Source: Candidatus Aenigmatarchaeota archaeon (lineage in GTDB: Archaea > Aenigmatarchaeota > Aenigmatarchaeia > CG10238-14 > SpSt-28). From it: a DNA stretch of 64,000 bases. Position 1 is the stretch's first letter, and each line of letters starts with the position of its first letter. The position numbers were made by a program, and so were the translations under genes. The stretch covers positions 23,616 through 87,615 of the forward strand of contig JAWBNO010000001.1 in the NCBI GenBank assembly GCA_039000725.1, read 5' to 3'. Under the pieces are notes generated by a model. The model was not told the DNA's origin and ran no database searches. It saw only the letters and a list, made by a program, of their open reading frames with translations. This document shows, one piece after another, positions 1 through 64,000 of this stretch.

Positions 1-3000
1 CATCTGTTATGTTGCACTTAAAGGTATAATTACCTTTATCCTCTGGCTTAAACTTATAACTAACAAAACCTGAATTATTTGTTGTTAGTTCAGCTAACTT
101 TATGAAAACGTTACTTGGCTCCAATTTATAATACAAACTAACATTATAATCTGGAATTCCACCAGCATATACATCTTTAACTAAACATACTACATCAAAT
201 TCTTCTGGATATGGAAGGACAGAATTATTTAATGGATATATCCAAATTACATCAGATAAGCTATTTATATAAATTGTAACATTATTACTACCATCATCAT
301 AATATGCTTTCTTTGCTATAGCCATTAAAGAATGTCTTCCTGTTATTTGCTCAGCAACTCTTATTTGAGGTATAAATGTGTCTAAACCTGTTATTAAAAT
401 AGAGGTTTCATTCCACCATTCAACAGTTGGATTTATCAAAGTTTCATTTTCTCCATTCTCACTCCATACTCTAGCCTTAACCGGAATTGGTTGAGACTTT
501 GGCCAGTAAGAATTGTTTTCTGGTTTTTCTATTTCAACAAACAGTATACCTTTAACAACAATAACTGTAGTATTAGTTTCAGATGGTTCATTTATGTTGC
601 TTGTTGCGTTTATGTATATTGTTACTGATTGTGGTATAATTGAATCATCAAAATCAATATTCTCTATAGTACACCAACCAGTTGAATTTGTTAGGCAACT
701 TCCTAAGTAACTTGTATCATTATAGAATGAAACGTTAGCATTTACAGCATAACCTATGAATGAATCTCTTACTCTAACAGATATATTAGCTTTGTTTGGA
801 ATAAATGTATCGTTTCTGTAAACAAAGCTTGGAGATATTATTCTTTCTATAATCAATGGTCTCCTTATATTTATATATATTGTACTAGAGTTTATAGTTG
901 GTCTATAATACAAAGTTGAATTTTCTTCAATCCTACAATCTATCTTATGCAATCCTCCACTTTCTCCAAAAGTATTCCATGCATAAGTAGCAATCCCGTT
1001 TTCATTTGTGAAAGCGGTTCCTATTTCTTCATCGTCTCTATAAAACTTAACCAAGTAATTTGGAATAGGAGTAGTTGTATTATAATCAGTAACATTACAC
1101 TCTAAATTAACTAAATCTCCTGCCCAAACAACAGTGTTATTTGCTGGATTAATAAATCTAACACTAGACCAGCCATAAATGAAAATTGAAGAAGAATTAA
1201 AGTTAGGATCGAAATTGGATAAAGAAACATTTACATAAATTGTTTCCATTCCTAACTTATATGTAGTTGGTATTAACCATGTTGTGTTTTGACCAGTAGA
1301 TATCAATCTCCAAGTAGAATTGTACCACTGAGCAACTGCAGTTGGTTGGTATCTTAAACACTCATCATATACAGAAGCATTAAGTGAATTTATAACTCCT
1401 CTCATCAAAACTTCTCCATTTAATGGTCTAATTATTGAAACATTTAACTGTCCTATAACAGTAAAGTTTCTTGTTGTAGAATTAATTGGCTTGTAGCATA
1501 AATCTCCACTAGATGCGAACCAATACTGTATACCTTCTAGAGAATAACAATCTGGATTGTAGTAAACTGAACAACTTCCATTAGATGTTGTACAATTCAA
1601 AATAAAGTCAAAATTATTTCTATCTCTTGTTATCCATACTGTAACATTTGCACCATCTGGATATATTCCTCTATCTGAATCGTAAACTGTAACTTTAAAT
1701 GTTGCAACATTGTCTCCTATTCTTCTAACTACTGTACTACTATCTGCCCCCAAAGTTACACTAACATCATTTCTTTCAAATGTTATATTTAAAGCTGAGC
1801 TTTCGGCAGAAAATCCTGTTGAATCTACTGTTGTAGCTTTATACAAAACAGTTGAATTCAAAAGATAATCTTCACAGCTAAATCTTTCTGTAAATGTAAC
1901 CGGATAGTTAGAATATGTAGGTGAAACTACTTTAGAGTTAACATAATGCCAACTATTTCCGCCATCGAAACTCTTCCAAATTGTTACATTGTTTGGTGAT
2001 GCGTCTGTATCTGTAATTCTTACAGTAAATGTATATGCTTCACCCCAACCTCCAAATATTTTATCAACTGTAAAACTGTTTATAGTTGGTGCGGAAGCTA
2101 TAAAGTAAGCATTTGACTTAATAGTTGAATTGTAACTTGGATAATCAGAATAATAGACTTTTCTTCCTAAAACTCTAATGCTATGCCAACCAAATGGTTT
2201 TCCACTTGTATCAAAACTACAATTGTAAGTTCCATTATTCATATCAAAAACTGGAGTGCAAGAGAATTGATTTCCGCCCCAAACGCTGTACATCAATACA
2301 TCGGCGCCACTAACAGTTTCACAATCATCAAATAAAGTAGCATAGAAAGGAACTTGAGTGCCTCTTAAGAAAGCTTCTCCGTTTGGATAATCAATTCTAA
2401 TTCCAAGAAAACTTCTTATTGTTAAAGAGTAGTTTTGTGTAGAAATATTTTTATAGTAAGGATCGTCTATTATAGAAGCAAACCATTTTTGAATTCCTGT
2501 TTTATATAAAGGTTCACAACCAGGATTAAATTCAAATATCGCATAACCTGTACCATTTGCATAAACTAATGTTCCACTATCAAAATTGTTACCGTCCAGA
2601 GTAACAAAGAAGTAGACTCTAGCATCATTTGCATAATCTTCTCTATCTGTATCTATAACTCTAACTCCTAAGTAAGCTATATCTGTTCCATTTCTCCAAA
2701 CAAAAACATTATTTCCGCTAATTAGTTCAATAGATATATCATCTTTTTCAATTGTAAAGTTGTTTGTCAATGTTCTAACTATATATCCTCTAGTATCTTC
2801 AGCCTCTATATAATAACTCCAGTTTCCTTGTCTTGTTTGGAATGTTGATGGATCTTTATAGAAAATTGTTATTGTTGTATTTAGTGGTCCTTGTAAGTTT
2901 GGATCTTCATAGAAAGATGAACTATTTGCCAAAATCCAACTATCTTCATTTTCATATTTTATGAAAACTTTCAATGTAACTCCATCTAAATCTTCATCAG

Positions 3001-6000
3001 TAACATTAACTCTAAACTTCCATGTTTCACCCCATCCTCCCAATGTGGTTCCATCTTTAGAAATTACTCTTTCTCCTTCTAATATTGGTTTTGTTTTAAC
3101 AAAAATTACGTTTTCTATTAAAGAATGGCCAAAATTATGATAAGGCTTAGAGGCATTTATCGAAACGTTATAATATCTTGCCTTAATTAAAGATGTATTA
3201 ATTGTACATTCGTATTCTCCGGAGCCTCTTGGAATAACTGGTTGACAATTGTAAATATTTCCATATTCGCTTATCAATATCATTTCTACAGAAGAATCGC
3301 TAATTTCAACTCCTCTATCATCAAAAACTTTAGTAAGCAAAGTTATATTTTCTTCTGGCTTTAAGTATTCCGTATATCCAACTGGTAATAAAAGGTTAGA
3401 GTATAAACTACCTATTACTGTAACGTAATATTCTGTTGAATTTGCATCAAAGTAGCAAGAATCTCCATATACTCCACCCTTCCATTTTTGGACTCCTGCC
3501 TCATAATCTGAGCTGGGATCAAAGTAAATTCTAAGGAAGCCATTAGAATCTGTTAAATTGAATGTTCCTTCATCATAATTTATACCATCTTTTGTAACAA
3601 ATACTCTTCCATAAACATTGGAGCCAACATATGTATTCCTAATTGCATCTTTAATTCTAACAACTAGTGGAGCATAATTATTTCCAGTTCTATTTACTAT
3701 GCTTTGATTTCCAATATAATATTCAACAATTACATCATCTTTAACAATGCTTGGACCAGAATATTCTGTGGTATTAATTCTGTTAGTGCCATCATATAAT
3801 TCAAACTTGAATTTAACTTCTGAAGTTGTGTTTATATCTAAACAATCAAAATTGTTAACCGTAACTAAACATCTTCCTTTTCCATTATAAACAATACTTT
3901 CTCCTTTGTATATCCATTCATTTCTACCAGTATAAACAAAAAGTTTACATGTAACGTTATCATACTGTTTATCATCAACATCAACACTAAAGTTAAATGT
4001 TGAACCCCAGCCTGCAATAGATGGAGAAAAGCTAACATTGTTGTAAGATGGTGGAGTATTAATTAAATAGACCCAATTTGGATAAAATGTTGTATTTGGA
4101 TTATAATTGATTTTACTTCCTGTTATTGTAAAATTGTAATAGCCTCCTTTATGAAAACTAGTATTCCAATAGCAAGTATAGTAACCATTTCCTAAATCGA
4201 TAATTGGGGAACAATATTCTGTTCCACTTGGACCATCTATCTTTATAGTTAATACAGTTTGATTTTGTAATCCGTCTTCTGAACAATCGGTAGGTATACT
4301 AACATTAAATTCTACCACATCACCAACATCTACGAATTGATTTTCTATTGGATAGTTTAAAGATTGCTTTAACTGACCAACAATATTTACCTTAGCTCCA
4401 GGTATTTCATAGTATTGATCCTTATAGCAAGCATTGTCTTTAGTAAATGCTCTCCATCTTTGTTCTCCTACTCTAAATCTACAATCTGCATCAAAGTTAT
4501 AAATTGATAATCCTTCTATATCACTTTGATTACTACCAACAAAAATAAATTCATTACCATCAGAAGTTACATTATAACCTATGTCTGCAATTATTGGTAC
4601 ATACTCTCTATCAGCATCGTATACTTTAATAGTTAAAGGAGCTGATTCTGCTCCTTCTCTATTAATAGTAAATGAGTATGGTATTTGATACTCAATATAC
4701 ACATCATTTCTTTCTATTGTAAAAGTAGAAGTTACATTACTTGAATAGTTAAATTCATCAGTGGCAACAAACATTAAATCTCTAATTCCTATATCTTCAC
4801 AACTAAAGGTATGACCAACAAACTCAACTAACTGTGGATTTGGTTGCCCTTCTATTATTGTTGAATTTAATAACTTCCAAGAATCCCCTTCTTTAACATA
4901 TAAAGATACGTTAACAAGGTTTAAGTCATCATCTCTAACATAAATACCAAAACTCCACTTTTCACCCCATCCTCCTATACTTCCTCCTTGTTGAGATTGA
5001 ATTATTGGCATTGTAGCAAATGATGGTGCACTAGCTAAGAAGAATAGGTTTTCTACTAAAACTTCAGAGCTATTGTAATATTGTTTGCTTGCTCTTACTA
5101 TAATATCATACCATCCTAAGTCCCAATTCAAATGTTGAGTATTCCTTATTGTACAATAGTATGTTCCATTATTCATATCAACTGCATTACAAGTAAAGCC
5201 ATTTCTAGGTATGTATAAAATAACATTAGCGCCTGAAACAAAACCACAGTCATCAGATATAGTTACCTCTAAAGTTATGTTATCTATACCCCTTAAGAAG
5301 CTTTCTCCTATTTTTGGTTTGGTTAAGTTAATTGTTAAGTTGTTTGTTATAACAGTAAATTCGAATGTAGTAGAATTCTTATTTTTATAGAATCCGTCAT
5401 TCAATATTCCTGCTATCCATCTTTGTGGACCTACTTCAAAGCTACAATCTACTCTAACTGAACTTAAAGTTAAGTTACTTTGCGAATCTGTATAAATATA
5501 TGAAGTATTAACGAAGTTGACTCTATCTTTTGTATAGTAGAATATTCCTTGTCTATTTGGACCTACATAAACATTTCTATCAGTATCTAAAACTGCAACT
5601 CTAAAGTTAACAAAAGGTCTTGAGCTTCTATTGTAAACACTATTATTTCCAAAAACATGTATCAATTCTACATCATCTTTATCTATGTATATTTTATAAA
5701 CTGAGCTGTTGTCTGTATAACTTCTTGCATCTTGTATGGTAATGTAAAATTCTTTTTCACCTATATCTTGGCCTGTAAATGAAGAATAATTAAACATTAC
5801 ACTAACATTTATTCCAGAAGATAATACACTTTGTTGTATCCAACCGAAATATCTTTGTAAATTGAGAGTTATAGTGTTTGTATCTAGATCTTCATCAGTA
5901 AAGTTAACTACAAATCTCCATGTTTCACCCCAACCACCATCTCCGCTAGGATATGATGTAACATAGTATATCTCTGGTTTTGTTTCTATGAAAAATGCAT

Positions 6001-9000
6001 TATAAACTGTTAAAATGGATGGGTTGTAGTACTGTTTCTCAGTATACATACTAATGTTGTAAAATCTAGCTGGCATTACTATTGGATAGGAAGTATTGAA
6101 TGTACAATTATAATTTCCTAGACTATCTTCTATAACAGGCTCGCAAACAAACTCTTGAAGAGTTTGATTACTTTTAGCTTTTATATTTATTACATCAACG
6201 CTAACAAAATTGTTACATTCATCATTAACATAACCTAATATAGTTACATTGCTTCCTCTTAAGTATCTTTTACCATTTAATGGCTCAGTTATTGTATTTT
6301 GTAGCCATCCGTAAATTGTTGTAATGTAATCTTCGCTACTTACTCTTTTATAACAACTATCATTAACTTCAAATTTCCATTTTTGAATTCCTGCACTAAA
6401 ACTACAATCTGGAGCAAAATTGTAATTCAAATATCCTGTTGAATTGCTAGAAATAATTCCAAGAAAACTATAGCTATTTTCATCTTTTGTTGCAAATACA
6501 GAAACATTAACATTAGCTGGATAAATATTTCTATCTAAATCTCTAATTCTCATTGAAAATAGAGTTGATCCATAAGTTCTGTTAACAAAACTATTATTTC
6601 CTGTTATTAAAATAAGTGTAACATCATTTCTTTCTATGGATGGTGCCAAAACTTCTGTAGTATTAAATATGTTAGTTCCGTCATCTATTTCGAATTTGAA
6701 TTTAGTTAGAGATGTTATGTTTATATCGCCACAATCAAAATCTGTTACATTAATTTCACATGTTCCAACACCATTTGGTATTATTTTACTTCCCTTGAAT
6801 AACCATTCTCCTTTTCCTGTAAATATGTAGAGCTTACAGACAACAGTATCTCTTTGCAAATCTAAAACATCAGCTTTAAAGGTAAAAACTTCTCCCCAAC
6901 CACCAGTTTCTGGAGTAACACTTATATTTTCAACGATTGGTGGATAATTTACTAAGGTTAACCAATTTGAAAATAGAGTTGAATTTGAATTGTAATGCTC
7001 TTTTGAAGAACTTAATAAGAAACTGTAGCTTCCTCCAATTTTATAGCTCAAATCCCAACTAAAGTTATAAATTCCATTTAATGAGTTTACAAAAGGAATA
7101 TTCTCTTGATAATTATTAGGCCATATTGCTTTTAACTCAACTAAAGCTCCACCAACTTCATTCTCACATTCGTCTTCAATTAAAGTCGAAATATTTATTG
7201 ACTTTCCATATTCTATTATTATTTCACTTCCATTTTTTGGATCTATAATGTAATTTCTTAAACTTCCTATGATATCAAACTCGTAATTCAAAGTTTCTGA
7301 AAAACTGTAGCAGTAATCTGATGTTTCTGCCTTAAAGTATTGATATCCTGCGTTAAAACTACAATCTGGATTTAAATCATAGCTCACATTACCATAAGAG
7401 TCGCTCAAGCCATAAACAACAAAATTAAAGTTACTACCATCCTTAGTAAATTTAAACGTTGTATTTACATCACTAGCATAAATCCTTCTATCCTCATCAT
7501 AAACAGAAACGATAAATCTTCCACTATTTTCTCCCTCTCTTACTATAGATGCTGGATATTCTCTAACATACAAACTTACTTCATTGGGCTGAATATTTAT
7601 AAAACCAAAATCTTCTGCAGTATTATTAAAGTAATCTCTTAAAACAATCTTGTAATTTCTATTACCTATAGCATTACAATCAAAAGTTGTAGTTAATGTT
7701 ATAGTTGTTAGATCTTTACACTCTGGAGAAAAGCAAACAGTTGAATTAACTAATTCATAGCTTCCTGTTAAATTAACATACAAGCTTATGTTAAGTCTTT
7801 CAAAATCAAACTTTTCTTGGTCACTATCATATAGTTGAACCTCAAATATCCATAAATCTCCCCAACCACCATATATATCATTTCTTCTTGATGAATATGC
7901 TCTAACATTTGAAATTGATGGATAAGAAGCTACTAAGAATGCGTTTTCCGCAACATATGTTTCTCCTTCTGGATAATTTTGCTTGCTTGCGTTTACTAAT
8001 ACGGTATAATATCCTAAGGCCAAATTTGAAAATGTGCATGAATAAGTTCCATTTAGGTAATCTATCAAATTGTTGCAAACATATTCTTGTCCATCTTGAT
8101 TCTTAATTACTAGATCAACTGAAGCTTGTGGGACAAAACCACAATCATCATTTATGTTTATTATTACTGGTACATCTTGACCTAAATCAAAAACTTTATT
8201 AACAGGATAAGTAAGAGTAACATTTAATGGTATTGTAGTTATATTTATACTTCCTATTGGACTTGCTGCTGATTTATAACATAATGAATCAATGTTAACT
8301 CTCCATAGTTGTGGTCCTACTTGATATAGGCATTTACTAGCATTTGGGAATGAAAAAGTAATAGTTCCTGATGATGAAGTTCTAATTTGATCAAAAACAT
8401 AACTATATCCATTATAAGTTACGTATAGCGAAGCATTATATGGTTGATTTACCGCTGAATTTCTATCTCTATCAAAAACTGAAACTCCTAAACTAACTTT
8501 TAATGGAGACGATCTATTGTAAATAATACCATCTCCTTGAACTATAGAAACAGTTATATCATCTTTTTCTAATGTAAAGTTTCTTATGTTTGATTCTGCT
8601 GTATTAGAATCATCATCACTAACATTGAAGAAGAATTCATACTCTACTTCAGGTAGACCTAAAAGTTTACTACAATCGAAAGATGGAGATGGTGTAATAG
8701 ATACAATAGAGCTAATAGTTCCTTGAGATTTTTGTCCAGTACCTAGTAATTGCCATTCTTCTGTTCCTTTAACTCTATACCAAGCATAAACATAAACTGG
8801 ATCTTTATCTTCATCTGTTACATTAGCTCTAAAGCTCCATGGCTCGCCCCAACCACCTCTATCTAATGGTCTATTTGTTCCTAGATTTATTACAGATGGC
8901 AAAGTTTCTATCCAAAATGCATTATTTTCTGTATATGTAGAAGATAAGTGATATAACTTAGTAGCATTCAAAATTATTGAATAGTATCCTGCTGGCTTAT

Positions 9001-12000
9001 CTGAAGTTTCAAAAGTACAATTATAATTACCTATATCAATTCTTTCATGTTCACAAACATAGTTAGTTGATGTAGAAACGCTTCTTAAAGTTATGTTAAA
9101 TGTATCAGCATCAACTAAATTACCACAATCATCACTTACATTTGTATAAATACTAACATTACTTCCCTTTAAGTACTTTATTCCATTTGTTGGTGAAATA
9201 ACTCTTGGTTCCAATTTACCTATAACATTGTAATAAAATTCTTCAGATGAATTATCATAATAACAAGCATCGTTTTCAACATATGCTTGCCACTTCTGAA
9301 GACTTGCTAAATAAGAGCAATCTGGTACTAAAACTGTTGATGCCAAACCATTATATGTTCCAATGCCATCTGGAGTTAAGATTATATAATTATTACCATC
9401 TTTTGTGACTTTGAATATAACATTAGTTTCTGGCAAATTGTTAGAATAACCTATGTTTTTATTTTTAATTAAATCATAAACTCTAACTGAAAATGTACCA
9501 TAACCTGTTTGTCTAATTATAGAAGTACCATTACCAGAAACTAGTGTTATATTTATCAAGCTTTTTGTTAAATTAAATCTACCAATTTCTGTAATTACGG
9601 GCTCATTTGCACCATCATCTAAAACAAACCTAAATTCTCTTTCTCCTATATCATCACAACTAAAGCTATCTATAGTAAAGCTACATGTTCCAGAACCTTC
9701 TATTATTGTACTATTTATATGATTCCAAATGTCTCCAATTTTTTCTTTAATTTCTAAACTACAATTAACTTTATCGAAATCGCTATCACTAATATCTACA
9801 GAAAATACATATCTATCTGTCCAATAGCTTTGTGTTGGATTAACTTGTATGTTGGAATATGTTGGTGGTGCATTTAAGATTTTAAACCAGTCAATGTATT
9901 CTGTATAATTATAGTCATAATATTCCTTAGTACTATTTACTAAAACATCATAATATCCTGGTTTTTTGAATGAAGAATTGAAAGTACAGTTGTAGAAACC
10001 ATTAAATTGACTTATTGGGCTGCATTCATATATTGTATCGTATGGATCAACTATCTTTACATTTAAATCAGCATTATCAATTCTTCCTTCTTCTAAACAA
10101 TCAGAATAAACTGATATATTCAACTTTATTAATTCTCCTGTCGGAAACTTAGAATCTTTATATGGTTCTATTATTTCTGTTTTTAGCTGACCTGCAACTA
10201 GTATTGAATATGTTGAATTAACAGAAACGTAGCATGCATCATTATAAACACCTGCGATCCAACTAGTTGATCCTGGATTAAAAGTACAATCTGGGTCAAA
10301 TTCGAAATATACAATTCCAGAAGAGTTTGTTCTATTTTCGTAGAATATTTCACTTCCATACTTGTTATATAAGAAGAATCCTACGTTAACATTTGATACT
10401 TCTGAACCATTTAAAGCATCCAAGACTTTTACAGTTAAAGGTATTATTTGATACTCTCTATTAACTCTAGCATTATTACCATAAACTGGAATTACTGCAG
10501 TTGGTCTTTTATCAACTGTAAAAGTAGAGCCGGGTATTTCTGTTGAATATCCACTTGTATCTGTTGCATTGAATTTGAAATAGTATAAGCTTATATTAGC
10601 GCAACTTGTTGGTATTTCAAAACCGATATTGACTCCCTCATATGGAGTTGGACCAACATAAATTTGTGTTCCTCCTAAGAACCAATTTGTTCCATCCTTA
10701 CTTAACCAAAGATAAACTGTTTTAGTATCATAATCAAAATCGTAAAGAGTAACATTCAAAACAAATTTAGTTCCCCATGAAGCATAACCTGGTGAAACCT
10801 GAGGATTAGACAATTTAGGATTATCAGCAAGATAGAAAGCATTTTCTTTTACAACACTAACATTATTTACATAAAATTCTCTACTTGCATTCATGGTAAC
10901 ATTGTACCATCCATATGGCAATAGAGAAAGTGTAGAAGAATCTATAATACAACTATAATAACCATTTCCTTCATCTGTAGCTAAGCAATTTATATCTGTT
11001 CCTTCAATTCCAAATAATACTGTAGCTCCTTTTACTAGACCACAACCAGCTATATCTGTTAAATATCCTCTAATTAATAGGCTATCAGTACCTCTAAGAA
11101 GTATATTTCCAGATGGTTGAGTTATAGTTCCATCAAATTCAGAAACCACATTAACAAAATAGTCTGTAGAATTTGCTTCTTTATATAATTGATTTGTTAG
11201 TAATCCTCCTTTCCATCTTTGAACACCTACTTCAAAACTACAATCTGGAGCAAAATTTATAGAAAATGTTCCATCAGAAGATGTATATGAAGTTCCAATT
11301 TGCTTATAACTTCCTAAATCATTTGTCTTATTAGTAACCCAAAAAGCTGTTTGAAGACCTGCCATCACATTTGTATTTCTGTCAGTGTCCCAAGCTAAAA
11401 GAGTAAATGTTGCATATTGTCCCGCTCTATTCGCAACAGAATTGTTACCAGAAACTAAAATTATGGAAACATCATCCTTTTCTACAGTTATACTTGTATT
11501 TAGTTCATATTTACCAAAGTCATCGCTAACATTAGCAATAACAGTCCAATCACCTATATCACCAGGAGAAAAAGTAAATGTTGTAGTTGCTTCAACGTTT
11601 ATTCCACTAACTACAACGCTAGAAAACTTATATGAATTTCCTTTGATTAAATAGAAGTTAACATAAAGTGTATCTAAATCTTCATCAGTAAAGTTAACCT
11701 TTACTGTTAAAGTTTCACCCCAACCCAATATATTTGGAGTTGCCCTCAAATTAAAGAGTATTGGATTTGTTTCAATCCAGAAAATATTTGAGTAACTGAA
11801 ATTGTTAGAAATATAGTAAATTCTTGATATAGAGTAAGAAACGTTGTAAAATCGTGGAAGCATGTCTGTTGAATTAAATGTACAACTATAATTTCCATCT
11901 CCAAAATCAATAATTTCTGTGCAATTGTATTTATAGTTTGGATTTAGATTACTAATCATTGTTATGTTTAAAGTTGCCCCTTCAACCCGAACATTACATT

Positions 12001-15000
12001 CATCTTTAACTGAAATGTTTAAAGTTATGTTGCTGCCTCTCAAGAACTTTTGACCGCTTGGATAAGTTATAAAAGACTGTAAATGGCCAACTATGTAAGT
12101 TGTGAAAGTTTCTGATGATACTGGCTTATAACATTCATCCTCTATTATTTCTGCCTTCCAATATTGTAATCCTCTGTAAAATCTACAATCAGGATTGAAG
12201 AATAAAGAAACTATACTATCTTCTGAAATATTTGAATCTATGTAAACAAAATTATTTCCATCTGTTGTAACGAATAGAGATACATTTGCATTGCTATAAT
12301 ATTTTGCATCTGCATCATAAACTCTAACCCTTAAGAAATCACCAATTTCTCTAATAATATAACTTTCATTACCACTATAGTATTCTAAAACAGCATCGTT
12401 TTTATTTAAATACAACATATTTGGACTTCTGTCTGTAGTATTGTATACATCACTAGCATTAAACTTAAAGTATATTGGAGATCTTATTCTATCTTCACAA
12501 GTAAATCCTTTGTAAGATAGCTCTATGGTTCTTTCCGAACCACAATTGTAACAAACTGTAGAGTTAACTAATTCCCAATTATTCCCATCCCTAGATATCC
12601 AAAGATAAATGTTTACATCATCGCCATTTAAATCACTAACATTAACTCTAAAGTACCATCTTTCACCCCAACCGCCATCTTGCTCAGGAATAGCTTCTTC
12701 TCCTCTTAAAACTGGGGGAACTAATGTATGAATTATTTTGAATGAATTTGGTTGAATATAATAGTAACTATCATAGTATACAATTCCGCTAGCTGTAACA
12801 TTAACGTCATACCATCCTTCTTCTATTTCTGTAGCATTTAAACTACAATTATAATACCCATTATCATAAACAACATTCTCGCATAAATATTCTGTTCCGA
12901 ATGCTACACTTCTAGCTTTAAATATAACATTTGCATTATCGAAGTATACAGAATTACATTCATCTCTAACAATTGCAGATAGATTTACATATAGCTGTGC
13001 ATATCTGTTATATTGTTGCTCTATTGGAAATACTAGCAACGGATTTAATCTTCCTACTATCGTTATATTTTCTCTATTTGAAATAACATTCTTATAGCAA
13101 GCATCAGCTTCTGTATATGAATACCACTCTTTAGGACCTACCATATAGCTGCAATCAGGCTTAAATGAAATTATAGAATAACCACTAGAATTTGTTGAAT
13201 TTGAAGAAATGTAAACAAAAGATGTTCCATTGTAAACTTGATATTTAATATTTGGAGAAGAATATAATGGAACATAGGCTGGCTGTTTTTGGTCTAAATC
13301 GTAAGCATAAACAGCTAAAATTGCTTTTTCTTCATCATATCTTTTTGCTTCTGTATCATTATAAACAATAGTTAATTGCAAATCGTTTTTCTGAAGCAAA
13401 TGACTATATTCTTGGCTTTCACTATAAGAAGAGGGTACTCCAAACTCTGTAGCATTTATTTTATAATTCCAGAATTGACTTCTAACAAAATCTGAACATG
13501 TGTATCTCTTACTAAAAGTAATATATTTTCCACCAGAAGGATTTTCCAAGTTCTTACATTCTGAAATTTGGTATTGCTGACTATCAATTGGTTTTTCAAG
13601 CAAGCAAACAATTACATCATTATAGTGATCTATAAAAGCTGTAAAGTTATGTATCTCTCCCCAACCACCATCTTGCTCATATACCATTGTAACATTCAAT
13701 ATTCTAACTGGTGTTATTAGAAAGAAAACATTTTCTTTAATTACAGAAGAATTCCAGTAGTAGTTTTTAGAAGAATAAGCTATTACAGAATAGTTTCCTC
13801 CTGGCTTTCCAATTGTATTGAATGAGCAAATATAAGAAGTTCCATCATAATTGGCAAAACCGTTTTCGGGACATCTAAATTCATCTCCAGTTCTTTCATT
13901 TCTTAAAATGAAATAAACATTTGCATCAGTTATTGTAACGATACAATCATCTATAACGCTAGCTCTTAAAACAACGTTTTGTCCTTCTGTTACATATTGA
14001 TATTCTGATGGAGATATTATAGAAGTGTAAAGAGTTCCATATATTTTTATAGTATAATTATCACTTCTTGCATTTGCATAACATTCATCTCCACTAACAT
14101 AGGAATACCATTTATATTCTCCAGCTTGATAGCCACATCCTGGATAAAATTCATAGTAATACTTCTCATTATAGACATCAACATTCATTTCATAAACAAA
14201 TGAGTTTGGTCCTTCAAACTTTATAGAGACTTGAGGTATTTCAGTAACATTTCTATTCAAAATTGTATCTCTAATAAAAACTGATAGATTAAGTGGCATA
14301 GAATTTGGAACGTTTGTTCTATTTATTAAAGAATGTCCTTCAGATATATTTATTTCTATAGGCTCTTTCTCTATTACAAAACTTATTTCTGAAGAGCTAT
14401 TTAAGAATCCTGATTCGTCTTTTGCTTCAATTCTATATCTCCAATCACCTACTTCTACTGTATCATAATCACAAATAAAGTCTCTTAGAAATGAAGTTAG
14501 ATAATAGTTACAATTAGTACAATTGTCTAAATAAGCAACAAAATATTGATCTGGAATCTTTCTTAAGTAATGGGTTATGTTCACAAAATTTCCATCTTCA
14601 TCTATAACAATTGCGCTAAAATTGAATGGGCTTAATCCCCATGGACCTCCAAAAGGCTGAATTGATACATTAACTATATCTGGTACTGTAGATAAGAAGA
14701 ATGCATACTTTTCTTCAAATAATCCATCTGTATGCAATGGCTTTGAAGAATACATTGTTATATTGTACCATCCTAATGGTGAATTCAATGCTCTTGGATT
14801 AAATGTACATTGAAATTCATTGCCTACTCTAGTTGCTATGCACTGATAATTATAATTTCCATTAGTTAAGTTAAAGTAAACATACATGTCTTCATCTGCT
14901 CTAATATTACCACAATCATCAACAACTCTTCCTCTTAATGTTATTGTATCTAATTCGAAACTAAAGTTTACATTTAATGGATAAATTATTGTATTATACA

Positions 15001-18000
15001 AGCTACCAATCAAAACATATGGTAAGGCGTTAAATGGTGCTATTCTAGTATTTGCATCTTTATAATACAAAGATGCTTGTACTCCTCCAAACCAATAGTT
15101 TTGTCCTAAATTAAAGTTATTTAAAGGATTACAGAACTCTTGATTTGAAGCCTTAAGTATTATATAACCACTCTCATTTATTGAAGGTGCAATTGAGTAA
15201 ATCTTATAAGTTTGATTATTACCAAATTGGCTTAAAGCTATATAAGCTTTGTTGTCTTCTAAAACAAAAGGTATTGTTTGATTATCAATATCAAATGCAT
15301 ATATTGTGAAATTGTAACCAAAAGCTCTTAAAACAGTTTCATTCCAGGATGGTTGAATTGGAGTAAGAGCTAAATCATCCTTTTCTACAGTAAAAACATA
15401 ACCATAAAGCTCTTTACTACCATCAGTATTTATTCCTTCAAACTTAAACTCCCAATTTGAAATATCAGTATAATCGTAATCATAACTAAAGTTAAATTGA
15501 TGCCAATCGTAGCAAGAATAGCAAGTTTGCTCTCCAATTAACCTCCAAATATCACCAACTTTTCTATGGTAAGCTCTAATTGTTACATCTCTTCCATATC
15601 TATCTCTAACTTCAACACCAAATTCAAACTTCTCTCCCCATCCACCAGTATTGTTTTCATTTCCGTTTATGTAAAGCTTTGCATTTCTTAAGAGAGGTGT
15701 ATAGTCGTAGAATTTTGATTTTATAAAAATGTTTTGAGATTCGTTAAATAGGTTTCCTAAGTTCCATGTAAATTCTATTTTATCTATTGAAATGTTTGCA
15801 AAAGGATCTTCTGTAGAATCAACATATGAAGATAATTCTATTTTTCTCAAACTTTCTATGAAATAATTTCTAAAATCTTCTTTTATTGGGAAATGTAAAG
15901 TATAAGTTCCAAATTTCTCATCAAAACTGAAATCTTGCCAAACTATATATTCTCTATTCAAATCATCAAAAACTTTTAGATAAGAATTTCCTATGGTTAT
16001 ATTTTTACCTAAAAATTCATTAGAAAGGGTAAAAACTAGGTTATCTAAACTTTCATATCTTGCATTTGATGGTTTTTCTAAATTCAAAACTTGCGTTAAT
16101 ATGCAATAAGCTGGTTTAGATGTTGAGCTACAATTTAATAATAAGTTAGTTTCGTTAGTAATTTTGCTTCTAGTATCTCTTAATCCTTCTGCAACCAAAA
16201 TGAATTGTTTTTCATTACTGCAAACTATGGTAAAGTTGAATAGTTGAGATTGGTATACATTTAAATTTCCAATTTGCCAAACAATTTTTCTTTCGCTACT
16301 ATTCCAATACCCATTTTCAATATTCGTTAAATAACATTCATCTGGAATATATAGCTTTATTGTCCATTCTGAATTTGTATTTATATCTCCTATGTTAGTT
16401 ACCTTTAATGTTAAGTTGTAAGGTACATTTGCTCTTATACTTCTAACTTCTGGCCAAGGATAGTTTGGATCTTGAGTTACAAATAGATCAAATTGTAAGT
16501 GGGATTCTTGAGGATATCTATATGTATAAACCTTAGCATTATACTTATCTTCTAAATAGTAGATTTCATTCCAGCTAACATTATAACTCATGGTGCCTTC
16601 TGTTGCTAATCCAGGTGGAGCTTTAACTTGATAAGATAGGACTGCATATTTATTTGGTTTAATTTCACTTAACTTCCAAGTTAATATATTATTAATCAAA
16701 TCTGTTTCTGCATAAATTAAATCAACATCTTTATCCATAACTTCTTCATCATTCGCATATTCATTCTTTTCTATTGAAGGATTTGCTCCTATCCATCCAG
16801 CAGAAATTTTTTCTACTAATGTAACATTATTTGCTATTCCACATCCTTTATTATGTACAACTATTCTAGGTTTAAATACGATTGAAGAAGAAACTATGGA
16901 AGGTATTTCTCTTATAACTTCCAAAATAGGAATATTTGGTGATACTCTAATTTTAATTTCCTTTTCTAAATTCTTTCCTTTAGCATAACTATAGTTTAGA
17001 ACAACAAAAACAGAATATTCTTCTTCATAATCAGAAAAGGCAGTTAAGTTAAACTCTACTTCATAATATCCTTTTCCTTTAGAATATATTTGAACAAAAG
17101 ATGGAGAATAACTCCAACCATTAGGAACTCTTAAAGATACATTATATTCAATTTCATCTTCTAACGGCTGATAAATTTTAACTTTTATTTTTTCTGTTGT
17201 TGAATTACATTGATATTTAGAATAATCTACATCTAACTTCAATCCTCCTAATACAAAATCCCTATAAATTATTTTTGAAATATTCTCATAGCTCAAAATA
17301 GCTATTATTCTATATTCTCCTTCTTCCAAATTAGATACTTTAATGTTTGTAAAGTTGATATAAGCATAACTATTTGCTCCAACATATCCTTCTCTTTCTG
17401 ACGAATATATTTCATTTCCATCTTTAACCAATTTCAAAGTTAAATTAAACATTTTACCTTCATCCAAAGAATTACCAATCCTAACTGAAACATTTAAATA
17501 ATCTTCAGATTTATCCAAACTCTCTACTTCAACATCTTTTATTATCAGTTTTATTCCTTCTACTTTTGCTGTTTTATTATAATAAGCTGTAAATGTTACT
17601 TTTTCTATATTAACAAAATTATCTCCAAAATTTGAAATTCTAACCAAACATTTTCCATCGGAATTTGAGCTAATTTGATTTAATAATATTGGAATGAAAT
17701 AGTTTTCGTTTCCTTCTACGTTTAAGTTGTCCTTTACAGTAATCCAATTAGATGAGTTAAATGTTTCTATTATAATCTTAGAACCTTGAGAAGAAATGTT
17801 TAAAGTTAAGTTAGCAACTCTATAATCTCCAGCTTCACAATCAAATTTGAGAATTAGAGCTTCTTCTGGCTGCAAAATTTTTGGCAACGAATTATCTTCT
17901 GTTTGTAAGAAATTGTACACAATAAATTCTCTACTAAAAGTCTCTTTACTTCCAGCATTGCTTGAATTTACATAAAAGCTTATTCTATAAACTCCGCTGC

Positions 18001-21000
18001 TTGTTGGATATATATTCCAACTTACTCTTTTAAACTCTCCAGTTTTAACTTCTCCCAGATATATTACATTTTTATCAACAAACCAACCATTTGGAATACT
18101 AATATTTATATAAACATCATTAGCATCTCCTACCCAAGAAGTAACATAAGTCACAATTGTAAAGTTTTTGTATTGAAATGTTTCTCTTGGCAATTCTATT
18201 GAATAAATATCAATTTGTGGTTGACAACCTGGAAGTTGAATTGTTATGGAATAGTTTCCAATTGATGCTTTTTTATAATAATGATTATCATCAGTTATTT
18301 CAGCACCCCAATATTGAGATCCTTCTAGCCAACCATAACAATCTGTTATATTAAGTAAGTAGTTTGCGTATCCAGATTCATTTGTATAAACACTTCCCAA
18401 AACTTTATAACCATTTGGATATCTATCATCATAAATTTTGAAAGTTACCAAAGCTGGGGGATTTAATTCATATGTATTTGCATCTAAATCAAAGACTCTA
18501 ACAGAAAGTAAAGCTGATTGCGTATTTCTTATAACAACAGAATTATTTCCACTAACATATTCCAAAGAAACATCATCTTTTTCAACAATTACATATTTTA
18601 CTTCTGTTGTAGATGTTGGACCTAAAGAAAACCTATAGTACCAAGTTCCTACTTCATTTGAGCTAAAGTTTCTTAAGAAAGTTACAACTTGTCTATAACA
18701 ATTAAAGCAACTTACTGGAGTAAAATTAACACATTCGTAGCAAGGTAAAGCTGGTGGCCAAAGATTTCCCAAGTATATGTTTACATCAAAACTTTCTTCA
18801 CTATTTCCACTCGAAGCTAAAACTGTGAAATTCCAATTCTTATATCCCCAACCTTCTTGCAATGGATAAGATTGTGGATTTTCTAATTTGTAAATTGGAA
18901 GAAGATAGAATAATCCTGGAATACCAAAATTTACACTCCAATTAGAATAATGAAACTCTTTCCAAGCAAACATACTAACATTATACCAACCCATTGGAGT
19001 TGTTATTTCTGTATGCCAATCACAAGTATAGGCATTAGAACCAACTTGAATTACATCAGAGCACTCAAAAGATGCTAAACTATGGTTTGCGAAAAATGTT
19101 GTATTTAAAGTTAATGGATCTCCACAATCGTCAATAACATAAGCTAAAAATGTTATAGTATCTTCTTGAGTGTAATTTGAAGTACCATCAGGCCTAACTA
19201 TATTTGGTATTATGTCTCCAGTTACCAAAACTCTTAACTCAAAATAATTTTCTGTTGAGTTATCAAAATAGCAATCATCATTTCTTAATTCTGCCTTCCA
19301 TTTTTGATATCCAACCAGATATTTTGGAGAACATAATGCTAAGAAATTATAATTAGCATAACCTGAAGAATTTGTTTGGACTAAGCTTCCTATATCATAA
19401 ACTATTCCGTCTAAGGTTACGTAAAATCTTAAAGGTAAGTTTGAAATATATGTACCATTAAGATCTTTTACCCTAACACTCAAAACTGTTGGAAGTTTTC
19501 CTCTTCTACTTTCAGTACTATTTCCTAAAATTTCTTCAAAAATTATTCTACTCTTAGTTATGGCAAATGGTAGCAAAGTAGAATTCACTGTTCCTGCAAA
19601 ATTGGTTGCATTAAATTTAATAAAAACTGGATTACCTATATCACTACAATCTGGATCGAATTCAAATGAATAATTTTTCCAAATTCCAATGTTGCTTCCT
19701 GGAGCTTGATATACATCGCAACCTATTAATTTAAATGGCTCAGTTCCTGTTTTACTAAACCAAGAACAAATTTGAACATCATTCTCTGAATTAGAAACCC
19801 TAACTGAAATGTTAAATGTAAAGTTAAAACTCCATGAGCCAGAAGATGAACCTGTTTCTTTTGAAATTGCTATTGGATTTTCTAATTCAATTAATGCTGG
19901 TGGTGCATTTATTGTAATATCTCTGCAAGAAGAAACTACTGTAGAATTTTCAGTGGCATTTGCATTAATACAAAATGTTATTATTCCTGGTGATAATCCT
20001 GTAGTGTCTATTGTGAAATAATAGTCATTAAAAGCAACTTTCGTTTCTTTTGGTAGTATATTACCCAAATAAATCCAATTACTTTCTATTCCACTAGAAT
20101 TATAAATTCTTAAATTTTCTAATCCTCTCATTGGAGTAGAATTAGTATAGTTAATCCAAACTATTACATTACTTGCATTTCCTGGACCATCATTATAAAT
20201 GTTTGCCGAAATGTTGAAGATATCATTAACATATATAGTTGGCTCTGGATATTCTCCTATTCTTGTTCTAATTTGGTCTACACTTAAAGAAGCTCCACAA
20301 GAAATTGAAATTATATATTCTTCATCGAAAAAGCTAAAAGTGTTGTTAAGTGCTAAAGATTGAAAACTAAAAGTACCATTAGTTTGATATGGAACAAAAA
20401 TTGAATAAGTAAAGTTTCTTGCATTATCTTTTCCTGTAGTTATGAAATTTATTCCGCCATCCCAGCTAATTAGTTTTGATTGCTCTAAATAAGGATTAGA
20501 AGGATTAAAATCGTAGAAAATTAGATCTCCAGGATGGGTTTTAAGTATATCGCTTTTTGTTTCATTTATTCTAAAGTTATAAGCAGGTAAATTACCTTTA
20601 TTAAAAACTTGTAATTTAGTTGAAAAATTACCGCAAGCGAAAAATGATGGAAAATCTTGTTGTTCATTTGTTGGAGTAGTGTTATAATATTTTATTGTTT
20701 TAATCCATGGTCCCCTTAAAACTACAACAGGTCTGGCTGTTGGATGCCCCCATCTAGATCTCTGTTGATAAGCATTCAAATAAATTAGAAAAGCCTTACC
20801 GCCTGGTGTAAATTCTGGAATATAAGACGTGTTAATACTGAAATTTATTAAAACTCTACTTTGTGAACTAACCGACCAATACCTGTTATTTGTTCCCGTT
20901 TTACCGGCGGTCGATTTAAATCCAGTCCATTTAACTTCATAACCACTATAAACAGAACCTCTCGGATAACCATCATCTGGTTCTACATCAAAATTAAAGG

Positions 21001-24000
21001 GAATTATTCCGGGAGGTGTGTACATTTCTATTGTATAAATGTATGAGGTACCATCACCCGTGTTTCCTATTTGCAATTGAACTCCTATGTTATTAGTACC
21101 ATAAGGTAAAGATGTTATATTTAAAGTTACAGTAAATGGATCTGTATTAGTACCAACTGCTGGAGATTGATAAATATCAGTAAGTGTGATTGGACTACCG
21201 GTTTCCGGATCGTTCCATATAACTTCCGTTAAATACTCTTCTACTCCTGTATCACCTATTGGTAGATATCTAACATTATACCAAAAACAATCAGAAACCG
21301 TGATATTTCTTTGCAGGCATTGAAAGTTACCTGTTCCTTTAGTGCAATCAACACCATCTGAAGTTGTTATTGTTGTAGAGGCAGAACCAACATTTTCAAC
21401 AGTAGTATATTCTGTTATATTCGCAGTTATGTTATAGTCGCCGTAATTGCATATCCACACTGTTCTATTGTTATAGGCATTTGTTGTATCAGCAGTGCTG
21501 TGCTCGGGGGATGTATGAAAAATAACTAATGGTGATGGCTTGTTACCACCATAGTTGTAGACTTCGAAGTTTTTTTGATATTGTTTTGAACCACCACTAT
21601 AACTTATATTTACTTTAGCTGTGTACGTTTTTGAAGCATCGACATTATCTGGTACTAATATATGCCACCTTAAAGTTGTATTAACACCCGGATTTAAAGA
21701 AGAAATTGTTTGAGTATTACCCTCTATCATAAACCAGTTAACTTTGTTACTTCCATCGTAAATTTCTAAAGTTACATTTATGTTGCTTAGCGAAGAAGTT
21801 CCATAATTTTTGAGTGGTAGGATAGCTGTTGCTACATGTCCTCCAATAACTTTGTTTGAAATTAAGTTCCCTTGCATGTTGAATTTCTTCTCACCAGTAG
21901 GTGAAAATATCTCAAAGCTGTCAAAAATATCAACACCGTCGCAAGAAATTAATTGTACATCTAATTTATCCGTATCATATTTTACTTGTGCATATGTTGC
22001 AGATAAAAATATCCTAAGCGTATACCAACCTATTTCTGCAGTGGGAGAAGTAGTTATATCAAAAGTTGCATTACCACATCTATCCGCAATACCTGGATCA
22101 CATGTAAAGCCAGATGCACCACCACTGAAACCTTCCACTTGGTATGGTTGGGCAGATAAAACACTCCACCCATAGTATGGTAAATTATTGAATGTTGCGT
22201 CGGTAGGTTTTTTAATTCTTATAAAAGCGTTCTGTGCCGATGTAGCGTCATCACTCGCTAATTCGATTATTGCAACTTTGATTGTATAATTTTTGCCTCT
22301 ACAAATAGCCTCTGGACTAACTATGTTAGGAGTATTTTTTTCATAAATTTCCCATACCATAAAAAAGTATCTAACATCTGCGACGGCTAGTGTCCAGTAC
22401 TTTGATTCATTAAAGCTGTAGTTGTTACTCTCTATAGTTAGTGGGCCTATTGAATAGATTCTAGGAGAAATATATGGTGTTGTAAAAGAATATCTAAGTT
22501 TAATTAGCTCACCTTCGCTTACAGAAGTAAAGTTCCACATAATACTTATATATTCTGGATTTTTGGAAACTATTCCGTTTGTCTTTATGTTGGAAAAGTT
22601 CAAAGGTAAGTATTCAACTATTGTCACATTTGTTGCATTAACCATAGACAGAATTTCTATTTCCATAGTTGGTTCAGTTAGCATATCTGCAATGGTAACA
22701 GAACTCCTCTTTACGAAGAAAGAAGAAGAATCTCTTACCTCAAAAAAAGTTTCATAACAAAAGCTTGAATTTTTACCTGAAATGTAAGAATAGATAGTAT
22801 ATTTTCCTATTTCGTTGGTTATGTTATGATAAACAACATACGTACCGTCACCATTATTTTTAACAGTATCGTTCAAAGTCGAATAAGTATAATTTTTTCC
22901 AAGTGGTGAATTGATTATTAAAGTAATATTTGCGTCATAAACTCTCTTTCCTAACTCGTTTAAAACTCCAATTATTATCTCTACCTCCTCACCAGGTAAG
23001 TAAATAGATTTTGGCGTATTGATAGCAACCAATCCAACTCCAAATTCTGTTTCTTCCTCTTCTAAGACTTCAACAACTTTTTCCGAAAATTTAAATGGCT
23101 CTCTTCCTTTTTCCACAAACTTTTCTTCAATCGTCTTGACTTTCAATTTATACAAACCTGGCCTAAAACTTCTTCCAAAATCTAAATCAACAAAATATTT
23201 GCCATCTTTTTCATAAAACTCAACTTCTTTTTCACTTCCTTCGGGATCTATCAAATAAACTTTAACATTTTTTCTATCAACTCTCTTTTCAAAATTAATT
23301 TCAAATTTTGCCTTTTCACCTAAATTATAATTGAATTTCTCTTTCACTATTTTTGGTTTAAACAAAAATTCTCTACCTTTTAATTCAATAGTTTTATTTA
23401 CCACTCCATATTCACTAAAAACAATCAAATCTAAAGAATAATTTAAAGGTAATAATAGATTAACATAAAATTCAAAATTATCAGAAAAGTTTTGGGAAGA
23501 ACTAAAAACTGTTTTACCTTGGAAGTTTTTAACTAAAAGCGTCACATTTCCAGGAATTAGATAATTACCATATGTTAAATTACCAAATACTCTAATTGTT
23601 GTTGTGTTTAATCTATCATAGAAAACATTTAGCGTTAACTTTACATATTCAAAATAAATTGATTTTTCCTCTACTAAATCTTTATAAACTGCTTTAATTT
23701 TGTAATTTCCAGATTCTGAGAAATTAGCATCTAGAATTGTTTCAAATTTACCATCTTTTACTTCAACTTGAATACTATAAACAACTTTATCCTCAAGGTT
23801 TATAGAAATAATCAAACTATCAGTAATTTTTTCTCCATAGATAAGCTCTCCATATATTTTTATTTTTTCACCATATTTGTAAAAGTCCTTATCTGTAAAT
23901 AACTTTAGCTCTTTCCTAAAAGTTTCTTCTTTATATATTTCAATTTCTTTCTCAGAACCAAAAATAAAAGAATCTTCATCACCCTCAAAAACAACTTTAA

Positions 24001-24346
24001 CTAAATTTTTTCCTTCAGATAAATTCAAAGAAATTTCAAAATTTCCTTCTTCATTAGTATTTAAAGTTGAAACAAGAACATCATTAAGAAAAACTTTAAT
24101 TTCTCTATTTGATAAAGCTGTACCGTTATCTAGAATCAATTTTCCTGAAATAATGTTTTCAAAATTATTAATTAAAATTTCTGAAGAAGCATAAACGTCT
24201 ATGAAATCTGTTTTCTCTTTTTCTAACTTAACTCCAACAAACCTTCCAGTTATATTTTGAATATTGAAAACTAAAATTCCTAAAATTCCAATTAAAGCCA
24301 AAATAAGTGCTGAAAAAACTTCAGCCTGCCCTATTTTCTTAGCCAT
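1..24346 (-). CDS. Giant secreted/surface repeat protein. The N-terminal >8,115 codons are in the window; the C-terminus and stop lie beyond the left edge.
   Basis: The minus-strand frame is open from ATG (24344-24346) to position 2 with no stop. It is absent from the ORF track because it is not closed in-window, and no other minus-strand ORF is listed for 1-24338. The N-terminus MAKKIGQAEVFSALILALIGILGILVF has a basic head plus a hydrophobic helix. Fifteen GGWGE-type motifs all sit in this frame, with offsets that are multiples of 3. The last in-window codons read ...KGNYTFKCNITD. Confidence 0.85.
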   Translation of the reverse strand, partial: MAKKIGQAEVFSALILALIGILGILVFNIQNITGRFVGVKLEKEKTDFIDVYASSEILINNFENIISGKLILDNGTALSNREIKVFLNDVLVSTLNTNEEGNFEISLNLSEGKNLVKVVFEGDEDSFIFGSEKEIEIYKEETFRKELKLFTDKDFYKYGEKIKIYGELIYGEKITDSLIISINLEDKVVYSIQVEVKDGKFETILDANFSESGNYKIKAVYKDLVEEKSIYFEYVKLTLNVFYDRLNTTTIRVFGNLTYGNYLIPGNVTLLVKNFQGKTVFSSSQNFSDNFEFYVNLLLPLNYSLDLIVFSEYGVVNKTIELKGREFLFKPKIVKEKFNYNLGEKAKFEINFEKRVDRKNVKVYLIDPEGSEKEVEFYEKDGKYFVDLDFGRSFRPGLYKLKVKTIEEKFVEKGREPFKFSEKVVEVLEEEETEFGVGLVAINTPKSIYLPGEEVEIIIGVLNELGKRVYDANITLIINSPLGKNYTYSTLNDTVKNNGDGTYVVYHNITNEIGKYTIYSYISGKNSSFCYETFFEVRDSSSFFVKRSSVTIADMLTEPTMEIEILSMVNATNVTIVEYLPLNFSNIKTNGIVSKNPEYISIMWNFTSVSEGELIKLRYSFTTPYISPRIYSIGPLTIESNNYSFNESKYWTLAVADVRYFFMVWEIYEKNTPNIVSPEAICRGKNYTIKVAIIELASDDATSAQNAFIRIKKPTDATFNNLPYYGWSVLSAQPYQVEGFSGGASGFTCDPGIADRCGNATFDITTSPTAEIGWYTLRIFLSATYAQVKYDTDKLDVQLISCDGVDIFDSFEIFSPTGEKKFNMQGNLISNKVIGGHVATAILPLKNYGTSSLSNINVTLEIYDGSNKVNWFMIEGNTQTISSLNPGVNTTLRWHILVPDNVDASKTYTAKVNISYSGGSKQYQKNFEVYNYGGNKPSPLVIFHTSPEHSTADTTNAYNNRTVWICNYGDYNITANITEYTTVENVGSASTTITTSDGVDCTKGTGNFQCLQRNITVSDCFWYNVRYLPIGDTGVEEYLTEVIWNDPETGSPITLTDIYQSPAVGTNTDPFTVTLNITSLPYGTNNIGVQLQIGNTGDGTSYIYTIEMYTPPGIIPFNFDVEPDDGYPRGSVYSGYEVKWTGFKSTAGKTGTNNRYWSVSSQSRVLINFSINTSYIPEFTPGGKAFLIYLNAYQQRSRWGHPTARPVVVLRGPWIKTIKYYNTTPTNEQQDFPSFFACGNFSTKLQVFNKGNLPAYNFRINETKSDILKTHPGDLIFYDFNPSNPYLEQSKLISWDGGINFITTGKDNARNFTYSIFVPYQTNGTFSFQSLALNNTFSFFDEEYIISISCGASLSVDQIRTRIGEYPEPTIYVNDIFNISANIYNDGPGNASNVIVWINYTNSTPMRGLENLRIYNSSGIESNWIYLGNILPKETKVAFNDYYFTIDTTGLSPGIITFCINANATENSTVVSSCRDITINAPPALIELENPIAISKETGSSSGSWSFNFTFNISVRVSNSENDVQICSWFSKTGTEPFKLIGCDVYQAPGSNIGIWKNYSFEFDPDCSDIGNPVFIKFNATNFAGTVNSTLLPFAITKSRIIFEEILGNSTESRRGKLPTVLSVRVKDLNGTYISNLPLRFYVTLDGIVYDIGSLVQTNSSGYANYNFLALCSPKYLVGYQKWKAELRNDDCYFDNSTENYFELRVLVTGDIIPNIVRPDGTSNYTQEDTITFLAYVIDDCGDPLTLNTTFFANHSLASFECSDVIQVGSNAYTCDWHTEITTPMGWYNVSMFAWKEFHYSNWSVNFGIPGLFYLLPIYKLENPQSYPLQEGWGYKNWNFTVLASSGNSEESFDVNIYLGNLWPPALPCYECVNFTPVSCFNCYRQVVTFLRNFSSNEVGTWYYRFSLGPTSTTEVKYVIVEKDDVSLEYVSGNNSVVIRNTQSALLSVRVFDLDANTYELNPPALVTFKIYDDRYPNGYKVLGSVYTNESGYANYLLNITDCYGWLEGSQYWGAEITDDNHYYKKASIGNYSITIQLPGCQPQIDIYSIELPRETFQYKNFTIVTYVTSWVGDANDVYINISIPNGWFVDKNVIYLGEVKTGEFKRVSWNIYPTSSGVYRISFYVNSSNAGSKETFSREFIVYNFLQTEDNSLPKILQPEEALILKFDCEAGDYRVANLTLNISSQGSKIIIETFNSSNWITVKDNLNVEGNENYFIPILLNQISSNSDGKCLVRISNFGDNFVNIEKVTFTAYYNKTAKVEGIKLIIKDVEVESLDKSEDYLNVSVRIGNSLDEGKMFNLTLKLVKDGNEIYSSEREGYVGANSYAYINFTNIKVSNLEEGEYRIIAILSYENISKIIYRDFVLGGLKLDVDYSKYQCNSTTEKIKVKIYQPLEDEIEYNVSLRVPNGWSYSPSFVQIYSKGKGYYEVEFNLTAFSDYEEEYSVFVVLNYSYAKGKNLEKEIKIRVSPNIPILEVIREIPSIVSSSIVFKPRIVVHNKGCGIANNVTLVEKISAGWIGANPSIEKNEYANDEEVMDKDVDLIYAETDLINNILTWKLSEIKPNKYAVLSYQVKAPPGLATEGTMSYNVSWNEIYYLEDKYNAKVYTYRYPQESHLQFDLFVTQDPNYPWPEVRSIRANVPYNLTLKVTNIGDINTNSEWTIKLYIPDECYLTNIENGYWNSSERKIVWQIGNLNVYQSQLFNFTIVCSNEKQFILVAEGLRDTRSKITNETNLLLNCSSTSKPAYCILTQVLNLEKPSNARYESLDNLVFTLSNEFLGKNITIGNSYLKVFDDLNREYIVWQDFSFDEKFGTYTLHFPIKEDFRNYFIESLRKIELSSYVDSTEDPFANISIDKIEFTWNLGNLFNESQNIFIKSKFYDYTPLLRNAKLYINGNENNTGGWGEKFEFGVEVRDRYGRDVTIRAYHRKVGDIWRLIGEQTCYSCYDWHQFNFSYDYDYTDISNWEFKFEGINTDGSKELYGYVFTVEKDDLALTPIQPSWNETVLRAFGYNFTIYAFDIDNQTIPFVLEDNKAYIALSQFGNNQTYKIYSIAPSINESGYIILKASNQEFCNPLNNFNLGQNYWFGGVQASLYYKDANTRIAPFNALPYVLIGSLYNTIIYPLNVNFSFELDTITLRGRVVDDCGNIRADEDMYVYFNLTNGNYNYQCIATRVGNEFQCTFNPRALNSPLGWYNITMYSSKPLHTDGLFEEKYAFFLSTVPDIVNVSIQPFGGPWGLSPFNFSAIVIDEDGNFVNITHYLRKIPDQYFVAYLDNCTNCNYYLTSFLRDFICDYDTVEVGDWRYRIEAKDESGFLNSSSEISFVIEKEPIEINISEGHSLINRTNVPNSMPLNLSVFIRDTILNRNVTEIPQVSIKFEGPNSFVYEMNVDVYNEKYYYEFYPGCGYQAGEYKWYSYVSGDECYANARSDNYTIKIYGTLYTSIISPSEYQYVTEGQNVVLRASVIDDCIVTITDANVYFILRNERTGDEFRCPENGFANYDGTSYICSFNTIGKPGGNYSVIAYSSKNYYWNSSVIKENVFFLITPVRILNVTMVYEQDGGWGEIHNFTAFIDHYNDVIVCLLEKPIDSQQYQISECKNLENPSGGKYITFSKRYTCSDFVRSQFWNYKINATEFGVPSSYSESQEYSHLLQKNDLQLTIVYNDTEAKRYDEEKAILAVYAYDLDQKQPAYVPLYSSPNIKYQVYNGTSFVYISSNSTNSSGYSIISFKPDCSYMVGPKEWYSYTEADACYKNVISNRENITIVGRLNPLLVFPIEQQYNRYAQLYVNLSAIVRDECNSVYFDNANVIFKARSVAFGTEYLCENVVYDNGYYNCSLNATEIEEGWYDVNVTASGIVYYDSYYYIQPNSFKIIHTLVPPVLRGEEAIPEQDGGWGERWYFRVNVSDLNGDDVNIYLWISRDGNNWELVNSTVCYNCGSERTIELSYKGFTCEDRIRSPIYFKFNASDVYNTTDRSPNMLYLNKNDAVLEYYSGNESYIIREIGDFLRVRVYDADAKYYSNANVSLFVTTDGNNFVYIDSNISEDSIVSLFFNPDCRFYRGLQYWKAEIIEDECYKPVSSETFTTYIVGHLQSFITYPSGQKFLRGSNITLNISVKDECNVRVEGATLNITMISNLNPNYKYNCTEIIDFGDGNYSCTFNSTDMLPRFYNVSYSISRIYYISNNFSYSNIFWIETNPILFNLRATPNILGWGETLTVKVNFTDEDLDTLYVNFYLIKGNSYKFSSVVVSGINVEATTTFTFSPGDIGDWTVIANVSDDFGKYELNTSITVEKDDVSIILVSGNNSVANRAGQYATFTLLAWDTDRNTNVMAGLQTAFWVTNKTNDLGSYKQIGTSYTSSDGTFSINFAPDCSFEVGVQRWKGGLLTNQLYKEANSTDYFVNVVSEFDGTITQPSGNILLRGTDSLLIRGYLTDIAGCGLVKGATVLFGIEGTDINCLATDEGNGYYSCIIDSSTLSLLPYGWYNVTMNASREFYVNNVSVVKENAFYLADNPKLSNPQVSPGYASWGTKFVLNVTLYDFDYDTKTVYLWLSKDGTNWFLGGTQIYVGPTPYEGVNIGFEIPTSCANISLYYFKFNATDTSGYSTEIPGSTFTVDKRPTAVIPVYGNNARVNREYQIIPLTVKVLDALNGSEVSNVNVGFFLYNKYGSEIFYENRTNSSGIVYFEFDPDCTFNPGSTSWIAGVYNDACYVSVNSTYSILVAGQLKTEIIEPYKDSKFPTGELIKLNISVYSDCLEEGRIDNADLNVKIVDPYDTIYECSPISQFNGFYNCTFNSSFKKPGYYDVLVNSTKEYYDYNYTEYIDWFKILNAPPTYSNIQVNPTQSYWTDRYVFSVDISDSDFDKVNCSLEIKEKIGDIWNHINSTIIEGSGTCSFTIDSFSCDDIGEREFRFVLDDGANEPVITEIGRFNLTKSLINITLVSGNGTSIIRQTGYGTFSVRVYDLIKNKNIGYSNNLPETNVIFKVTKDGNNYIILTPDGIGTYNGLASTVLVPDCSYLASLQKWQAYVENDACYYDNSSEEFYYNVIGKLEPRVISPTNGIKYLKGSNVSIYTNVSDDCGNLVDADTFNITLRSVSTSTNYVCEHERIDIGNYNCTFETSDKPAGYYSIILNATKLYHLSSTYTENNAFWIETLPSVINLGTNRPLDRGGWGEPWSFRANVTDEDKDPVYVYAWYRVKGTEEWQLLGTGQKSQGTISSIVSITPSPSFDCSKLLGLPEVEYEFFFNVSDDDSNTAESNIRNFTLEKDDITVSIVQGDGIIYNRSSPLKVSLGVSVFDRDRNSAVNQPYNASLYVTYNGYSYVFDQIRTSSSGTITFSFPNASKCLYQVGPQLWRVNIDSLCYKSAASPIGSINITTIPLNVTLTYPVNKVFDLGQDVPVIININDDCGFVPQASVDLVIKNQDGQEYVCNNLIDYLNGTYSCTFSNLALGYYTVLVNASKQNYPEGETYVAENAFLVASYPSISNVRAYSSRRNDIYGGWGDLWIFEVQLYDSDQEKFDFERLNISLYVNLTGSYELVNSTVCFSPECKDLTTITLTTTFDCNAIGNRNYKIVLRDYFNNTAEDFGFINIQPNEVSLYVREYPASIVREGENSGRFIVSVYDEDRRIYASDVNTTFKFTKDGSNFNFVVYGLSDSYGNVSYDLNPDCSFNAGYQYFKAETSDYCYSFSETLNYEFDIIGSLRNYIIDPKNGSEIIIEYGKSINISTLIEDECENEVGGALVELKAIWPNNYQENIPFVNSLNGIYNFSWDLSYKIGGSYSFLLSSSKEHYNSNSTLFSNWLTLVNYPPIVENISVTPETGGWGEVFTFKADVLDLQRDTVVCKLYIFTGKGEWLFKGSKIIPNGVGTCEINVTDFDCGDINITSLTKFKFEIDDGTNIFNTTEVLAPSIERNDVTLILITGNNSFVNRTYGSTLFSMRIRDLDRNIYPANVNVSVFATKDENSYSFLGIISSNSTGYLNYNFAPDCSFSAGIQKWKFEVNDSCYKRVSSEDYITTIYGWLQNTITEPLNGKRYLRGSNVTILGYVNDECNNFVSVDVINIKAKSNQTLQEFVCEPVIEDSLGNYNCTFNTSYPIVMPARFYNISMYTEKQYYNPSILTVYNAFFIETKPEIYYVTSYPSGDGGWGETWRFVVNFTDEDLDTNTITLNLQRYFGWIQQSVLSSGINVSVMFNYSSFTGQDIGEKEFYITIQDARSYTDNSSVYKIYIDKDDVELIHVFGNNSVYNRSSRPFVNFRVAVLDTDRNVYVGPNRQGIFYYTKDRVNFVNTSYIYTDSQSNLTLSSVRVDCSFEVGPQRWIAGILNDGFYKNKNSTTFEFTVITNNLTINLTKPKIGESFLRGIDNITLEVTISDDCGFVSGANVILYIPRNGFTCNAVDMNNGTYYCTIRNTQHLNWDLGWYDIIVRASKQYYNSSEVLVENLFFLASAPSFATMPIIQSQQGGSIGGWGEKWSFGIYVRDDDLNLVNVSLYVKEGDSWKLLNSTIIEGQPNPQLVEFVGHTFSCEDIGIRDLMFVATDEFNYSSNVTSTFTIERNDVYIEYQIPYSFTINREGAESAPLTIKVYDADREYVPIIADIGYNVTSDGNEFIFVGSNQSDIEGLSIYNFDADCRFRVGEQRWRAFTKDNACYKDQYYEIPGAKVNIVGQLKQSLNYPIENQFVDVGDVVEFNVSIPTDCSEDGLQNQTVLTIKIDGPSGTEYCSPIIDLGNGYYTCYWNTSFHKGGYYNFTITGSKINYNPNTTFYPNWVYLINTPPSYNNVSFSPSIAGWGSTFNFSVDVDDKQYDNVTCKLFVYTGRNEWIYKGESIVYNGKGRCLVTVNNFDCLDINTTSEVKFKFELYDGTNRINTTEYSGPSIVKDDVIVEYYIGNQSIVNRTGNNYAPLVVRIKDAIRNTYVGSNVYGRVFVTKDGINYDEGTFNLTDSNGFLRIYFDPSSDYEAGVQKWKGGVYGDSCYFDANSTEYYVTVIGSLYSNLLLPVGYTEYLKPEENITLLTKVFDDRGVEISDSSVEMILISEYGNIYNCQPVIPRGSGEYECTINTSLIKARYYNVSINASKPYHNFGHSLIENVIFVKTKPILEGERVISKDGTTLGGWGETWKFRVNVTDEDLDGVTLKVFIKYENEDSWILANSSSFYEDPNLQGPLNTTITIFYKDPSTFQTRQGNWSYYIEAEDTRGYIVRTLTNNFTIEKDDISIELISGNNVFVWRNGTDIAYLGVRVIDTDREDYANDARVYFFVTLDGNNFDSGTLVYANGTGYAIFEFNPGCEPLYKTGIQKWFASIIDDPYYKNISTQNYSLTIRSFLGIRIDYPNGEAFLRGTQVPFYATLFDDCETVSGADVLMYSVWGGNQFSCTPVFDMNNGTYNCSFDTSGKPFGWHSIRVLGRKVYYSDYPSYNSTIKSNAYFIASAPTINSFTVDKIFGGWGEAYTFTVRITDTDASPNNVTIWKSFDGGNSWHYVNSKVVSPTYSNYPVTFTERFSCEDYLLNSTVLYKATTVDSTGFSAESSALNITFERNDVSVTLGADSSTVVRRIGDNVATFKVTVYDSDRGIYPDGANVTVWITRDRNNFDFILNCTTSNGSCSVYYNPDCYSLEGIQYWFASSGDLCYKPINSTTRNFTVIGQLNVSIIRPLNGEVLMRGVINSLNASVYDECLRYQPTAVAQWYNSTWRLISTGQNTTWLIPTTYKLGMETIYVNVSLSNFDPNFNSSSIFIYGWSSVRFINPANNTVVWAGDLVNLECNVTDYNTTTPIPNYLVKFYRDDEEIGTAFTNENGIATYAWNTFGESGGLHKIDCRIEENSTLYYRPTINSSTIYINIRRPLIIERIISPSFVYRNDTFIPNKANISVRVRDSFIGYAVNANVSFYNDTSYLGSCLTNSTGWCTIENIDFDDSIIPQSVTIYINATSNINEPSETNTTVIVVKGILFVEIEKPENNSYWPKSQPIPVKARVWSENGENETLINPTVEWWNETSILITGLDTFIPQIRVAEQITGRHSLMAIAKKAYYDDGSNNVTIYINSLSDVIWIYPLNNSVLPYPEEFDVVCLVKDVYAGGIPDYNVSLYYKLEPSNVFIKLAELTTNNSGFVSYKFKPEDKGNYTFKCNITD
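1150..15700 (-). repeat. In-frame tandem array of ~15 diverged tri-domain modules (~945-999 nt, ~324 aa each) inside the giant ORF
   Basis: The GGWGE-type motif (reverse complement ttcaccccaacc-like) occurs at 2039, 3026, 4001, 4961, 5924, 6890, 7856, 8843, 9815, 10769, 11714, 12662, 13655, 14633 and 15632. Spacings are 987, 975, 960, 963, 966, 966, 987, 972, 954, 945, 948, 993, 978 and 999 nt. Each module has three parts: a GGWGE...D-x-D domain; an (E/D)(K/R)(D/N)D-V...GNNS...V-x-V-x-D-x-DR...PDCSF...CYK domain; and an LRGSN-x-T...DDCGN...G-x-Y-x-C-T-F-N-T-S...GWYN domain. Array boundaries are approximate. Confidence 0.8.
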
Positions 24347-24782
24347 AGATAACTCTCACCTTAATTTCTTTTTTTCCAGGAAGCGTAGAGATAGAAGTTT
24401 TTACCTTAAAAACTACTTCACAAGTTTCATTTATACCAATATTTTCACATATTTCTTGATCTTTATCTGAATCCATACCTTCTGGTAAAACAAGATAAAT
24501 TTTAAGACTCTCTAATACCTTATTTCCGCTGTTTTTGACTTTAACAATATAATCAAAACTTTCTCCTCTTTTAAGTTTGCTTTTTTCTAAAACAGTAAAA
24601 ATTTGGAAATCTGAGAACTCTAAACTTTCGTTTTCTGCTGATATATTTAAATCTTCATATATTGAAGCTTCTTCAGTCAAATTTTCTTCTTCATAAGTTA
24701 CATTCTCTTGTGCTATAGCTAAAAAAAGAAAAAAGGCTAGAAAAATTACTATAATAGCCAAACTCTTTTTATTTATTATCAT
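24339..24782 (-). CDS. Small secreted beta-sandwich (CARDB/NEW3-like) protein, translationally coupled to the giant ORF
   Basis: 147-aa ORF with a Sec-type signal (MIINKKSLAIIVIFLAFFLFLAIA|QEN). The pattern GESFDYIVKVKNSGNKVLESLKIYLVLPEG resembles CARDB-type domains. An SD-like GAGGT lies upstream. Its stop (24339-24341) overlaps the giant ORF's ATG (24344-24346) within tATGGCTAA. Confidence 0.6.
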   Translation of the reverse strand: MIINKKSLAIIVIFLAFFLFLAIAQENVTYEEENLTEEASIYEDLNISAENESLEFSDFQIFTVLEKSKLKRGESFDYIVKVKNSGNKVLESLKIYLVLPEGMDSDKDQEICENIGINETCEVVFKVKTSISTLPGKKEIKVRVIYG

Positions 24783-24865
24783 TCTACCTCACTCTAATAG
24801 TTAACACTACTAATAACTACTATTGAATGTCGATGGATATATGGTGTTTTAATAATAATTGACGG

Positions 24866-24892
24866 TTTTGTCGAAATAATCTATCGACAAAA
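24866..24892. promoter_or_regulatory. Perfect inverted repeat TTTTGTCGA-N9-TCGACAAAA in the divergent promoter region; candidate operator
   Basis: The arms are 24866-24874 and 24884-24892. It lies between the giant-gene operon (minus strand) and the wHTH regulator gene (plus strand). The same TCGACA/TGTCGA hexamer recurs five more times within 24838-25513. Confidence 0.5.
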
Positions 24893-24929
24893 TTTTAACT
24901 TTTTATGACAAAAATTGAATATAAATATT

Positions 24930-25382
24930 ATGTTAACAGATTTGCTTAGAAGTAAAACCAAGAAAAATCAAGAAAACAATGATAATGCATTCAAACTTTT
25001 AGATTCTCAATTATCCTTAATCTCTATGGAATTAGAAAAATTAAAATCATTATCTCAAAAAATTGAAAATATAGAGAAAAAGGTGAACCAAATTGAAGCT
25101 TTTCTTAAAGAGCAAGGTGTGGAAATAAAGACTAAAACAATTTCAACAAGAACTAAAGAAACTATAATAACTTTACTAAAAAGATATGGATCTTTAAATC
25201 CTGTTCAGTTAGCTAAACTTTTAAACTTATCAAGAACTAGATGTAATGAATATCTAAAGGAAATGGAAAATGAGGGAATATTGGATTCTGAATGGAAGGG
25301 TCGAAAAAAATTTTATAAAATTCGACAGAGCACACAAAATTTATCAACTGAAGAAAATAAAACAATCGACAGTTTTAAATAA
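24930..25382 (+). CDS. Coiled-coil plus winged-helix (MarR/ArsR-like) transcriptional regulator
   Basis: The ORF-track entry 24915-25382 starts at TTG; the ATG at 24930 (MLTDLL...) is the more likely start. The C-terminal segment LNPVQLAKLLNLSRTRCNEYLKEMENEGILDSEWKGRKKFYKI looks like a wHTH, and the N-terminal heptad-like segment looks like a coiled coil. Confidence 0.55.
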   Translation: MLTDLLRSKTKKNQENNDNAFKLLDSQLSLISMELEKLKSLSQKIENIEKKVNQIEAFLKEQGVEIKTKTISTRTKETIITLLKRYGSLNPVQLAKLLNLSRTRCNEYLKEMENEGILDSEWKGRKKFYKIRQSTQNLSTEENKTIDSFK

Positions 25383-25542
25383 ATTAAATCAATAAAAAGT
25401 TGTGAAAAACTAATTTAAATAAAAAGAATAGCACAAGCAAATTTTTAAAAATATTTTTAGACGAGTAAAATCGACAAAAAAATAATAAAAGATTGTGAAA
25501 AATTAATTGTCGATATATCATTTCTTAAAATTCGATTAATAA

Positions 25543-26568
25543 TCAGATAAATAATGCTATTATACCTATAGATAATGGTAGTAAAAAATTCTCTAATTTA
25601 CTTAAAAATGATTCCAATAATGTTCCAATTAAAGATAAAATTAATGACTTGAAAACCGGAAAAAACAAAAAATAAAGGAAAAGGGTAGAAAAGAAATATG
25701 CCAAACTTCCCTCCAGGCTTTTATTTTTATTATATGGAAGCTTATGGCTACCAAAGATGTATCCTACTAAGCCTGCTACCCCATCACCTATAACAATACT
25801 TATAAAACCAGCTAAAAAAGCTTCCTTAGGAAAAGTTAGTAATAAAGCTAAAGATAAAGCATATAAAAGTGGGGAATAAATAAAACCTTTTTCTTCTTTT
25901 TTCCTACATTTTAAAGTTATTTCTTGAATTATAGGAAAATAGATATTTTTATTTCTAAAAATTTCAGAAATAGCATAAATTAGTGAAACGAACAAAATTA
26001 GGGCTAGAACATAGTAGGAAGGAATATGAAAATAAATATATAATATAGCAATAGAAGAAAGATGTATAATTTTTCTTAAAACAAAACTTCTTTTATTATT
26101 TCTTAAAATGTACGAAAAGAATAAAAACCATAAATAAGAAATTAGAGTTCCAACAATTACTCCACCAACAATGTCTATTATTGTGTGTACTCCTAAAGCC
26201 AATCTTGAATAACAAACTAATATAGCTAAAATAAACAAAATAGCATGAATTTTATACTTTTTTCTAAATAGCAAAATTGCTGTAGTAAGAAATGATGCTG
26301 CTATAGTAGCATGCCCAGATGGAAAAGCATAAGTTTCTGGGCAATATTCCAATCCTGCACATATTCTAGGAACTTTAAAATATTCTCTCAGCAACAAAGA
26401 AGTAGAATATGACAAAAATACGGAAGGGAAAAGAAAATAGATCATCCAGCCAACTTTTTTCTTATAATTTTCAGATAAGAATGGATATATAATAAAGAAA
26501 GAAACTGCAAAACCTAACCAACATCCAGCATTTCCAAAATAGCTAAAAAAATACCAAACATGCTTCAT
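25543..26568 (-). CDS. Integral membrane fusion of a PAP2 lipid-phosphate phosphatase domain and a CdsA/dolichol-kinase-like (CTP-transferase family) domain
   Basis: PAP2 motifs KVPR...PSGH...SRLALGVHTIID occur in the N-terminal half. The C-terminal half has GDGVAGLVGYIFGSHKLPYNKNKSLEGSLAYF, typical of the polyprenol kinase/CDP-diglyceride synthase family. The protein is multi-TM throughout. Confidence 0.55.
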   Translation of the reverse strand: MKHVWYFFSYFGNAGCWLGFAVSFFIIYPFLSENYKKKVGWMIYFLFPSVFLSYSTSLLLREYFKVPRICAGLEYCPETYAFPSGHATIAASFLTTAILLFRKKYKIHAILFILAILVCYSRLALGVHTIIDIVGGVIVGTLISYLWFLFFSYILRNNKRSFVLRKIIHLSSIAILYIYFHIPSYYVLALILFVSLIYAISEIFRNKNIYFPIIQEITLKCRKKEEKGFIYSPLLYALSLALLLTFPKEAFLAGFISIVIGDGVAGLVGYIFGSHKLPYNKNKSLEGSLAYFFSTLFLYFLFFPVFKSLILSLIGTLLESFLSKLENFLLPLSIGIIALFI

Positions 26569-26665
26569 TAATTTTTAATTTTATAGGAAGATAAAAATAG
26601 AAGAAAAAAGATTGGACCAAACATATTGCCCTCAAAGTATTTATTTTTTTTATAAAAAATATTTA

Positions 26666-28084
26666 ATGGAAGAGAAAGAAATTAAGCCAGAAAGATTGCC
26701 TTCAAAAGAAAACTTTATAGAATGGTATAATGCTTTGCTTCAACTTGCAGAAATAGCAGATAGAAGATATCCTGTAAAAGGAACTTTTGTTTGGCTTCCA
26801 TACGGATTTAAAATAATGAAAAAATTGGTTGAAATTTGGAATAGAATTTTTGAAGAATATGGAATAGAAGAAGTTTACTTTCCGCTTTTCGTTCCTTTGG
26901 AATTTGCTAAAATAAATGAGGAATGGTTTGAAGGTTTTAAGGATGAAGCTTTTTACGTCAAAGATGAAGATTTAATCTTAAGACCTACTGGAGAGCCTGC
27001 CATGTATCCAATTTTTAAATATTGGATTATGGATGGTAAATTGCCTATTAGAATTGTTGAAACTGTTTCTTCTTTTAGAAAAGAAGGAAAAACAACTCAT
27101 ACAATGATAAGAGATAGAGAAATTACTTTTTGGCATGAAATTCATACAGTTCATAAAACCAAAGAAGAAGCTTATGAAGAAATGGAAAAACACAAAAGAA
27201 TTTATGAATATATATGGAAAGATATTCTAAACATTCCTCCAATTTGGGTAGAAAAGCCAAAATATGAAATATTTCCTGGAGCAGAAAGTGCTTATGAATT
27301 TTATACAATTTTACCAAATGGAAGATTGTTAGAAAATGGAAGTGTAAATAATTTGGGTCAAGCATATGCCAAAAAATTTGATTTATTTTATATCAATGAA
27401 AAAGGTGAAAAAGAGTATGTCTGGCAAGTTTGTACTGGTAATGGGGCTAGATTTTTAGTTGCTGTTATATCTTTACATGGAGATGAAAGAGGTTTAATTT
27501 TACCACCAAAAATATCTCCATATGATGTAGTTATAATAAATATACCAAAAGATAAAGAAAAATTTGAGAAAGAAGCTTTAGAATTAAAGAAAACATTAGA
27601 AAATTTCGGATTTAAAGTTTTTGCTGACCTTAGTGAAAAAACTCCTGGAGAAAAGTTTAATATTTGGGATATAAAGGGAGTACCAATTAGAATTGAAATT
27701 GGGGAAAAAGAAGTTAAAGAAAATTATTATACTGTTTACAGAAGAGATAAGAAAGAAAAAATTAAAGTTGAAAAAGAAAAAATAGTTCAAAAAATTAAGG
27801 AATTGCTAGAATTTGAAATACCCAAATATCTTTATGAAAAAATTAGCAAGTATTATTCAGAAGTTATAAAGTATTTTGATGATTTAGAAGAAGCTAAAAA
27901 ATGGATTAAAGAAGGTAAAGTTGCTAAGGTAAATTGGTGTGGAGATGAAAGATGTTTTAATGAAATAACTCTTATTGAAGCTTCTGTTGAGCCAATTGGA
28001 TTTTTACCTGAAGAAAAAGAAGGAAAATGCATAATTTGTGGAAAAGAAACTAAAAAATTAACTTTAATTGGAAAAACTTACTGA
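26666..28084 (+). CDS. proS: Prolyl-tRNA synthetase (archaeal type)
   Basis: Diagnostic segments are FIEWYNALLQLAEIADRRYPVKGTFVWLPYGFKIMK and ILRPTGEPAMYPIF, plus a class II core and a C-terminal Cys pair (CIICGK). The track ORF starts at TTG 26612; the ATG at 26666 (MEEKEIKPERL) gives a typical ~472-aa length. Confidence 0.85.
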   Translation: MEEKEIKPERLPSKENFIEWYNALLQLAEIADRRYPVKGTFVWLPYGFKIMKKLVEIWNRIFEEYGIEEVYFPLFVPLEFAKINEEWFEGFKDEAFYVKDEDLILRPTGEPAMYPIFKYWIMDGKLPIRIVETVSSFRKEGKTTHTMIRDREITFWHEIHTVHKTKEEAYEEMEKHKRIYEYIWKDILNIPPIWVEKPKYEIFPGAESAYEFYTILPNGRLLENGSVNNLGQAYAKKFDLFYINEKGEKEYVWQVCTGNGARFLVAVISLHGDERGLILPPKISPYDVVIINIPKDKEKFEKEALELKKTLENFGFKVFADLSEKTPGEKFNIWDIKGVPIRIEIGEKEVKENYYTVYRRDKKEKIKVEKEKIVQKIKELLEFEIPKYLYEKISKYYSEVIKYFDDLEEAKKWIKEGKVAKVNWCGDERCFNEITLIEASVEPIGFLPEEKEGKCIICGKETKKLTLIGKTY

Positions 28085-29404
28085 TAAAAATTTAGAAATT
28101 GCTTTAATTGCTCTTTCTGGAGATTCATAAACTGGAATTTTGTTCTCAATCATTCTTTCATAAATTGTTTTAGCTTTTTTTCCAGAAATGACAACAACTT
28201 TTGGTTTTTTAAAACTTAATATAGCTTCCACTATACTTTCATCTATTGATGGCACTTGAACTAAAACTATTATTAAATAAATATCAAATTCTTTGTATTT
28301 TTCCATAATTTTAAAAACATTTCTATATCTTTCAGAATCGGCATCAGCTATAATATCTATTGGATTTTTTAAACTAGCATAACTTGGTAAAACTTTTCTC
28401 AATTCTTCTTTCAATTTTTCACTAGGCTCTTTAAGTTTTATTCCATTTTTTTCAGCTTCATCTGAAGCTAAAACCCCAAAACCGCCAGCATTAGTAATTA
28501 TTGCTAAATTCTTACCAGAAACTTTTTCCAAATTTGAAAAAATTTTAACTAGATCTATAAGTTCTTCCCAAGTATTTGCCTCTATAACTCCAAACTGCTT
28601 CATTATATTTGAAAAAACTTTGTAATCTCCTGCCATGGAAGAAGTATGGGAAGCTACTGCTCTAGCACCAGTTTCTGTTTTTCCGCCTTTGAGTAAAATT
28701 ATTGGCTTCTTACATTTTTTAATAACTTCCAAAAATCTTTTTCCATCTTTTATTCCTTCTATAAATCCAGCTATAACTTTTGTTTTTTCATCTTTAGAAA
28801 AATACTCAATTAAATCACACTCATTAATATCACATCCATTTCCATAAGAAACTACTTTACTAACCCCAATTCCATTTTTTGAAAAGTTTTCCATAGCTAA
28901 AACAGCTATTGTTCCAGATTGGGAAAAGAAAGAAACATTTCCCTCCTTAGGTTTTTCTACATCAGAATCTAAGAAAAATGTAGCATCTAGATTAACTTCA
29001 GGATTATAAATTCCTATTGTGTTTGGGCCAACTATTCTAATTTTATTTTCTTTCGCAATTTCAACTAGTTCTTTCTCCAATTTTTTTCCTTCTTCTCCAC
29101 TTTCAGAAAAGCCAGCAGAAATTATAACAACATTCTTTATTCCTTTTTTTCCACATTCTTTTAAAATTGAAGGAACTATAGAAGCTTTAACAGCAACTAT
29201 AGCTAAATCTATTTCATAATCAATATTAAGAACGGAAGGAAAAGATTTTAAACCTAATATTTCTTTTGCGTTTGGATTTACTGGATAAACTTTTCCTTTA
29301 AATTTTTCTTTTAAATTTTTCAACAAAACAAAACCAATTTTTCTTTCTTCTCTACTTGCACCTATAACAGCAACAGATTTTGGATAAAAAACCTTTTCCA
29401 TCAT
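28064..29404 (-). CDS. acdA: Acetyl-CoA synthetase (ADP-forming), alpha subunit (CoA-binding/ligase-CoA domains)
   Basis: Motifs are VAVIGASREERKIG (CoA-binding) and VASHTSSMAG (phospho-His loop). The track start is 29419. The ATG at 29402-29404 is preceded by GGAGGT and overlaps the upstream stop (ATGA), so it is the preferred start. Confidence 0.75.
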   Translation of the reverse strand: MMEKVFYPKSVAVIGASREERKIGFVLLKNLKEKFKGKVYPVNPNAKEILGLKSFPSVLNIDYEIDLAIVAVKASIVPSILKECGKKGIKNVVIISAGFSESGEEGKKLEKELVEIAKENKIRIVGPNTIGIYNPEVNLDATFFLDSDVEKPKEGNVSFFSQSGTIAVLAMENFSKNGIGVSKVVSYGNGCDINECDLIEYFSKDEKTKVIAGFIEGIKDGKRFLEVIKKCKKPIILLKGGKTETGARAVASHTSSMAGDYKVFSNIMKQFGVIEANTWEELIDLVKIFSNLEKVSGKNLAIITNAGGFGVLASDEAEKNGIKLKEPSEKLKEELRKVLPSYASLKNPIDIIADADSERYRNVFKIMEKYKEFDIYLIIVLVQVPSIDESIVEAILSFKKPKVVVISGKKAKTIYERMIENKIPVYESPERAIKAISKFLSVSFSN

Positions 29405-30030
29405 CTTATAAACCTCCAATCTACTACATAAACCCCTTTCTCATTTATTATAACTGGATTAAAATCAAATTCTTTTATGTTTTCCTTTAAAAACATATTC
29501 CCAGATCTTAAAATTAGTTCAAACAAAGATTTTAAATTAAATTTTTTTCCTCTAAAACCTTTAAGTATTTCATAAACTTTAATTTCCTTGACCATTTCTT
29601 CTACATCTTTTAAATAAATTGGTAAAACCCTAATTGAAATATCTTTGTAAATTTCAGTAAAAATACCGCCTGCCCCAAAAACTATAACCTTTCCAAAAAC
29701 ATTATCAGTTTTTCCACCAACGAAAATTTCCAAGCCATTTATTTGTTTTTGTAAAACAAAACTTTCAATTCTAGAATTTTTGTTATACGAAAAAACGTTG
29801 CAAAGTAAATCTTTATAGGCTTTTTCAAGCTCCTTTTTGTTTCTAATATCTAAAATTACACTTTTAGCTTCAGTTTTATGAACTATATCTGGAGAATAAA
29901 CTTTCAATACAGCTTTATCGAAATTTTTAATTCTATTTTTCAAATATTCAATTTCTAAAGAAAAATAGCTTTCAACTATAGGAATTCTATATTTTTTTAT
30001 AATTTTTAAACTTTCTTTCAAACTTAACAT
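29401..30030 (-). CDS. acdB: Acetyl-CoA synthetase (ADP-forming), beta subunit (ATP-grasp)
   Basis: 209-aa ATP-grasp-like ORF (VFGAGGIFTEIYKDISIRVLP) immediately upstream of, and overlapping, the alpha-subunit gene. Confidence 0.65.
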   Translation of the reverse strand: MLSLKESLKIIKKYRIPIVESYFSLEIEYLKNRIKNFDKAVLKVYSPDIVHKTEAKSVILDIRNKKELEKAYKDLLCNVFSYNKNSRIESFVLQKQINGLEIFVGGKTDNVFGKVIVFGAGGIFTEIYKDISIRVLPIYLKDVEEMVKEIKVYEILKGFRGKKFNLKSLFELILRSGNMFLKENIKEFDFNPVIINEKGVYVVDWRFIR

Positions 30031-30051
30031 AATTTTTATTAAAAAATGAAG

Positions 30052-32496
30052 TTAAATCTTAGAAAAAAATTTAGCTAAACCTTCAGTCTTTTTTCCTAAA
30101 ATATCCTCTTTATCATATCCTAACGCTTTTAAAACTCTTAAAGAAGCTGGAATTATTTGATGCTCAATATAATATTCTGAATCATAATCTTCTATAGTAA
30201 CTAATTCTGCAGGCATTGCCCTATCTGAAATGCTTCCACTTCCTTTAGTTATAACAAAACCTATAACAGAGCCTTCAGTAACTAAAATTCCTCTTTCTCT
30301 TGCTTTCATTGCTGCTTTCACATGAGGACCAATTTGCTCATACATACTCAATGGCTTAGTTATTTGTTCATATATTATCAAATCTTCTAATCGAATCTTT
30401 CTTTCTTTTAAGCTTTTTATTACATCTCTAACAAACTTCAAAGCTAATTCTGGATTTTTATCCTTCAATACAAACTCTAAAACTTTTCTTTGAACCTCTT
30501 TTGCAAGCTTACACCAATCTCTTCTTACAACTTCAAAACCTCTAATTTCTAAATTTCCACTTTTATCTAACAAAGCGTATCTCTTTTTAGCTCCAGTTTC
30601 TCCCTTTTCTCTAGCAACAAAAATTCCTCTAATATAAATTCCTCTAAACTCTAATTCAATTATACCAGGCAAATTACTATTAACCTTTTCGGCAAACTTC
30701 TTAGCTTCTTCTTCTAAATTTTCTACATTTTTAGTTAAAAAAACGCTGTCGGTATCTCCATAAATTATTTCAAAATTTTCTTCAGAAGCCATTTGAAGCA
30801 CTTTTTTAATATAATATCTCCCAAATGCTGCTGTAGATTCTGCACACTCTCTTTTATACCATCTTGCACCAACGAAAGCAAAATAGCCATACATAGCATT
30901 AGAAATTATTTTTGTAGCATACTGTTCATTATCTAAAATTTTATATTCAATTGAGTCTTTAGAAAATTTCTTCATTTCCTCTTTCAATTTTTTCCTTCTT
31001 TCGATTAGCAACTTAAGATTTTTAGGTATAAATCCTTCTTGCTTAATACAAAAATGATATTTAGTTTCGGGAACAGAATTTTTTTCTTTGCATTCTTTAT
31101 GCTCACAATTTAAAGTTTCTGGAGATATATTATGAGTTGAAATTATAGTTGGGTACAAAGATCTAAAATCTAAAACAGCTATGTTTTCATGAATTCCTTT
31201 CTTTGGCTCAACTACAATAGCTCCCTTATATGGCAACTCTCTCATTCTAATTTCTTTTTCTTCTGTTTTAGGACTATTTGGTATTATCATATTTTCTTCA
31301 GAAGCTTTTTTAATAAGATAAGATTCGACCAATTGAGAATAGCTATATCTACAGACATCAAAAGGTAATTCTCCTACAACTCTAGATATAGAAAATATTT
31401 GAGGTAGTATTATTTTGCTTAATTCATAAGTCAAATAAGCATCTTGCAAGCTGTATTCAGCAATTCTATTTAACTCTTTTTTTTCTTTCCATAAATCTGT
31501 CATTTCACTATAATCTAAGTCTTTTTTACCTTCCCCTATTAATTCTTTGGAAACTTCATCTAGGCTTAAAACTTCTGTTTTTAAAGTTGAAGAAAGAATG
31601 CCTTCTACAAACTGATACAAATCTATATGGACAACTCCAAAACATTTTGCTGCAGACTCTCTTCCCCTCCTCACAAACTCTAATTCTTCTTCATCTATAC
31701 CAAAACCAAATTTGATTTTTAAACTTCTTGCCTTTTCTCTCAGCTTTAAAAAATCAAAAGCATCTCCATTATAAGTTACGACAAAATCTGGCTTCTCTTC
31801 TTTTAATATCTCCACCAATCTTTTTATCATTTTTTCTTCACTAGGACAACTCTCAACAAAATCTAAACTTCCCTCCCATTTAGATAAAGCTAAAACCTTT
31901 TTCCAATTTTTAGAAAATAAACTGATCATAATTAATCTCTCCTTATTTTCAACCTCAACCCATTCCGTATCTAAAGAAATTACTTTAACTTCAGGCTCAA
32001 AAATGTTTTCAATTTGTTTTATTTCTTTGGCATTAACTACAATGTCAACATCGTATTTCTTATCTTTAACAATTTCACCTTCAACTTCTATCCAAGAACA
32101 TGGTTTTAACTTAAAATCTATTAAAAATCTTTTATAAAAGGAAATATTATATTCAAATGTTTCTTCCACTTCATCAATTTCTTTAACAAAATCTCTAACA
32201 TCTTTAATTTTTCTAGGATTTTCTACTACAATTTTTATAAATTTTTTTACTCTATTTTCAATCTTTTTTTCCACATAATCTAAAAACAAAATCCTTGTTG
32301 GTAGATTTTTTAGCTCTCTTATTTTATTATAGACCTCTTCCTCTTTACCTTCAGTTGGCAAAACAAAAAAATAGTTATAAAATTCTTTTTTTACTAAAAC
32401 TCTTTTTCCTTCTCTATTTTTTCCAAATAAAAGAATTATTCCCTTATTGTTATCAATTTCGTAAGAAATATCTATAAAAAATATTTCCTCTCTCAT
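30052..32496 (-). CDS. polB: Family B DNA polymerase (no intein)
   Basis: 814 aa. The motifs are DFRSLYPTII (motif A), YGDTDS (motif C, in IIYGDTDSVFL), an exonuclease region (ISLDTEW, YNGDAFDF), and KKRYA. Confidence 0.9.
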   Translation of the reverse strand: MREEIFFIDISYEIDNNKGIILLFGKNREGKRVLVKKEFYNYFFVLPTEGKEEEVYNKIRELKNLPTRILFLDYVEKKIENRVKKFIKIVVENPRKIKDVRDFVKEIDEVEETFEYNISFYKRFLIDFKLKPCSWIEVEGEIVKDKKYDVDIVVNAKEIKQIENIFEPEVKVISLDTEWVEVENKERLIMISLFSKNWKKVLALSKWEGSLDFVESCPSEEKMIKRLVEILKEEKPDFVVTYNGDAFDFLKLREKARSLKIKFGFGIDEEELEFVRRGRESAAKCFGVVHIDLYQFVEGILSSTLKTEVLSLDEVSKELIGEGKKDLDYSEMTDLWKEKKELNRIAEYSLQDAYLTYELSKIILPQIFSISRVVGELPFDVCRYSYSQLVESYLIKKASEENMIIPNSPKTEEKEIRMRELPYKGAIVVEPKKGIHENIAVLDFRSLYPTIISTHNISPETLNCEHKECKEKNSVPETKYHFCIKQEGFIPKNLKLLIERRKKLKEEMKKFSKDSIEYKILDNEQYATKIISNAMYGYFAFVGARWYKRECAESTAAFGRYYIKKVLQMASEENFEIIYGDTDSVFLTKNVENLEEEAKKFAEKVNSNLPGIIELEFRGIYIRGIFVAREKGETGAKKRYALLDKSGNLEIRGFEVVRRDWCKLAKEVQRKVLEFVLKDKNPELALKFVRDVIKSLKERKIRLEDLIIYEQITKPLSMYEQIGPHVKAAMKARERGILVTEGSVIGFVITKGSGSISDRAMPAELVTIEDYDSEYYIEHQIIPASLRVLKALGYDKEDILGKKTEGLAKFFSKI

Positions 32497-32533
32497 AAGG
32501 TAATTTCTAAAATTTAAAATTAATTTTAATACC

Positions 32534-34576
32534 TTATACTATTTCATTAGAAATTTTAACTCCATTGAAAGATTTAACTATCTTTTCATTTTCTCTAACT
32601 GGTAAATCAATATACTTGTTTTCTATCATCACAAAACCCTTTTGATCTAATTCCAAAGTGGTTATCCATGCTCCTTTCTGAATTAGCAAACCTTTTGTTT
32701 CAACATATTCATCTGGATATTTCATACAAGGAACTAAATAGGTTGGAAAATGGAGAGGATCGTAAATAAATATTGCTCTATGATAGTTTCCTATCAATAG
32801 TACTCTATTTTTACCGTTACCTATTAACTTTAAGTATCTGTAAAATTTCCTGGCATTATAACCAAGTGTATCGGCAGAACCACCTTGAGGATGAACCATA
32901 TTAATTTTCAATTTATTATCATTATAATTAAATTCCACTGTACCCCTTTCTTCTCCGACAAAGATTATCTTATTTTTAGATTCTTCTCTAGAATATAGTT
33001 GTGATACTAACTCCAAAAGATCTAAACCTATTAATTTAGATATTTTAGTATCATGATTTCCTGTTATAAAGTACAAAGGTATTTCTTGTTTTGAGAAAAT
33101 ATCAAAAAAATTGAGAACATAATTTATCAAATCCTTAGCAGATTGTGTTCTTACTCTAAATCTTTGACCATTGTACAACTCTAAGCCAGGAACGCTTTCT
33201 GTTATATCACCCGCATGAAAAGCTGCTTCTACTTTTTCGTCTTTAGCAATACTAACAACAAAATATATATCTTCTATATTGGTATAATTGCTGTTTATAT
33301 GAGTATCTGAAAGATATAAATGTTTATGTTTTTCTCCTCTTTCTATAGTAGGATAATCAAACCTTTCTCTTAATGGTAGTTCTATATAAAATTTGTGCTC
33401 TCTTTCAACTATTATATTATTTTCTCTCTCATTTATTCTGTATATAATATCTCTAACTTCATCTTCTCTCATTCTCAAGTTCCTGCAAATATCACCTATA
33501 GATGCTGGAGATTTTTCTATTATATATTCAACTAATGCTTTTTCTTTAGTGTCTTGTATTTTTGGATATTCATAAAAGTCATTTTGTTTAGCGTATCTAG
33601 ATAAATTATACAATCTCGTTTTTATTCCTTTTAATTTTCTTATTCCATTTATTTTTGGTGCAAAATTCAACTCTAAAACGTAACATCCTATAAATGGTGA
33701 AACTCTTCTCATTTCCTTCATATATCGTGTTTGAAGGATTAAAGATGGCAAAGATATTATATAGTTGGCTCCACCATAGTTAGGAATTTCAAATGGCACA
33801 TGATATCCACCTAAAACTACTATGTTATAATAATCTTTATCAAAATCTAATTTCTCAACTCTTTCTTGAGCATCTCGAGTGTATGAGGATGTTACACCAT
33901 CATCGTTGTGAGTAGAAACTAAATAAATTCTAACATTTGTTCTATAAACTTCTTGAAAGGGTCTTTCTTCTAATCTAATATCATTTCTTAATCTACATAA
34001 TTCTCTAATTTGATTAACTTCAACGAATCTGCCATCAACTCTAAAAAGAGCTATATCTCTTTTTGTTGGCAAAATATGGGTTTTAACTCCTTCTATTTTA
34101 GGATATATTTTTGCAACGTATCTTATTCTTCTTGTCAGTTCTTCCATTTCTGGTAAATATTCCGCCTTTTTTGATGGTGCTCTTTTATAGGCAATAGTAT
34201 CTTGAAATAGACCTATTGAATCTATCCAAACTACATCTTCAATCTCAAAAATTTTATATGCAGCATAAAGAGCAGATATTGTAGAATATCTAGAAAGTAG
34301 CCTTGGGTTACTAATAAAACCTACTAAAATTTTTCTAGTAAGGTCAGAAACTTTTTTAAATCCACTTAACTCCTTAAGGGAAAACCTTTTTTTGTGTTTA
34401 TCATAATAGATATCAATCTTAAATTCGTCTTCTATTTTTTCCAGTATATCTAATACTTGTGTGCTCGTATAATTTCCTATAATTTTTTTTATTTCCTGAA
34501 AATCAATTACTCTATTTTCATTTTCAACAAAAAAATCATAAATTAATTTTTTTATTTTGTTTTCTTCACTATTCAT
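32534..34576 (-). CDS. Large calcineurin-like metallophosphoesterase-domain protein with wHTH-like segments; function unknown
   Basis: The C-terminal domain has the full MPE motif set: LSDTH, HAGD, ITGNHD, VHPQGG and IGNYH. The central segment (VLGGYH...ISLPSL) looks like a partial second MPE. It ends 38 nt upstream of polB on the same strand. Confidence 0.5.
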   Translation of the reverse strand: MNSEENKIKKLIYDFFVENENRVIDFQEIKKIIGNYTSTQVLDILEKIEDEFKIDIYYDKHKKRFSLKELSGFKKVSDLTRKILVGFISNPRLLSRYSTISALYAAYKIFEIEDVVWIDSIGLFQDTIAYKRAPSKKAEYLPEMEELTRRIRYVAKIYPKIEGVKTHILPTKRDIALFRVDGRFVEVNQIRELCRLRNDIRLEERPFQEVYRTNVRIYLVSTHNDDGVTSSYTRDAQERVEKLDFDKDYYNIVVLGGYHVPFEIPNYGGANYIISLPSLILQTRYMKEMRRVSPFIGCYVLELNFAPKINGIRKLKGIKTRLYNLSRYAKQNDFYEYPKIQDTKEKALVEYIIEKSPASIGDICRNLRMREDEVRDIIYRINERENNIIVEREHKFYIELPLRERFDYPTIERGEKHKHLYLSDTHINSNYTNIEDIYFVVSIAKDEKVEAAFHAGDITESVPGLELYNGQRFRVRTQSAKDLINYVLNFFDIFSKQEIPLYFITGNHDTKISKLIGLDLLELVSQLYSREESKNKIIFVGEERGTVEFNYNDNKLKINMVHPQGGSADTLGYNARKFYRYLKLIGNGKNRVLLIGNYHRAIFIYDPLHFPTYLVPCMKYPDEYVETKGLLIQKGAWITTLELDQKGFVMIENKYIDLPVRENEKIVKSFNGVKISNEIV

Positions 34577-34671
34577 TTTATAATTTGAAAAAAATTATAA
34601 ATTTTTTATAATCTTCAGAATTATATAAATTGTAATAAACAAAAAAATTTAAAAGAATTTCTATAATTTTT

Positions 34672-35331
34672 TTATAGTCTCGCACTATAGCAAAATTTTC
34701 TTATGAGGCACATTTTACAATTCGGTTTTTTTGGCTTGCAAATATTTTTACCAAAAATAACAAAAAGATTGTTGATATCTTTCCATAAATTTCTTGGAAC
34801 AATTTTCTTAAGTTGAATTTCTGTCTCTTCTGGTTTTTTAGTTTTTACAAAACCTAATCTATTGAAAATTCTGTGAACATGAGTATCAACAGCTATAGTT
34901 GGAATATTAAAAACGTATGAAAGAATTATGTTAGCTGTTTTTCTACCCACCCCTGGCAACTTTAACAATTCTTTTTCATCAGATGGTATTTTACCATTAT
35001 ACTTTTCCTCTAACAATTTAGCTAGCTTTACCAAATTTTTAGCCTTACTATTATAAAAACCTACGGGATAAATTTTCTCTCTTAATTCTTTTTCACTAAA
35101 TTTTAATAAGTCCTTAGGTTCTTTTATCTCTTTAAATAATTTTTCAGAAACCTTTTCTGTTAATTCATCTTTAGTCCTTGCACTTAAAATTGTAGCAACC
35201 AAAATTTGAAATGGTGTATAACCTTTTTTAACAAACCTAGAAACCATAGTTTCTTGGTTAATATAACCTTTTAATATGTGAAATATATTTTCTATTTTTC
35301 TCTTCATAAAAATTTTTATATCAAAAATCAA
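34672..35331 (-). CDS. nth: Endonuclease III (HhH-GPD DNA glycosylase with an Fe-S cluster loop)
   Basis: HhH motif LPGVGRKTANIIL, catalytic-region VDTHVHR, and C-terminal CKPKKPNCKMCLIRKFC. An alternative start is the ATG at 35307. Confidence 0.85.
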   Translation of the reverse strand: MIFDIKIFMKRKIENIFHILKGYINQETMVSRFVKKGYTPFQILVATILSARTKDELTEKVSEKLFKEIKEPKDLLKFSEKELREKIYPVGFYNSKAKNLVKLAKLLEEKYNGKIPSDEKELLKLPGVGRKTANIILSYVFNIPTIAVDTHVHRIFNRLGFVKTKKPEETEIQLKKIVPRNLWKDINNLFVIFGKNICKPKKPNCKMCLIRKFCYSARL

Positions 35332-35400
35332 AAAATTAATCAGAAGTTAAAGATAGGTGGAGAAAGATGGCAAAGAAGAAGAAAAAATAAAATAAGTTTT

Positions 35401-36342
35401 TTATTCCTCCTCTTTTTTATTTTTTATTTTTTTAAATAGTTCCTTCAAATAATTCTTTACATTAACATCAACTTCTTTTTTATGTAATTTATCCCTCCAA
35501 ACCTCTAAGAATAAATTTTCTAAACCATAATATTCAGCTGCAGTACAAACTTCTTTTTCAAAGTTTTTTGCAAAACCAAAGATATCAGATATTTTTTCTT
35601 TGTAAGAAATGTCTCTAACAATATGATGATCAAGAATAATTTTCTTAACTTTACTTTCTTTCAAAAATTTCATTAAATTAGTTTTCGCATTCAAAAAAGA
35701 TGTTTTGCTCATTCTATATCCTAAAAACAAAGTTGGAAAACCATCTATTATAGCAAAATCTGGATTTTCTTCTATCGCAAAATCTAAAGCCTCTTTATTT
35801 GCTAAACTTTGTGCATCACTTCCAAAAAGAAACTTTTTGTTTTTATACTCAATAGAAACCATCAAAACTTTCCCCACTTGACTATTTTCTTCTCCATGCC
35901 AAACTCCTTTTGAAAACTTTATTAAAGTGCTTCCAAATTTTAGTTTTTGAGCATCGCAAAAAATTATTTCACTTGCTCTATTTTTTATTCTTTCGTAAAA
36001 TAATCTTCCTCTTGTTTTTCCAGAATGATGAATATCTTTGTTTATATCTTTAATTAAAACAACTTTATTATCAAATAAAGAATACATTTCGTCATCATCT
36101 GGAAATGGATGATGATCATAATGATAATGAGTAACAATAAAAATTTTACAATCTTTAGCTTCTTCTATAATCTTCTTCCTTAAAATTTCTAGAGCTTCAA
36201 ACTCCTCTTTTGATGGCTCTAAGCCGTATCTATATGGACCTAAGGCTATTCCCGGATCAATAAAAATTTTAAAATCAGTAATGATCTTAGTTGCTTGACT
36301 TCTTACACCAAATGAATCAAACGCTATTGGTAATATTTTCAT
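35401..36342 (-). CDS. Metallo-beta-lactamase-fold hydrolase (UPF0282-like)
   Basis: HxHxDH-type motif THYHYDHH; 313 aa. Confidence 0.55.
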   Translation of the reverse strand: MKILPIAFDSFGVRSQATKIITDFKIFIDPGIALGPYRYGLEPSKEEFEALEILRKKIIEEAKDCKIFIVTHYHYDHHPFPDDDEMYSLFDNKVVLIKDINKDIHHSGKTRGRLFYERIKNRASEIIFCDAQKLKFGSTLIKFSKGVWHGEENSQVGKVLMVSIEYKNKKFLFGSDAQSLANKEALDFAIEENPDFAIIDGFPTLFLGYRMSKTSFLNAKTNLMKFLKESKVKKIILDHHIVRDISYKEKISDIFGFAKNFEKEVCTAAEYYGLENLFLEVWRDKLHKKEVDVNVKNYLKELFKKIKNKKEEE

Positions 36343-36368
36343 AGAAATTATTGTTTTTTAGCAAAATT

Positions 36369-37664
36369 TTATATTAGTATTTCTGACTCCCTTAATCTTG
36401 GAAATGGTAAAGTATCTCTTATATGATCTAACTTACAAATCCACATTAACATTCTTTCTATTCCTAAACCAAATCCGCTATGAGGCACTGAACCATATTT
36501 TCTCAAATCCAAATACCATTCGTAATTTTCTAAGGGTAAATTCCACTCTATTATTTTATTCTTTAAAATTTCATAATTATCTTCTCTTTGACTTCCCCCT
36601 ATTATTTCTCCATAACCTTCATTAGCCAACAAATCAAAATTTTCAACAGTTTTTCCATTTCCACTTTCCTTCATGTAAAAAGCCTTTAGTTTCCTTGGAT
36701 AATGAGTTACAAAGATAGGAACATCAAAATCTAATGTTAATATTCTTTCCTCGTCTGCACCTAAATCATCACCATAATTTATACTTAAACCTTTATTTTT
36801 CAAAATCTCTATAGCTTTTTCATATGTTATCTTCTTAAATGGTCTGTTCAAATAATCCTCTAATGTTTTAACATCTCTTCTCAAAAATTCTAATTCTTTC
36901 TTATTTTTTTCCACAACTTTAGAAATACCATACTTTATCATTTCTTCCGCATCCTTCATTATATCATTTAAATCATACCAAGCACTTTCTATTTCCAAAT
37001 GCCAATATTCATGTAAATGTCTTCTTGTTCTAGATTTCTCGGCTCTAAAGCTGGGAGCTAGACAAAAAACTTTTTCTAGAGAATAAATCAAAGCTTCTAA
37101 ATATAGTTGAGAACTTTGTGTTAGATATGCTTTTTTATCAAAATAATTTAATTCAAAAAGAGTTTGAACTTCCTCTACAGCAACAGGAATTATTATAGGT
37201 GGATTTACTTCCACATATTCATTACTTAAAAGCCATTCTCTTAATGCATCTATTAAAGTAGATTTAACCTTTAGTATAGCATTAAACTTTCTACTTCTTA
37301 TCCAAAGGTGCCTATATTTCATTATAGTTTGTACTTCTTCTCTTCCATGTAGAGGAAACTTTAAACCTTTATCAAAAATTTTATAACTTTTAACTTCAAT
37401 TTCTTTACCCTTAGGTGCTCTAGGATCCTTTCTGACTATTCCATTAACTTCTATCGATCCTTCAATTTGTAATTCTAAAAGCTCTTTCCATTGAGCATCA
37501 TTAAAATTTTCTCTTGAAAAAACACACTGTATTATATCATCTTTATCCCTTAAAACGACAAATATTTTTTCTTTCAATTCTCTCCTTCTATAAATCCATC
37601 CCTTTATAGATACTTCATCTAGATCTTTCTCAAAAACTTCTTTTATTCCAACCATACTAATCAT
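36369..37664 (-). CDS. asnS: Asparaginyl-tRNA synthetase
   Basis: N-terminal OB fold, class II motifs FRAEKSRTRRHLHEYWHLEIESAW and GFGLGIERMLMW...IRDTLPFPR. The motif 2 context fits AsnRS better than archaeal AspRS. Confidence 0.75.
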   Translation of the reverse strand: MISMVGIKEVFEKDLDEVSIKGWIYRRRELKEKIFVVLRDKDDIIQCVFSRENFNDAQWKELLELQIEGSIEVNGIVRKDPRAPKGKEIEVKSYKIFDKGLKFPLHGREEVQTIMKYRHLWIRSRKFNAILKVKSTLIDALREWLLSNEYVEVNPPIIIPVAVEEVQTLFELNYFDKKAYLTQSSQLYLEALIYSLEKVFCLAPSFRAEKSRTRRHLHEYWHLEIESAWYDLNDIMKDAEEMIKYGISKVVEKNKKELEFLRRDVKTLEDYLNRPFKKITYEKAIEILKNKGLSINYGDDLGADEERILTLDFDVPIFVTHYPRKLKAFYMKESGNGKTVENFDLLANEGYGEIIGGSQREDNYEILKNKIIEWNLPLENYEWYLDLRKYGSVPHSGFGLGIERMLMWICKLDHIRDTLPFPRLRESEILI

Positions 37665-37690
37665 TAGTTTTCAAAAATATATATTTAAGT

Positions 37691-38605
37691 TTAAAGACCA
37701 CCTACAAATCCTGGTTTTCTAACAAAAAGCTGCACGTCATAAACCGTTTTTCTACTAGTTACCCATCTAACTAATCTTTCTAATCCTATACCGCCACCTG
37801 CGGAAGGGACTAATTTCTTTTTTTTAGCTAAATCCAAAAGTAAAGTATATTTTTCTTTACTTATATTGTCTCTTTCCATCTTAAAAACAATTTTTTCGTA
37901 TTCATATTCTCTTTCTCCACCAGATAAAACTTCTCCATATCCATTTGGTAAAATTAAATCATAATTTTTCCATTTTCCAGTTTTAAAATCCTCAAAATCG
38001 TAAAAGTATCTAGGTATGTTTATAACCCAAAAAGGTTGTTTAGATTCATAAGAAATTCTTTCTTCCCAATCTTTACCAAATTCTTTTTCTAATTCTTCTC
38101 TATCATAGACTTTAAAAGGAATTTTTATTTTAGGTGGACTAACTCCAAGCATTTTGAATTCATTTTTACATTTTTTTGAAACATATTTTATAGAAGAATA
38201 CAAGAGCTTTTCTACTAATTTAAGCACATCTTCCATTTTTCCTTCTTTTATTTCAAAATCTATCTGAATGAACTCATAAGCATGCCTTCCTGTAGAAATT
38301 CTTTCTTTTTTTTCTAATCTTATATTTGGGGATATAACAAAAATTTTATCATAGCCCGAAGAAACTAGAATTCTCTTATGTATTATCATACTTTGCATTA
38401 AAACTGCTTTTTCTCCATAAATTTCAAATAAAATTTGTCCTTCTATACCAAAATTTGGATCTGGCCATAGAGGATCTGTGCACTTTGTTGTTACAACTGG
38501 TGTTATCCAAAAAAATCCTTGATCAATTAAACTCTTAACTATTTTATAAACTAAATGAGTCTGAATACTGATTATTTCTTTCTTTGATGCTAACTCTTCT
38601 ATCAT
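37691..38605 (-). CDS. AsnRS-like asparagine synthetase A (class II core without an anticodon-binding domain)
   Basis: 304-aa class II aaRS catalytic-core paralog (RHAYEFIQIDFE, GGGIGLERLV) lacking the N-terminal OB domain. This resembles the archaeal AsnA-type enzymes described in Pyrococcus. Confidence 0.6.
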   Translation of the reverse strand: MIEELASKKEIISIQTHLVYKIVKSLIDQGFFWITPVVTTKCTDPLWPDPNFGIEGQILFEIYGEKAVLMQSMIIHKRILVSSGYDKIFVISPNIRLEKKERISTGRHAYEFIQIDFEIKEGKMEDVLKLVEKLLYSSIKYVSKKCKNEFKMLGVSPPKIKIPFKVYDREELEKEFGKDWEERISYESKQPFWVINIPRYFYDFEDFKTGKWKNYDLILPNGYGEVLSGGEREYEYEKIVFKMERDNISKEKYTLLLDLAKKKKLVPSAGGGIGLERLVRWVTSRKTVYDVQLFVRKPGFVGGL

Positions 38606-38650
38606 CTTTTTTAATTGGAATTATATGCTTATTAATCTTTATTACTATTT

Positions 38651-38669
38651 TTTTGAAAATTTTTCAAAA
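38651..38669. promoter_or_regulatory. Perfect palindrome TTTTGAAAA-T-TTTTCAAAA between the asnA-like gene and the Lrp/AsnC gene; candidate Lrp-family operator
   Basis: Read directly from the sequence. The core TGAAAATTTTTCA (38654-38666) fits the TGAAAWWWTTTCA-type site that I recall for a Pyrococcus Lrp/AsnC (FFRP) regulator. Confidence 0.5.
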
Positions 38670-38708
38670 AATATACAATTTATATAATAAAAAATTGAAA
38701 AAAATTCA

Positions 38709-39161
38709 ATGGATGATGTAGATAAAATAATAATAAATGAATTACAAAAAAACTGTAAAATAACTACAAAAAAACTAGCGAGAAAATTAAATCTACCAAT
38801 ATCTACAGTTTTTACTAGAATAAAAAATTTAGAAAGGCAAGGAATAATAAAAGAATATAAAGCAATTCTAGATGCTAAAAAGTTAAATAAATCTACAACA
38901 GCATTTATTTTACTATCTTACGACCCTTCATATAAAATATCTCAAGAAAAAGTTGCAAAAAAACTTTCCTTAATACCGAATGTTCAAGAAGTTCATATAA
39001 TAACTGGAGAATGGGACATTCTAATTAAGATAAAAAGTGAGAACGTAGAAGAATTAGGAAGGATTATACTTAATAAAATAAGAGAAATAGAAGGAATAGA
39101 AAAATCTTATTCTTTAATAGTTTTAAAAACTATAAAAGAAACTACAGAAATTCAAATTTAG
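38709..39161 (+). CDS. Lrp/AsnC-family transcriptional regulator
   Basis: 150 aa with an N-terminal HTH (DKIIINELQKNCKITTKKLARKLNLPISTVFTRIKNLERQGIIK) and a C-terminal RAM-like domain. Confidence 0.85.
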   Translation: MDDVDKIIINELQKNCKITTKKLARKLNLPISTVFTRIKNLERQGIIKEYKAILDAKKLNKSTTAFILLSYDPSYKISQEKVAKKLSLIPNVQEVHIITGEWDILIKIKSENVEELGRIILNKIREIEGIEKSYSLIVLKTIKETTEIQI

Positions 39162-39190
39162 TCTTATTTAAGTATAAAACAAATAATTTA

Positions 39191-39571
39191 ATGTTTAGCA
39201 TAAAAGAAAAAATTTTAATATTGTTTATTTTGACAATAACCCTTATTATGATTGTTTTTCAACAGAATAAAAGATTAGAAACTCTCGAAGTTTTAAATTG
39301 TGAAATATCTAAAAAGAGTTTTAAAAGTTTCTACAAATTTGATGAAAAACAAAATATAATATACGGAATAATAATATCAAATTGTGGAATAAAAAAATAT
39401 GATTTGATAATTGAAAAAAATTATTACATAATAAAAGAAATTGGAGGATATGAAGATTTATTGAGATGTATCTGTGAAAGAGAATTCAGAATATATAATG
39501 CAAAAAATTATCCTATATATCATCTACCCTTTGGAGAAAATGAGCCAAAACTATTAGAAAAATTAGATTAA
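39191..39571 (+). CDS. Hypothetical small membrane-anchored Cys-containing protein
   Basis: 126-aa ORF with an N-terminal TM helix. No recognisable family. Confidence 0.35.
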   Translation: MFSIKEKILILFILTITLIMIVFQQNKRLETLEVLNCEISKKSFKSFYKFDEKQNIIYGIIISNCGIKKYDLIIEKNYYIIKEIGGYEDLLRCICEREFRIYNAKNYPIYHLPFGENEPKLLEKLD

Positions 39572-39578
39572 TTTAAAT

Positions 39579-39899
39579 TTAACCTATGAGCTTTATTTCA
39601 ACATGAATATCTTGTGGTATACCAATTCTTAAAATTTGCTTTAAAGTTCTTTCATCAGCCTGTACATCAACTAATCTTTTATGTATTCTCATCTCAAATT
39701 TATCGTAAGTAGCATTTCCATGACCAGTACCATCACCACAAGGTGTTTTTAAAGTAGTTATTCTTAGTTTTTTGGTTGGCAAGGGAATTGGTCCCCTATA
39801 GCTTACACCAAACCTTTTTGCCACTTCAATAATTTCTCTAGCTATTTCATCTAACTTCTTTGGGTCCCTTCCAACTAGCTTTATTCTAGCAACCTGCAT
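39579..39899 (-). CDS. rps10: 30S ribosomal protein S10 (uS10)
   Basis: 106 aa, reading MQVARIKLVG...YRGPIPLPTKKLRITTLKTPCGDGT...FEMRIHKRLVDV. Confidence 0.9.
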   Translation of the reverse strand: MQVARIKLVGRDPKKLDEIAREIIEVAKRFGVSYRGPIPLPTKKLRITTLKTPCGDGTGHGNATYDKFEMRIHKRLVDVQADERTLKQILRIGIPQDIHVEIKLIG

Positions 39900-39953
39900 T
39901 TTCCTCTACCTATCAAATAATTCTATAATTGATTTTAAAAACTTAAAAATATT

Positions 39954-40718
39954 TTAAGAAAATTTTTCCTTCATATATTCAATATCTAATTTTTCAGAGA
40001 AAAACGCCCTTATAAATTCCTCACTTGGTATAGAGTTATTTTTAATTATTAGAACTCTATCACAATACCAAATTTTTGGATTCCCTGAAAACCAAATATT
40101 ATCATTATCGATAGCTTCTTGAGTTTCATTGAATATAACTTTTTTAATAATATTTATCTCACATATTCCATCAGATTGGATAAAGTATGAATATAAGTTT
40201 TGTAATATTGGCAAATCTCCAATTAAGGTTAAATCATTATTAAAATATATTTGTGGTATTCCTGCAAACTTAAAATCTTTTCTTATATTGTTAATATACC
40301 AATCCATTGTTTTAGCTCCATCTTTGCTTTTATAAACTTCATACTCTATTACTATTAACTCATTGTTAGGAATAAATCTATAGAAAAGATATGGATCTAC
40401 CTTAGCACAGTGTGGACATCCTATTCCAGTAAAGTATATTGCACAAGATTTTGGCTTTTTACAACTCGAATTTAATTCTATATTAGTATCACAATATATT
40501 GGATTGTACAAAATTTTTCCATAAGTAGTATCTAAATAGTTCTTGAAACATATCTTTCCGTCATATTCACAAATTCCTAAATCTTTCCTACAAGAAAATT
40601 GAATATAGTTAGTAACAATATCCTTATTTTCATTATATGGTAAAAATTCTATAACAAAAAATACCAACAAAAAAATTATAAAGACCAAAATTATGAATAA
40701 AAAATTTTTATTTTTCAT
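39954..40718 (-). CDS. Membrane-anchored extracytoplasmic thioredoxin-fold protein with a CPHC (DsbA-type) active site
   Basis: N-terminal TM anchor, a Cys-rich segment, then YFTGIGCPHCAKVDP. The SD GAGGTGA lies 5 nt upstream of the ATG. Confidence 0.55.
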   Translation of the reverse strand: MKNKNFLFIILVFIIFLLVFFVIEFLPYNENKDIVTNYIQFSCRKDLGICEYDGKICFKNYLDTTYGKILYNPIYCDTNIELNSSCKKPKSCAIYFTGIGCPHCAKVDPYLFYRFIPNNELIVIEYEVYKSKDGAKTMDWYINNIRKDFKFAGIPQIYFNNDLTLIGDLPILQNLYSYFIQSDGICEINIIKKVIFNETQEAIDNDNIWFSGNPKIWYCDRVLIIKNNSIPSEEFIRAFFSEKLDIEYMKEKFS

Positions 40719-40722
40719 CTAC

Positions 40723-41571
40723 TCACCTCATGTATAACCAAATAAATAAAGCTAAAAATATCATTGCAATTCCACCTATAATTCTCATTTTATTTCTATG
40801 TTTTCTATAGATTTTTTCATAAATATTTTTAGGTTCCGATCCTTTCATTAAAAGTAAAACTATTAAAATTTCTGGTAAAATAAAAATAGTGTTGTAATAT
40901 CCTAGTATTAAAATTATTTCATACAATTTAGCTTTCAAAGAGTGTAAGAAACTTATAACTCCAACATAAAATAGACCTGTGCAAGGAAACTCTACTAATG
41001 TTACAATAATTGCTAAAAATACTGTTGCTGTTACTGTTGTAAATTTTAATAATCTATCTATTGTTGGTTTAAACCTTTTTGGTATTGAAAAAATAGATTC
41101 CTTAGATAAAATTCCGTCTCTGATATTTATTATCCCTGCTATAACTAATAATAAAACCAAGAAAATTTTGATAAAATTAAATAGATTGCTTGCAATTGCT
41201 GCTAAATAAATTAAAGATAGGCCAAAATACATAAGAAGACCTAAAATAAAATATGTAAAAAATATAGTAAGAGTAAATATGGTTGCTCTAATTATTATTT
41301 CTTTTCTCTCTATTTTCATAGATGCTAAAGTTGCTATCATTATCACTAATAAAGAAATTATACATGGATTTATCGAATCGGCTAAAGAAAAGAATGTTAA
41401 AACAAATATGAATTTAAAAAATGAAAATTGAGTATCTATTTTCAACTCTTCTATTTTAACAATTTTAAGATTTGTTAAAAAAATGAATAGAAAAATTAAC
41501 AAAATTATAAGTAAAATAAAAATGCTCTTTAGTTCTATTTTTATTTTGTTTTTTAATTTCAGCCCTATCAC
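40723..41571 (-). CDS. Polytopic membrane protein, CcdA/DsbD-like, with one Cys in each of two TM segments
   Basis: Multi-TM ORF with ADSINPCIISLL and VEFPCTGLFYV, resembling the paired TM cysteine motifs of the CcdA/DsbD_2 family. GTG start. It overlaps the upstream gene by 4 nt and ends 4 nt before the downstream gene. Confidence 0.45.
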   Translation of the reverse strand: MIGLKLKNKIKIELKSIFILLIILLIFLFIFLTNLKIVKIEELKIDTQFSFFKFIFVLTFFSLADSINPCIISLLVIMIATLASMKIERKEIIIRATIFTLTIFFTYFILGLLMYFGLSLIYLAAIASNLFNFIKIFLVLLLVIAGIINIRDGILSKESIFSIPKRFKPTIDRLLKFTTVTATVFLAIIVTLVEFPCTGLFYVGVISFLHSLKAKLYEIILILGYYNTIFILPEILIVLLLMKGSEPKNIYEKIYRKHRNKMRIIGGIAMIFLALFIWLYMR

Positions 41572-42290
41572 CTCAAATGCTTAATAATTAATTCAGATAT
41601 ATCTAAAACTTTTATTTTTTTAAATTGCGAAAGAGCAGCTACACACATAGGACATGAACTAACCAAAATTTTTGCCTTAATATCCAATGCTTGCTTTATT
41701 CTATCTTTGGCTATTTCTTTTGAAAGCTGCGGATAATTAGCTCTTAAGCCTCCACCACCTCCACAACAAAGAGATCTATCTTTATTTTCTTCCATTTCGA
41801 TAAGTTTGTAACCTAAATATTCAATTAATTTTCTTGGCTCTTCATATATTCCTAAATACCTTCCCAAATAGCATGGATCATGATAAGTAACTATGCCCTT
41901 ACCATTTCTTATTAAATTTAATCTTTTGCTTTCAACAGCATTCCAAATTGTTTGAACTAAATGCTCACACTCTATACTCCAATCTGCAAACAATTTAGGA
42001 TACTCTTTTTTGAATACAAAACAACAAGCTGGACAATTAAATAAGATTTTTCCGACATTGTATCTTTTCAAAATTTCATAATTTTTTCTGGCTAACATTT
42101 TGAATTGTTGAATATATCCAGCATTTTTTACAGGAGAACCACAGCAAACTAATTCATCAATCTCTATAAATCTAATACCTATTTTTTTCATAATTTTCTC
42201 ATAATTTTCTTTCAAATTATTATAAACAAATTTAGTTAAACAGCCAGGATAATATAAAGTGTTTTTACCCAACAATTTTTCTAAAAACAT
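41568..42290 (-). CDS. CCG-domain Fe-S oxidoreductase (LutA/HdrB/GlpC-like)
   Basis: Two cysteine-rich CCG-type motifs: VCCGSP...CPACC and SLCCGGGGG...CPMC. The preferred start is the ATG at 42290 with AGGTGA upstream; the track lists a TTG at 42305. Confidence 0.65.
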   Translation of the reverse strand: MFLEKLLGKNTLYYPGCLTKFVYNNLKENYEKIMKKIGIRFIEIDELVCCGSPVKNAGYIQQFKMLARKNYEILKRYNVGKILFNCPACCFVFKKEYPKLFADWSIECEHLVQTIWNAVESKRLNLIRNGKGIVTYHDPCYLGRYLGIYEEPRKLIEYLGYKLIEMEENKDRSLCCGGGGGLRANYPQLSKEIAKDRIKQALDIKAKILVSSCPMCVAALSQFKKIKVLDISELIIKHLR

Positions 42291-42298
42291 ATAATCAC

Positions 42299-43573
42299 CT
42301 AGCAACAGTATAATTTTTCTGGTAATATTTTTTTATCACCACTACTTCCAAAAGGATTTCCAAAAGCTTCTATATTTTCAATCATTTCCATGTTCGATTT
42401 TGTTTCAAGTCTATTTTTAACTGAAATTTCTCTCAATCTTACTATTAAATTTGGTACATCTATTGAAAGAGGACATACATCTTTACAAGAAGAGCATGTT
42501 GTACAAAAATATAGGCCTGAATTATAAGCTTGCCCTATTCCCTCTAAAACAAAAGTTTTACTTATTCCAATTCCACCAAAGTAATTTTTTCCATAATAAT
42601 CAAAAATTTGTCTATAAACTGGGCAAGAATATAAACATGCCCCGCAATTAATACAATACAATACTTCTTTTAAGTCTGTTTTAGAAATCTTAAGCCTATT
42701 ATTATCAACTAAAATTAAATAAACCTCTTTTGCACCATGCATTCCGTATACTATTTTTTTTTCTATATCTGCAGTTTTACTAGGAGATGAAATTACGTTT
42801 ATATAAGAAACTGCAGATGTTCCAGTTCCGTATATTGCTAAAATTTTTGAAAAAAACATAGCTTCTTCTAGATTGTTTAATATTTTATCTACTGTAGAAA
42901 CTATTACATGATATTTTGGAATTCTTGATAATAAAGAGATATTGCCCTCATTTTCAACTATTACCACACTACCGTCTGAAGTTATAAAATTAGCTCCAGT
43001 TAAACCATATTTAGAAGCTAATATTTTACTTCTTAGATATTTACTAACAAACTTAACTATATCTTCAGGTCTTTTTCTCAAATTTATTCCAAACTTTTTT
43101 CTTATAACATTAACTATTTTATCTATAGATAAATGCAAAGCTGGAGTTACAGGATGTGTAGCCTTTTCTCCACAAATTTGTAATATAAAATCCCCACAAT
43201 CTGTTTCTATAATTTTATTTCTTTTTGAAAATGCTTCCTCAAATCCTATCTCCTTAATAACATTAGATTTACTTTTAACAATAACCTCTCCTTCTGGAAT
43301 TATTTTCTTTAGAATTTTTATTGCGTCTTTTGAATTTTTAGCAAAAAACGTTTTTATTCCATTTTTTTCCAAATTTTCTAAGGTAATATCAACTAAATTA
43401 TCCAAATTTTCAATACATTTTTCTTTTATTTTTCTAGCTCTCTCTTTTAGTTCTTTCAAATTTATATTTTTGAGAGCCTCACTTCTATTTAAATAATATC
43501 TTCTATAAGCAATTTTAAAAGCTTTTTTTGAATCAGCAATCCTTTTTTCTTTAATTATTTTCTCAATTTCCAT
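42299..43573 (-). CDS. LUD-domain plus 2x[4Fe-4S] ferredoxin-domain protein (LutB-like)
   Basis: Cys clusters CINCGACLYSCPV and CTTCSSCKDVCPL follow a ~300-aa LUD/DUF162-like N-terminal region. Confidence 0.6.
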   Translation of the reverse strand: MEIEKIIKEKRIADSKKAFKIAYRRYYLNRSEALKNINLKELKERARKIKEKCIENLDNLVDITLENLEKNGIKTFFAKNSKDAIKILKKIIPEGEVIVKSKSNVIKEIGFEEAFSKRNKIIETDCGDFILQICGEKATHPVTPALHLSIDKIVNVIRKKFGINLRKRPEDIVKFVSKYLRSKILASKYGLTGANFITSDGSVVIVENEGNISLLSRIPKYHVIVSTVDKILNNLEEAMFFSKILAIYGTGTSAVSYINVISSPSKTADIEKKIVYGMHGAKEVYLILVDNNRLKISKTDLKEVLYCINCGACLYSCPVYRQIFDYYGKNYFGGIGISKTFVLEGIGQAYNSGLYFCTTCSSCKDVCPLSIDVPNLIVRLREISVKNRLETKSNMEMIENIEAFGNPFGSSGDKKILPEKLYCC

Positions 43574-43584
43574 AAAAGAAGTTG

Positions 43585-43630
43585 GTTGAAACCTTATTTA
43601 AACTTTGGTTACATTTTTTGAAACCTTATT
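43585..43630. promoter_or_regulatory. Two perfect 14-bp direct repeats TTGAAACCTTATTT, 32 bp apart, in a divergent promoter region
   Basis: The copies are at 43585-43598 and 43617-43630, between the LutB-like gene (minus strand) and the membrane wHTH regulator gene (plus strand). Confidence 0.45.
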
Positions 43631-43650
43631 TTTATAAAAAAAATTAATTT

Positions 43651-44103
43651 ATGGAAAGAAAAATAGTCGTAATATCTATAATAATAAGTCTTTTTGTATT
43701 TTCCGTATCTTTAGCTACATTATATGCTCAAATAAGAATTATAGAAGCTAATGCCTATACTTGCCTATTTGCAGTTCCCGCATTAATTCCTCTATTTTCT
43801 TCTTTCGGTGTTTTAATAGGTTTACTAGTTTATTATATATTAGCGCCAAAAATTGAAGGAATGGCAAAAAAGAAAATTTTTACAATTTTAGATCTTTTAG
43901 AACCAAAAGAAAGAGATGTTATAAAAATGATTATTGAAAATAATGGCGAAATTTCACAAGCGAAAATATCTTCTGTTCTAGGAAAGGTTGAAAGTCATAG
44001 AATTATTCAAAAATTAATTTTAAGGGGAATTTTAGAAAAAATCAAAGAAGGAAAAACGAATAAAATCAAATTAAAAGAAAAATTTAAAGATATTATAAAA
44101 TGA
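43651..44103 (+). CDS. Membrane-anchored (2 TM) winged-helix transcriptional regulator
   Basis: Two N-terminal hydrophobic helices are followed by LEPKERDVIKMIIENNGEISQAKISSVLGKVESHRIIQKLILRGILEK (wHTH). Confidence 0.5.
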   Translation: MERKIVVISIIISLFVFSVSLATLYAQIRIIEANAYTCLFAVPALIPLFSSFGVLIGLLVYYILAPKIEGMAKKKIFTILDLLEPKERDVIKMIIENNGEISQAKISSVLGKVESHRIIQKLILRGILEKIKEGKTNKIKLKEKFKDIIK

Positions 44104-44127
44104 AAAGAAAAGTAGTTGATATTATTA

Positions 44128-45399
<1,272 letters not shown>

Positions 45400-45471
45400 C
45401 TTTCATCCCTCCTTCTTAAATTTTTGTTTTATTACTTAAATACTTAATATCATACTATAAATTTAAATTTT

Positions 45472-48400
45472 TTAAGCTGGTTCTGCTTCGGCTTTTGGAA
45501 TATCTTCAGGTAAACCTTTCCTTTTTCTAATTGATTTAATTACTTGATCCCTTAGCTCATTTGGTAATTTTTCAAATACTATATCTATTAGGCTATAGAA
45601 ACCTCTCCCGCTAGTTAAAGACTTTAATTTTGCGTCAAAACCGAAAAGCTCACTAACAGGTACCTTAGCTATTAATGCCATGTTATCTCTTTCTTCATTC
45701 ATTTCTAAAATATTTCCTCTTCTATTTTCTATTTCTCTAGACACTATCCCCATATATTCGTTTGGTATATCAATTCTCAAGATTTGTTTTGGCTCTAACA
45801 AAGTTGCGTCTGAAAGCAACATAGCCTGCCTTATAGCATATCTGACTGCTGGCATTATCTGTCCTGGGCCTCTATGAACAGGATCTTCGTGTAGCTCGGC
45901 ATCTACCAACTTAACTTTTAATTTAATACATGGCTCTCTAGCTAAAGGACCATCTTCCATAACCTCTTTAAATGCGTCTTTAATCATTTCCATAACTTCT
46001 ATCAAAAACTGAACTCCCTTGGTTAAATCTATAAAAACGTTTTTGTTATAGATTAGCTTAACATTATATGCGTCTTCATGATTCATTCCGGCTTTTTCTA
46101 AAGCTTGGAATAGCTCGACGTTTTTCTTTTTAACTTCTATATTACTCGGTATGGTTCCTTCCCTCATTGCTTCATAAACACTATCTTCTAAAGGTTCAAT
46201 GATAAAGTAAAGTTTATTGTGCTTATTTGGTGACTTTCCTTCAACCATAGGTGATGGTTTGAATATGGTTTCTCTATAAACTACTATTGGTGGTGACATT
46301 TCAACATCAATACCCATATCTTTAAGCTTATGCTCAACTTTAATTTCTAAATGAAGTTCTCCCAAACCAGAAACTAAGTATTCTCCAGTTTCTTGATTGA
46401 TTTTAACTAATAGTGTAGGATCTTCTTTTCCTATCTTTCTCAAAGCATCAACCAATTTTGGTAAATCCATCGGATTTTTTGGTTCTATTGCCTTTGTAAC
46501 TACAGGATCAAACAAATGTTTAATTTCGGCAAAAGGCTCTATAGGATATTCTGCATCACAAATTGTTTCTCCTGTAAATGCTTCTGGTATACCGACAATT
46601 GCAACAACATTACCTGCGGTTACTTCCTCTACAGGAATTCTATTTATTCCTTTAAATATAGCTACTTGCTGAACTCTCTCCTTTCTTTTAGAATTAACAA
46701 GTAGAATTTCCTTACCTTTAAATATTTTTCCGGAAAATATTCTAGCTGTAGCTACAAAACCTACATGCTCATCTGGAATCATTTTAGTTACTATAGCAGC
46801 TAATTTACCATTAGCATCACAAGTCAGCATTTGTTTTCCAATCTCACTTTCTATATCTCCTCTCCAAATTTTTGGCACTCTGTATTTTTGGGCTTCTATT
46901 GGGGATGGCAAATGTCTTACAATCATATCTAAAACTACTCTATGCAAAGGTGCTTTTTTTGCCAACTCTTCTTCTCTACCTTCTAAAGTGAGTTGAATTA
47001 CTTCTTTTAATGTAACACCACTTTTTTGTAAAAATGGTATCGATACTGCCCACCTTTTAAACGCACTTCCTATTGCAACACTACCATCTTTAACACTTAC
47101 TAACCATTTATCCTTAAATTCTTCTGGGCAATGTTTCTGAATTAAAACATTAACTTCTTTAATAATTTTTTCAAATCTTTCCATCATTTGTTCTGGTGTT
47201 AATTTAAGCTCTTTAATCAATCTATCTGTCTTATTAATAAAAAGAACAGGCTTAACATATTCTCTCAAAGCTTGTTTAAAAACTGTCTCTGTTTGTGGCA
47301 TTATTCCTTCTACAGCATCAACCAAAACTATTGTTCCGTCTGCTGCTCTCATTGCTTTAGTAACATCTCCACCAAAATCTACGTGTCCGGGAGTATCTAA
47401 AAGATTAATTAAGTAATCTTTACCTTCATATTCGTGAACCATGCTAACGTTTGCCCCATAAACTGTTAATTGTCTTTTTCTTTCTTCAGGATCGAACCAA
47501 GTATACATAACTTTTCCTGCCATTTCTTCTGCAAGCATTCCTGCTCCAGCCATTAAATTGTCAGTTAAAGTTGTATTATGAATAAAAATACCATTTGCAA
47601 TAAAATTATGAGTTTTTTCTACAGTAAAATCATAAACATATTCTTCATTCTTAACTTTTCTAATTTCTGAAATTTCTAAAGCAATTACAGGATTTTCTGA
47701 AATTTGAATAAAAGAATTTAAATTAAAAATTTTACTAATACTTGCGTTTTCATACAATTTTAACAAGCTTTTCTGTTTATATTCAACATCAAAGTTTATA
47801 AAATTCAAAAATTTTTCCAAATCTTTTCTTCCAGAAATACTTAGAGAATATTCTTTAAACACTTTTCCATTCAACCTAACATCTTTTTCTCTTATATAAG
47901 AAAGACAACCAAACCTTAATAATAATAATTGAAGATTTCCTACTGCTTTTTCACTTGCAGATGAAATACTAACTTTTTGATGCACAAAACCGTCTGTATC
48001 AAAATACCCTTTAATAAAACTCGAAACAAAAATCTTAGGTAAATTGAACAAAATCGTTGGAATTTTTAGATTTCTTGCTTTTGCCTTTAACGGATAATCA
48101 AATAACTTATTTAATAAAAACTTTAAAGTGAATCCACCATTTATATATACACGCGGACATTTATTTTTGTACTTTCTTAAAGAACATGTAATTCCTAACA
48201 CTTTTTCAGAAATTTCTTTAACTCTATTAATTAAAAATTCGTTTTTGTTATCAAAAGTTAGATTAACACTTCCGTCTCCAAAAAGTAAACCCAACAAGTA
48301 AAAAAATTCTTTAAATTCACTTTCATTTTTCGGTAACTTAATTTTTTTTGAAGTCCTAGCTCCAAATCTCCTTAGGTCTTTCCTATAGGATAAATATGCT

Positions 48401-49137
48401 ATGTTATTATAAACATCAGCAAGTTTTATTCCAAAAAGTTTAGCAATTTTTACTAAGTCTGCTAACCTATATCTATTTTTCCAAACACCATGATAAAACG
48501 AAAGCATAGGAATTTTGGAATTTATTTTCTCCCATACTTCTCTTCTACCATAATTAATTATTTTTTGATGTAAAGATTTTCCAAAATCTTCAAATAAATA
48601 AGCTAAAAAACTGTAATCTTCTGACAATCTTTCCAAGAATTTTTCTTTTATGGTATCTAAATCCATTGAGGAATTTGGTATGATTGCTGGAAGAACTATT
48701 TTATCACCAATTCTCAAATTTCTTGCTTCAATCTCAACAATTTCACCATTTTTTAAAATAAGAAATTTATGTTCTGGGGTAACTTTAACTTTTCTACCAT
48801 CTTTTACCTTTATTTCTAATAAGATATCATCATTTTTTATTTTCCAAATATGTGTTAGTTTGCTTTTAGAAATAGAGCCATTATTATAAGTTAAAGCATA
48901 TAATTCATCTAAAATCTCATATACTTCTTCTTTTTCATTTTTTCTCACCAACTTACCAAAATTTTTTAACATATTGAATAAGTTTTCAGCAGTTACGGTT
49001 TCTTTTTCTAAAAATATTAAAGCATCCCCACTAACACATTTTCCATGATGAACATGACTACTTGTAGCTACATTTCTAATTCTATTGGGATCTTTCATAC
49101 ATTCCATTACTCTATCAATCATCTTTTTTTCTGCCAT
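45472..49137 (-). CDS. fusA: Translation elongation factor aEF-2, interrupted by an intein in the P-loop
   Basis: 1,221 aa, made of 733 aa of EF-2 extein (DTPGHVDF, NKTD, a conserved C-terminal half) plus a 488-aa insertion after HVHHGK. Confidence 0.9.
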   Translation of the reverse strand: MAEKKMIDRVMECMKDPNRIRNVATSSHVHHGKCVSGDALIFLEKETVTAENLFNMLKNFGKLVRKNEKEEVYEILDELYALTYNNGSISKSKLTHIWKIKNDDILLEIKVKDGRKVKVTPEHKFLILKNGEIVEIEARNLRIGDKIVLPAIIPNSSMDLDTIKEKFLERLSEDYSFLAYLFEDFGKSLHQKIINYGRREVWEKINSKIPMLSFYHGVWKNRYRLADLVKIAKLFGIKLADVYNNIAYLSYRKDLRRFGARTSKKIKLPKNESEFKEFFYLLGLLFGDGSVNLTFDNKNEFLINRVKEISEKVLGITCSLRKYKNKCPRVYINGGFTLKFLLNKLFDYPLKAKARNLKIPTILFNLPKIFVSSFIKGYFDTDGFVHQKVSISSASEKAVGNLQLLLLRFGCLSYIREKDVRLNGKVFKEYSLSISGRKDLEKFLNFINFDVEYKQKSLLKLYENASISKIFNLNSFIQISENPVIALEISEIRKVKNEEYVYDFTVEKTHNFIANGIFIHNTTLTDNLMAGAGMLAEEMAGKVMYTWFDPEERKRQLTVYGANVSMVHEYEGKDYLINLLDTPGHVDFGGDVTKAMRAADGTIVLVDAVEGIMPQTETVFKQALREYVKPVLFINKTDRLIKELKLTPEQMMERFEKIIKEVNVLIQKHCPEEFKDKWLVSVKDGSVAIGSAFKRWAVSIPFLQKSGVTLKEVIQLTLEGREEELAKKAPLHRVVLDMIVRHLPSPIEAQKYRVPKIWRGDIESEIGKQMLTCDANGKLAAIVTKMIPDEHVGFVATARIFSGKIFKGKEILLVNSKRKERVQQVAIFKGINRIPVEEVTAGNVVAIVGIPEAFTGETICDAEYPIEPFAEIKHLFDPVVTKAIEPKNPMDLPKLVDALRKIGKEDPTLLVKINQETGEYLVSGLGELHLEIKVEHKLKDMGIDVEMSPPIVVYRETIFKPSPMVEGKSPNKHNKLYFIIEPLEDSVYEAMREGTIPSNIEVKKKNVELFQALEKAGMNHEDAYNVKLIYNKNVFIDLTKGVQFLIEVMEMIKDAFKEVMEDGPLAREPCIKLKVKLVDAELHEDPVHRGPGQIMPAVRYAIRQAMLLSDATLLEPKQILRIDIPNEYMGIVSREIENRRGNILEMNEERDNMALIAKVPVSELFGFDAKLKSLTSGRGFYSLIDIVFEKLPNELRDQVIKSIRKRKGLPEDIPKAEAEPA
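47575..49038 (-). mobile_element. Full-size intein with a LAGLIDADG homing-endonuclease domain inside the EF-2 G1/P-loop
   Basis: The Cys1 codon (49036-49038) directly follows ...HHGK. The intein ends ...NGIFIHN (Asn codon 47575-47577) and is followed by Thr+1 of TTLTDNL. The LAGLIDADG-type motifs are LLGLLFGDGS and IKGYFDTDGF. It is 1,464 nt and in frame. Confidence 0.85.
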
Positions 49138-49214
49138 CTTTTCACCTAAAATTAATGGTATAGGTTAATTAATAATAAGAAATTTTTTATATTTAAAAAA
49201 CACATATAACCTAC

Positions 49215-49817
49215 CTATCTAGCTCCTTCGGCCTCTTTTTCTATTCTTTCTTTTTCTCTTATGGCGTCGCTTTTACTAGCATCGTTATTATAAGCAGCAA
49301 TAATTTCATCAACTAAGGCATCAACCATATTAGCTTTCTTACCAAATGCTTTCCTGTATGCAGCTTGAGCTATATGTCTTAAAGCTAAATCTACTCTTCT
49401 TTGTGGTGAAGTTATAACAGCTTTCCTAACTATTATCCCACCAACTTGATATGCTGCTATTTCTTCTCTTAGAGCAGCGTTTTCTAAAGCCCTAACAAAA
49501 ACTTCGAGTGGATTTTTTCCTGTAATTTCATGAATTTTGTCAAAAGCTTTTTCCACAATTTTATAAGTAGTTTGCCATCTGCCAACAACTCTTCCTGAAG
49601 TTAGAACATGTTTTTTTGATTTGTGACCTGGGACCATTAAATGAGTAATTAATCTTTCCACAATATTCATTTTTGACTTATGAAATTGGTATTTTGCATA
49701 TCTTCCGCAAGATTTTGGAATTATTTTTGGTGTTAAATTAATATATCTTTCTAAACCTGGATCTTCAACTTTAACATTATACTCCCATTTTCCAAATAAT
49801 TTAATATTCTCTTCCAT
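49215..49817 (-). CDS. rps7: 30S ribosomal protein S7 (uS7)
   Basis: 200 aa in the conserved position after rps12. It shows the typical ...ALENAALREEIAAYQVGGIIVRKAV... segment. Confidence 0.9.
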   Translation of the reverse strand: MEENIKLFGKWEYNVKVEDPGLERYINLTPKIIPKSCGRYAKYQFHKSKMNIVERLITHLMVPGHKSKKHVLTSGRVVGRWQTTYKIVEKAFDKIHEITGKNPLEVFVRALENAALREEIAAYQVGGIIVRKAVITSPQRRVDLALRHIAQAAYRKAFGKKANMVDALVDEIIAAYNNDASKSDAIREKERIEKEAEGAR

Positions 49818-49822
49818 AAAAT

Positions 49823-50245
49823 CTACCTAGCTGGCTTCTGTTTTTTACCTTTTAATATTTCACTAAGAGCGACTCCATTAACTGCTATTACTTTATACTT
49901 TATACCTACCATGCTTCCTTTAGACCCTCCTTGGCCACCACCAACTTTAGTTATTATAACTTCATCATGCTCATTAATTTTATCAATAGCCCCAACACCA
50001 GGAACATGTGCAGTAACTTGTAAATTGTTTTTAATGAGTTGAACCCTAACACATTTTGTTAGTCCAGAAGCAGGCTTTCTTTGCTCAACTGCTCTTTTTT
50101 CAATAACAATTCCCCTAGCCATTGGTGCCCCTTCTAATGGATCTTTTTTCCAAAGCTCCAAAGCTCTATACCTATAGCTAGAGCTAGACCACTTAAATTT
50201 CTTTCTATTCTGTCTTAATTTTCTACCTGCGAACTCACCCGGCAT
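49823..50245 (-). CDS. rps12: 30S ribosomal protein S12 (uS12)
   Basis: 140 aa with [20 protein letters not shown]. Confidence 0.9.
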
Positions 50246-50649
50246 TATCTAACCACCAAATTATCTATATCATAGTTCCTTTTCAAAATTTTTCTTAGAG
50301 CATTTATATTTTTACCATTCTTACCTATAACTTTACTTTTATATAAACTATCGACAGTTATTTCCACTATCTTTCTATCTTTCTCATTTCTTATTTTTAT
50401 TTCTCTTAGATTTCTCACTGTTGATTTTAAGAAATCAATAATATTTGGATTGTAATTAAATATCACAATTCTCTTTTTCATCATATTTTCTAAAGTTTTT
50501 AAGACTCCATTATTTTCAATTTTTTGATTCTCATCCAGAAGAAAGTAAACAGTATCGTCAAAAATTAAACAATCTTTAACACTTAAGTGTGTTATAGACT
50601 CGAATAGATGTATCATTCTTATTGTTTCTGTATCCAATGTAATCTCCAT
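50245..50649 (-). CDS. nusA: Archaeal NusA-like termination factor (two KH domains)
   Basis: 134 aa with the GxxG motif [16 protein letters not shown], in the canonical position between rpl30e and rps12. Confidence 0.75.
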
Positions 50650-50667
50650 TTTTTACACCTTATTCGC

Positions 50668-50919
50668 TTAAACCTTTATTGCTATCACTGAGATTGGGTA
50701 TGGTTTTCCGCATATAGTTCCCATTTCTTTACTTCCACCTTCAAATATCTCAACTTTAACATTACTATTCATTATCATTCTCTTTACTTTTTCTGGTGCA
50801 TTATTTGAAAGAATAACCGTTTCTACTTTATTGTTTCTTATAAATTTTAAAACTTTCCTATAACCATAAACTATTTTATTCTCCTTCATCGCTTCCTTTA
50901 TTCTCTCCGCTAGATTCAT
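50668..50919 (-). CDS. rpl30e: 50S ribosomal protein L30e
   Basis: 83 aa of the L7Ae/L30e fold (IVYGYRKVLKFIRNNKVETVILSNNAP...GTICGKPYPISVIAI), in the canonical position after rpoA''. The start is uncertain because it overlaps the rpoA'' 3' end. Confidence 0.7.
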   Translation of the reverse strand: MNLAERIKEAMKENKIVYGYRKVLKFIRNNKVETVILSNNAPEKVKRMIMNSNVKVEIFEGGSKEMGTICGKPYPISVIAIKV

Positions 50920-52009
50920 GTTTACTACCTCTCACAATTAACTCGAACATTCCTGTTCCGGTTGGTACTACTCTTCCTATCATAACATTTTCGAACATTC
51001 CTCTTAATTCATCAACTTCGCCTTTAATTGCTGCTCGAGCCAGATGTTTTATCGTTTCTTCAAATGCTGCTCGAGCCAATACAGAATGTTTAGCCCCAGC
51101 AACGCCGTATCTTCCAATAGACATAATTTCTCCACTCCATGTCATTACATCAGCTACTATATATAGGTATCTCATATTGACATCTAAACCTTGTTCTTGC
51201 ATAGTTTTATAAGCTTCCTTAATTATTAAACTTCTTGCTGCTTCTATTCCAAAAAGTCTATAAACCTCATATATATCATTAGAATAGGTTTTTGTTTCAT
51301 CTACTTCTTCCATTTGTAATACTTTTTCTAAATTACTTCCGAGAGTTTGAATTAACCAATTATTACCATCATTTCTAACTACAGCAGCTGTTACACCCTC
51401 TATACCTTCAACTACTATATTTAAAATGTCGTCTTTAATTTTTTGTAAATCTGTGATATTAATGTTTTCTTTATCTTTTAATTCAACTATTATGTTTTCC
51501 TCTTTAATTTTAACCTTCACCGATTTTATCTTTTCTTCTATTAATCTAGCTATTTTTTCCATCTTTCTTTTGTCTTTAACTTCTATTAATATAGAATAAT
51601 TAAAGAGATCTATAGATACATTTTTTGATAAATCGTATACTTTTTTTTCGATTATTTTGTTTGCAAATTCTTCGGCTTTCTCTTTAGTATTCCATTCTTT
51701 TTTTAGATAAATCGTCATCATTGGTGTTTCAATCTTTTTCTTGGCATCAAATATTTCAATAAGTCTTGGTAAACCCAATGTAACCTTTATTCCCAAACTA
51801 CCAGCGATGTGATATGTTCTCATTGTTAGTTGTGTTGCCGGCTCCGAGATTGTTTGGGCTGTAAGTATTCCTATGCTCTCGCCTGGCTCAAATCTACATT
51901 TCATGTACTCCTTTTTTACTTCTTCTAGTACCATCTTTCTTTGTTCTTCGTTTAAGTTAAGTTCCTTACAAACTTTTTCTACTTCATCAAGTATTTTTTT
52001 AGGCAGCAT
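50876..52009 (-). CDS. rpoA2: DNA-directed RNA polymerase subunit A''
   Basis: 377 aa. Conserved segments are GESIGILTAQTISEPATQLTMRTYH and FEETIKHLARAAIKGEVDELRGMFENVMIGRVVPTGTG. Confidence 0.9.
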   Translation of the reverse strand: MLPKKILDEVEKVCKELNLNEEQRKMVLEEVKKEYMKCRFEPGESIGILTAQTISEPATQLTMRTYHIAGSLGIKVTLGLPRLIEIFDAKKKIETPMMTIYLKKEWNTKEKAEEFANKIIEKKVYDLSKNVSIDLFNYSILIEVKDKRKMEKIARLIEEKIKSVKVKIKEENIIVELKDKENINITDLQKIKDDILNIVVEGIEGVTAAVVRNDGNNWLIQTLGSNLEKVLQMEEVDETKTYSNDIYEVYRLFGIEAARSLIIKEAYKTMQEQGLDVNMRYLYIVADVMTWSGEIMSIGRYGVAGAKHSVLARAAFEETIKHLARAAIKGEVDELRGMFENVMIGRVVPTGTGMFELIVRGSKHESSGENKGSDEGE

Positions 52010-55000
52010 TCAAAACCCTCCTTGCTATTTCTCTAATGTTTATCTCTCCTCTCGAGAGTTTAGATGGATCTAATCCGTCTTCTCCGGGCATAAACTGTAT
52101 AATTCTGTTTGCCGCATCTCTGACTGTTCCGTCGTAAGCCACTTTTAAGTCCTGAAGTGCTCCTACCAATCTTCTTTCCATGTAACCTGAATGTCTAGTT
52201 TTTAGACTTTTATCCATTAAACTTTCTCTTGAATTCATATTATCAAAGAAGAATTCAAAAACATTTAAGCCGTCTTTATATCCTTTTGAAACAAAACCCT
52301 TAGCTGCAAGACTTTTATCCTCTAATTTAAAGTGTGGAAATGTTCTCTTATAATAACCTCTTTCTATTCTTTTTCCCATTATCATTTCCTGTCCTATTAA
52401 TGCACCAATTTGCAATAAGTTTACCATTCCTCCTCTGGAACCACACTTAATCATATCAAGAACTTGTGACGGCCTAATCGCTTTCTCGAAAACAGCTGTA
52501 ACCTCATTTACACATTGAGCGATTTTCTCTTTAATCATATTTTCTAAAAATTCTTCACTTGCCTTTCCTACTAATGTCACCAATTCGCCTTTTTTGAACT
52601 TTTCAATAACATTATTGACTTCGTGCTCGGTTTTTTCTATAATTTTTCTAATTTCCAATTTAACACTTTTGTCTATATCAAGTTCGTCTAAACCAAAAGT
52701 TAAACCGATCATGTCTAAGTAATTTATACCTAATATGGCGGTCTTGTATATAAATTCTTTTGCGAATTGTTTTCCATAAATTTTTTCTATCTTGTCTATA
52801 ATTCTTCCACCATCAGCGCTCATTCCAGTTTTTTCTATATCTCCTTCTAAAAGCTGACCGTTCTCAATTTTAACCATACCAGTTTTTCCTTTGTACTCAA
52901 TTGAAAAATCTTTAGGTAATAACAAACTAAAAACTTCTTTTCCTGTGAACCATTCTTTATTTGGAATTTCTACTTCCTGATCAATACTTCTTATAAGTTT
53001 AACAACATCTTCTCTTCTTAATCTAACACCATCTTTAGTTAATAGATATAATCCTGTTATTTCATCTCTAATAAGCCCTATAATAGCTGAAGAGTATCTT
53101 GGACTTCTTATGTTCTTTTCTACACTTGCCAATATCTCTATTTCTGCTCTAGCCTCAGCATTTTGAGGAATATGCAGATTCATTTCATCTCCATCAAAAT
53201 CTGCATTGTATGGGGTACAAACGGCAATATTTATTCTAAATGTTTGATATGGCATAACTCTTACTTTATGAGCCATCATACTCATTCTGTGTAAACTAGG
53301 CTGTCTGTTAAATATAGCTATATCACCATCTATCAAATGTCTTTCTACTATATAACCAACGTCAATTTCTTTTGCAATATCTTCTTTATTGCTATCCATT
53401 ATTTTCTTTCTTCTTCCATCCGGCTTTATAACATAATTAGCACCAGGCCAAACATTAGGGCCGTTTAAAACATACTTTCTTATTTCATCTATGTTTTCTG
53501 GAGTAACTTTAATTGGAACTGTCAATTCTTTAGCTACTACTAAAGGCACTCCAACTTCATCTACTCCTATCCTAGGATCTGGAGAAATAACAGTTCTAGC
53601 AGAAAAGTTTACTCTTTTACCTAACAGGTTTCCTCTAAATCTTCCTTCCTTAGTCTTAAGTCTTTGAGTTAATGCTTTCAAAACTCTTCCTGATCTATGT
53701 CTAGCAGGAGGAACTCCAGTTAATTCGTTATCTATATAAGTTGCTACATGATATTGTAAAAGTTCCCATAAATCATTTAATAAAAATTCTGGAGCACCTA
53801 GCTCTATATTTTCTCTAAATCTGTCGTTTATTCTAACTATCTCAACTAATTTATGTGTTAAATCATCTTCGCTTCTTTCTCCAGTTTCTAATGTTATAGA
53901 TGGTCTAACTGTTACTGGAGGAATAGGTAATATAGTAATCACAAGCCATTCTGGTCTTATCTTTATCCCAATTATATCTAAATCTTCTTTAGTAATTTTT
54001 TCTAATCTCTCTCTTATTTCTATTGGATTTAAAACTTTGTTACCTTCGACAAAAGTATATGGTTTGACAAACTTTATTTCTTTTTGTTCAGTTTTACAGT
54101 ATGGGCATTTTTTAGATATATAAGAATCTATTTTACTCCATGAAATCTTCTTTTTCTTTAATTCTTCCAACTTTTCTTTTTCTATTAATAATCTTCCACA
54201 TTTTCTACAGGTTATTCCTAATAGAAAATGAATAAATTTAGAATAGTGAGGATGTATGACTGGTTTAACTAATTCTAAATGTCCAAAGTGACCAGGACAT
54301 TCTCCTATATTTCCTCCACATACTCTACATCTCAAGCCTGGCTCTATAGTACCTAATCTTGGATCCATTATTCCTCCTTCAATTGGATAACCTTCTTCAT
54401 CATAAATATCAATTTTAGTTATTTTTGCAAACGACATCTTTGATATAATATCTGGACTTAGTATACTAAACTCTATCTTGTTGACTTTTCCTTCTTCGTC
54501 AATCACTAATTTGGGATATATAAGCATACTTTTTAGCTCATCCAACATAAGCTTAAAAGCGTAACTCATTTCAACATTTACTATTTCAGCTTTTTCTCCA
54601 TCTATTGGACAAAAATATCTGTTCTTTATTCTATCATGAACTGCAACCATTCCGCACTCCTTACAAACTGGTAAGAGTACTTTATCTGAATCGAATCTTT
54701 CTTTAAGCGTTAATACGGCACCGTGAGCAAGTAAACAGTCTTTTTCCATCTCACCAAGTCTTAATCCGCCTTCCTTACTTCTACCCTCAGTTGGTTGTCT
54801 AGTTAATAGAGTAACTGGTCCTCTTGCTCTAGCCTGAATCTTATTAGAAACTAGATGGTCAAGTCTCATGTAATAAATGCAACCAACAAATATGTCAACA
54901 GCAAATTTTCTTCCAGTTTTTCCGTCGTACATAATTTCTTTTCCGCTTTCTTTAAATCCTAATTTCTTTAGAGCTTCCCTTAGTTCTTCTTCTTTAGTTG

Positions 55001-62271: not shown

Positions 62272-64000
62272 AAAAATTAAGGAAATTTTAGAAGAGGGTA
62301 AAAAAATTAAAGAAGAATTTTTAGCTGAAAAAGGTGAATTAGGGTTAAAAATCGAAAGTAAAACTGCAACCTATATTTTACTCAAATCTGATGGACTAAA
62401 ACTACATCACGCAGGTTATTTTATTCCACTTACAGAACAGCTTAGATTTGGTCAACTTTTTTATGCTTTTACAAGAATAAAAACAAAAGATAAAGAAGGT
62501 AACGAAATAGAAGACGAAAGAATTCTTCCTTTCTTAATAGAAGCACGATACAATGAAAATAAAATTAGTGATGTTGAGGTGAAACCATTAAACGAAGTTG
62601 AATATATAGATTTGGGTGAAACTATTGCTCAAATTGAGAAAAAGACCTTAGGAGGGTCAAGTTTACCAACTCAATTACCGCTTGAAATTGTTGAAAAAAT
62701 TGCAAAAAGAAAAAATTTAATTTCAGACCCCTTGGTGGAGTTAAGAAATACATACAAAATTTTAAAGGAAAAATTATTGCAACATATAGACCAAGATGAA
62801 AATATTGTTGATATCGCTTTATGTTGGAGCATTGCAACATATTGGAATGAAATTTTTGGTGTAATGCCATTGCTAGTTTTAATTGGGATTTCTGGCTCGG
62901 GTAAAACCCGTTTTGGGACGGCCCTCTCTTTTATAGCTAAAAAAGGGCTGGGGATCGCGGATCCAACTGATGCCAATTTAAGTAGAGTTATAGATGGTTT
63001 TAAACCGACGTTATTAATGGACGATTGGGATGAAGTGATGAGGAACAAAAAAATAATAGCACAATCAATATTAAAGCATGTTTACAAATCTACTGTTGCA
63101 ATTCCAAGATTAACTCAAATTGGTAAAAGATTTGTTGTTGATATGTTTTCTCCATATGCGCCAGTTATTATAACTACATCTGAACCAATAACTGAACCCC
63201 AACTTCAGAGGAGAATAATCGAATTGCAATGTAGAAAAACAACTAGAAAGTTTCCAAATATTTATAATTACAATTTATATTTTCTGTCATTATTTGAAAA
63301 TGAAAGAAAAAAGTTGTATGAGATAATGTTTCTTTTAGCCCCAACCGTGTTTTCAACATTTGAATCTCTTGATATCGATATCCCAGCACCTTATTCTGAG
63401 ATTTGGATTCCAATTTTGACTGTTGCTAAACTATTAGGTGAAGATGTATACGAGAGGGTATATAGTTATGCAAGAAAAACTATAGAAGAAAAAGAGGAAG
63501 AAGTTTACAGAGAGGAGAAACTAATTTTACATGCTATCGGTTTACTCTTTAAAGAAAAAACAACAATCGAAGGTAAAGGGGTTGAAGTATTAGAATTTGC
63601 TGTCAGTGAACTTCGAGAAAAACTAAAAACTATAGTTGTTGATGAACTGAGAGAAATGGAGGAGAAACAATTTGAAAAGTATTTTTCAATACAGCGCATA
63701 ACTTTAATCTTACAAAGATTGGGTATAAAGATAGGGAAACGAACCAAAAAGAAAAGAAAAAGAGAAATAAGCATGCAGGAATATATGGAAATATTAAAAA
63801 GATTAGGTTTTGAACCGGGTGACGAGGGTGACGCGGGTGACGCGATATATGCATGCACAAGTGGAACTGAAGTTTCAAAAAATGCGCCAAATAGCCAAAT
63901 AGACGCAAAATTTGAAACTGTAAAAATAGATACACACACATACATCGCGTCACCCTCGTCACCCGCGTCACCCTACCCATTACAGGTTAATCAAAACCCA
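62258..64000 (+). CDS. P-loop NTPase (candidate replication/packaging ATPase of the element), open at the right window edge
   Basis: The frame is open from ATG 62258 to the window end (>580 codons), so the track misses it. Walker A is LIGISGSGKTRFG (~62880-62915) and Walker B-like is PTLLMDDWDE (~63005-63035). The true C-terminus is uncertain because the frame reads through the GC-rich repeats. Confidence 0.6.
   Translation, partial: MEVNEKIKEILEEGKKIKEEFLAEKGELGLKIESKTATYILLKSDGLKLHHAGYFIPLTEQLRFGQLFYAFTRIKTKDKEGNEIEDERILPFLIEARYNENKISDVEVKPLNEVEYIDLGETIAQIEKKTLGGSSLPTQLPLEIVEKIAKRKNLISDPLVELRNTYKILKEKLLQHIDQDENIVDIALCWSIATYWNEIFGVMPLLVLIGISGSGKTRFGTALSFIAKKGLGIADPTDANLSRVIDGFKPTLLMDDWDEVMRNKKIIAQSILKHVYKSTVAIPRLTQIGKRFVVDMFSPYAPVIITTSEPITEPQLQRRIIELQCRKTTRKFPNIYNYNLYFLSLFENERKKLYEIMFLLAPTVFSTFESLDIDIPAPYSEIWIPILTVAKLLGEDVYERVYSYARKTIEEKEEEVYREEKLILHAIGLLFKEKTTIEGKGVEVLEFAVSELREKLKTIVVDELREMEEKQFEKYFSIQRITLILQRLGIKIGKRTKKKRKREISMQEYMEILKRLGFEPGDEGDAGDAIYACTSGTEVSKNAPNSQIDAKFETVKIDTHTYIASPSSPASPYPLQVNQNP
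63817..63973. repeat. Two inverted arrays of three tandem GC-rich 9-mers (GGGTGACGM) separated by a 101-bp AT-rich spacer
   Basis: The left arm is 63817-63844 (GGGTGACGA GGGTGACGC GGGTGACGC G). The right arm is 63946-63973 (C GCGTCACCC TCGTCACCC GCGTCACCC). The spacer contains ATATATGCATGCA and ACACACACATACAT. Confidence 0.8.

Follow-up and report, generated by a model that had tools for sequence, protein, structure and literature searches.

The DNA analysed here, referred to as the window, is a stretch of 64,000 nt that carries archaeal DPANN genes, including those for a split RNA polymerase, EF-2 with an intein, PolB, and EF-1alpha. Cluster mates at ≥90% identity bear the name Candidatus Aenigmatarchaeota, and tRNA genes or Rfam features were not detected within the 64 kb. 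Translation of the reverse complement of positions 1-24346 yielded a minus-strand frame that begins at the ATG at 24346 with MAKKIGQAEVFSALILALIGILGILVF, four codons downstream of an in-frame stop, and that continues up to the window edge for 8,115 codons with 0 stops. An earlier inspection of the letters alone (the sequence-only reading) had described this open frame and had noted that a single gene takes 38% of the window; both observations were confirmed (24,346 of 64,000 nt). The gene is missing from the ORF list because its frame runs off the window. The GC content of the DNA carrying the frame is 29.5%, about 9% of random codons are stops, and the chance of a frame of 8,115 codons, as estimated from base counts, is approximately e^-750. 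The features of the gene and its upstream neighbours are listed in Table 1.

Table 1. Features of the giant gene and of the two genes upstream of it (aa, residues of the giant protein).
Feature	Position (nt)	Strand	Basis
Open-ended ORF, giant-protein codons 1-8115	2..24346	-	Stop past left window edge; no stops
Signal/anchor segment, aa 1-33, MAKKIG↓QAEVFSALILALIGILGILVF	24248..24346	-	Lone Kyte-Doolittle hydrophobic window in 8,115 aa
Conserved N-terminal beta-rich region, aa 34-439	23030..24247	-	97-100% identical between strains
Hypervariable cassette, aa ~440-1215, MG2/Filamin-like and NEW3 beta-sandwich domains	20702..23029	-	Strain comparison
Conserved beta-domain stretch, aa 1216-1496	19859..20701	-	93-99% identical between strains; weak CARDB match
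Module copies 1-2, aa 1497-2127	17966..19858	-	Module HMM at aa 1500-1805 and 1826-2127; alignment A1
Conserved 770-aa spacer, aa 2128-2893, ~7 beta-sandwich domains	15668..17965	-	Alignment of relatives (A2), AF2
Tandem module copies 3-17, aa 2894-7690, last truncated	1277..15667	-	Module HMM, fragment BLAST
Post-array beta-sandwich domains, aa 7691-8115, including Big_7 Ig domain	2..1276	-	Big_7 29.4 bits, aa 7728-7802
147-aa gene, small secreted or membrane NEW3-domain protein, upstream of giant gene	24339..24782	-	NEW3 24.4 bits
Divergent winged-helix (HTH_24) regulator gene	24915..25382	+	HTH_24 E 2e-9

The length of at least 8,115 aa, the single hydrophobic segment at the N-terminus, and an excess of N-glycosylation sequons (292 in 8,115 aa versus 115 ± 9 after shuffling; 0-0.66 per 100 aa in cytoplasmic neighbour proteins) point to a very long, mostly extracytoplasmic protein of the kind known from the SPEARE family, and support the earlier proposal of a giant surface protein with an N-terminal signal or anchor. 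The ectodomain encoded in the window amounts to 8,080 aa and consists, in this order, of a conserved head, a variable cassette of ~775 aa, 2 three-domain modules, a 770-aa spacer, and 15 modules. It is estimated to contain approximately 76 Ig/macroglobulin-like beta-sandwiches, on basis of AF2 models of one module and the spacer and of Pfam matches elsewhere. The Pfam and NCBIfam matches of the ectodomain are nearly all sub-threshold, so the domain labels that had been assigned by eye were not adopted as stated. The CarboxypepD_reg signal in the first 450 aa exists (E 0.029, 15 bits), yet lies below threshold, and together with Glucodextran_B it provides the only, weak, Pfam matches of aa 34-439, a region with an internal duplication of ~245 aa (aa 76 versus aa 321 in fragment self-BLAST). 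The CARDB/DUF11 label corresponds to weak sub-threshold matches at aa ~1370 and aa 2494-2591, and NEW3, which had been placed at nt 18200-15700, is located within the cassette instead (aa 840-916, 31 bits). The conserved stretch downstream of the cassette is 88.6% identical to the related protein P0001 (aa 1202-1499). Enzyme domains and catalytic motifs, including GDSG and HExxH, were found neither by Pfam and NCBIfam searches nor by motif scan in the window part of the protein, in line with the by-eye judgement, and a reading as enzyme or toxin was rejected since catalytic motifs or folds were absent in the motif scan and in Foldseek.

The sister-strain protein P0243 shares all of the first 35 residues, whose sequence is compatible with a Sec signal/anchor or, alternatively, with a class III (prepilin-like) G↓Q site. 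Archaeal prepilins carry the processing site [K/R]-[G/A]↓X directly before the H-domain, and in EppA-type pilins cleavage takes place at KG↓Q[VIL], where the Gln at +1 is conserved (PMC4371748). The giant protein has a K-I-G↓Q-A-E motif (KKIG↓QAEVF) immediately ahead of a hydrophobic stretch of ~20 residues, and relatives carry RG↓QSQLL, SG↓QSQLL, or AG↓QSQLL. Processing by a prepilin peptidase, with the helix incorporated into a pilus-like fibre or placed at its tip and the protein acting as a giant pilus-associated adhesin, is nevertheless improbable: the residue at -2 is Ile where a charged one is usual, neither pilus assembly genes (PilB/PilC) nor a prepilin peptidase gene is present in the 64-kb window, and a pilin-like N-terminus combined with a C-terminal membrane anchor would fix both ends of the protein. 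The resemblance to prepilin sites is treated here as a lead only.

The bulk of the ectodomain is repetitive at the protein level. Detection of the repeats required fragment BLAST and an iterated HMM, as TRF and self-BLAST of the whole protein remained blank. With the module HMM, the ~324-aa module that had been proposed from the letters proved real and was found in 17 copies that are 23-41% identical to each other. The array indeed follows the spacer, with 15 copies at aa 2898-7677 of which the last is truncated, but two further copies upstream of the spacer (aa 1500-2127) had been overlooked. Each module contains three beta-sandwich domains and is recognized by the motifs GGWGE, PDC..G.Q.W, D.CYK, DDC, and NG.Y.C. 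The AF2 model of the module at aa 5806-6130 is all beta (pLDDT 92.9, pTM 0.81), and Foldseek retrieved MG domains of C5, C3, TEP1, and A2M, FNIII/Ig strings, and SiiE with it. The spacer is 32-61% identical to segments of seven proteins (P0001, P0003, P0005, P0006, P0007, P0008, and P0009), in three of which it occurs twice; its AF2 model is likewise all beta (pLDDT 82.8), its Foldseek matches are MG strings of A2M, CD109, and complement at low TM-scores, and Pfam gave a weak DUF11 match. These models and matches to MG, Ig, FNIII, and BIg strings indicate that the greater part of the ectodomain is built of tandem Ig-like, adhesion-type beta-sandwiches, as in SPEARE proteins, and they agree with the chain of beta-sandwich domains that the sequence-only reading had envisaged. 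No Pfam or NCBIfam model covers the 324-aa module as a unit, which makes the module unmodelled rather than unknown.

Structurally, module and spacer matched macroglobulin-domain proteins best, i.e., complement C3/C5, TEP1, alpha-2-macroglobulin, and CD109 (E 1e-12 to 1e-17), but the likeness does not go beyond individual domains (TM-score 0.12-0.43, 8-13% identity), accompanied by weak Pfam MG2 matches. A thioester (A2M-like) protein was rejected because the motif CGEQ (C[GLA]EQ) does not occur in the window part according to the motif scan; moreover, a bait region and TED/CUB domains were not detected there. The bacterial adhesins SiiE, LapA/MpIBP-type RTX adhesins, and Bap/Ebh are similar in that megadalton chains of tandem Ig-like domains serve as spacers presenting a distal binding region, and the Foldseek matches include SiiE (2yn3) and the extender of a 'large adhesion protein' (6xi3) at 9-13% sequence identity. 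RTX repeats (GGxGxD) were found 0 times in the 8,115 aa by motif scan, and the giant protein differs from RTX adhesins in lacking a type 1 secretion logic, with N-terminal export and, in its orthologues, anchoring by a C-terminal TM helix plus ATPase.

An assembly artefact or pseudogene, with a chimeric or collapsed array of repeats and no translation into a single protein, is very improbable. Three short-read assemblies do break within the giant gene, a full-length giant protein is absent from the protein-collection search results, and two related loci have stops (L011) or fragmented gene calls (L018, called as 8,615 aa plus fragments), from which it appears that some related copies are broken or mis-assembled. 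However, 8,115 stop-free codons at this GC content are beyond chance or decay, and the order of domains is collinear with that in independent assemblies. The low identity among the module copies makes mis-assembly by repeat collapse unlikely, as does the absence of long DNA repeats: the longest direct repeats are ≤75 nt with 60-85% identity, and TRF finds none. Finally, two short-read contigs from Logan are 100% identical to the giant gene over its first ~1.2 kb and stop at nt 23,163-23,244, just short of the cassette. Repeats were rejected as the cause of these breaks, since long DNA repeats are lacking and the breaks coincide with the cassette edge; the gene also shows why such genes fragment in short-read assemblies.

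The C-terminal end of the protein lies outside the window, and its TM helix and ATPase are predicted from six orthologous loci and one sister-strain contig. In L005, L007-L010, and L012 the ORF continues for 2,025-2,039 aa past the position that corresponds to the window edge, and a Walker A motif lies ~313 aa ahead of the stop; on this basis approximately 2,030 further residues are predicted, giving a probable full length of ~10,140-10,155 aa. In L005 the tail comprises a TM helix, a region with DUF87 (51.5 bits) and HerA_C (40 bits) matches and with Walker A/B motifs, and a terminal coiled coil. P0002 and P0004 share the helix, the Walker motifs (A and B), and the coiled coil at their C-termini, and the sister-strain contig L017 ends in a TM helix, ATPase, and coiled coil as well. 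These loci suggest that the window protein continues with further CARDB/NEW3-like domains, followed by a linker rich in Gly, two beta domains, a TM helix, a cytoplasmic P-loop ATPase (DUF87) of the HerA/FtsK superfamily, and a coiled coil, with the reservation that the tail orthologues are only 62-64% identical and that the L017 contig and the N-terminal fragment of the sister strain are separate, unlinked contigs. The post-array region, which is 62-64% identical to eight related loci and gives partial matches to module sub-domains, forms the start of the conserved C-terminal stalk that is predicted to continue beyond the window. A search with the last ~450 aa of L005 (TM helix, ATPase, and coiled coil) gave 470 matches (E≤1e-10), and long contigs of Aenigm-, Woese-, Micr-, Pace-, and Nanoarchaeota, Altiarchaeales, and Heimdallarchaeaceae account for many of them. 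Homologous to the same segment are stand-alone DUF87/DUF853 membrane ATPases of ~720-790 aa, which, unlike the giant proteins, lack an ectodomain of giant size. The giant genes resemble such membrane ATPases to which thousands of beta-sandwich residues were added N-terminally, as far as the sequences indicate.

Published SPEARE-type proteins include those of Ca. Nanohaloarchaeum antarcticus (NAR1_1133, 5,998 aa), Ca. Nanopetramus SG9 (8,553 aa), and Ca. Nanohalococcus occultus (SVXNc_0300, 9,409 aa) (PMC6642349, PMC10266531). A SPEARE protein has been detected by proteomics, and Aenigmarchaeota homologues of its cytoplasmic part have been reported (Hamm et al., PMC6642349). The cytoplasmic P-loop ATPase was named 'type III restriction' by Hamm 2019 (PMC6642349) and VirB4/TraG-like in a 2023 study (PMC10266531). 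The comparison with SPEARE proteins that the sequence-only reading made identified the right family (PMC6642349, PMC10266531), whereas its impression that the module architecture falls outside any described family did not hold, as the same three-domain module occurs in arrays in other DPANN giant proteins. Nine giant homologues from DPANN MAGs (3,043-7,378 aa) carry 6-15 modules each, and the module profile matches 333 cluster representatives at E≤1e-30. P0002, a 7,378-aa DUF87 protein of a Nanohaloarchaea MAG, is 31% identical over 100% of a 5,000-aa query (2,654 bits) and combines 15 near-full copies of the 324-aa module with the TM, DUF87 ATPase, and coiled-coil tail by which the described nanohaloarchaeal giants are defined. 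Ectodomain homology to a nanohaloarchaeal member is thereby established, with P0002 as the member compared.

These similarities make it likely that the protein belongs to the already described SPEARE-type family, and with comparable confidence the ORF is regarded as encoding, from the N-terminus on, ~80% of a giant membrane-anchored surface glycoprotein of the SPEARE type (~10,150 aa) from an Aenigmatarchaeota (DPANN) archaeon. Shared with the nanohaloarchaeal proteins are the N-terminal signal, the huge extracytoplasmic chain of tandem Ig-like domains, the DPANN host genome in which the gene takes several percent of a small genome, and, in the orthologues and the sister strain, the single C-terminal TM helix, the cytoplasmic HerA/VirB4-like (DUF87) ATPase, and the terminal coiled coil. 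Different are the Aenigmatarchaeota lineage, the GC content of 29.5%, and the non-halophile composition; moreover, the predicted length surpasses that of the longest cited SPEARE-type protein. [quoted passage not shown] SVXNc_0300 carries two WD40/PQQ propellers after its signal peptide, and Pfam gave no such match in aa 1-1500 of the giant protein. The family is extended to Aenigmatarchaeota by sequence-level homology of both ectodomain and tail, and it gains a high-confidence structural unit, the three-beta-sandwich module, in a module-plus-spacer super-repeat. A description of this module, of the super-repeat, or of a hypervariable cassette was not found in the cited SPEARE literature.

The cassette stands out within an otherwise conserved gene. 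Its DNA is 40-65% identical to that of the sister strain L013, versus 96-100% for the flanks, and three strains that are 98-99% identical carry three cassette alleles with mutual identities of 32-39%. The allele in the window is 65% identical to the cassette of P0301, a gene whose flanks are only 31-38% identical, and the GC content of the cassette is 34.5% versus 30.1% in the rest of the giant gene. These values derive from the strains at hand; a protein search with aa 1-1300 gave nine matches and is not a census of cassette alleles. The pattern suggests a horizontally exchanged segment of ~775 aa that may set which partner cell is bound. The fuller proposal, that aa ~440-1215 form a swappable partner-specificity cassette exchanged horizontally between divergent DPANN lineages while the rest of the gene is clonal, is put forward tentatively, as somewhat short of an even chance. 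If true, an episymbiont lineage could switch or widen its hosts by means of cassette alleles that co-exist within a population, and the system would represent a cellular analogue of phage tail-fibre mosaicism, with the cassette placed membrane-distally on a ~10,000-aa tether that connects to a cytoplasmic ATPase of the translocase type. Without cleavage of the N-terminal helix, the cassette would be held close to the membrane rather than at a distal tip. Like the mosaic receptor-binding cassettes of phage tail-fibre tips and variable surface adhesins, this part of a surface protein is sharply bounded, varies among near-identical genomes, and is common to distant ones; unlike in those systems, a 2.3-kb block seems to have been exchanged by homologous or illegitimate recombination. 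The targets of diversity-generating retroelements in DPANN archaea offer a second comparison for such variability; a reverse transcriptase and a template repeat are absent from the 64-kb window, and silent cassette copies were not seen.

SPEARE-type giants are the main candidates for the means by which DPANN archaea with reduced genomes locate, hold, and exploit their hosts, and host attachment, which we infer for the protein described here, is a hypothesis for the published SPEARE proteins as well. The giant protein would be exported by Sec and kept anchored through its C-terminal helix. Beta-sandwich domains span ~4 nm each, from which it is estimated that the glycosylated and probably disulfide-stabilised domain chain could reach out up to a few hundred nm. 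Its membrane-distal N-terminal region, and especially the exchangeable cassette, would bind the surface of the partner (host) cell, and the cytoplasmic ATPase would couple host contact to an energy-dependent step. Macromolecule translocation would be the likeliest such step, as the nearest relatives of the ATPase are DNA-translocating ATPases. With a 2.3-kb segment behaving like a specificity determinant, host recognition becomes testable.

A purely structural or protective role, as an S-layer-like or halomucin-like coat glycoprotein that does not take part in partner recognition, would account for the heavy sequon load and the monotonous beta-sandwich chain, and also for the lack of a lectin or receptor-binding domain recognisable by Pfam and the location of the gene among housekeeping genes. 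Such a coat would have no need of a cytoplasmic P-loop ATPase, however, and a sharply bounded, exchanged cassette in a 97-100% conserved gene is typical of specificity determinants and not of scaffolds. The named family members among the matches are, moreover, almost all DPANN, with the ATPase tail occurring in Altiarchaeales and Heimdallarchaeaceae as well. A coat function is considered improbable.

Besides attachment, the protein could be part of a trans-envelope machine for DNA or protein transfer instead of a simple adhesin, in which a HerA/FtsK/VirD4-like ATPase pumps and the ectodomain tethers or guides. Its partners would be the downstream coiled-coil protein, a ParA/MinD-like ATPase, and an MG2/NEW3 protein of ~1,900 aa. 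This proposal extends the preferred explanation and is considered rather unlikely. Consistent with it, the best NCBIfam matches of the tail ATPase are CedD (a DNA-translocating ATPase, E 2.6e-11), HerA, TraD, and CedB, its Pfam matches are T4SS-DNA_transf and TrwB_AAD_bind, and its PDB sequence matches are HerA-type helicases; a T4SS-like role has already been proposed (PMC10266531). The order giant gene, coiled-coil gene, ParA/MinD-like ATPase gene, and gene for the large NEW3 protein is kept in L005, L017, and L018; in L015 the giant, coiled-coil, and large NEW3 genes are present and a ParA/MinD gene was not seen, so that the ATPase accompanies this conserved neighbourhood in 3 of the 4 loci. 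On the other hand, the ATPase family scores are far under the curated cut-offs (CedD, 43 versus 600 bits) and mostly local to the Walker A region, the tail has a single TM helix and a channel-forming membrane component was not found, VirB4, VirB6, or Ced partners were not seen in the loci examined, and the content of the window itself has no bearing on transfer. In SVXNc_0300 the gene immediately downstream encodes a VirB4/TraG ATPase; a VirB4/TraG gene was sought at this place in the orthologous loci and not found, with the coiled-coil protein there instead, followed in L005, L017, and L018 by the ParA/MinD-like ATPase.

Upstream, the 147-aa NEW3-domain protein has an N-terminal hydrophobic segment and 5 sequons. 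The stop of its gene overlaps codons 2-3 of the giant gene, and this 8-nt overlap suggests translational coupling; ribosome-binding sites (GGTGA/GAGGT) are seen. The arrangement of the two genes recurs in L001-L003 and L013. The divergent HTH_24 gene, the position of which is conserved in L001-L004 and L013, is a candidate local regulator.

Translation of the reverse complement of window 1-24346 yielded 8,115 codons without a stop, beginning at an ATG with an in-frame stop four codons upstream and specifying the N-terminal sequence MAKKIGQAEVFSALILALIGILGILVF. The GC content of the window is 29.5%, and stops were estimated from base counts to represent ~9% of random codons on the strand of this gene, which implies that the length of the frame cannot be due to chance. 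The gene occupies 38% of the window, and it is absent from the ORF list because ORFs running off the source are omitted there. Collapse of repeats during assembly is an unlikely explanation of the frame: TRF found no DNA tandem repeats, direct DNA repeats in the gene do not exceed 75 nt, the longest being 60-85% identical, and the first ~1.2 kb of the gene plus its upstream region is 100% identical in two independent contigs of the Logan short-read collection. The giant open frame proposed on the sequence-only reading is therefore real.

Fragment self-BLAST and iterated HMM searches detected 17 copies of a ~324-aa module in the window protein, in two blocks separated by a 770-aa spacer (see table). 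The copies are 23-41% identical to one another, and have in common the motifs GGWGE, PDC..G.Q.W, D.CYK, DDC, and NG.Y.C, five invariant residues, and several conserved Cys positions. An AlphaFold2 model based on the 17-copy alignment (pLDDT 92.9, pTM 0.81) predicted three consecutive beta-sandwich domains per module, and Foldseek matched this model in the PDB to the macroglobulin-domain strings of complement C5/C3, TEP1, A2M, and CD109, as well as to FNIII/Ig strings and the giant adhesin SiiE (E 1e-12 to 1e-8, 9-13% identity, TM-scores 0.25-0.43), a likeness that, for the modeled structure, is one at the domain level. The spacer is predicted to be all beta (pLDDT 82.8) and matched MG-domain strings only. 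It is retained at 32-61% identity in seven homologues, three of which have two copies, indicating that modules and spacer together make up a higher-order building unit of the family. Matches of the ectodomain to Pfam and NCBIfam were almost all sub-threshold, and a motif search of the window protein found no thioester, RTX, Walker A, HExxH, or GDSG motifs. The number of beta-sandwich domains encoded within the window is estimated at ~76, comprising 51 in modules, ~7 in the spacer, and ~18 elsewhere.

Coordinates of features of the giant protein, its gene neighborhoods, and the remainder of the window
Feature	Sequence	Position	Basis or score
Module, 2 copies	giant protein	aa 1500-2127	self-BLAST, HMM
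Module, 15 tandem copies, final one truncated	giant protein	aa 2898-7677	self-BLAST, HMM
Spacer (770 aa) between the module blocks	giant protein	aa 2128-2897	
CarboxypepD_reg	giant protein	aa 66-122	E 0.03
MG2 / Filamin	giant protein	aa 442-522	below threshold
NEW3	giant protein	aa 840-916	31 bits
CARDB	giant protein	aa ~1370	E 0.003
DUF11	giant protein	aa 2494-2591	E 1e-4
Big_7	giant protein	aa 7728-7802	29 bits
Giant-gene downstream set	L005	17929-20301	
Giant-gene downstream set	L015	22183-30098	
Giant-gene downstream set	L017	2013-4256 and 5585-11410	
Giant-gene downstream set	L018	11209-13421 and 15470-20419	
Intergenic spacer (132 nt)	window	24783-24914	
Inverted repeat	window	24866-24892	
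PAP2-family membrane phosphatase	window	25543-26568 (-)	
AspRS/AsnRS-type gene	window	36369-37664 (-)	
Class II aaRS catalytic-core paralogue	window	37691-38605 (-)	tRNA-synt_2
EF-2 gene with intein	window	45472-49137 (-)	Intein_splicing, aa 71-521
RpoB'/RpoA' ORF	window	51999-56297 (-)	Rpb2 and Rpb1 domains
Region of GC-skew sign flip	window	58000-64000	
Tyrosine recombinase	window	59594-60796 (+)	Phage_integrase

Nine giant homologues of 3,043-7,378 aa were obtained when the final 5,000 residues of the window protein served as query. All of them come from MAGs, mostly cut short at a contig end, and they are labeled Nanopusillaceae (56% identity), Nanohaloarchaea (31% across the full query), Parvarchaeota, or "archaeon". 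Each contains 6-15 near-full module copies. In a search of 1.84 billion proteins, the module profile matched 1,108 cluster representatives, including 333 at E<=1e-30. Hence, the supposition that the module architecture belonged to an unrecognised family could not be upheld, as the same modules occur in all nine homologues, including the nanohaloarchaeal one.

The true C-terminus is reached in two homologues (P0002 and P0004), in which CARDB/NEW3-like domains are followed by a Gly/Ala-rich linker, two beta domains, a single TM helix succeeded by Lys/Arg, a P-loop ATPase (motifs AAGGTGSGKS ... LIVYDEMHRL), and a coiled coil. Moreover, eight loci on genome and metagenome contigs match the final 600 residues of this protein at 62-64% identity; in six of these orthologous loci the ORF extends 2,025-2,039 aa further, with a Walker A motif ~313 aa before the stop, and in L006 the sequence stops at the contig edge. 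The tail of the orthologue L005 matched the Pfam families DUF87 (51.5 bits) and HerA_C (40 bits), and weakly T4SS-DNA_transf, TrwB, FtsK, the NCBIfam models CedD/HerA/TraD/CedB, and HerA-type helicases in the PDB. In a sister strain (GCA_044343155.1), of which the DNA is 94-98% identical to the window outside one variable cassette, contig L013 carries the N-terminal 2,695 aa of the giant protein, and a separate contig, L017 (28.9% GC), carries a 667-aa C-terminal fragment in which this tail recurs, from the linker and TM helix through the Walker A/B motifs to the coiled coil. By extrapolation from these relatives, a full length of ~10,140-10,155 aa, ending in a TM helix and a HerA/FtsK-type ATPase, is well supported for the window protein. 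The tail by itself has 470 homologues at E<=1e-10, many of which are stand-alone membrane ATPases of ~720-790 aa from several DPANN phyla, Altiarchaeales, and Heimdallarchaeaceae. Gene calling in L018 (1-11203; JGI Ga0527077_0545) divided the giant gene, ~10,100 aa altogether, into one product of 8,615 aa, five fragments (123, 401, 123, 380, and 66 aa), and a DUF87 piece of 400 aa, and L011 contains stops inside the region homologous to the giant gene; both copies are either decaying or affected by assembly indel errors.

The protein is rich in Asn (9.2%), Ser (8.7%), Thr (7.4%), and Tyr (7.2%), with 1.7% Cys, and its sole hydrophobic segment within the window lies at aa ~5-33. It contains 292 N-X-S/T sequons (3.6 per 100 aa), as compared to 115 +/- 9 after shuffling of the same sequence and 0-0.66 per 100 aa in cytoplasmic neighbor proteins. 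The single hydrophobic segment and the sequon excess argue strongly for a chain that is predicted to be exported and N-glycosylated. At the N-terminus, KKIG|QAEVF runs straight into the hydrophobic stretch and by sequence resembles archaeal prepilin sites, KG|Q[VIL] (PMC4371748); the matching sites in relatives read RG|QS, SG|QS, and AG|QS. If the N-terminal helix were indeed retained, the topology of the protein and the reading of its N-terminal end as a "distal tip" would change.

The window protein and the sister-strain protein P0243 are 97-99% identical in aa 1-400 and 92-100% identical in aa 1216-2693, versus just 31-45% in the intervening cassette (aa ~440-1215). In DNA, the two strains share 96-100% identity on either side of a segment reaching from nt ~23,030 to ~20,700, inside which identity is 40-65%; this segment has abrupt borders and the same length in both strains. 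Yet another allele, the third, is found in P0303, the background of which is likewise near-identical, and the three alleles are 32-39% identical pairwise, against 93-99% for the flanks. The window cassette and its counterpart in P0301 share 65% identity, with flanks that are only 31% and 38% identical to those of the window. P0305 and P0226 behave likewise, with 73% identity in the cassette and 29% and 56% in the flanks. The GC content is 34.5% in the cassette, 30.1% in the rest of the giant gene, and 25.8% in the 5' flank. All three Logan contigs that enter the giant gene (SRR27730012, SRR27730014, and SRR21619492) end at nt 23,163-23,244, 367-394 codons into the gene and just before the cassette, rather than at a DNA repeat; an assembly-graph fork arising from co-existing cassette alleles would explain these breaks. 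Mosaicism was also found along the module array of the homologue P0001, with blocks of 72-94% identity and others of 35-55%. Replacement of the cassette between clonal backgrounds, together with its sharing among distant ones, is the hallmark of a specificity determinant under diversifying or frequency-dependent selection, and the cassette is likely to be the partner-binding region.

The variable cassette is located near the N-terminal end of the giant chain, and no enzyme domain was found in the modular beta-sandwich ectodomain within the window. As modeled on its relatives, the protein would be held by a C-terminal TM anchor with a cytoplasmic HerA/FtsK-type ATPase. In the proposed mechanism, the chain could reach as far as a few hundred nm beyond the cell, and its N-terminal region would touch a partner cell. 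The ATPase might then power a coupled step, possibly translocation of DNA or protein, since its nearest characterised relatives (HerA, Ced, and T4SS coupling proteins) move DNA, with the tail scoring far under the cut-offs of these families.

Giant surface proteins have been described as SPEARE proteins in Nanohaloarchaeota, where they reach 8,553 aa, are largely extracytoplasmic, combine a conserved cytoplasmic domain with a TM segment close to the C-terminus, and include one seen by proteomics; homologues of the cytoplasmic part occur in Woese-, Aenigm-, and Micrarchaeota and in Altiarchaeales (Hamm et al. 2019, PMC6642349). A 2023 study of xylan-degrading consortia reported SVXNc_0300 (9,409 aa) and BNXNv_0298 (8,880 aa), in which a Sec signal, an Ig-like domain, and two WD40/PQQ propellers precede ~75 Ig-like domains, and these in turn a TM helix, a VirB4/TraG-like ATPase, and a coiled coil; the protease and endonuclease assignments were rejected there, and host binding together with T4SS-like secretion was proposed (PMC10266531). 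Archaeal proteins exceeding 10,000 aa are rare and known from metagenomes (bioRxiv 10.1101/2023.11.21.568195). The window protein, with its tail as deduced from relatives, shares the architecture of the nanohaloarchaeal giants and is sequence-homologous to one of them, which bears out the earlier suggestion of a SPEARE-like giant surface protein of an episymbiotic archaeon; the gene thus joins an already described kind. However, it differs from the published members in its lineage (Aenigmatarchaeota), its lack of propeller, laminin-G, and toxin-like regions, its greater predicted length, and the conserved neighbor genes in orthologous loci and the sister strain. It has a well-defined module, a super-repeat, and a newly recognised exchangeable cassette, the last of which makes host specificity testable.

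The giant gene is preceded by a gene for a 147-aa NEW3-domain protein with its own hydrophobic N-terminus and five sequons, the stop codon of which overlaps giant-gene codons 2-3, and the giant ATG is preceded at ~10 nt by a Shine-Dalgarno-like site, GGTGA. A winged-helix (HTH_24) regulator gene is divergently oriented from this pair across a 132-nt spacer that contains a perfect 9-nt inverted repeat, TTTTGTCGA-N9-TCGACAAAA, a candidate operator. Two module-bearing proteins matched by the module profile, P0209 and P0225, begin with a winged-helix-like sequence (…KHPEGLTI…) and no signal peptide, which suggests an HTH regulator fused or mis-called from upstream, like the window neighbor. In orthologous loci and the sister strain, a conserved coiled-coil protein (~490-660 aa) is encoded next downstream; its versions from Aenigmatarchaeota, a Nanohaloarchaea MAG, and a JGI genome share 27-30% identity (E 1e-31 to 1e-41). 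This protein is followed by a ParA/MinD-like ATPase in L005, L017, and L018, and a second large MG2/NEW3 surface protein (~1,650-1,950 aa) is encoded downstream in L015, L017, and L018; no VirB4 gene adjoins the giant gene in these orthologous loci or the sister strain. The counterpart of this downstream set in the genome of the window would fall beyond the window edge.

The remaining window genes include archaeal housekeeping functions (family B DNA polymerase, ProRS, AspRS, EF-1alpha, ADP-forming acetyl-CoA synthetase alpha and beta, ribosomal protein S7, and split RNA polymerase subunits), cluster mates of the neighbor proteins at at least 90% identity are labeled Candidatus Aenigmatarchaeota, and no tRNA or Rfam features were found within the window. 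A 1,432-codon ORF joins RpoB' (Rpb2 domains 4-7, aa 1-598) and RpoA' (Rpb1 domains 1-5, aa 604-1408) in frame; its junction (...YPKLVIDEEGKVNKIEFSILSPD...) contains neither a stop nor an obvious start codon, with stops in both other frames. The ORF appears to be a genuine fusion of rpoB' and rpoA'. An intein with a LAGLIDADG homing endonuclease domain splits the EF-2 gene, the product of which has 1,221 aa. A 304-aa class II aaRS catalytic-core paralogue without an anticodon-binding domain adjoins a full AspRS/AsnRS-type gene, and may be an AsnA-like or other synthetase-derived enzyme. From ~58 kb onward the sign of the GC skew flips, and a tyrosine recombinase with a C-terminal zinc ribbon is encoded; this region may be an integrated element, or may represent a mere coding-strand switch. 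Finally, a PAP2-family membrane phosphatase, encoded at a distance of two genes from the giant one and in a syntenic position in the sister strain, could conceivably recycle the lipid carrier of N-glycosylation.

Follow-up and report, generated by a model that had tools for sequence, protein, structure and literature searches.

A four-gene cassette in an Aenigmatarchaeote that may encode an Fe-S-fed transmembrane thiol-disulfide relay

In a 64,000-nucleotide stretch of an Aenigmatarchaeota genome (here called the window), we characterized a four-gene cassette which, together with a DUF7343 regulator that belongs to the same unit, is read here, at somewhat better than even confidence, as one transmembrane thiol-disulfide relay fed by an Fe-S 2-hydroxyacid dehydrogenase and not by thioredoxin. 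A relay of this kind, running from Fe-S/CCG proteins through a CcdA-like membrane protein, had been suggested by a sequence-only reading; its components, their location, and their co-occurrence are supported by our analysis, but the direction of electron flow and the contact between the CCG and CcdA-like proteins are inferred only. We established the domain identities, the invariant cysteines, the predicted topology, and a linkage that spans lineages and tolerates swapping of the catalytic module. The host is a tiny, symbiotic-type archaeon.

Cassette layout and regulator

The features of the locus are as follows.

42299 to 43573, minus strand: LutB-like gene (424 aa)
42302 to 42394, minus strand: C-terminal tail of the LutB-like protein, NMEMIENIEAFGNPFGSSGDKKILPEKLYCC-COOH, with a vicinal Cys-Cys end
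41568 to 42305 (TTG start) or 42290 (ATG, the likelier start), minus strand: CCG (HdrB/LutA-like) gene
40723 to 41571, minus strand: CcdA-like membrane protein gene (282 aa)
39954 to 40718, minus strand: CPHC protein gene (254 aa)
43574 to 43650, no strand: divergent promoter region (77 nt)
43651 to 44103, plus strand: DUF7343 winged helix-turn-helix regulator gene, divergent from the cassette

All four cassette ORFs are on the minus strand, and their spacings match the range first described, from an 8-nt gap to a 4-nt overlap. The LutB-like and CCG genes are separated by 8 nt if the latter starts at ATG, which is favored because GGTGA precedes it, and overlap by 7 nt if it starts at TTG; the CCG and membrane protein genes overlap by 4 nt, and a 4-nt gap precedes the CPHC protein gene. 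The absence of LutC was borne out: no second LUD-domain (LutC-like) gene was found among the Pfam-scanned window ORFs, which are only part of the window ORFs, or among genes called at the related loci L001 to L008. LutABC was rejected as the identity of the cassette since LutC is missing from it. The cassette also lacks any DsbB or VKOR detectable by Pfam, as had been stated, and neither was seen among the Pfam-scanned window ORFs, although not all ORFs were scanned.

The regulator scored 28.2 against PF24034 (DUF7343; cutoff, 27.6) and has two transmembrane (TM) helices, an extracytoplasmic cysteine, and a cytoplasmic winged helix; a C-x-C after TM1 is conserved in most homologues. Its cysteine faces outward, and it may sense the external thiol redox state. 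At 16 related loci, a DUF7343 gene either diverges from the cassette on its upstream side or lies next to it. The promoter region contains two exact copies of TTGAAACCTTATTT (43586 to 43599 and 43618 to 43631) overlapping TATA-like boxes. Chance alone could account for the number of copies, but the block is largely kept in the orthologous spacer of L001, though the L001 proteins are only ~57% identical; we infer that the repeats are an operator.

The Fe-S and CCG subunits

The LutB-like protein comprises a LUD domain (aa 64 to 289; LUD_dom PF02589, E = 5.9e-41), a 2x[4Fe-4S] ferredoxin domain (aa 303 to 371; Fer4_8, E = 3e-12) with eight Fe-S cysteines (307/310/313/317 and 357/360/363/367), and a C-terminal tail, in agreement with its earlier description as a LUD protein with two 4Fe-4S motifs. 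It was searched for a TM segment or signal sequence, neither of which was present, and is predicted to be cytoplasmic. It aligns with Escherichia coli YkgF over aa 16 to 399 only (30% identity, E = 8e-67) and scores 280.7 bits against TIGR00273 (LutB), under the cutoff of 444.8. The CCG protein matches PF02754 in two stretches (E = 2.2e-32), and both motifs are complete (C22-x31-CC-x35-CxxC and C145-x34-CC-x36-CxxC), so that the two CCG domains originally assigned to it are present. Among 62 related CCG proteins, all 10 motif cysteines are conserved without exception, unlike the two non-motif cysteines. It is 23% identical to E. coli YkgE, and its top NCBIfam matches, the LdhH C-terminal half (1e-42) and TfrB (2.4e-39), are both under cutoff.

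This pair corresponds in composition to the LUD-plus-2x[4Fe-4S] and 2xCCG subunits of LutABC/LldEFG (YkgEFG); fused Desulfovibrio LdhH is the best NCBIfam match, and sister loci with a GlcD-like FAD oxidase, Fer4, and CCG parts resemble Dld-II/GlcDF. The cassette differs in scoring under the equivalog cutoffs of all curated models, in having its Fer4 and CCG parts split, and in being linked to a CcdA-like membrane protein and not to a quinone-reducing context. In heterodisulfide reductases, CCG motifs are the sites at which S-S bonds are made and broken. Two complete CX31-39CCX35-36CXXC motifs are shared with HdrDE, DsrMK/DsrC, TmcB/HmcF, and TfrB, as is a peripheral Fe-S/CCG module encoded beside an integral membrane partner; in the cassette, however, that partner is a cysteine shuttle without a haem or quinone site, and electrons come from a hydroxyacid dehydrogenase domain.

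Every linked Fe-S subunit, of either catalytic type, ends in GNPFG-x(6-14)-[LMW][YFHT]CC-COOH. Across 10 aligned modules of the LUD and FAD-oxidase types, the N, M, G, and P of the tail and its terminal CC never vary, and CC also ends the module at 80/80 metagenome loci selected with a pattern of which it was not a part. No such tail was found in E. coli YkgF (LutB) or in canonical-length or fused LutB/LdhH-like representatives, and it emerged from these alignments as a new signature specific to the Fe-S subunit family. We propose that the Cys-Cys is a redox-active swinging arm, a role that is inferred; C-terminal redox pairs in high-Mr thioredoxin reductase, MerA, and DsrC would be analogues. 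As with DsrK/DsrC, the proposed substrate is a protein-borne cysteine pair on a C-terminal arm, but here the arm would be on the Fe-S subunit itself and the cysteines are vicinal, versus about 11 residues apart in DsrC.

The membrane and extracytoplasmic proteins

The membrane protein has seven hydrophobic helices (an extra N-terminal TM helix and a 6-TM core), K/R-rich loops on the predicted cytoplasmic side by direct reading, and only two cysteines, C70 (NPC; codon 41362 to 41364) and C197 (FPCTG; codon 40981 to 40983). It scored 39.7 bits against PF11139 (cutoff, 35) and 19.2 bits, under cutoff, against DsbD_2; its relatives match PF02683 (DsbD_TM), are annotated at source as CcdA, and in many cases carry a fused N-terminal thioredoxin domain. 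Alignments with homologues show both TM cysteines without exception (22/22 and 16/16), and D65, N68, P69, and P196 are likewise invariant. By these sequence criteria, the protein is predicted to be a LysE-superfamily member in the CcdA/DsbD branch; the CcdA/DsbD-like assignment, with single cysteines in two TM segments, therefore holds, and the protein is not an unrelated transporter. Counting against the relay, the CcdA fold is unconfirmed by structure search: the AF2 model (all-helical; pLDDT, 85.6) had no significant Foldseek match, and the sole PDB sequence match, CcdA 5VKV, was not significant (E = 4.9), although both cysteines align; a second profile missed it.

The known reductive pathways from Trx through CcdA/DsbD to DsbC, CcmG/ResA, or ScsB-ScsC share with the cassette one essential cysteine in each of two TM helices, a proline before each, a core topology with the N terminus outside, and electron delivery to an extracytoplasmic CxxC Trx-fold partner that is often fused. 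The cassette protein differs in falling in the PF11139 and not the PF02683 branch, in having NPC and not PCxxP in TM1, in its CxHC-type partner motif, and in its cytoplasmic partner, which is not thioredoxin but an HdrB-like CCG protein plus a LUD/FAD-type Fe-S dehydrogenase with a terminal Cys-Cys.

A single N-terminal TM segment (aa 5 to 23) anchors the CPHC protein. Its domains are a 6-Cys beta domain at the N terminus, a minimal Trx/Grx fold whose CPHC is at aa 101 to 104 (40407 to 40418) and an Ile-cisPro at GIP155, and a C-terminal PKIWYC domain. YFTGxGCPHCAxxDP is invariant in 14 to 15 homologues. In the AF2 model (pLDDT, 79.4), aa 91 to 181 form beta-alpha-beta-alpha-beta-beta-alpha, and Foldseek returned Grx/Trx with a probability of 0.98 to 1.0 (E about 0.01) and DsbA only at <0.1. 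The label "DsbA-type" is thus right for the motif and wrong for the family; membership in the DsbA family was rejected, as the DsbA helical domain is missing. Two proteins (P0088 and P0090) carry a CPHC-type domain fused to a CcdA-like domain, and in fused proteins the Trx domain, which matches solved thioredoxins at 1e-5 to 4e-7, follows the signal peptide and precedes TM1 of the CcdA-like core. All Trx partners carry a CxHC motif (CPHC, CSHC, CTHC, or CQHC), often as N-terminal fusions behind a signal peptide. Because of the K-rich N terminus with its single signal-anchor and this fusion arrangement, the CPHC domain is predicted to be outside the cell, as the relay requires, and not in the cytoplasm.

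Proposed relay and direction of flow

In the proposed relay, the LutB-like subunit, or a GlcD-like FAD oxidase in sister systems, would oxidize a 2-hydroxyacid, most likely lactate (assumed from LutABC genetics), and the HdrB-like CCG subunit would receive the electrons by way of two [4Fe-4S] clusters. Its CCG site would then reduce a protein disulfide, proposed to be the vicinal Cys-Cys at the Fe-S subunit C terminus, and this arm would exchange with Cys70 and Cys197, the pair buried within the CcdA-like protein. The latter would hand reducing equivalents to the anchored CPHC protein, which would reduce or isomerize disulfides of surface proteins or other external disulfides, like a DsbD-DsbC-type pathway. 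The CCG-CcdA-like contact, the CC tail's role, the choice of lactate as the substrate, and the direction of flow are inferences; contact among the CCG subunit, the CC tail, and the CcdA-like protein has no experimental or structural evidence behind it. A giant ORF of >8118 aa (24355 to 2, minus strand; cut by the window start and ending 15.6 kb from the cassette), with an N-terminal TM segment and 135 cysteines in periodic patterns, had been called an evident client; the protein is there, but only proximity ties it to the cassette, and a client role is speculative.

We lean modestly toward inside-to-outside flow, which is unproven. Stand-alone Trx-CcdA homologues share the CxHC motif, have no CCG partner gene nearby, and are probably reductive, so the simplest view is that the linked clades have kept this direction. 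Lactate is known to be oxidized by NAD-independent LutABC/Dld-type enzymes. For CCG-containing lactate dehydrogenases, thiol/disulfide acceptors have been proposed (PMC3949148).

The same parts could run in reverse, as a quinone-independent disulfide-forming system replacing DsbB/VKOR: the CPHC protein would oxidize cysteines of secreted proteins and be re-oxidized by the CcdA-like Cys pair, and the CCG site would take the electrons, as in thiol:fumarate reductase TfrB, and pass them through the [4Fe-4S] clusters to pyruvate or another 2-oxoacid. The oxidase DsbA has CPHC with V/I-cisPro as its active-site signature, which fits this direction equally well. TfrB, a CCG enzyme that oxidizes thiols and reduces an organic acid, is the second-best NCBIfam match; large Cys-bearing surface proteins such as the giant ORF are encoded by the hosts, and an S-layer gene adjoins L004. 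DPANN and CPR organisms have been reported to lack electron transport chains (PMC7507113), a further difference from LutABC, and would therefore be unable to run quinone-dependent DsbB/VKOR, neither of which we saw in the cassette or among the Pfam-scanned window ORFs. An extracytoplasmic CPHC protein encoded next to a membrane protein with redox cysteines also recalls DsbA-DsbB/VKOR, but the Trx-fold protein lacks the helical insertion, the membrane partner is unrelated, no quinone is involved, and an oxidative cassette would have a cytoplasmic Fe-S enzyme as its sink. We regard reverse flow as unlikely, though it is the strongest competitor. To our knowledge, every characterized CcdA/DsbD-family protein carries electrons outward (Bushweller 2020); the lactate/pyruvate couple, with a textbook value of about -190 mV, lies below DsbA/DsbC-like CxxC potentials and accepts electrons poorly from a DsbA-like couple at about -120 mV; in fermenters, lactate usually far exceeds pyruvate; the known role of LutABC and GlcD-type enzymes is hydroxyacid oxidation; and stand-alone CxHC family members have no such sink encoded nearby.

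Linkage across genomes

All four genes are found together, with other flanks, in three further archaeal lineages, which answers the question of co-occurrence raised with the original proposal. Another Aenigmatarchaeote (L001 and L010) has them at the same EF-1alpha/S10 site, and in "Nanobdellati" MAGs (L002 to L004, L011, and L012) their flanks are unrelated. More widely, CCG, CcdA-like, CxHC-Trx, and Fe-S dehydrogenase genes recur in shuffled order in DPANN and CPR genomes and metagenomes. Five loci (L005, L006, L008, L013, and L076) read CcdA-like, CCG, and FAD_binding_4/FAD-oxidase_C/Fer4, the GlcD-like FAD oxidase replacing the LUD module with linkage kept, and two (L038 and L060) read Trx-CcdA fusion, CCG, and LUD. 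Because it recurs with different flanks and gene orders, the arrangement exceeds chance. In a reciprocal test started from the Fe-S tail module (n = 80 metagenome loci), a CCG gene was present at 59/80 and a CcdA-like gene at 44/80, in at least four gene orders; where at least 3 kb of flank was available on each side (23 loci), the counts were 23/23 and 16/23. The CCG-linked CcdA-like proteins form a few clades: parsimony needs only 3 changes, whereas 200 shuffles of the labels gave 34 on average and never fewer than 23; they have lost the proline after the TM4 cysteine (PCTGGPY) that stand-alone homologues keep.

This linkage bears on a less probable account in which nothing is directly coupled and an ordinary NAD-independent lactate (2-hydroxyacid) dehydrogenase and an ordinary Trx-fed reductive pathway are neighbors by co-regulation, for example by DUF7343 under redox stress. 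Both pairs resemble known two-part systems (YkgF and YkgE; CcdA-named relatives). At 7/23 well-flanked loci, CC-tailed LutB and CCG genes had no CcdA-like gene within about 4 to 6 kb, so this pair can exist, at least in cis, alone; CcdA-like homologues had no CCG neighbor at 72/80 genome loci; and Trx and thioredoxin-reductase-like genes adjoin L005, so a classical donor may exist in such organisms. These locus findings also weigh against the relay. Mere co-regulation fits poorly with a linkage kept across Archaea and CPR despite reordering and a swapped catalytic module, with separate clades bearing an altered TM4 motif, with a family-specific terminal Cys-Cys, with the missing LutC, and with hosts that lack a quinone pool (PMC7507113), the presumed destination of electrons from normal LutABC/Dld enzymes.

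Lactate oxidation requires an acceptor more positive than NAD+, and the CcdA-like protein might mainly be the membrane anchor or electron outlet of a respiratory-type lactate dehydrogenase, with the relay serving as an energy-metabolic electron sink in which small-molecule disulfides, polysulfide, or sulfur outside the cell are reduced (allowing lactate to pyruvate to acetate plus ATP), without a role in protein folding. Despite ADP-forming acetyl-CoA synthetase genes in the window (28064 to 30030), the membrane docking normal for CCG subunits (HdrE and DsrM; PMC3949148), and a CcdA/periplasmic-thioredoxin route to polysulfide proposed in Pelobacter (PMC3543383), we find this very doubtful: sulfur-metabolism genes were not seen in the loci, one Cys pair is a slow exchange route for a bulk catabolic flux, and the extra Cys-rich and protein-like domains on partner Trx proteins suggest protein clients.

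We found no earlier description of an Fe-S-coupled disulfide relay in the searchable literature. Given its linkage in many ultra-small archaea and bacteria, the cassette looks like an undescribed electron route to or from extracellular disulfides.

Gene content of the cassette

The segment is archaeal and low in GC (about 25-34% across the window), and a 99% identical locus (L009) comes from the Candidatus Aenigmatarchaeota MAG DRTY-8_201705_bins_23. Four minus-strand ORFs lie between the EF-1alpha gene (45399..44128) and the gene for ribosomal protein S10 (39899..39579).

Genes of the cassette with their Pfam matches
43573..42299, minus strand: LutB-like protein, 424 aa; LUD domain (PF02589, 5.9e-41), then a dicluster ferredoxin domain (Fer4_8, 3e-12)
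42305/42290..41568, minus strand: CCG protein; two CCG domains (PF02754, 2.2e-32)
41571..40723, minus strand: membrane protein, 282 aa; PF11139 at 39.7 bits (cut-off 35), DsbD_2 weak at 19.2 bits (cut-off 24.9)
40718..39954, minus strand: CPHC protein, 254 aa; no Pfam family

With the ATG at 42290, which is preceded by GGTGA, taken as the start of the CCG gene, an 8-nt gap separates it from the LutB-like stop codon; the next two junctions are a 4-nt overlap (CCG and membrane genes) and a 4-nt gap (membrane and CPHC genes). The ORF coordinates and Pfam domains thus bear out the four-gene minus-strand cassette proposed in the sequence-only reading, and with this start codon the spacings match those it described. 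Together with a divergent regulator gene, the cassette is inserted between the EF-1alpha and S10 genes (window 39579-45399; 4066-9978 in the related locus L001), and the S12-S7-EF2-EF1a-S10 cluster is otherwise conserved around it. The same insertion is found in two Aenigmatarchaeota lineages whose proteins are only about 57% identical.

The Fe-S pair

The LutB-like protein shares 30% identity with E. coli YkgF (E=8e-67, residues 16-399), and the CCG protein shares 23% with E. coli YkgE (E=3e-22). Two CCG domains, as in LutA, are matched by PF02754 in two stretches (E=2.2e-32), and the CCG protein also carries the two CX31-39CCX35-36CXXC motifs (10 Cys) of HdrB-type proteins, namely C22-x31-C54C55-x35-C91xxC94 and C145-x34-C180C181-x36-C218xxC221. 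These ten Cys residues are invariant across 62 related CCG proteins; the window protein's two extra Cys are not. The motifs therefore meet the definition of an HdrB-type module, with cluster content and disulfide chemistry being inferred from them.

A plain lactate utilisation operon does not describe this locus. TIGR00273, the LutB equivalog model, scores 280.7 bits on the LutB-like protein (cut-off 444.8), and the pair falls under the curated cut-offs of every NCBIfam model; the top matches are to the two halves of the fused Desulfovibrio-type LdhH, and also to TfrB. In E. coli, ykgG lies directly after ykgF. No LutC, the second, stand-alone LUD-domain subunit, was found among the window ORFs scanned with Pfam, and no LutC-like gene was found among the called genes of related loci L001-L008, in agreement with the absence noted from the sequence alone. 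The membrane and Trx-fold partners, moreover, are conserved.

The membrane protein is CcdA/DsbD-like

The only two Cys residues of the membrane protein, in NPC70 and FPC197TG, satisfy the CcdA/DsbD pattern of a Pro-preceded Cys in TM1 and TM4 of a 6-TM core. C70 and C197 are invariant in two alignments of homologues (A2, 22 sequences; A4, 16 sequences), as are D65, N68, P69 and P196 within the family. The AlphaFold2 (AF2) model is confident (pLDDT 85.6) and all-helical, with an extra N-terminal helix and a six-helix core. Database relatives number 76, mostly from DPANN archaea and CPR/Patescibacteria; several are labelled "cytochrome c biogenesis protein CcdA" by their sources, and many have a precomputed PF02683 DsbD_TM match together with N-terminal thioredoxin or glutaredoxin domains. 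PF02683 is matched by 3/16 family members (best 7e-7). The K/R-rich loops at 85-97, 156-178 and 243-261, read directly from the sequence, all fall on one side, which would place the N-terminus of the core outside, as is established for DsbD-beta, whose TM1 follows a periplasmic domain.

Foldseek of the model against PDB returned nothing significant (best E=0.86, MFS/ZIP noise), which neither supports nor refutes a CcdA fold. The A4 profile searched against PDB sequences matched only 5VKV CcdA, weakly (E=4.9) and with both Cys aligned; another profile, A6, gave chance matches only and missed 5VKV, and hhalign of the TM1-3 half against the TM4-6 half detected no internal repeat. As there is no significant CcdA match in PDB, the case for a CcdA fold is built on Pfam, on the Cys pair and on fusions to Trx domains. 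The LysE superfamily takes in both DsbD and PF11139, the GAP/Sap family (PMC4608589), so the PF11139 label is not an assignment to an unrelated transporter family; an unrelated transporter (SfLAP/GAP lipid exporter) is further contradicted by the invariant Cys pair, the Trx-fused relatives and the DsbD_TM matches in relatives. We therefore retain the initial description of a CcdA/DsbD-like protein with TM cysteines.

An extracytoplasmic CxxC Trx-fold partner, as such a protein would have, is supplied by the adjoining CPHC gene, and in many homologues by fusions of the order signal peptide - Trx(CxHC) - CcdA-like domain. No Trx or thioredoxin-reductase gene was found among the window ORFs scanned with Pfam, and gene context points to CCG/Fe-S proteins rather than thioredoxin as the cytoplasmic partner.

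The CPHC protein

The CPHC protein has a single N-terminal hydrophobic segment, its active site at residues 101-104, and only 14 relatives, among which YFTGxGCPHCAxxDP is invariant and a G-I/V-P cis-Pro loop (GIP155) nearly so. In the AF2 model (pLDDT 79.4), residues 91-181 form a minimal Trx/Grx fold (beta-alpha-beta-alpha-beta-beta-alpha), flanked by an N-terminal six-Cys beta domain and a C-terminal domain. Foldseek matched glutaredoxins and thioredoxins with probabilities of 0.98-1.0 and DsbA chains with only 0.06-0.1, and the Pfam DsbA and Thioredoxin families do not match the protein. Of the "DsbA-type" protein first proposed, the CPHC-type active site with its cis-Pro loop stands; the inserted helical domain of DsbA is missing from both the AF2 model and the Foldseek matches, and the protein is not a DsbA homologue.

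In two relatives, P0088 and P0090, the CPHC domain sits behind a signal peptide and is fused to the CcdA-like domain; searches with the N-terminal domain of fusions of this type gave thioredoxins of known structure at 1e-5 to 4e-7. The predicted anchor and these signal peptide-Trx-CcdA fusions agree with the proposed topology, Fe-S proteins inside and CPHC outside. Pfam identified no DsbB/VKOR-type quinone-linked oxidase among the cassette proteins or the window ORFs scanned, as had been claimed for the cassette.

Linkage of the genes across genomes

The closest homologue (P0004, 57% identical), from another Aenigmatarchaeote, is encoded with the same four genes and the divergent regulator at the same EF-1alpha/S10 site, and P0005 (48% identical), from "Nanobdellati" MAGs, lies with the same four genes between quite different flanks (Mrp antiporter, S-layer gene, AdoMet synthetase). 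At five more distant loci (L005, L006, L008, L013 and L076; 32-36% identity) the arrangement is [Trx-]CcdA-like - CCG - FAD_binding_4/FAD-oxidase_C/Fer4, in which the LUD module has been replaced by a GlcD-type dehydrogenase, and in the CPR bacteria L038 and L060 the order is Trx-CcdA fusion - CCG - LUD. The four genes thus co-occur elsewhere, as the relay hypothesis called for, intact at the P0004 and P0005 loci and in shuffled or swapped versions in DPANN and CPR, with at least four gene orders: LUD-CCG-MEM-TRX, LUD-TRX-MEM-CCG, [TRX-MEM]-CCG-LUD and [TRX-MEM]-CCG-FADox-Fer4 (MEM, CcdA-like part; TRX, Trx-fold part). When the membrane protein was used as query, only 8 of the 80 best genome loci had CCG/dehydrogenase neighbours, so the coupling is confined to a subset.

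For a reciprocal scan, the ferredoxin domain and tail of the Fe-S subunits were aligned (A5) and a metagenome collection was searched with the pattern N[IVT][RE]x[FY]GNPFG. A CCG gene was present at 59 and a CcdA-like gene at 44 of the 80 loci recovered, many of the loci lacking one or the other being short contigs; where at least 3 kb was available on both sides (n=23), the counts were 23/23 for CCG and 16/23 for CcdA-like, the remaining seven being CPR-like contigs with the LutB/CCG pair on its own. A neighbour-joining tree built from 124 CcdA-like proteins needs only 3 changes to account for the CCG-linked state, as against a mean of 34 and a minimum of 23 with shuffled labels. A caveat is that different queries were used to sample the two sets of loci, yet linked loci from either scan, with the membrane protein or with the tail, fall in the same clades. 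Stand-alone CcdA-like proteins keep PCTGGPY, and that proline is lost in every linked clade (PCTGLFY, PCSGMMY, PCAGAFP, PCTVGIP, PCTGG[FVIM]Y). The Trx partners at linked loci are CxHC proteins (30 CPHC, 6 CSHC, 1 CTHC and 1 CQHC).

Several loci carry further genes. In L006 (4865-7236), two tandem Trx-CcdA-like fusion genes, one of the canonical "PC..GPY" type and the other of the CCG-linked "PCSGMMY" type, lie upstream of CCG and the FAD oxidase. At the CPR loci L038 (10256-11164) and L060 (6708-7670), the gene after the LutB-like one encodes an extra membrane-anchored protein built of two thioredoxin-like halves (motifs CPEC/CKEC and CGDQC/CAEC, respectively), and upstream of the Trx-CcdA fusion lies a gene for a ZIP-family metal transporter; near L145, too, there are a ZIP gene and one for a thioredoxin-reductase-like protein.

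A C-terminal Cys-Cys tail

All Fe-S subunits encoded beside these genes end in N-x2-M-x7-GNPFG-x(6-14)-[LMW][YFHT]-C-C-COOH, irrespective of catalytic domain (LUD or FAD oxidase) and of host (archaeal or bacterial). The terminal CC was found in 80/80 metagenome matches, although it was not part of the scan pattern. GNPFG itself is not restricted to these subunits: LutB-like proteins that lack CC have it, and so does the linker between Fer4 and CCG in fused LdhH/HdrD-like proteins; in an exhaustive search of cluster representatives, a terminal CC was present in only about 19 of the best 150. The alignment to E. coli YkgF stops at residue 399, and the end of YkgF is quite different. These data indicate that the linked systems are "split" GlcF/LdhH-type proteins, the ferredoxin half of which is predicted to have a free C-terminus bearing a vicinal cysteine pair. 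That this pair is a mobile redox arm is inference only, by likeness to the C-terminal redox pairs of high-Mr thioredoxin reductase (SCCS/GCUG) and MerA (Cys558-Cys559) and to the C-terminal arm of DsrC, which serves DsrK.

Direction of electron flow

The comparative data argue for the cassette being a functional unit. Electrons would pass from a hydroxyacid dehydrogenase through 2x[4Fe-4S] to the CCG site, which would exchange them, by way of the CC arm, with the CcdA-like Cys pair and this in turn with the external CxHC Trx fold. We consider it likely that the Fe-S enzyme is coupled to the CcdA-like relay as such; given that coupling, we lean, with no great assurance, toward a reductive, inside-to-outside direction. 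To our knowledge, all characterised CcdA/DsbD proteins export reducing power, which counts for this direction, as does the fact that LutABC and GlcD-type enzymes oxidise hydroxyacids. Lactate/pyruvate, at about -190 mV, is able to reduce a high-potential CxHC site, and a site of this kind would then be comparable to the isomerase DsbC, which DsbD maintains in reduced form. No CCG partner gene lies near the stand-alone relatives that share the CxHC domain, and thioredoxin is most likely their donor; the simplest account of the linked clades is therefore a change of donor, with the direction unaltered. Thiol/disulfide acceptors have been proposed earlier for CCG-containing lactate dehydrogenases (PMC3949148).

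Flow from outside to inside appears unlikely, but we cannot dismiss it. The cassette would then be the missing disulfide-bond-forming machinery of DPANN and CPR organisms without quinones or respiratory chains: a minimal CPHC oxidase would be re-oxidised via a CcdA-type shuttle, and the electrons would leave via CCG, the CC arm and [4Fe-4S] to a 2-oxoacid such as pyruvate. CPHC with V/I-cisPro is the DsbA signature, and TfrB shows that a CCG site can take electrons from thiols for the reduction of an organic acid; electron transport chains are reported to be absent from DPANN and CPR (PMC7507113), which would make DsbB/VKOR unusable, and giant Cys-bearing surface proteins exist, here of more than 8118 aa with 135 Cys. 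If true, oxidative protein folding would here be fermentative, with a CcdA/DsbD-family protein working in reverse for the first time.

The giant protein had been put forward as an "evident" client of the relay. The ORF (24355..2, minus strand) is real, runs past the window start and has an N-terminal TM segment, and its Cys residues are repeat-periodic, with modules of about 325 aa that each hold roughly 5+3. The protein has a Cys content of 1.7%, no more than moderate, and its sole tie to the cassette is proximity, at a distance of 15.6 kb; it is a plausible client, not an evident one. A small ORF on the same strand (24339-24782) encodes an NPCBM_assoc/NEW3 domain.

The divergent regulator

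The divergent gene (43651..44103, plus strand) matches DUF7343 above cut-off; its product has two TM helices and, after them, a winged helix. The gene occurs with the cassette at 16 or more loci, which represent several lineages. A C-x-C just past TM1, on the predicted outer face, is conserved, with a single Cys in the window protein. The 77-nt spacer (43574-43650) contains two exact copies of TTGAAACCTTATTT, the frequency of which in the window is not above chance; the spacer is largely conserved in L001, and this is the sole support for the repeat. DUF7343 may be a thiol-sensing membrane-bound regulator with the spacer repeats as its operator, a reasonable but untested idea.

Other features of the window

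The aEF-2 gene (45472-49137, minus strand; 1221 aa) is interrupted in the GTPase P-loop by an intein that carries a LAGLIDADG endonuclease (HHGK|C...HN|T; Intein_splicing 1.7e-28, LAGLIDADG_3 7e-16); the L001 orthologue (728 aa) is intein-free. An ORF of 1432 aa (51999-56297, minus strand) joins Rpb2 domains 4-7 (the RpoB C-terminal half) to Rpb1 domains 1-5 (RpoA'), apparently an in-frame B'-A' fusion of RNA polymerase subunits that lacks an intervening stop codon; Rpb2 domains 1-3 are in the preceding ORF (56281-57771). A tyrosine recombinase gene (Phage_integrase, 2.6e-22), followed by several small ORFs without Pfam matches, occupies 59594-63980, across which GC skew changes sign, and this may be the edge of an integrated element. 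Two adjoining class II (D/K/N) aminoacyl-tRNA-synthetase-like genes (36369-38605, minus strand), one full-length with an OB anticodon-binding domain (431 aa) and the other catalytic core only (304 aa), resemble an AsnA/AspRS-paralogue arrangement. Subunits of ADP-forming acetyl-CoA synthetase (28064-30030, minus strand; CoA_binding/Succ_CoA_lig, ATP-grasp_5) are consistent with a fermentative, acetate-forming lifestyle.

Novelty and significance

Full-text literature searches across CcdA/DsbD, CCG/heterodisulfide reductase, LutB/LUD and DPANN/CPR turned up no account of the coupling, and nothing relevant was found on CCG-CcdA, LutB-CcdA or DPANN/CPR disulfide systems. The component families are all known; as far as could be determined, what is new is their combination, the spread across DPANN and CPR, the specialised CcdA-like clades and the terminal Cys-Cys tail. 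All transmembrane thiol-disulfide pathways that we know of exchange electrons via thioredoxin (DsbD/CcdA/ScsB) or quinones (DsbB/VKOR). The cassette suggests a third input or output, in which a 2-hydroxyacid dehydrogenase drives an HdrB-type Fe-S disulfide reductase module, and there is a real chance that, within transmembrane thiol-disulfide relays, it is mechanistically unprecedented. It comprises only 4-5 genes and is conserved across DPANN archaea and CPR bacteria, two huge radiations, reported to be without electron transport chains, whose envelope redox biology is essentially unknown. If true, the relay would provide a physiological acceptor for "orphan" LutB/LutA-like pairs that have neither a quinone pool nor LutC, would extend the known redox arms by a C-terminal Cys-Cys type, and would explain how cysteine-bearing surface proteins are maintained or proofread in ultra-small cells.

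Follow-up and report, generated by a model that had tools for sequence, protein, structure and literature searches.

Textbook archaeal RNA polymerase (RNAP) contains separate chains for subunit B (or for its two parts, B'' and B') and for A' and A''. As far as was found, a few bacteria are the only organisms for which a natural fusion of the two catalytic subunits is on record. The rpoB-rpoC (beta-beta') fusions of Helicobacteraceae and Wolbachia are recorded in PMC7483510, which cites Lane & Darst (2010) and Zakharova et al. (1999) for them; the original prediction for the locus described here had named Helicobacter and Wolbachia. In these bacterial fusions, as in the window (the whole 64,000-nucleotide stretch of DNA that was analysed), the C-terminus of the second-largest subunit is joined to the N-terminus of the largest subunit, the join was formed by neighbouring genes in a single operon, and the fusion is a lineage-wide trait. 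Unlike them, the enzyme of the window is of the archaeal/eukaryotic type, its B and A are both split, so that the fused chain consists of the C-terminal half of B and the N-terminal two-thirds of A, and the fusion state changed repeatedly within one phylum, the Aenigmatarchaeota. Membership of the bacterial beta/beta' fusion families was rejected, since the fused protein of the window (P0001) scored far below the cut-offs of both equivalog models (327.6 against 5372 for NF007172 and 308.2 against 4632 for NF011417) and matched only the shared core blocks.

In Archaea, Da Cunha et al. (2017; PMC5484517) report that A is unsplit in Thaumarchaeota and Korarchaeota and that A' and A'' have fused secondarily in Pacearchaeota; the paper describes only A-subunit splits and the Pacearchaeota fusion, and treats such events as rare. 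These variants resemble the window in that the number of polypeptides for the two large RNAP subunits is changed, in DPANN lineages, and in a way readable as a secondary fusion. They join parts of one subunit, whereas the window joins parts of B and A, and the rarity assumed there differs from the at least five changes found here within Aenigmatarchaeota.

The best overall match to the fused protein in the PDB by sequence was chain A of 3QQC, an engineered Pyrococcus furiosus clamp in which the B C-terminus, the A' N-terminus and the A'' C-terminus were combined and crystallised with Spt4/5. Its alignment ran straight through the window junction; the join lies at the same place in both (...RPKLNLSEGGKVIGSIEFGILSP in 3QQC and ...YPKLVIDEEGKVNKIEFSILSP in the window), and the two align undisrupted. 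However, 3QQC is an isolated domain constructed in the laboratory, whereas the join in the window is natural and lies in full-length subunits. The original prediction was not aware of a described archaeal B'-A' fusion, and in full-text literature searches no paper likewise turned up that describes B-A' or B'-A' joined in an archaeon, absence from such searches being no proof. No curated family exists for the B'-A' or B-A' fusion of Aenigmatarchaeota. The locus described here is very probably a genuine, inherited rpoB'-rpoA' gene fusion in a hot-spring Aenigmatarchaeota (DPANN) archaeon, read as one polypeptide.

Organization of the fused gene and its operon

The features of the operon are collected in Table 1. 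The predicted joining of B' and A' in one 1,432-codon ORF was confirmed by the ORF list, by Pfam and by the equivalog cut-offs for both halves. Pfam domains Rpb2_4, Rpb2_5, Rpb2_6 and Rpb2_7 were located at residues 8–598, and Rpb1_1, Rpb1_2, Rpb1_3, Rpb1_4 and Rpb1_5 at residues 604–1408. The B' half passed the NCBIfam model TIGR03670 (rpoB_arch) with 868 bits against a cut-off of 811 (residues 8–601, covering profile positions 2–597 of 599). The A' half passed NF006336 with 1124.1 bits against a cut-off of 819 (residues 602–1430) and also TIGR02390 with 1099 bits against 1042.55 (residues 604–1423). In the translation of the A' half, the motif of the catalytic aspartate triad, NADFDGD, was present as YNADFDGDEMNLH, and the N-terminal zinc site was intact as RCRVCGGNIGECPGHFGH. 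The first ATG of the ORF is codon 4 (ATG 56288) and gives a protein of 1429 aa; P0273, a cluster member of that length, appears to be the window's own protein.

Table 1. Features of the rpo operon and the fused gene in the window.
Feature	Coordinates	Strand	Description	Evidence
rpoH (RNA polymerase subunit H)	57772..58014	minus	Opens the rpo operon	Pfam RNA_pol_Rpb5_C, E 1.3e-26
rpoB'' (N-terminal half of subunit B)	56281..57771	minus	Separate ORF, 496 aa	Pfam Rpb2_1, Rpb2_2, Rpb2_3
Fused rpoB'-rpoA' ORF	51999..56297	minus	1432 codons from GTG 56297	ORF list, translation, Pfam
B' moiety, residues 1 to ~601	54495..56297	minus	Rpb2 domains 4–7; ends in strand ...LIYPKLVI	Pfam
Junction linker D600-E-E-G-K604	54486..54500	minus	gac gaa gaa gga aaa	Codons aligned with those of unfused relatives
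A' moiety, residues ~604–1432	51999..54488	minus	Rpb1 domains 1–5; catalytic NADFDGD motif	Pfam
rpoA'' (C-terminal part of subunit A)	50876..52009	minus	Separate ORF, 377 aa	Pfam Rpb1_5, profile positions 67–265
L30e	50668..50919	minus		Pfam Ribosomal_L7Ae
NusA-like KH protein	50245..50649	minus		Pfam KH
S12	49823..50245	minus		Pfam Ribosom_S12_S23
S7	49215..49817	minus		Pfam Ribosomal_S7

The fused ORF overlaps rpoB'' by 17 nt at its start and rpoA'' by 11 nt at its end. The downstream block from L30e to S7 spans 49215..50919 on the minus strand, and the gene order rpoH-B-A-L30e-NusA-S12-S7 is that of the canonical archaeal rpo operon. B'' and A'' were found as separate ORFs by the ORF list and Pfam, as predicted. 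With these two separate and B' and A' joined, the encoded catalytic core is therefore B'' + (B'-A') + A'', a composition that the original prediction had proposed and that the ORF and domain layout supports.

The junction reads, on the minus strand from 54518 to 54468, tat ccc aaa tta gtg att gac gaa gaa gga aaa gtc aac aag ata gag ttt, without an in-frame stop. The window thus shows the features by which the fusion clade is defined here: the C-terminus of B' and the N-terminus of A' share a frame that no stop interrupts, the linker between them is short, and the spacing differs from the clade norm by a few residues at most.

Distribution of the fused junction among relatives

Proteins were searched with residues 380–820 of the fused ORF, which span the junction. 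Each of the best 120 clusters matched 98–100% of this query within one protein, at 56–90% identity. About 80 of them were roughly 1417–1461 aa long and contained Rpb2_4–7 and Rpb1_1–5, about 30 were roughly 1909–1927 aa long and contained a complete B together with A', and the remainder were cut proteins. The source assemblies came from NCBI, JGI, ENA and Logan and, where named, were Aenigmatarchaeota MAGs. The distance between the anchor motifs YAFKL and DPRLG was 64–68 residues in all clusters where both were found, and the linker varied among fused proteins always by whole codons. The NCBI names shown for fused proteins were 'subunit A'' or 'subunit B', and never labelled them as fusions. 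In a library of representatives at 50% identity, all Aenigmatarchaeota fusions collapsed into one representative, P0008. Two unrelated junction-spanning proteins were also seen in that library.

Relatives were further scanned with one genome per GTDB species and a junction-spanning alignment as the query. Among the best 80 loci, the junction was fused in 53 and unfused in 27. When the window was included, 54 of 81 loci were fused, 45 with B'' separate and B'-A' joined (B''/B'-A') and nine with an unsplit B joined to A' (B-A'). In all 27 unfused loci, B' and A' were in the same frame with one to three in-frame stops between them, usually followed by a Met; this uniformity may partly reflect the ranking, in which single-segment matches score highest. 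Out-of-frame relatives would rank below the best 80, and for this reason the same-frame state was not adopted as a universal rule for unfused loci.

The longer fusion of approximately 1911 aa belongs to another Aenigmatarchaeota lineage (P0091–P0123; L046, L050, L051, L064, L067, L069 and L074). It resembles the window in the place of the junction and in how the join arose (TAA ATG became AAA TTA), and its linker is one to two residues shorter. It differs in that B'' and B' are also joined, so that three of the four ancestral pieces lie in one chain.

Codon-level origin of the junction

Codon alignment of fused and unfused relatives placed the linker, D600–K604, at the position of the ancestral B' stop codon and A' start codon. 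In the unfused L009, the codons GTT TAA ATG AAA (translation ...EEV*MKVDRIEF) aligned with AAT TTG ATG AAG in the fused L025, and the codons of the fused L012 (GAA GAA ATG AGG) and L011 (GAA GAA AGA ACA) occupied the same columns as the L009 stop and Met. Similarly, GGT TAA ATG ATA in the unfused L079 (translation ...NVSG*MIESIDF) aligned with GGA AAA TTA ATA in the fused L046. The sub-clade of the window was one codon shorter at the junction and had Gly-Lys/Arg in place of the old Met. This alignment of TAA ATG with sense codons in fused relatives shows that the fusion arose through stop-to-sense substitution in a gene pair with zero spacer and the same frame; the Met was lost later in some fused lineages. 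The GA-rich codons of the acidic linker residues may match the position of a purine-rich, Shine-Dalgarno-like stretch before the unfused A' start, as in the unfused L019, where AGG AGG AGT AAT ATG forms a purine-rich stretch upstream of that start.

The original prediction had pointed to out-of-frame TAG and TGA triplets in aaTTAGTGAttg as a trace to be expected if an ancestral stop/start overlap had been bridged by a 1-nt change. The triplets are present, but the codon comparison showed that they are not a relic of the old stop. The B' stop and the A' ATG are adjacent in the same frame in unfused relatives, which contradicts a bridged overlap, and TTAGTGA sits approximately 4–5 codons upstream of the ancestral stop position in the codon alignment. 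A frame-bridging origin was rejected on these grounds.

Phylogeny of the fused and unfused loci

A maximum-likelihood tree was built by quick search from concatenated B' and A' (74 rows, 1437 columns, LG+G4). A clade of 46 rows with 100% support contained 43 B''/B'-A' rows, including the window, and three unfused rows nested within it (L009, L019 and L021). The window grouped inside this clade with L003, L004 and L002, of which L003 and L004 were nearest, at 90% identity. The seven B-A' rows formed a separate clade, also with 100% support, nested among unfused B/A' lineages, and because of this position the B-A' fusion is read as independent in origin from the B''/B'-A' fusion. At least five changes between the fused and unfused states were needed on the tree, and one change between split and unsplit B. 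The AU test rejected a single clade for the 43 B''/B'-A' rows at p 1.8e-7, and one for the 50 fused rows taken together at p 6e-51, each group having been named after the tree was seen. The tree calls for two or more independent fusions, one of B' with A' and one of B with A', and the simplest history would be two fusions followed by approximately three re-splits, the direction of each change not being fixed by the tree. The B'-A' gene fusion is real, clade-wide and evolutionarily labile in Aenigmatarchaeota.

Predicted structure of the junction and proposed mechanism

In searches of the PDB, the C-terminus of subunit B from Pyrococcus, Thermococcus and Sulfolobus fell within approximately two residues of E601–G603, and the start of their A' within a few residues of E601–K604. 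Residues 505–900 (396 residues) were modelled by AlphaFold2 with a 52-row alignment, which gave a pTM of 0.74. The model contained two strands, residues 593–599 and 605–612, with a five-residue turn between them and block-mean pLDDT values of 85–89. The top PDB match of the model in Foldseek was 3qqc_A, with an E-value of 3.5e-30, TM scores of 0.71/0.73 and 50% identity, followed by archaeal A' chains; the predicted junction fold thus superposes on the single-chain RNAP clamp of 3QQC. A shorter model of 290 residues, made from a 10-row alignment, had a mean pLDDT of 49 and was discarded.

The ancestor carried the B' stop codon directly before the A' start codon in one frame, and substitutions replaced the stop, and subsequently the Met, by sense codons. 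In the proposed mechanism, the ribosome would now read through B' into A' and produce a single polypeptide with a mass of approximately 165 kDa. In the RNAP clamp, the strand that ends B' (IYPKLVI) already adjoins the strand that opens A' (VNKIEFSI), so the DEEGK linker would need only to turn, and the inter-subunit contact would become an intramolecular, hairpin-like connection. Catalysis of the fused enzyme would be unchanged, and an enforced 1:1 stoichiometry of B' and A' and co-translational assembly of the clamp would be expected. The fusion would be functionally near-neutral or mildly helpful for assembly.

Alternative explanations

The alternative that survives best, although it is unlikely, is that the ORF is truly fused and that separate B' and A' are nevertheless made, by internal initiation near the junction or by proteolysis of the linker. 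Val598 is coded by GTG in the window, and the original prediction had allowed for a separate A' start there. This GTG is unique to the window: its nine closest relatives have GTT (six of them), AGA or ATC. Separate initiation of A' at this codon is therefore unsupported. Moreover, the old Met has become Gly-Lys/Arg in the sub-clade of the window, and no ATG, GTG or TTG follows from codon 598 to the A' core in that sub-clade. More favourable to two proteins are the fused L012, L025 and L030, which retain the old Met and an upstream purine-rich stretch in the codon alignment (GGG GAA GAA ATG in L012 and GAT GAA GAA ATG in L030), and internal initiation may occur at the retained Met in these three. 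Against proteolysis, the linker is approximately five residues long, is predicted as a structured turn at the pLDDT values given above, and contains neither an intein nor a protease motif that could be recognised. In more than 100 clusters the spacing across the junction also varies by no more than a few residues, which is what a structural connection would lead one to expect. The fused protein of the window would probably stay uncleaved in vivo. Three metatranscriptome runs from one source study (X14–X16), sampled at 3–5%, gave zero reads on 54000–55000.

It is still less probable that the fused gene is degenerating or superfluous and that the working polymerase is made from conventional, separate genes for B' and A' at another place in the genome. 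In the small genomes of DPANN archaea, core genes are rarely duplicated. The gene content examined was that of the window, which leaves space for such a pair, but the fused gene itself lies in the canonical rpo operon, its catalytic and zinc-binding motifs are intact, both halves exceed their equivalog cut-offs, and 56–90% identity is kept across the clade.

The possibility of a sequencing or assembly artefact was evaluated on contigs from other sources. Logan contigs from four independent hot-spring metagenome studies spanned 54381–54620 with zero indels, and in the linker region they differed only by a synonymous GAA to GAG change at 54492 and by the replacement of Asn with Asp at 54482. Comparison of the junction in related genomes, which the original prediction had proposed as a check, found it open in more than 100 protein clusters and in 53 of the 80 species-representative genomes. 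One base change could make or erase a stop at the junction, and the sequence is derived from a metagenome, but an indel or a miscalled stop in the MAG has a negligible probability given the agreement of the four studies, the open junction in clusters from various assemblers and sources and in the species-level genomes, and the linker variation by whole codons only. These homologous clusters, genomes and contigs show that the junction is more than a chance open frame.

Implications

The reading preferred here is an inherited gene fusion translated into one B'-A' polypeptide. A large part of an archaeal phylum encodes B' and A' as one chain, and a second lineage independently encodes B and A' in one chain of 1911 residues. 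The Aenigmatarchaeota fusion would offer a natural single-chain clamp or core for structural and biochemical work.

The fused gene also bears on phylogenetic practice, as one gene matches two equivalog models, TIGR03670 and TIGR02390. Both models are used as archaeal marker genes, and marker pipelines may mis-handle genomes with the fused gene because it matches two of their models. Split and fusion states flip easily where the genes abut in frame (at least five changes, in the 81-locus sample), and caution is therefore needed with their use as rare genomic changes, which is argued in PMC5484517.

A more speculative reading, to which only a low probability is given, is that the covalent tether between B or B' and A' is not neutral, and that the same-frame, spacer-free genes have been kept since both states are used. 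If so, fused lineages would assemble a single-chain clamp co-translationally, and 'unfused' lineages would make some fused protein by stop-codon readthrough, or, conversely, the retained Met would give fused lineages a certain amount of free A'. The split and fusion states of RNAP, taken as rare and reliable, would then be weaker markers for the root of the archaeal tree, and the toggling between them (at least two gains and approximately three reversals) would represent selection that acts on how the polymerase assembles or on the dynamics of the clamp in reduced, symbiont-like cells.

Junctions between the polymerase subunits

B' and A' shared one reading frame in all 27 of the unfused relatives recovered (L009, L019, L021, L031, L047, and 22 others), in which one to three stop codons separate the two genes. 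The junction was often TAA ATG with zero spacer. Unlike B'/A', the B''/B' and A'/A'' junctions of these unfused loci were mostly overlapping and out of frame. The shared frame may be a bias from the way in which the locus search ranks its hits, or it may represent a real preference. If the preference is real, both fusion and re-splitting would be made easy.

The two halves of B, B'' and B', were joined in one Aenigmatarchaeota sub-clade (loci L046, L049-L051, L055, L062, L064, L067, L069, L074, and L077-L079). This sub-clade was located among split-B lineages and corresponded to a single change on the tree, and its unsplit B apparently arose by a secondary re-fusion of B'' with B'.

The rpo genes of loci L007, L017, L034, L058, L061, and L062 fell within Aenigmatarchaeota-titled clades, and the titles of these records were 'uncultured bacterium', Heimdallarchaeota, Woesearchaeota, Nanoarchaeota, or Micrarchaeota. 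The bins were probably mislabelled or contaminated.

Zinc ribbon and gene neighbourhood in the window

The C-terminal zinc ribbon of B' has the pattern C-x2-C...C-x2-C. Its fourth cysteine position was occupied by aspartate (CPIDG) in the window as well as in the five relatives closest to it, by histidine in L025, and by cysteine in 45 of the 52 fused relatives.

Downstream of S7, the window's 1221-aa ORF occupied the slot held by EF-2 in the related locus L081, where EF-2 was far shorter (735 aa).

Features of the window and of two junction-spanning proteins
Feature	Location	Strand	Detail
Fourth-Cys position, B' C-terminal zinc ribbon	window 54600-54612	minus	C563-P-I-D566-G of fused ORF
1221-aa ORF downstream of S7	window 45472-49137	minus	ORF list
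P0201, 1665 aa	10 contigs		JGI/ENA/Logan
P0177, 2214-aa single ORF	L081:4732-11376		Logan contig of 18.7 kb

Junction-spanning proteins of other lineages

P0201, named 'RNA polymerase II subunit RPB2' in one source, spanned the B/A' junction with 37% identity to the window's protein and belonged to a separate lineage. It carried Rpb2_1 through Rpb2_7, then Rpb1_1 and an incomplete Rpb1_2. Because this last domain stops near the C-terminus of P0201, the protein may be truncated.

In P0177, encoded at L081, Rpb2 domains 1, 3, 6, and 7 preceded Rpb1 domains 1, 2, 3, and 5, an arrangement that corresponds to B, A', and A'' joined as one chain. The identity with the window's protein was only about 36%, and P0177 was a singleton among the databases searched. 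The neighbourhood of L081 was of the archaeal rpo type, with S19e upstream, and then S12, S7, EF-2, an XPG/FEN-1-like protein, and GatB/GatA-like genes. If P0177 is real, it would represent an archaeon with the entire catalytic core as one polypeptide.
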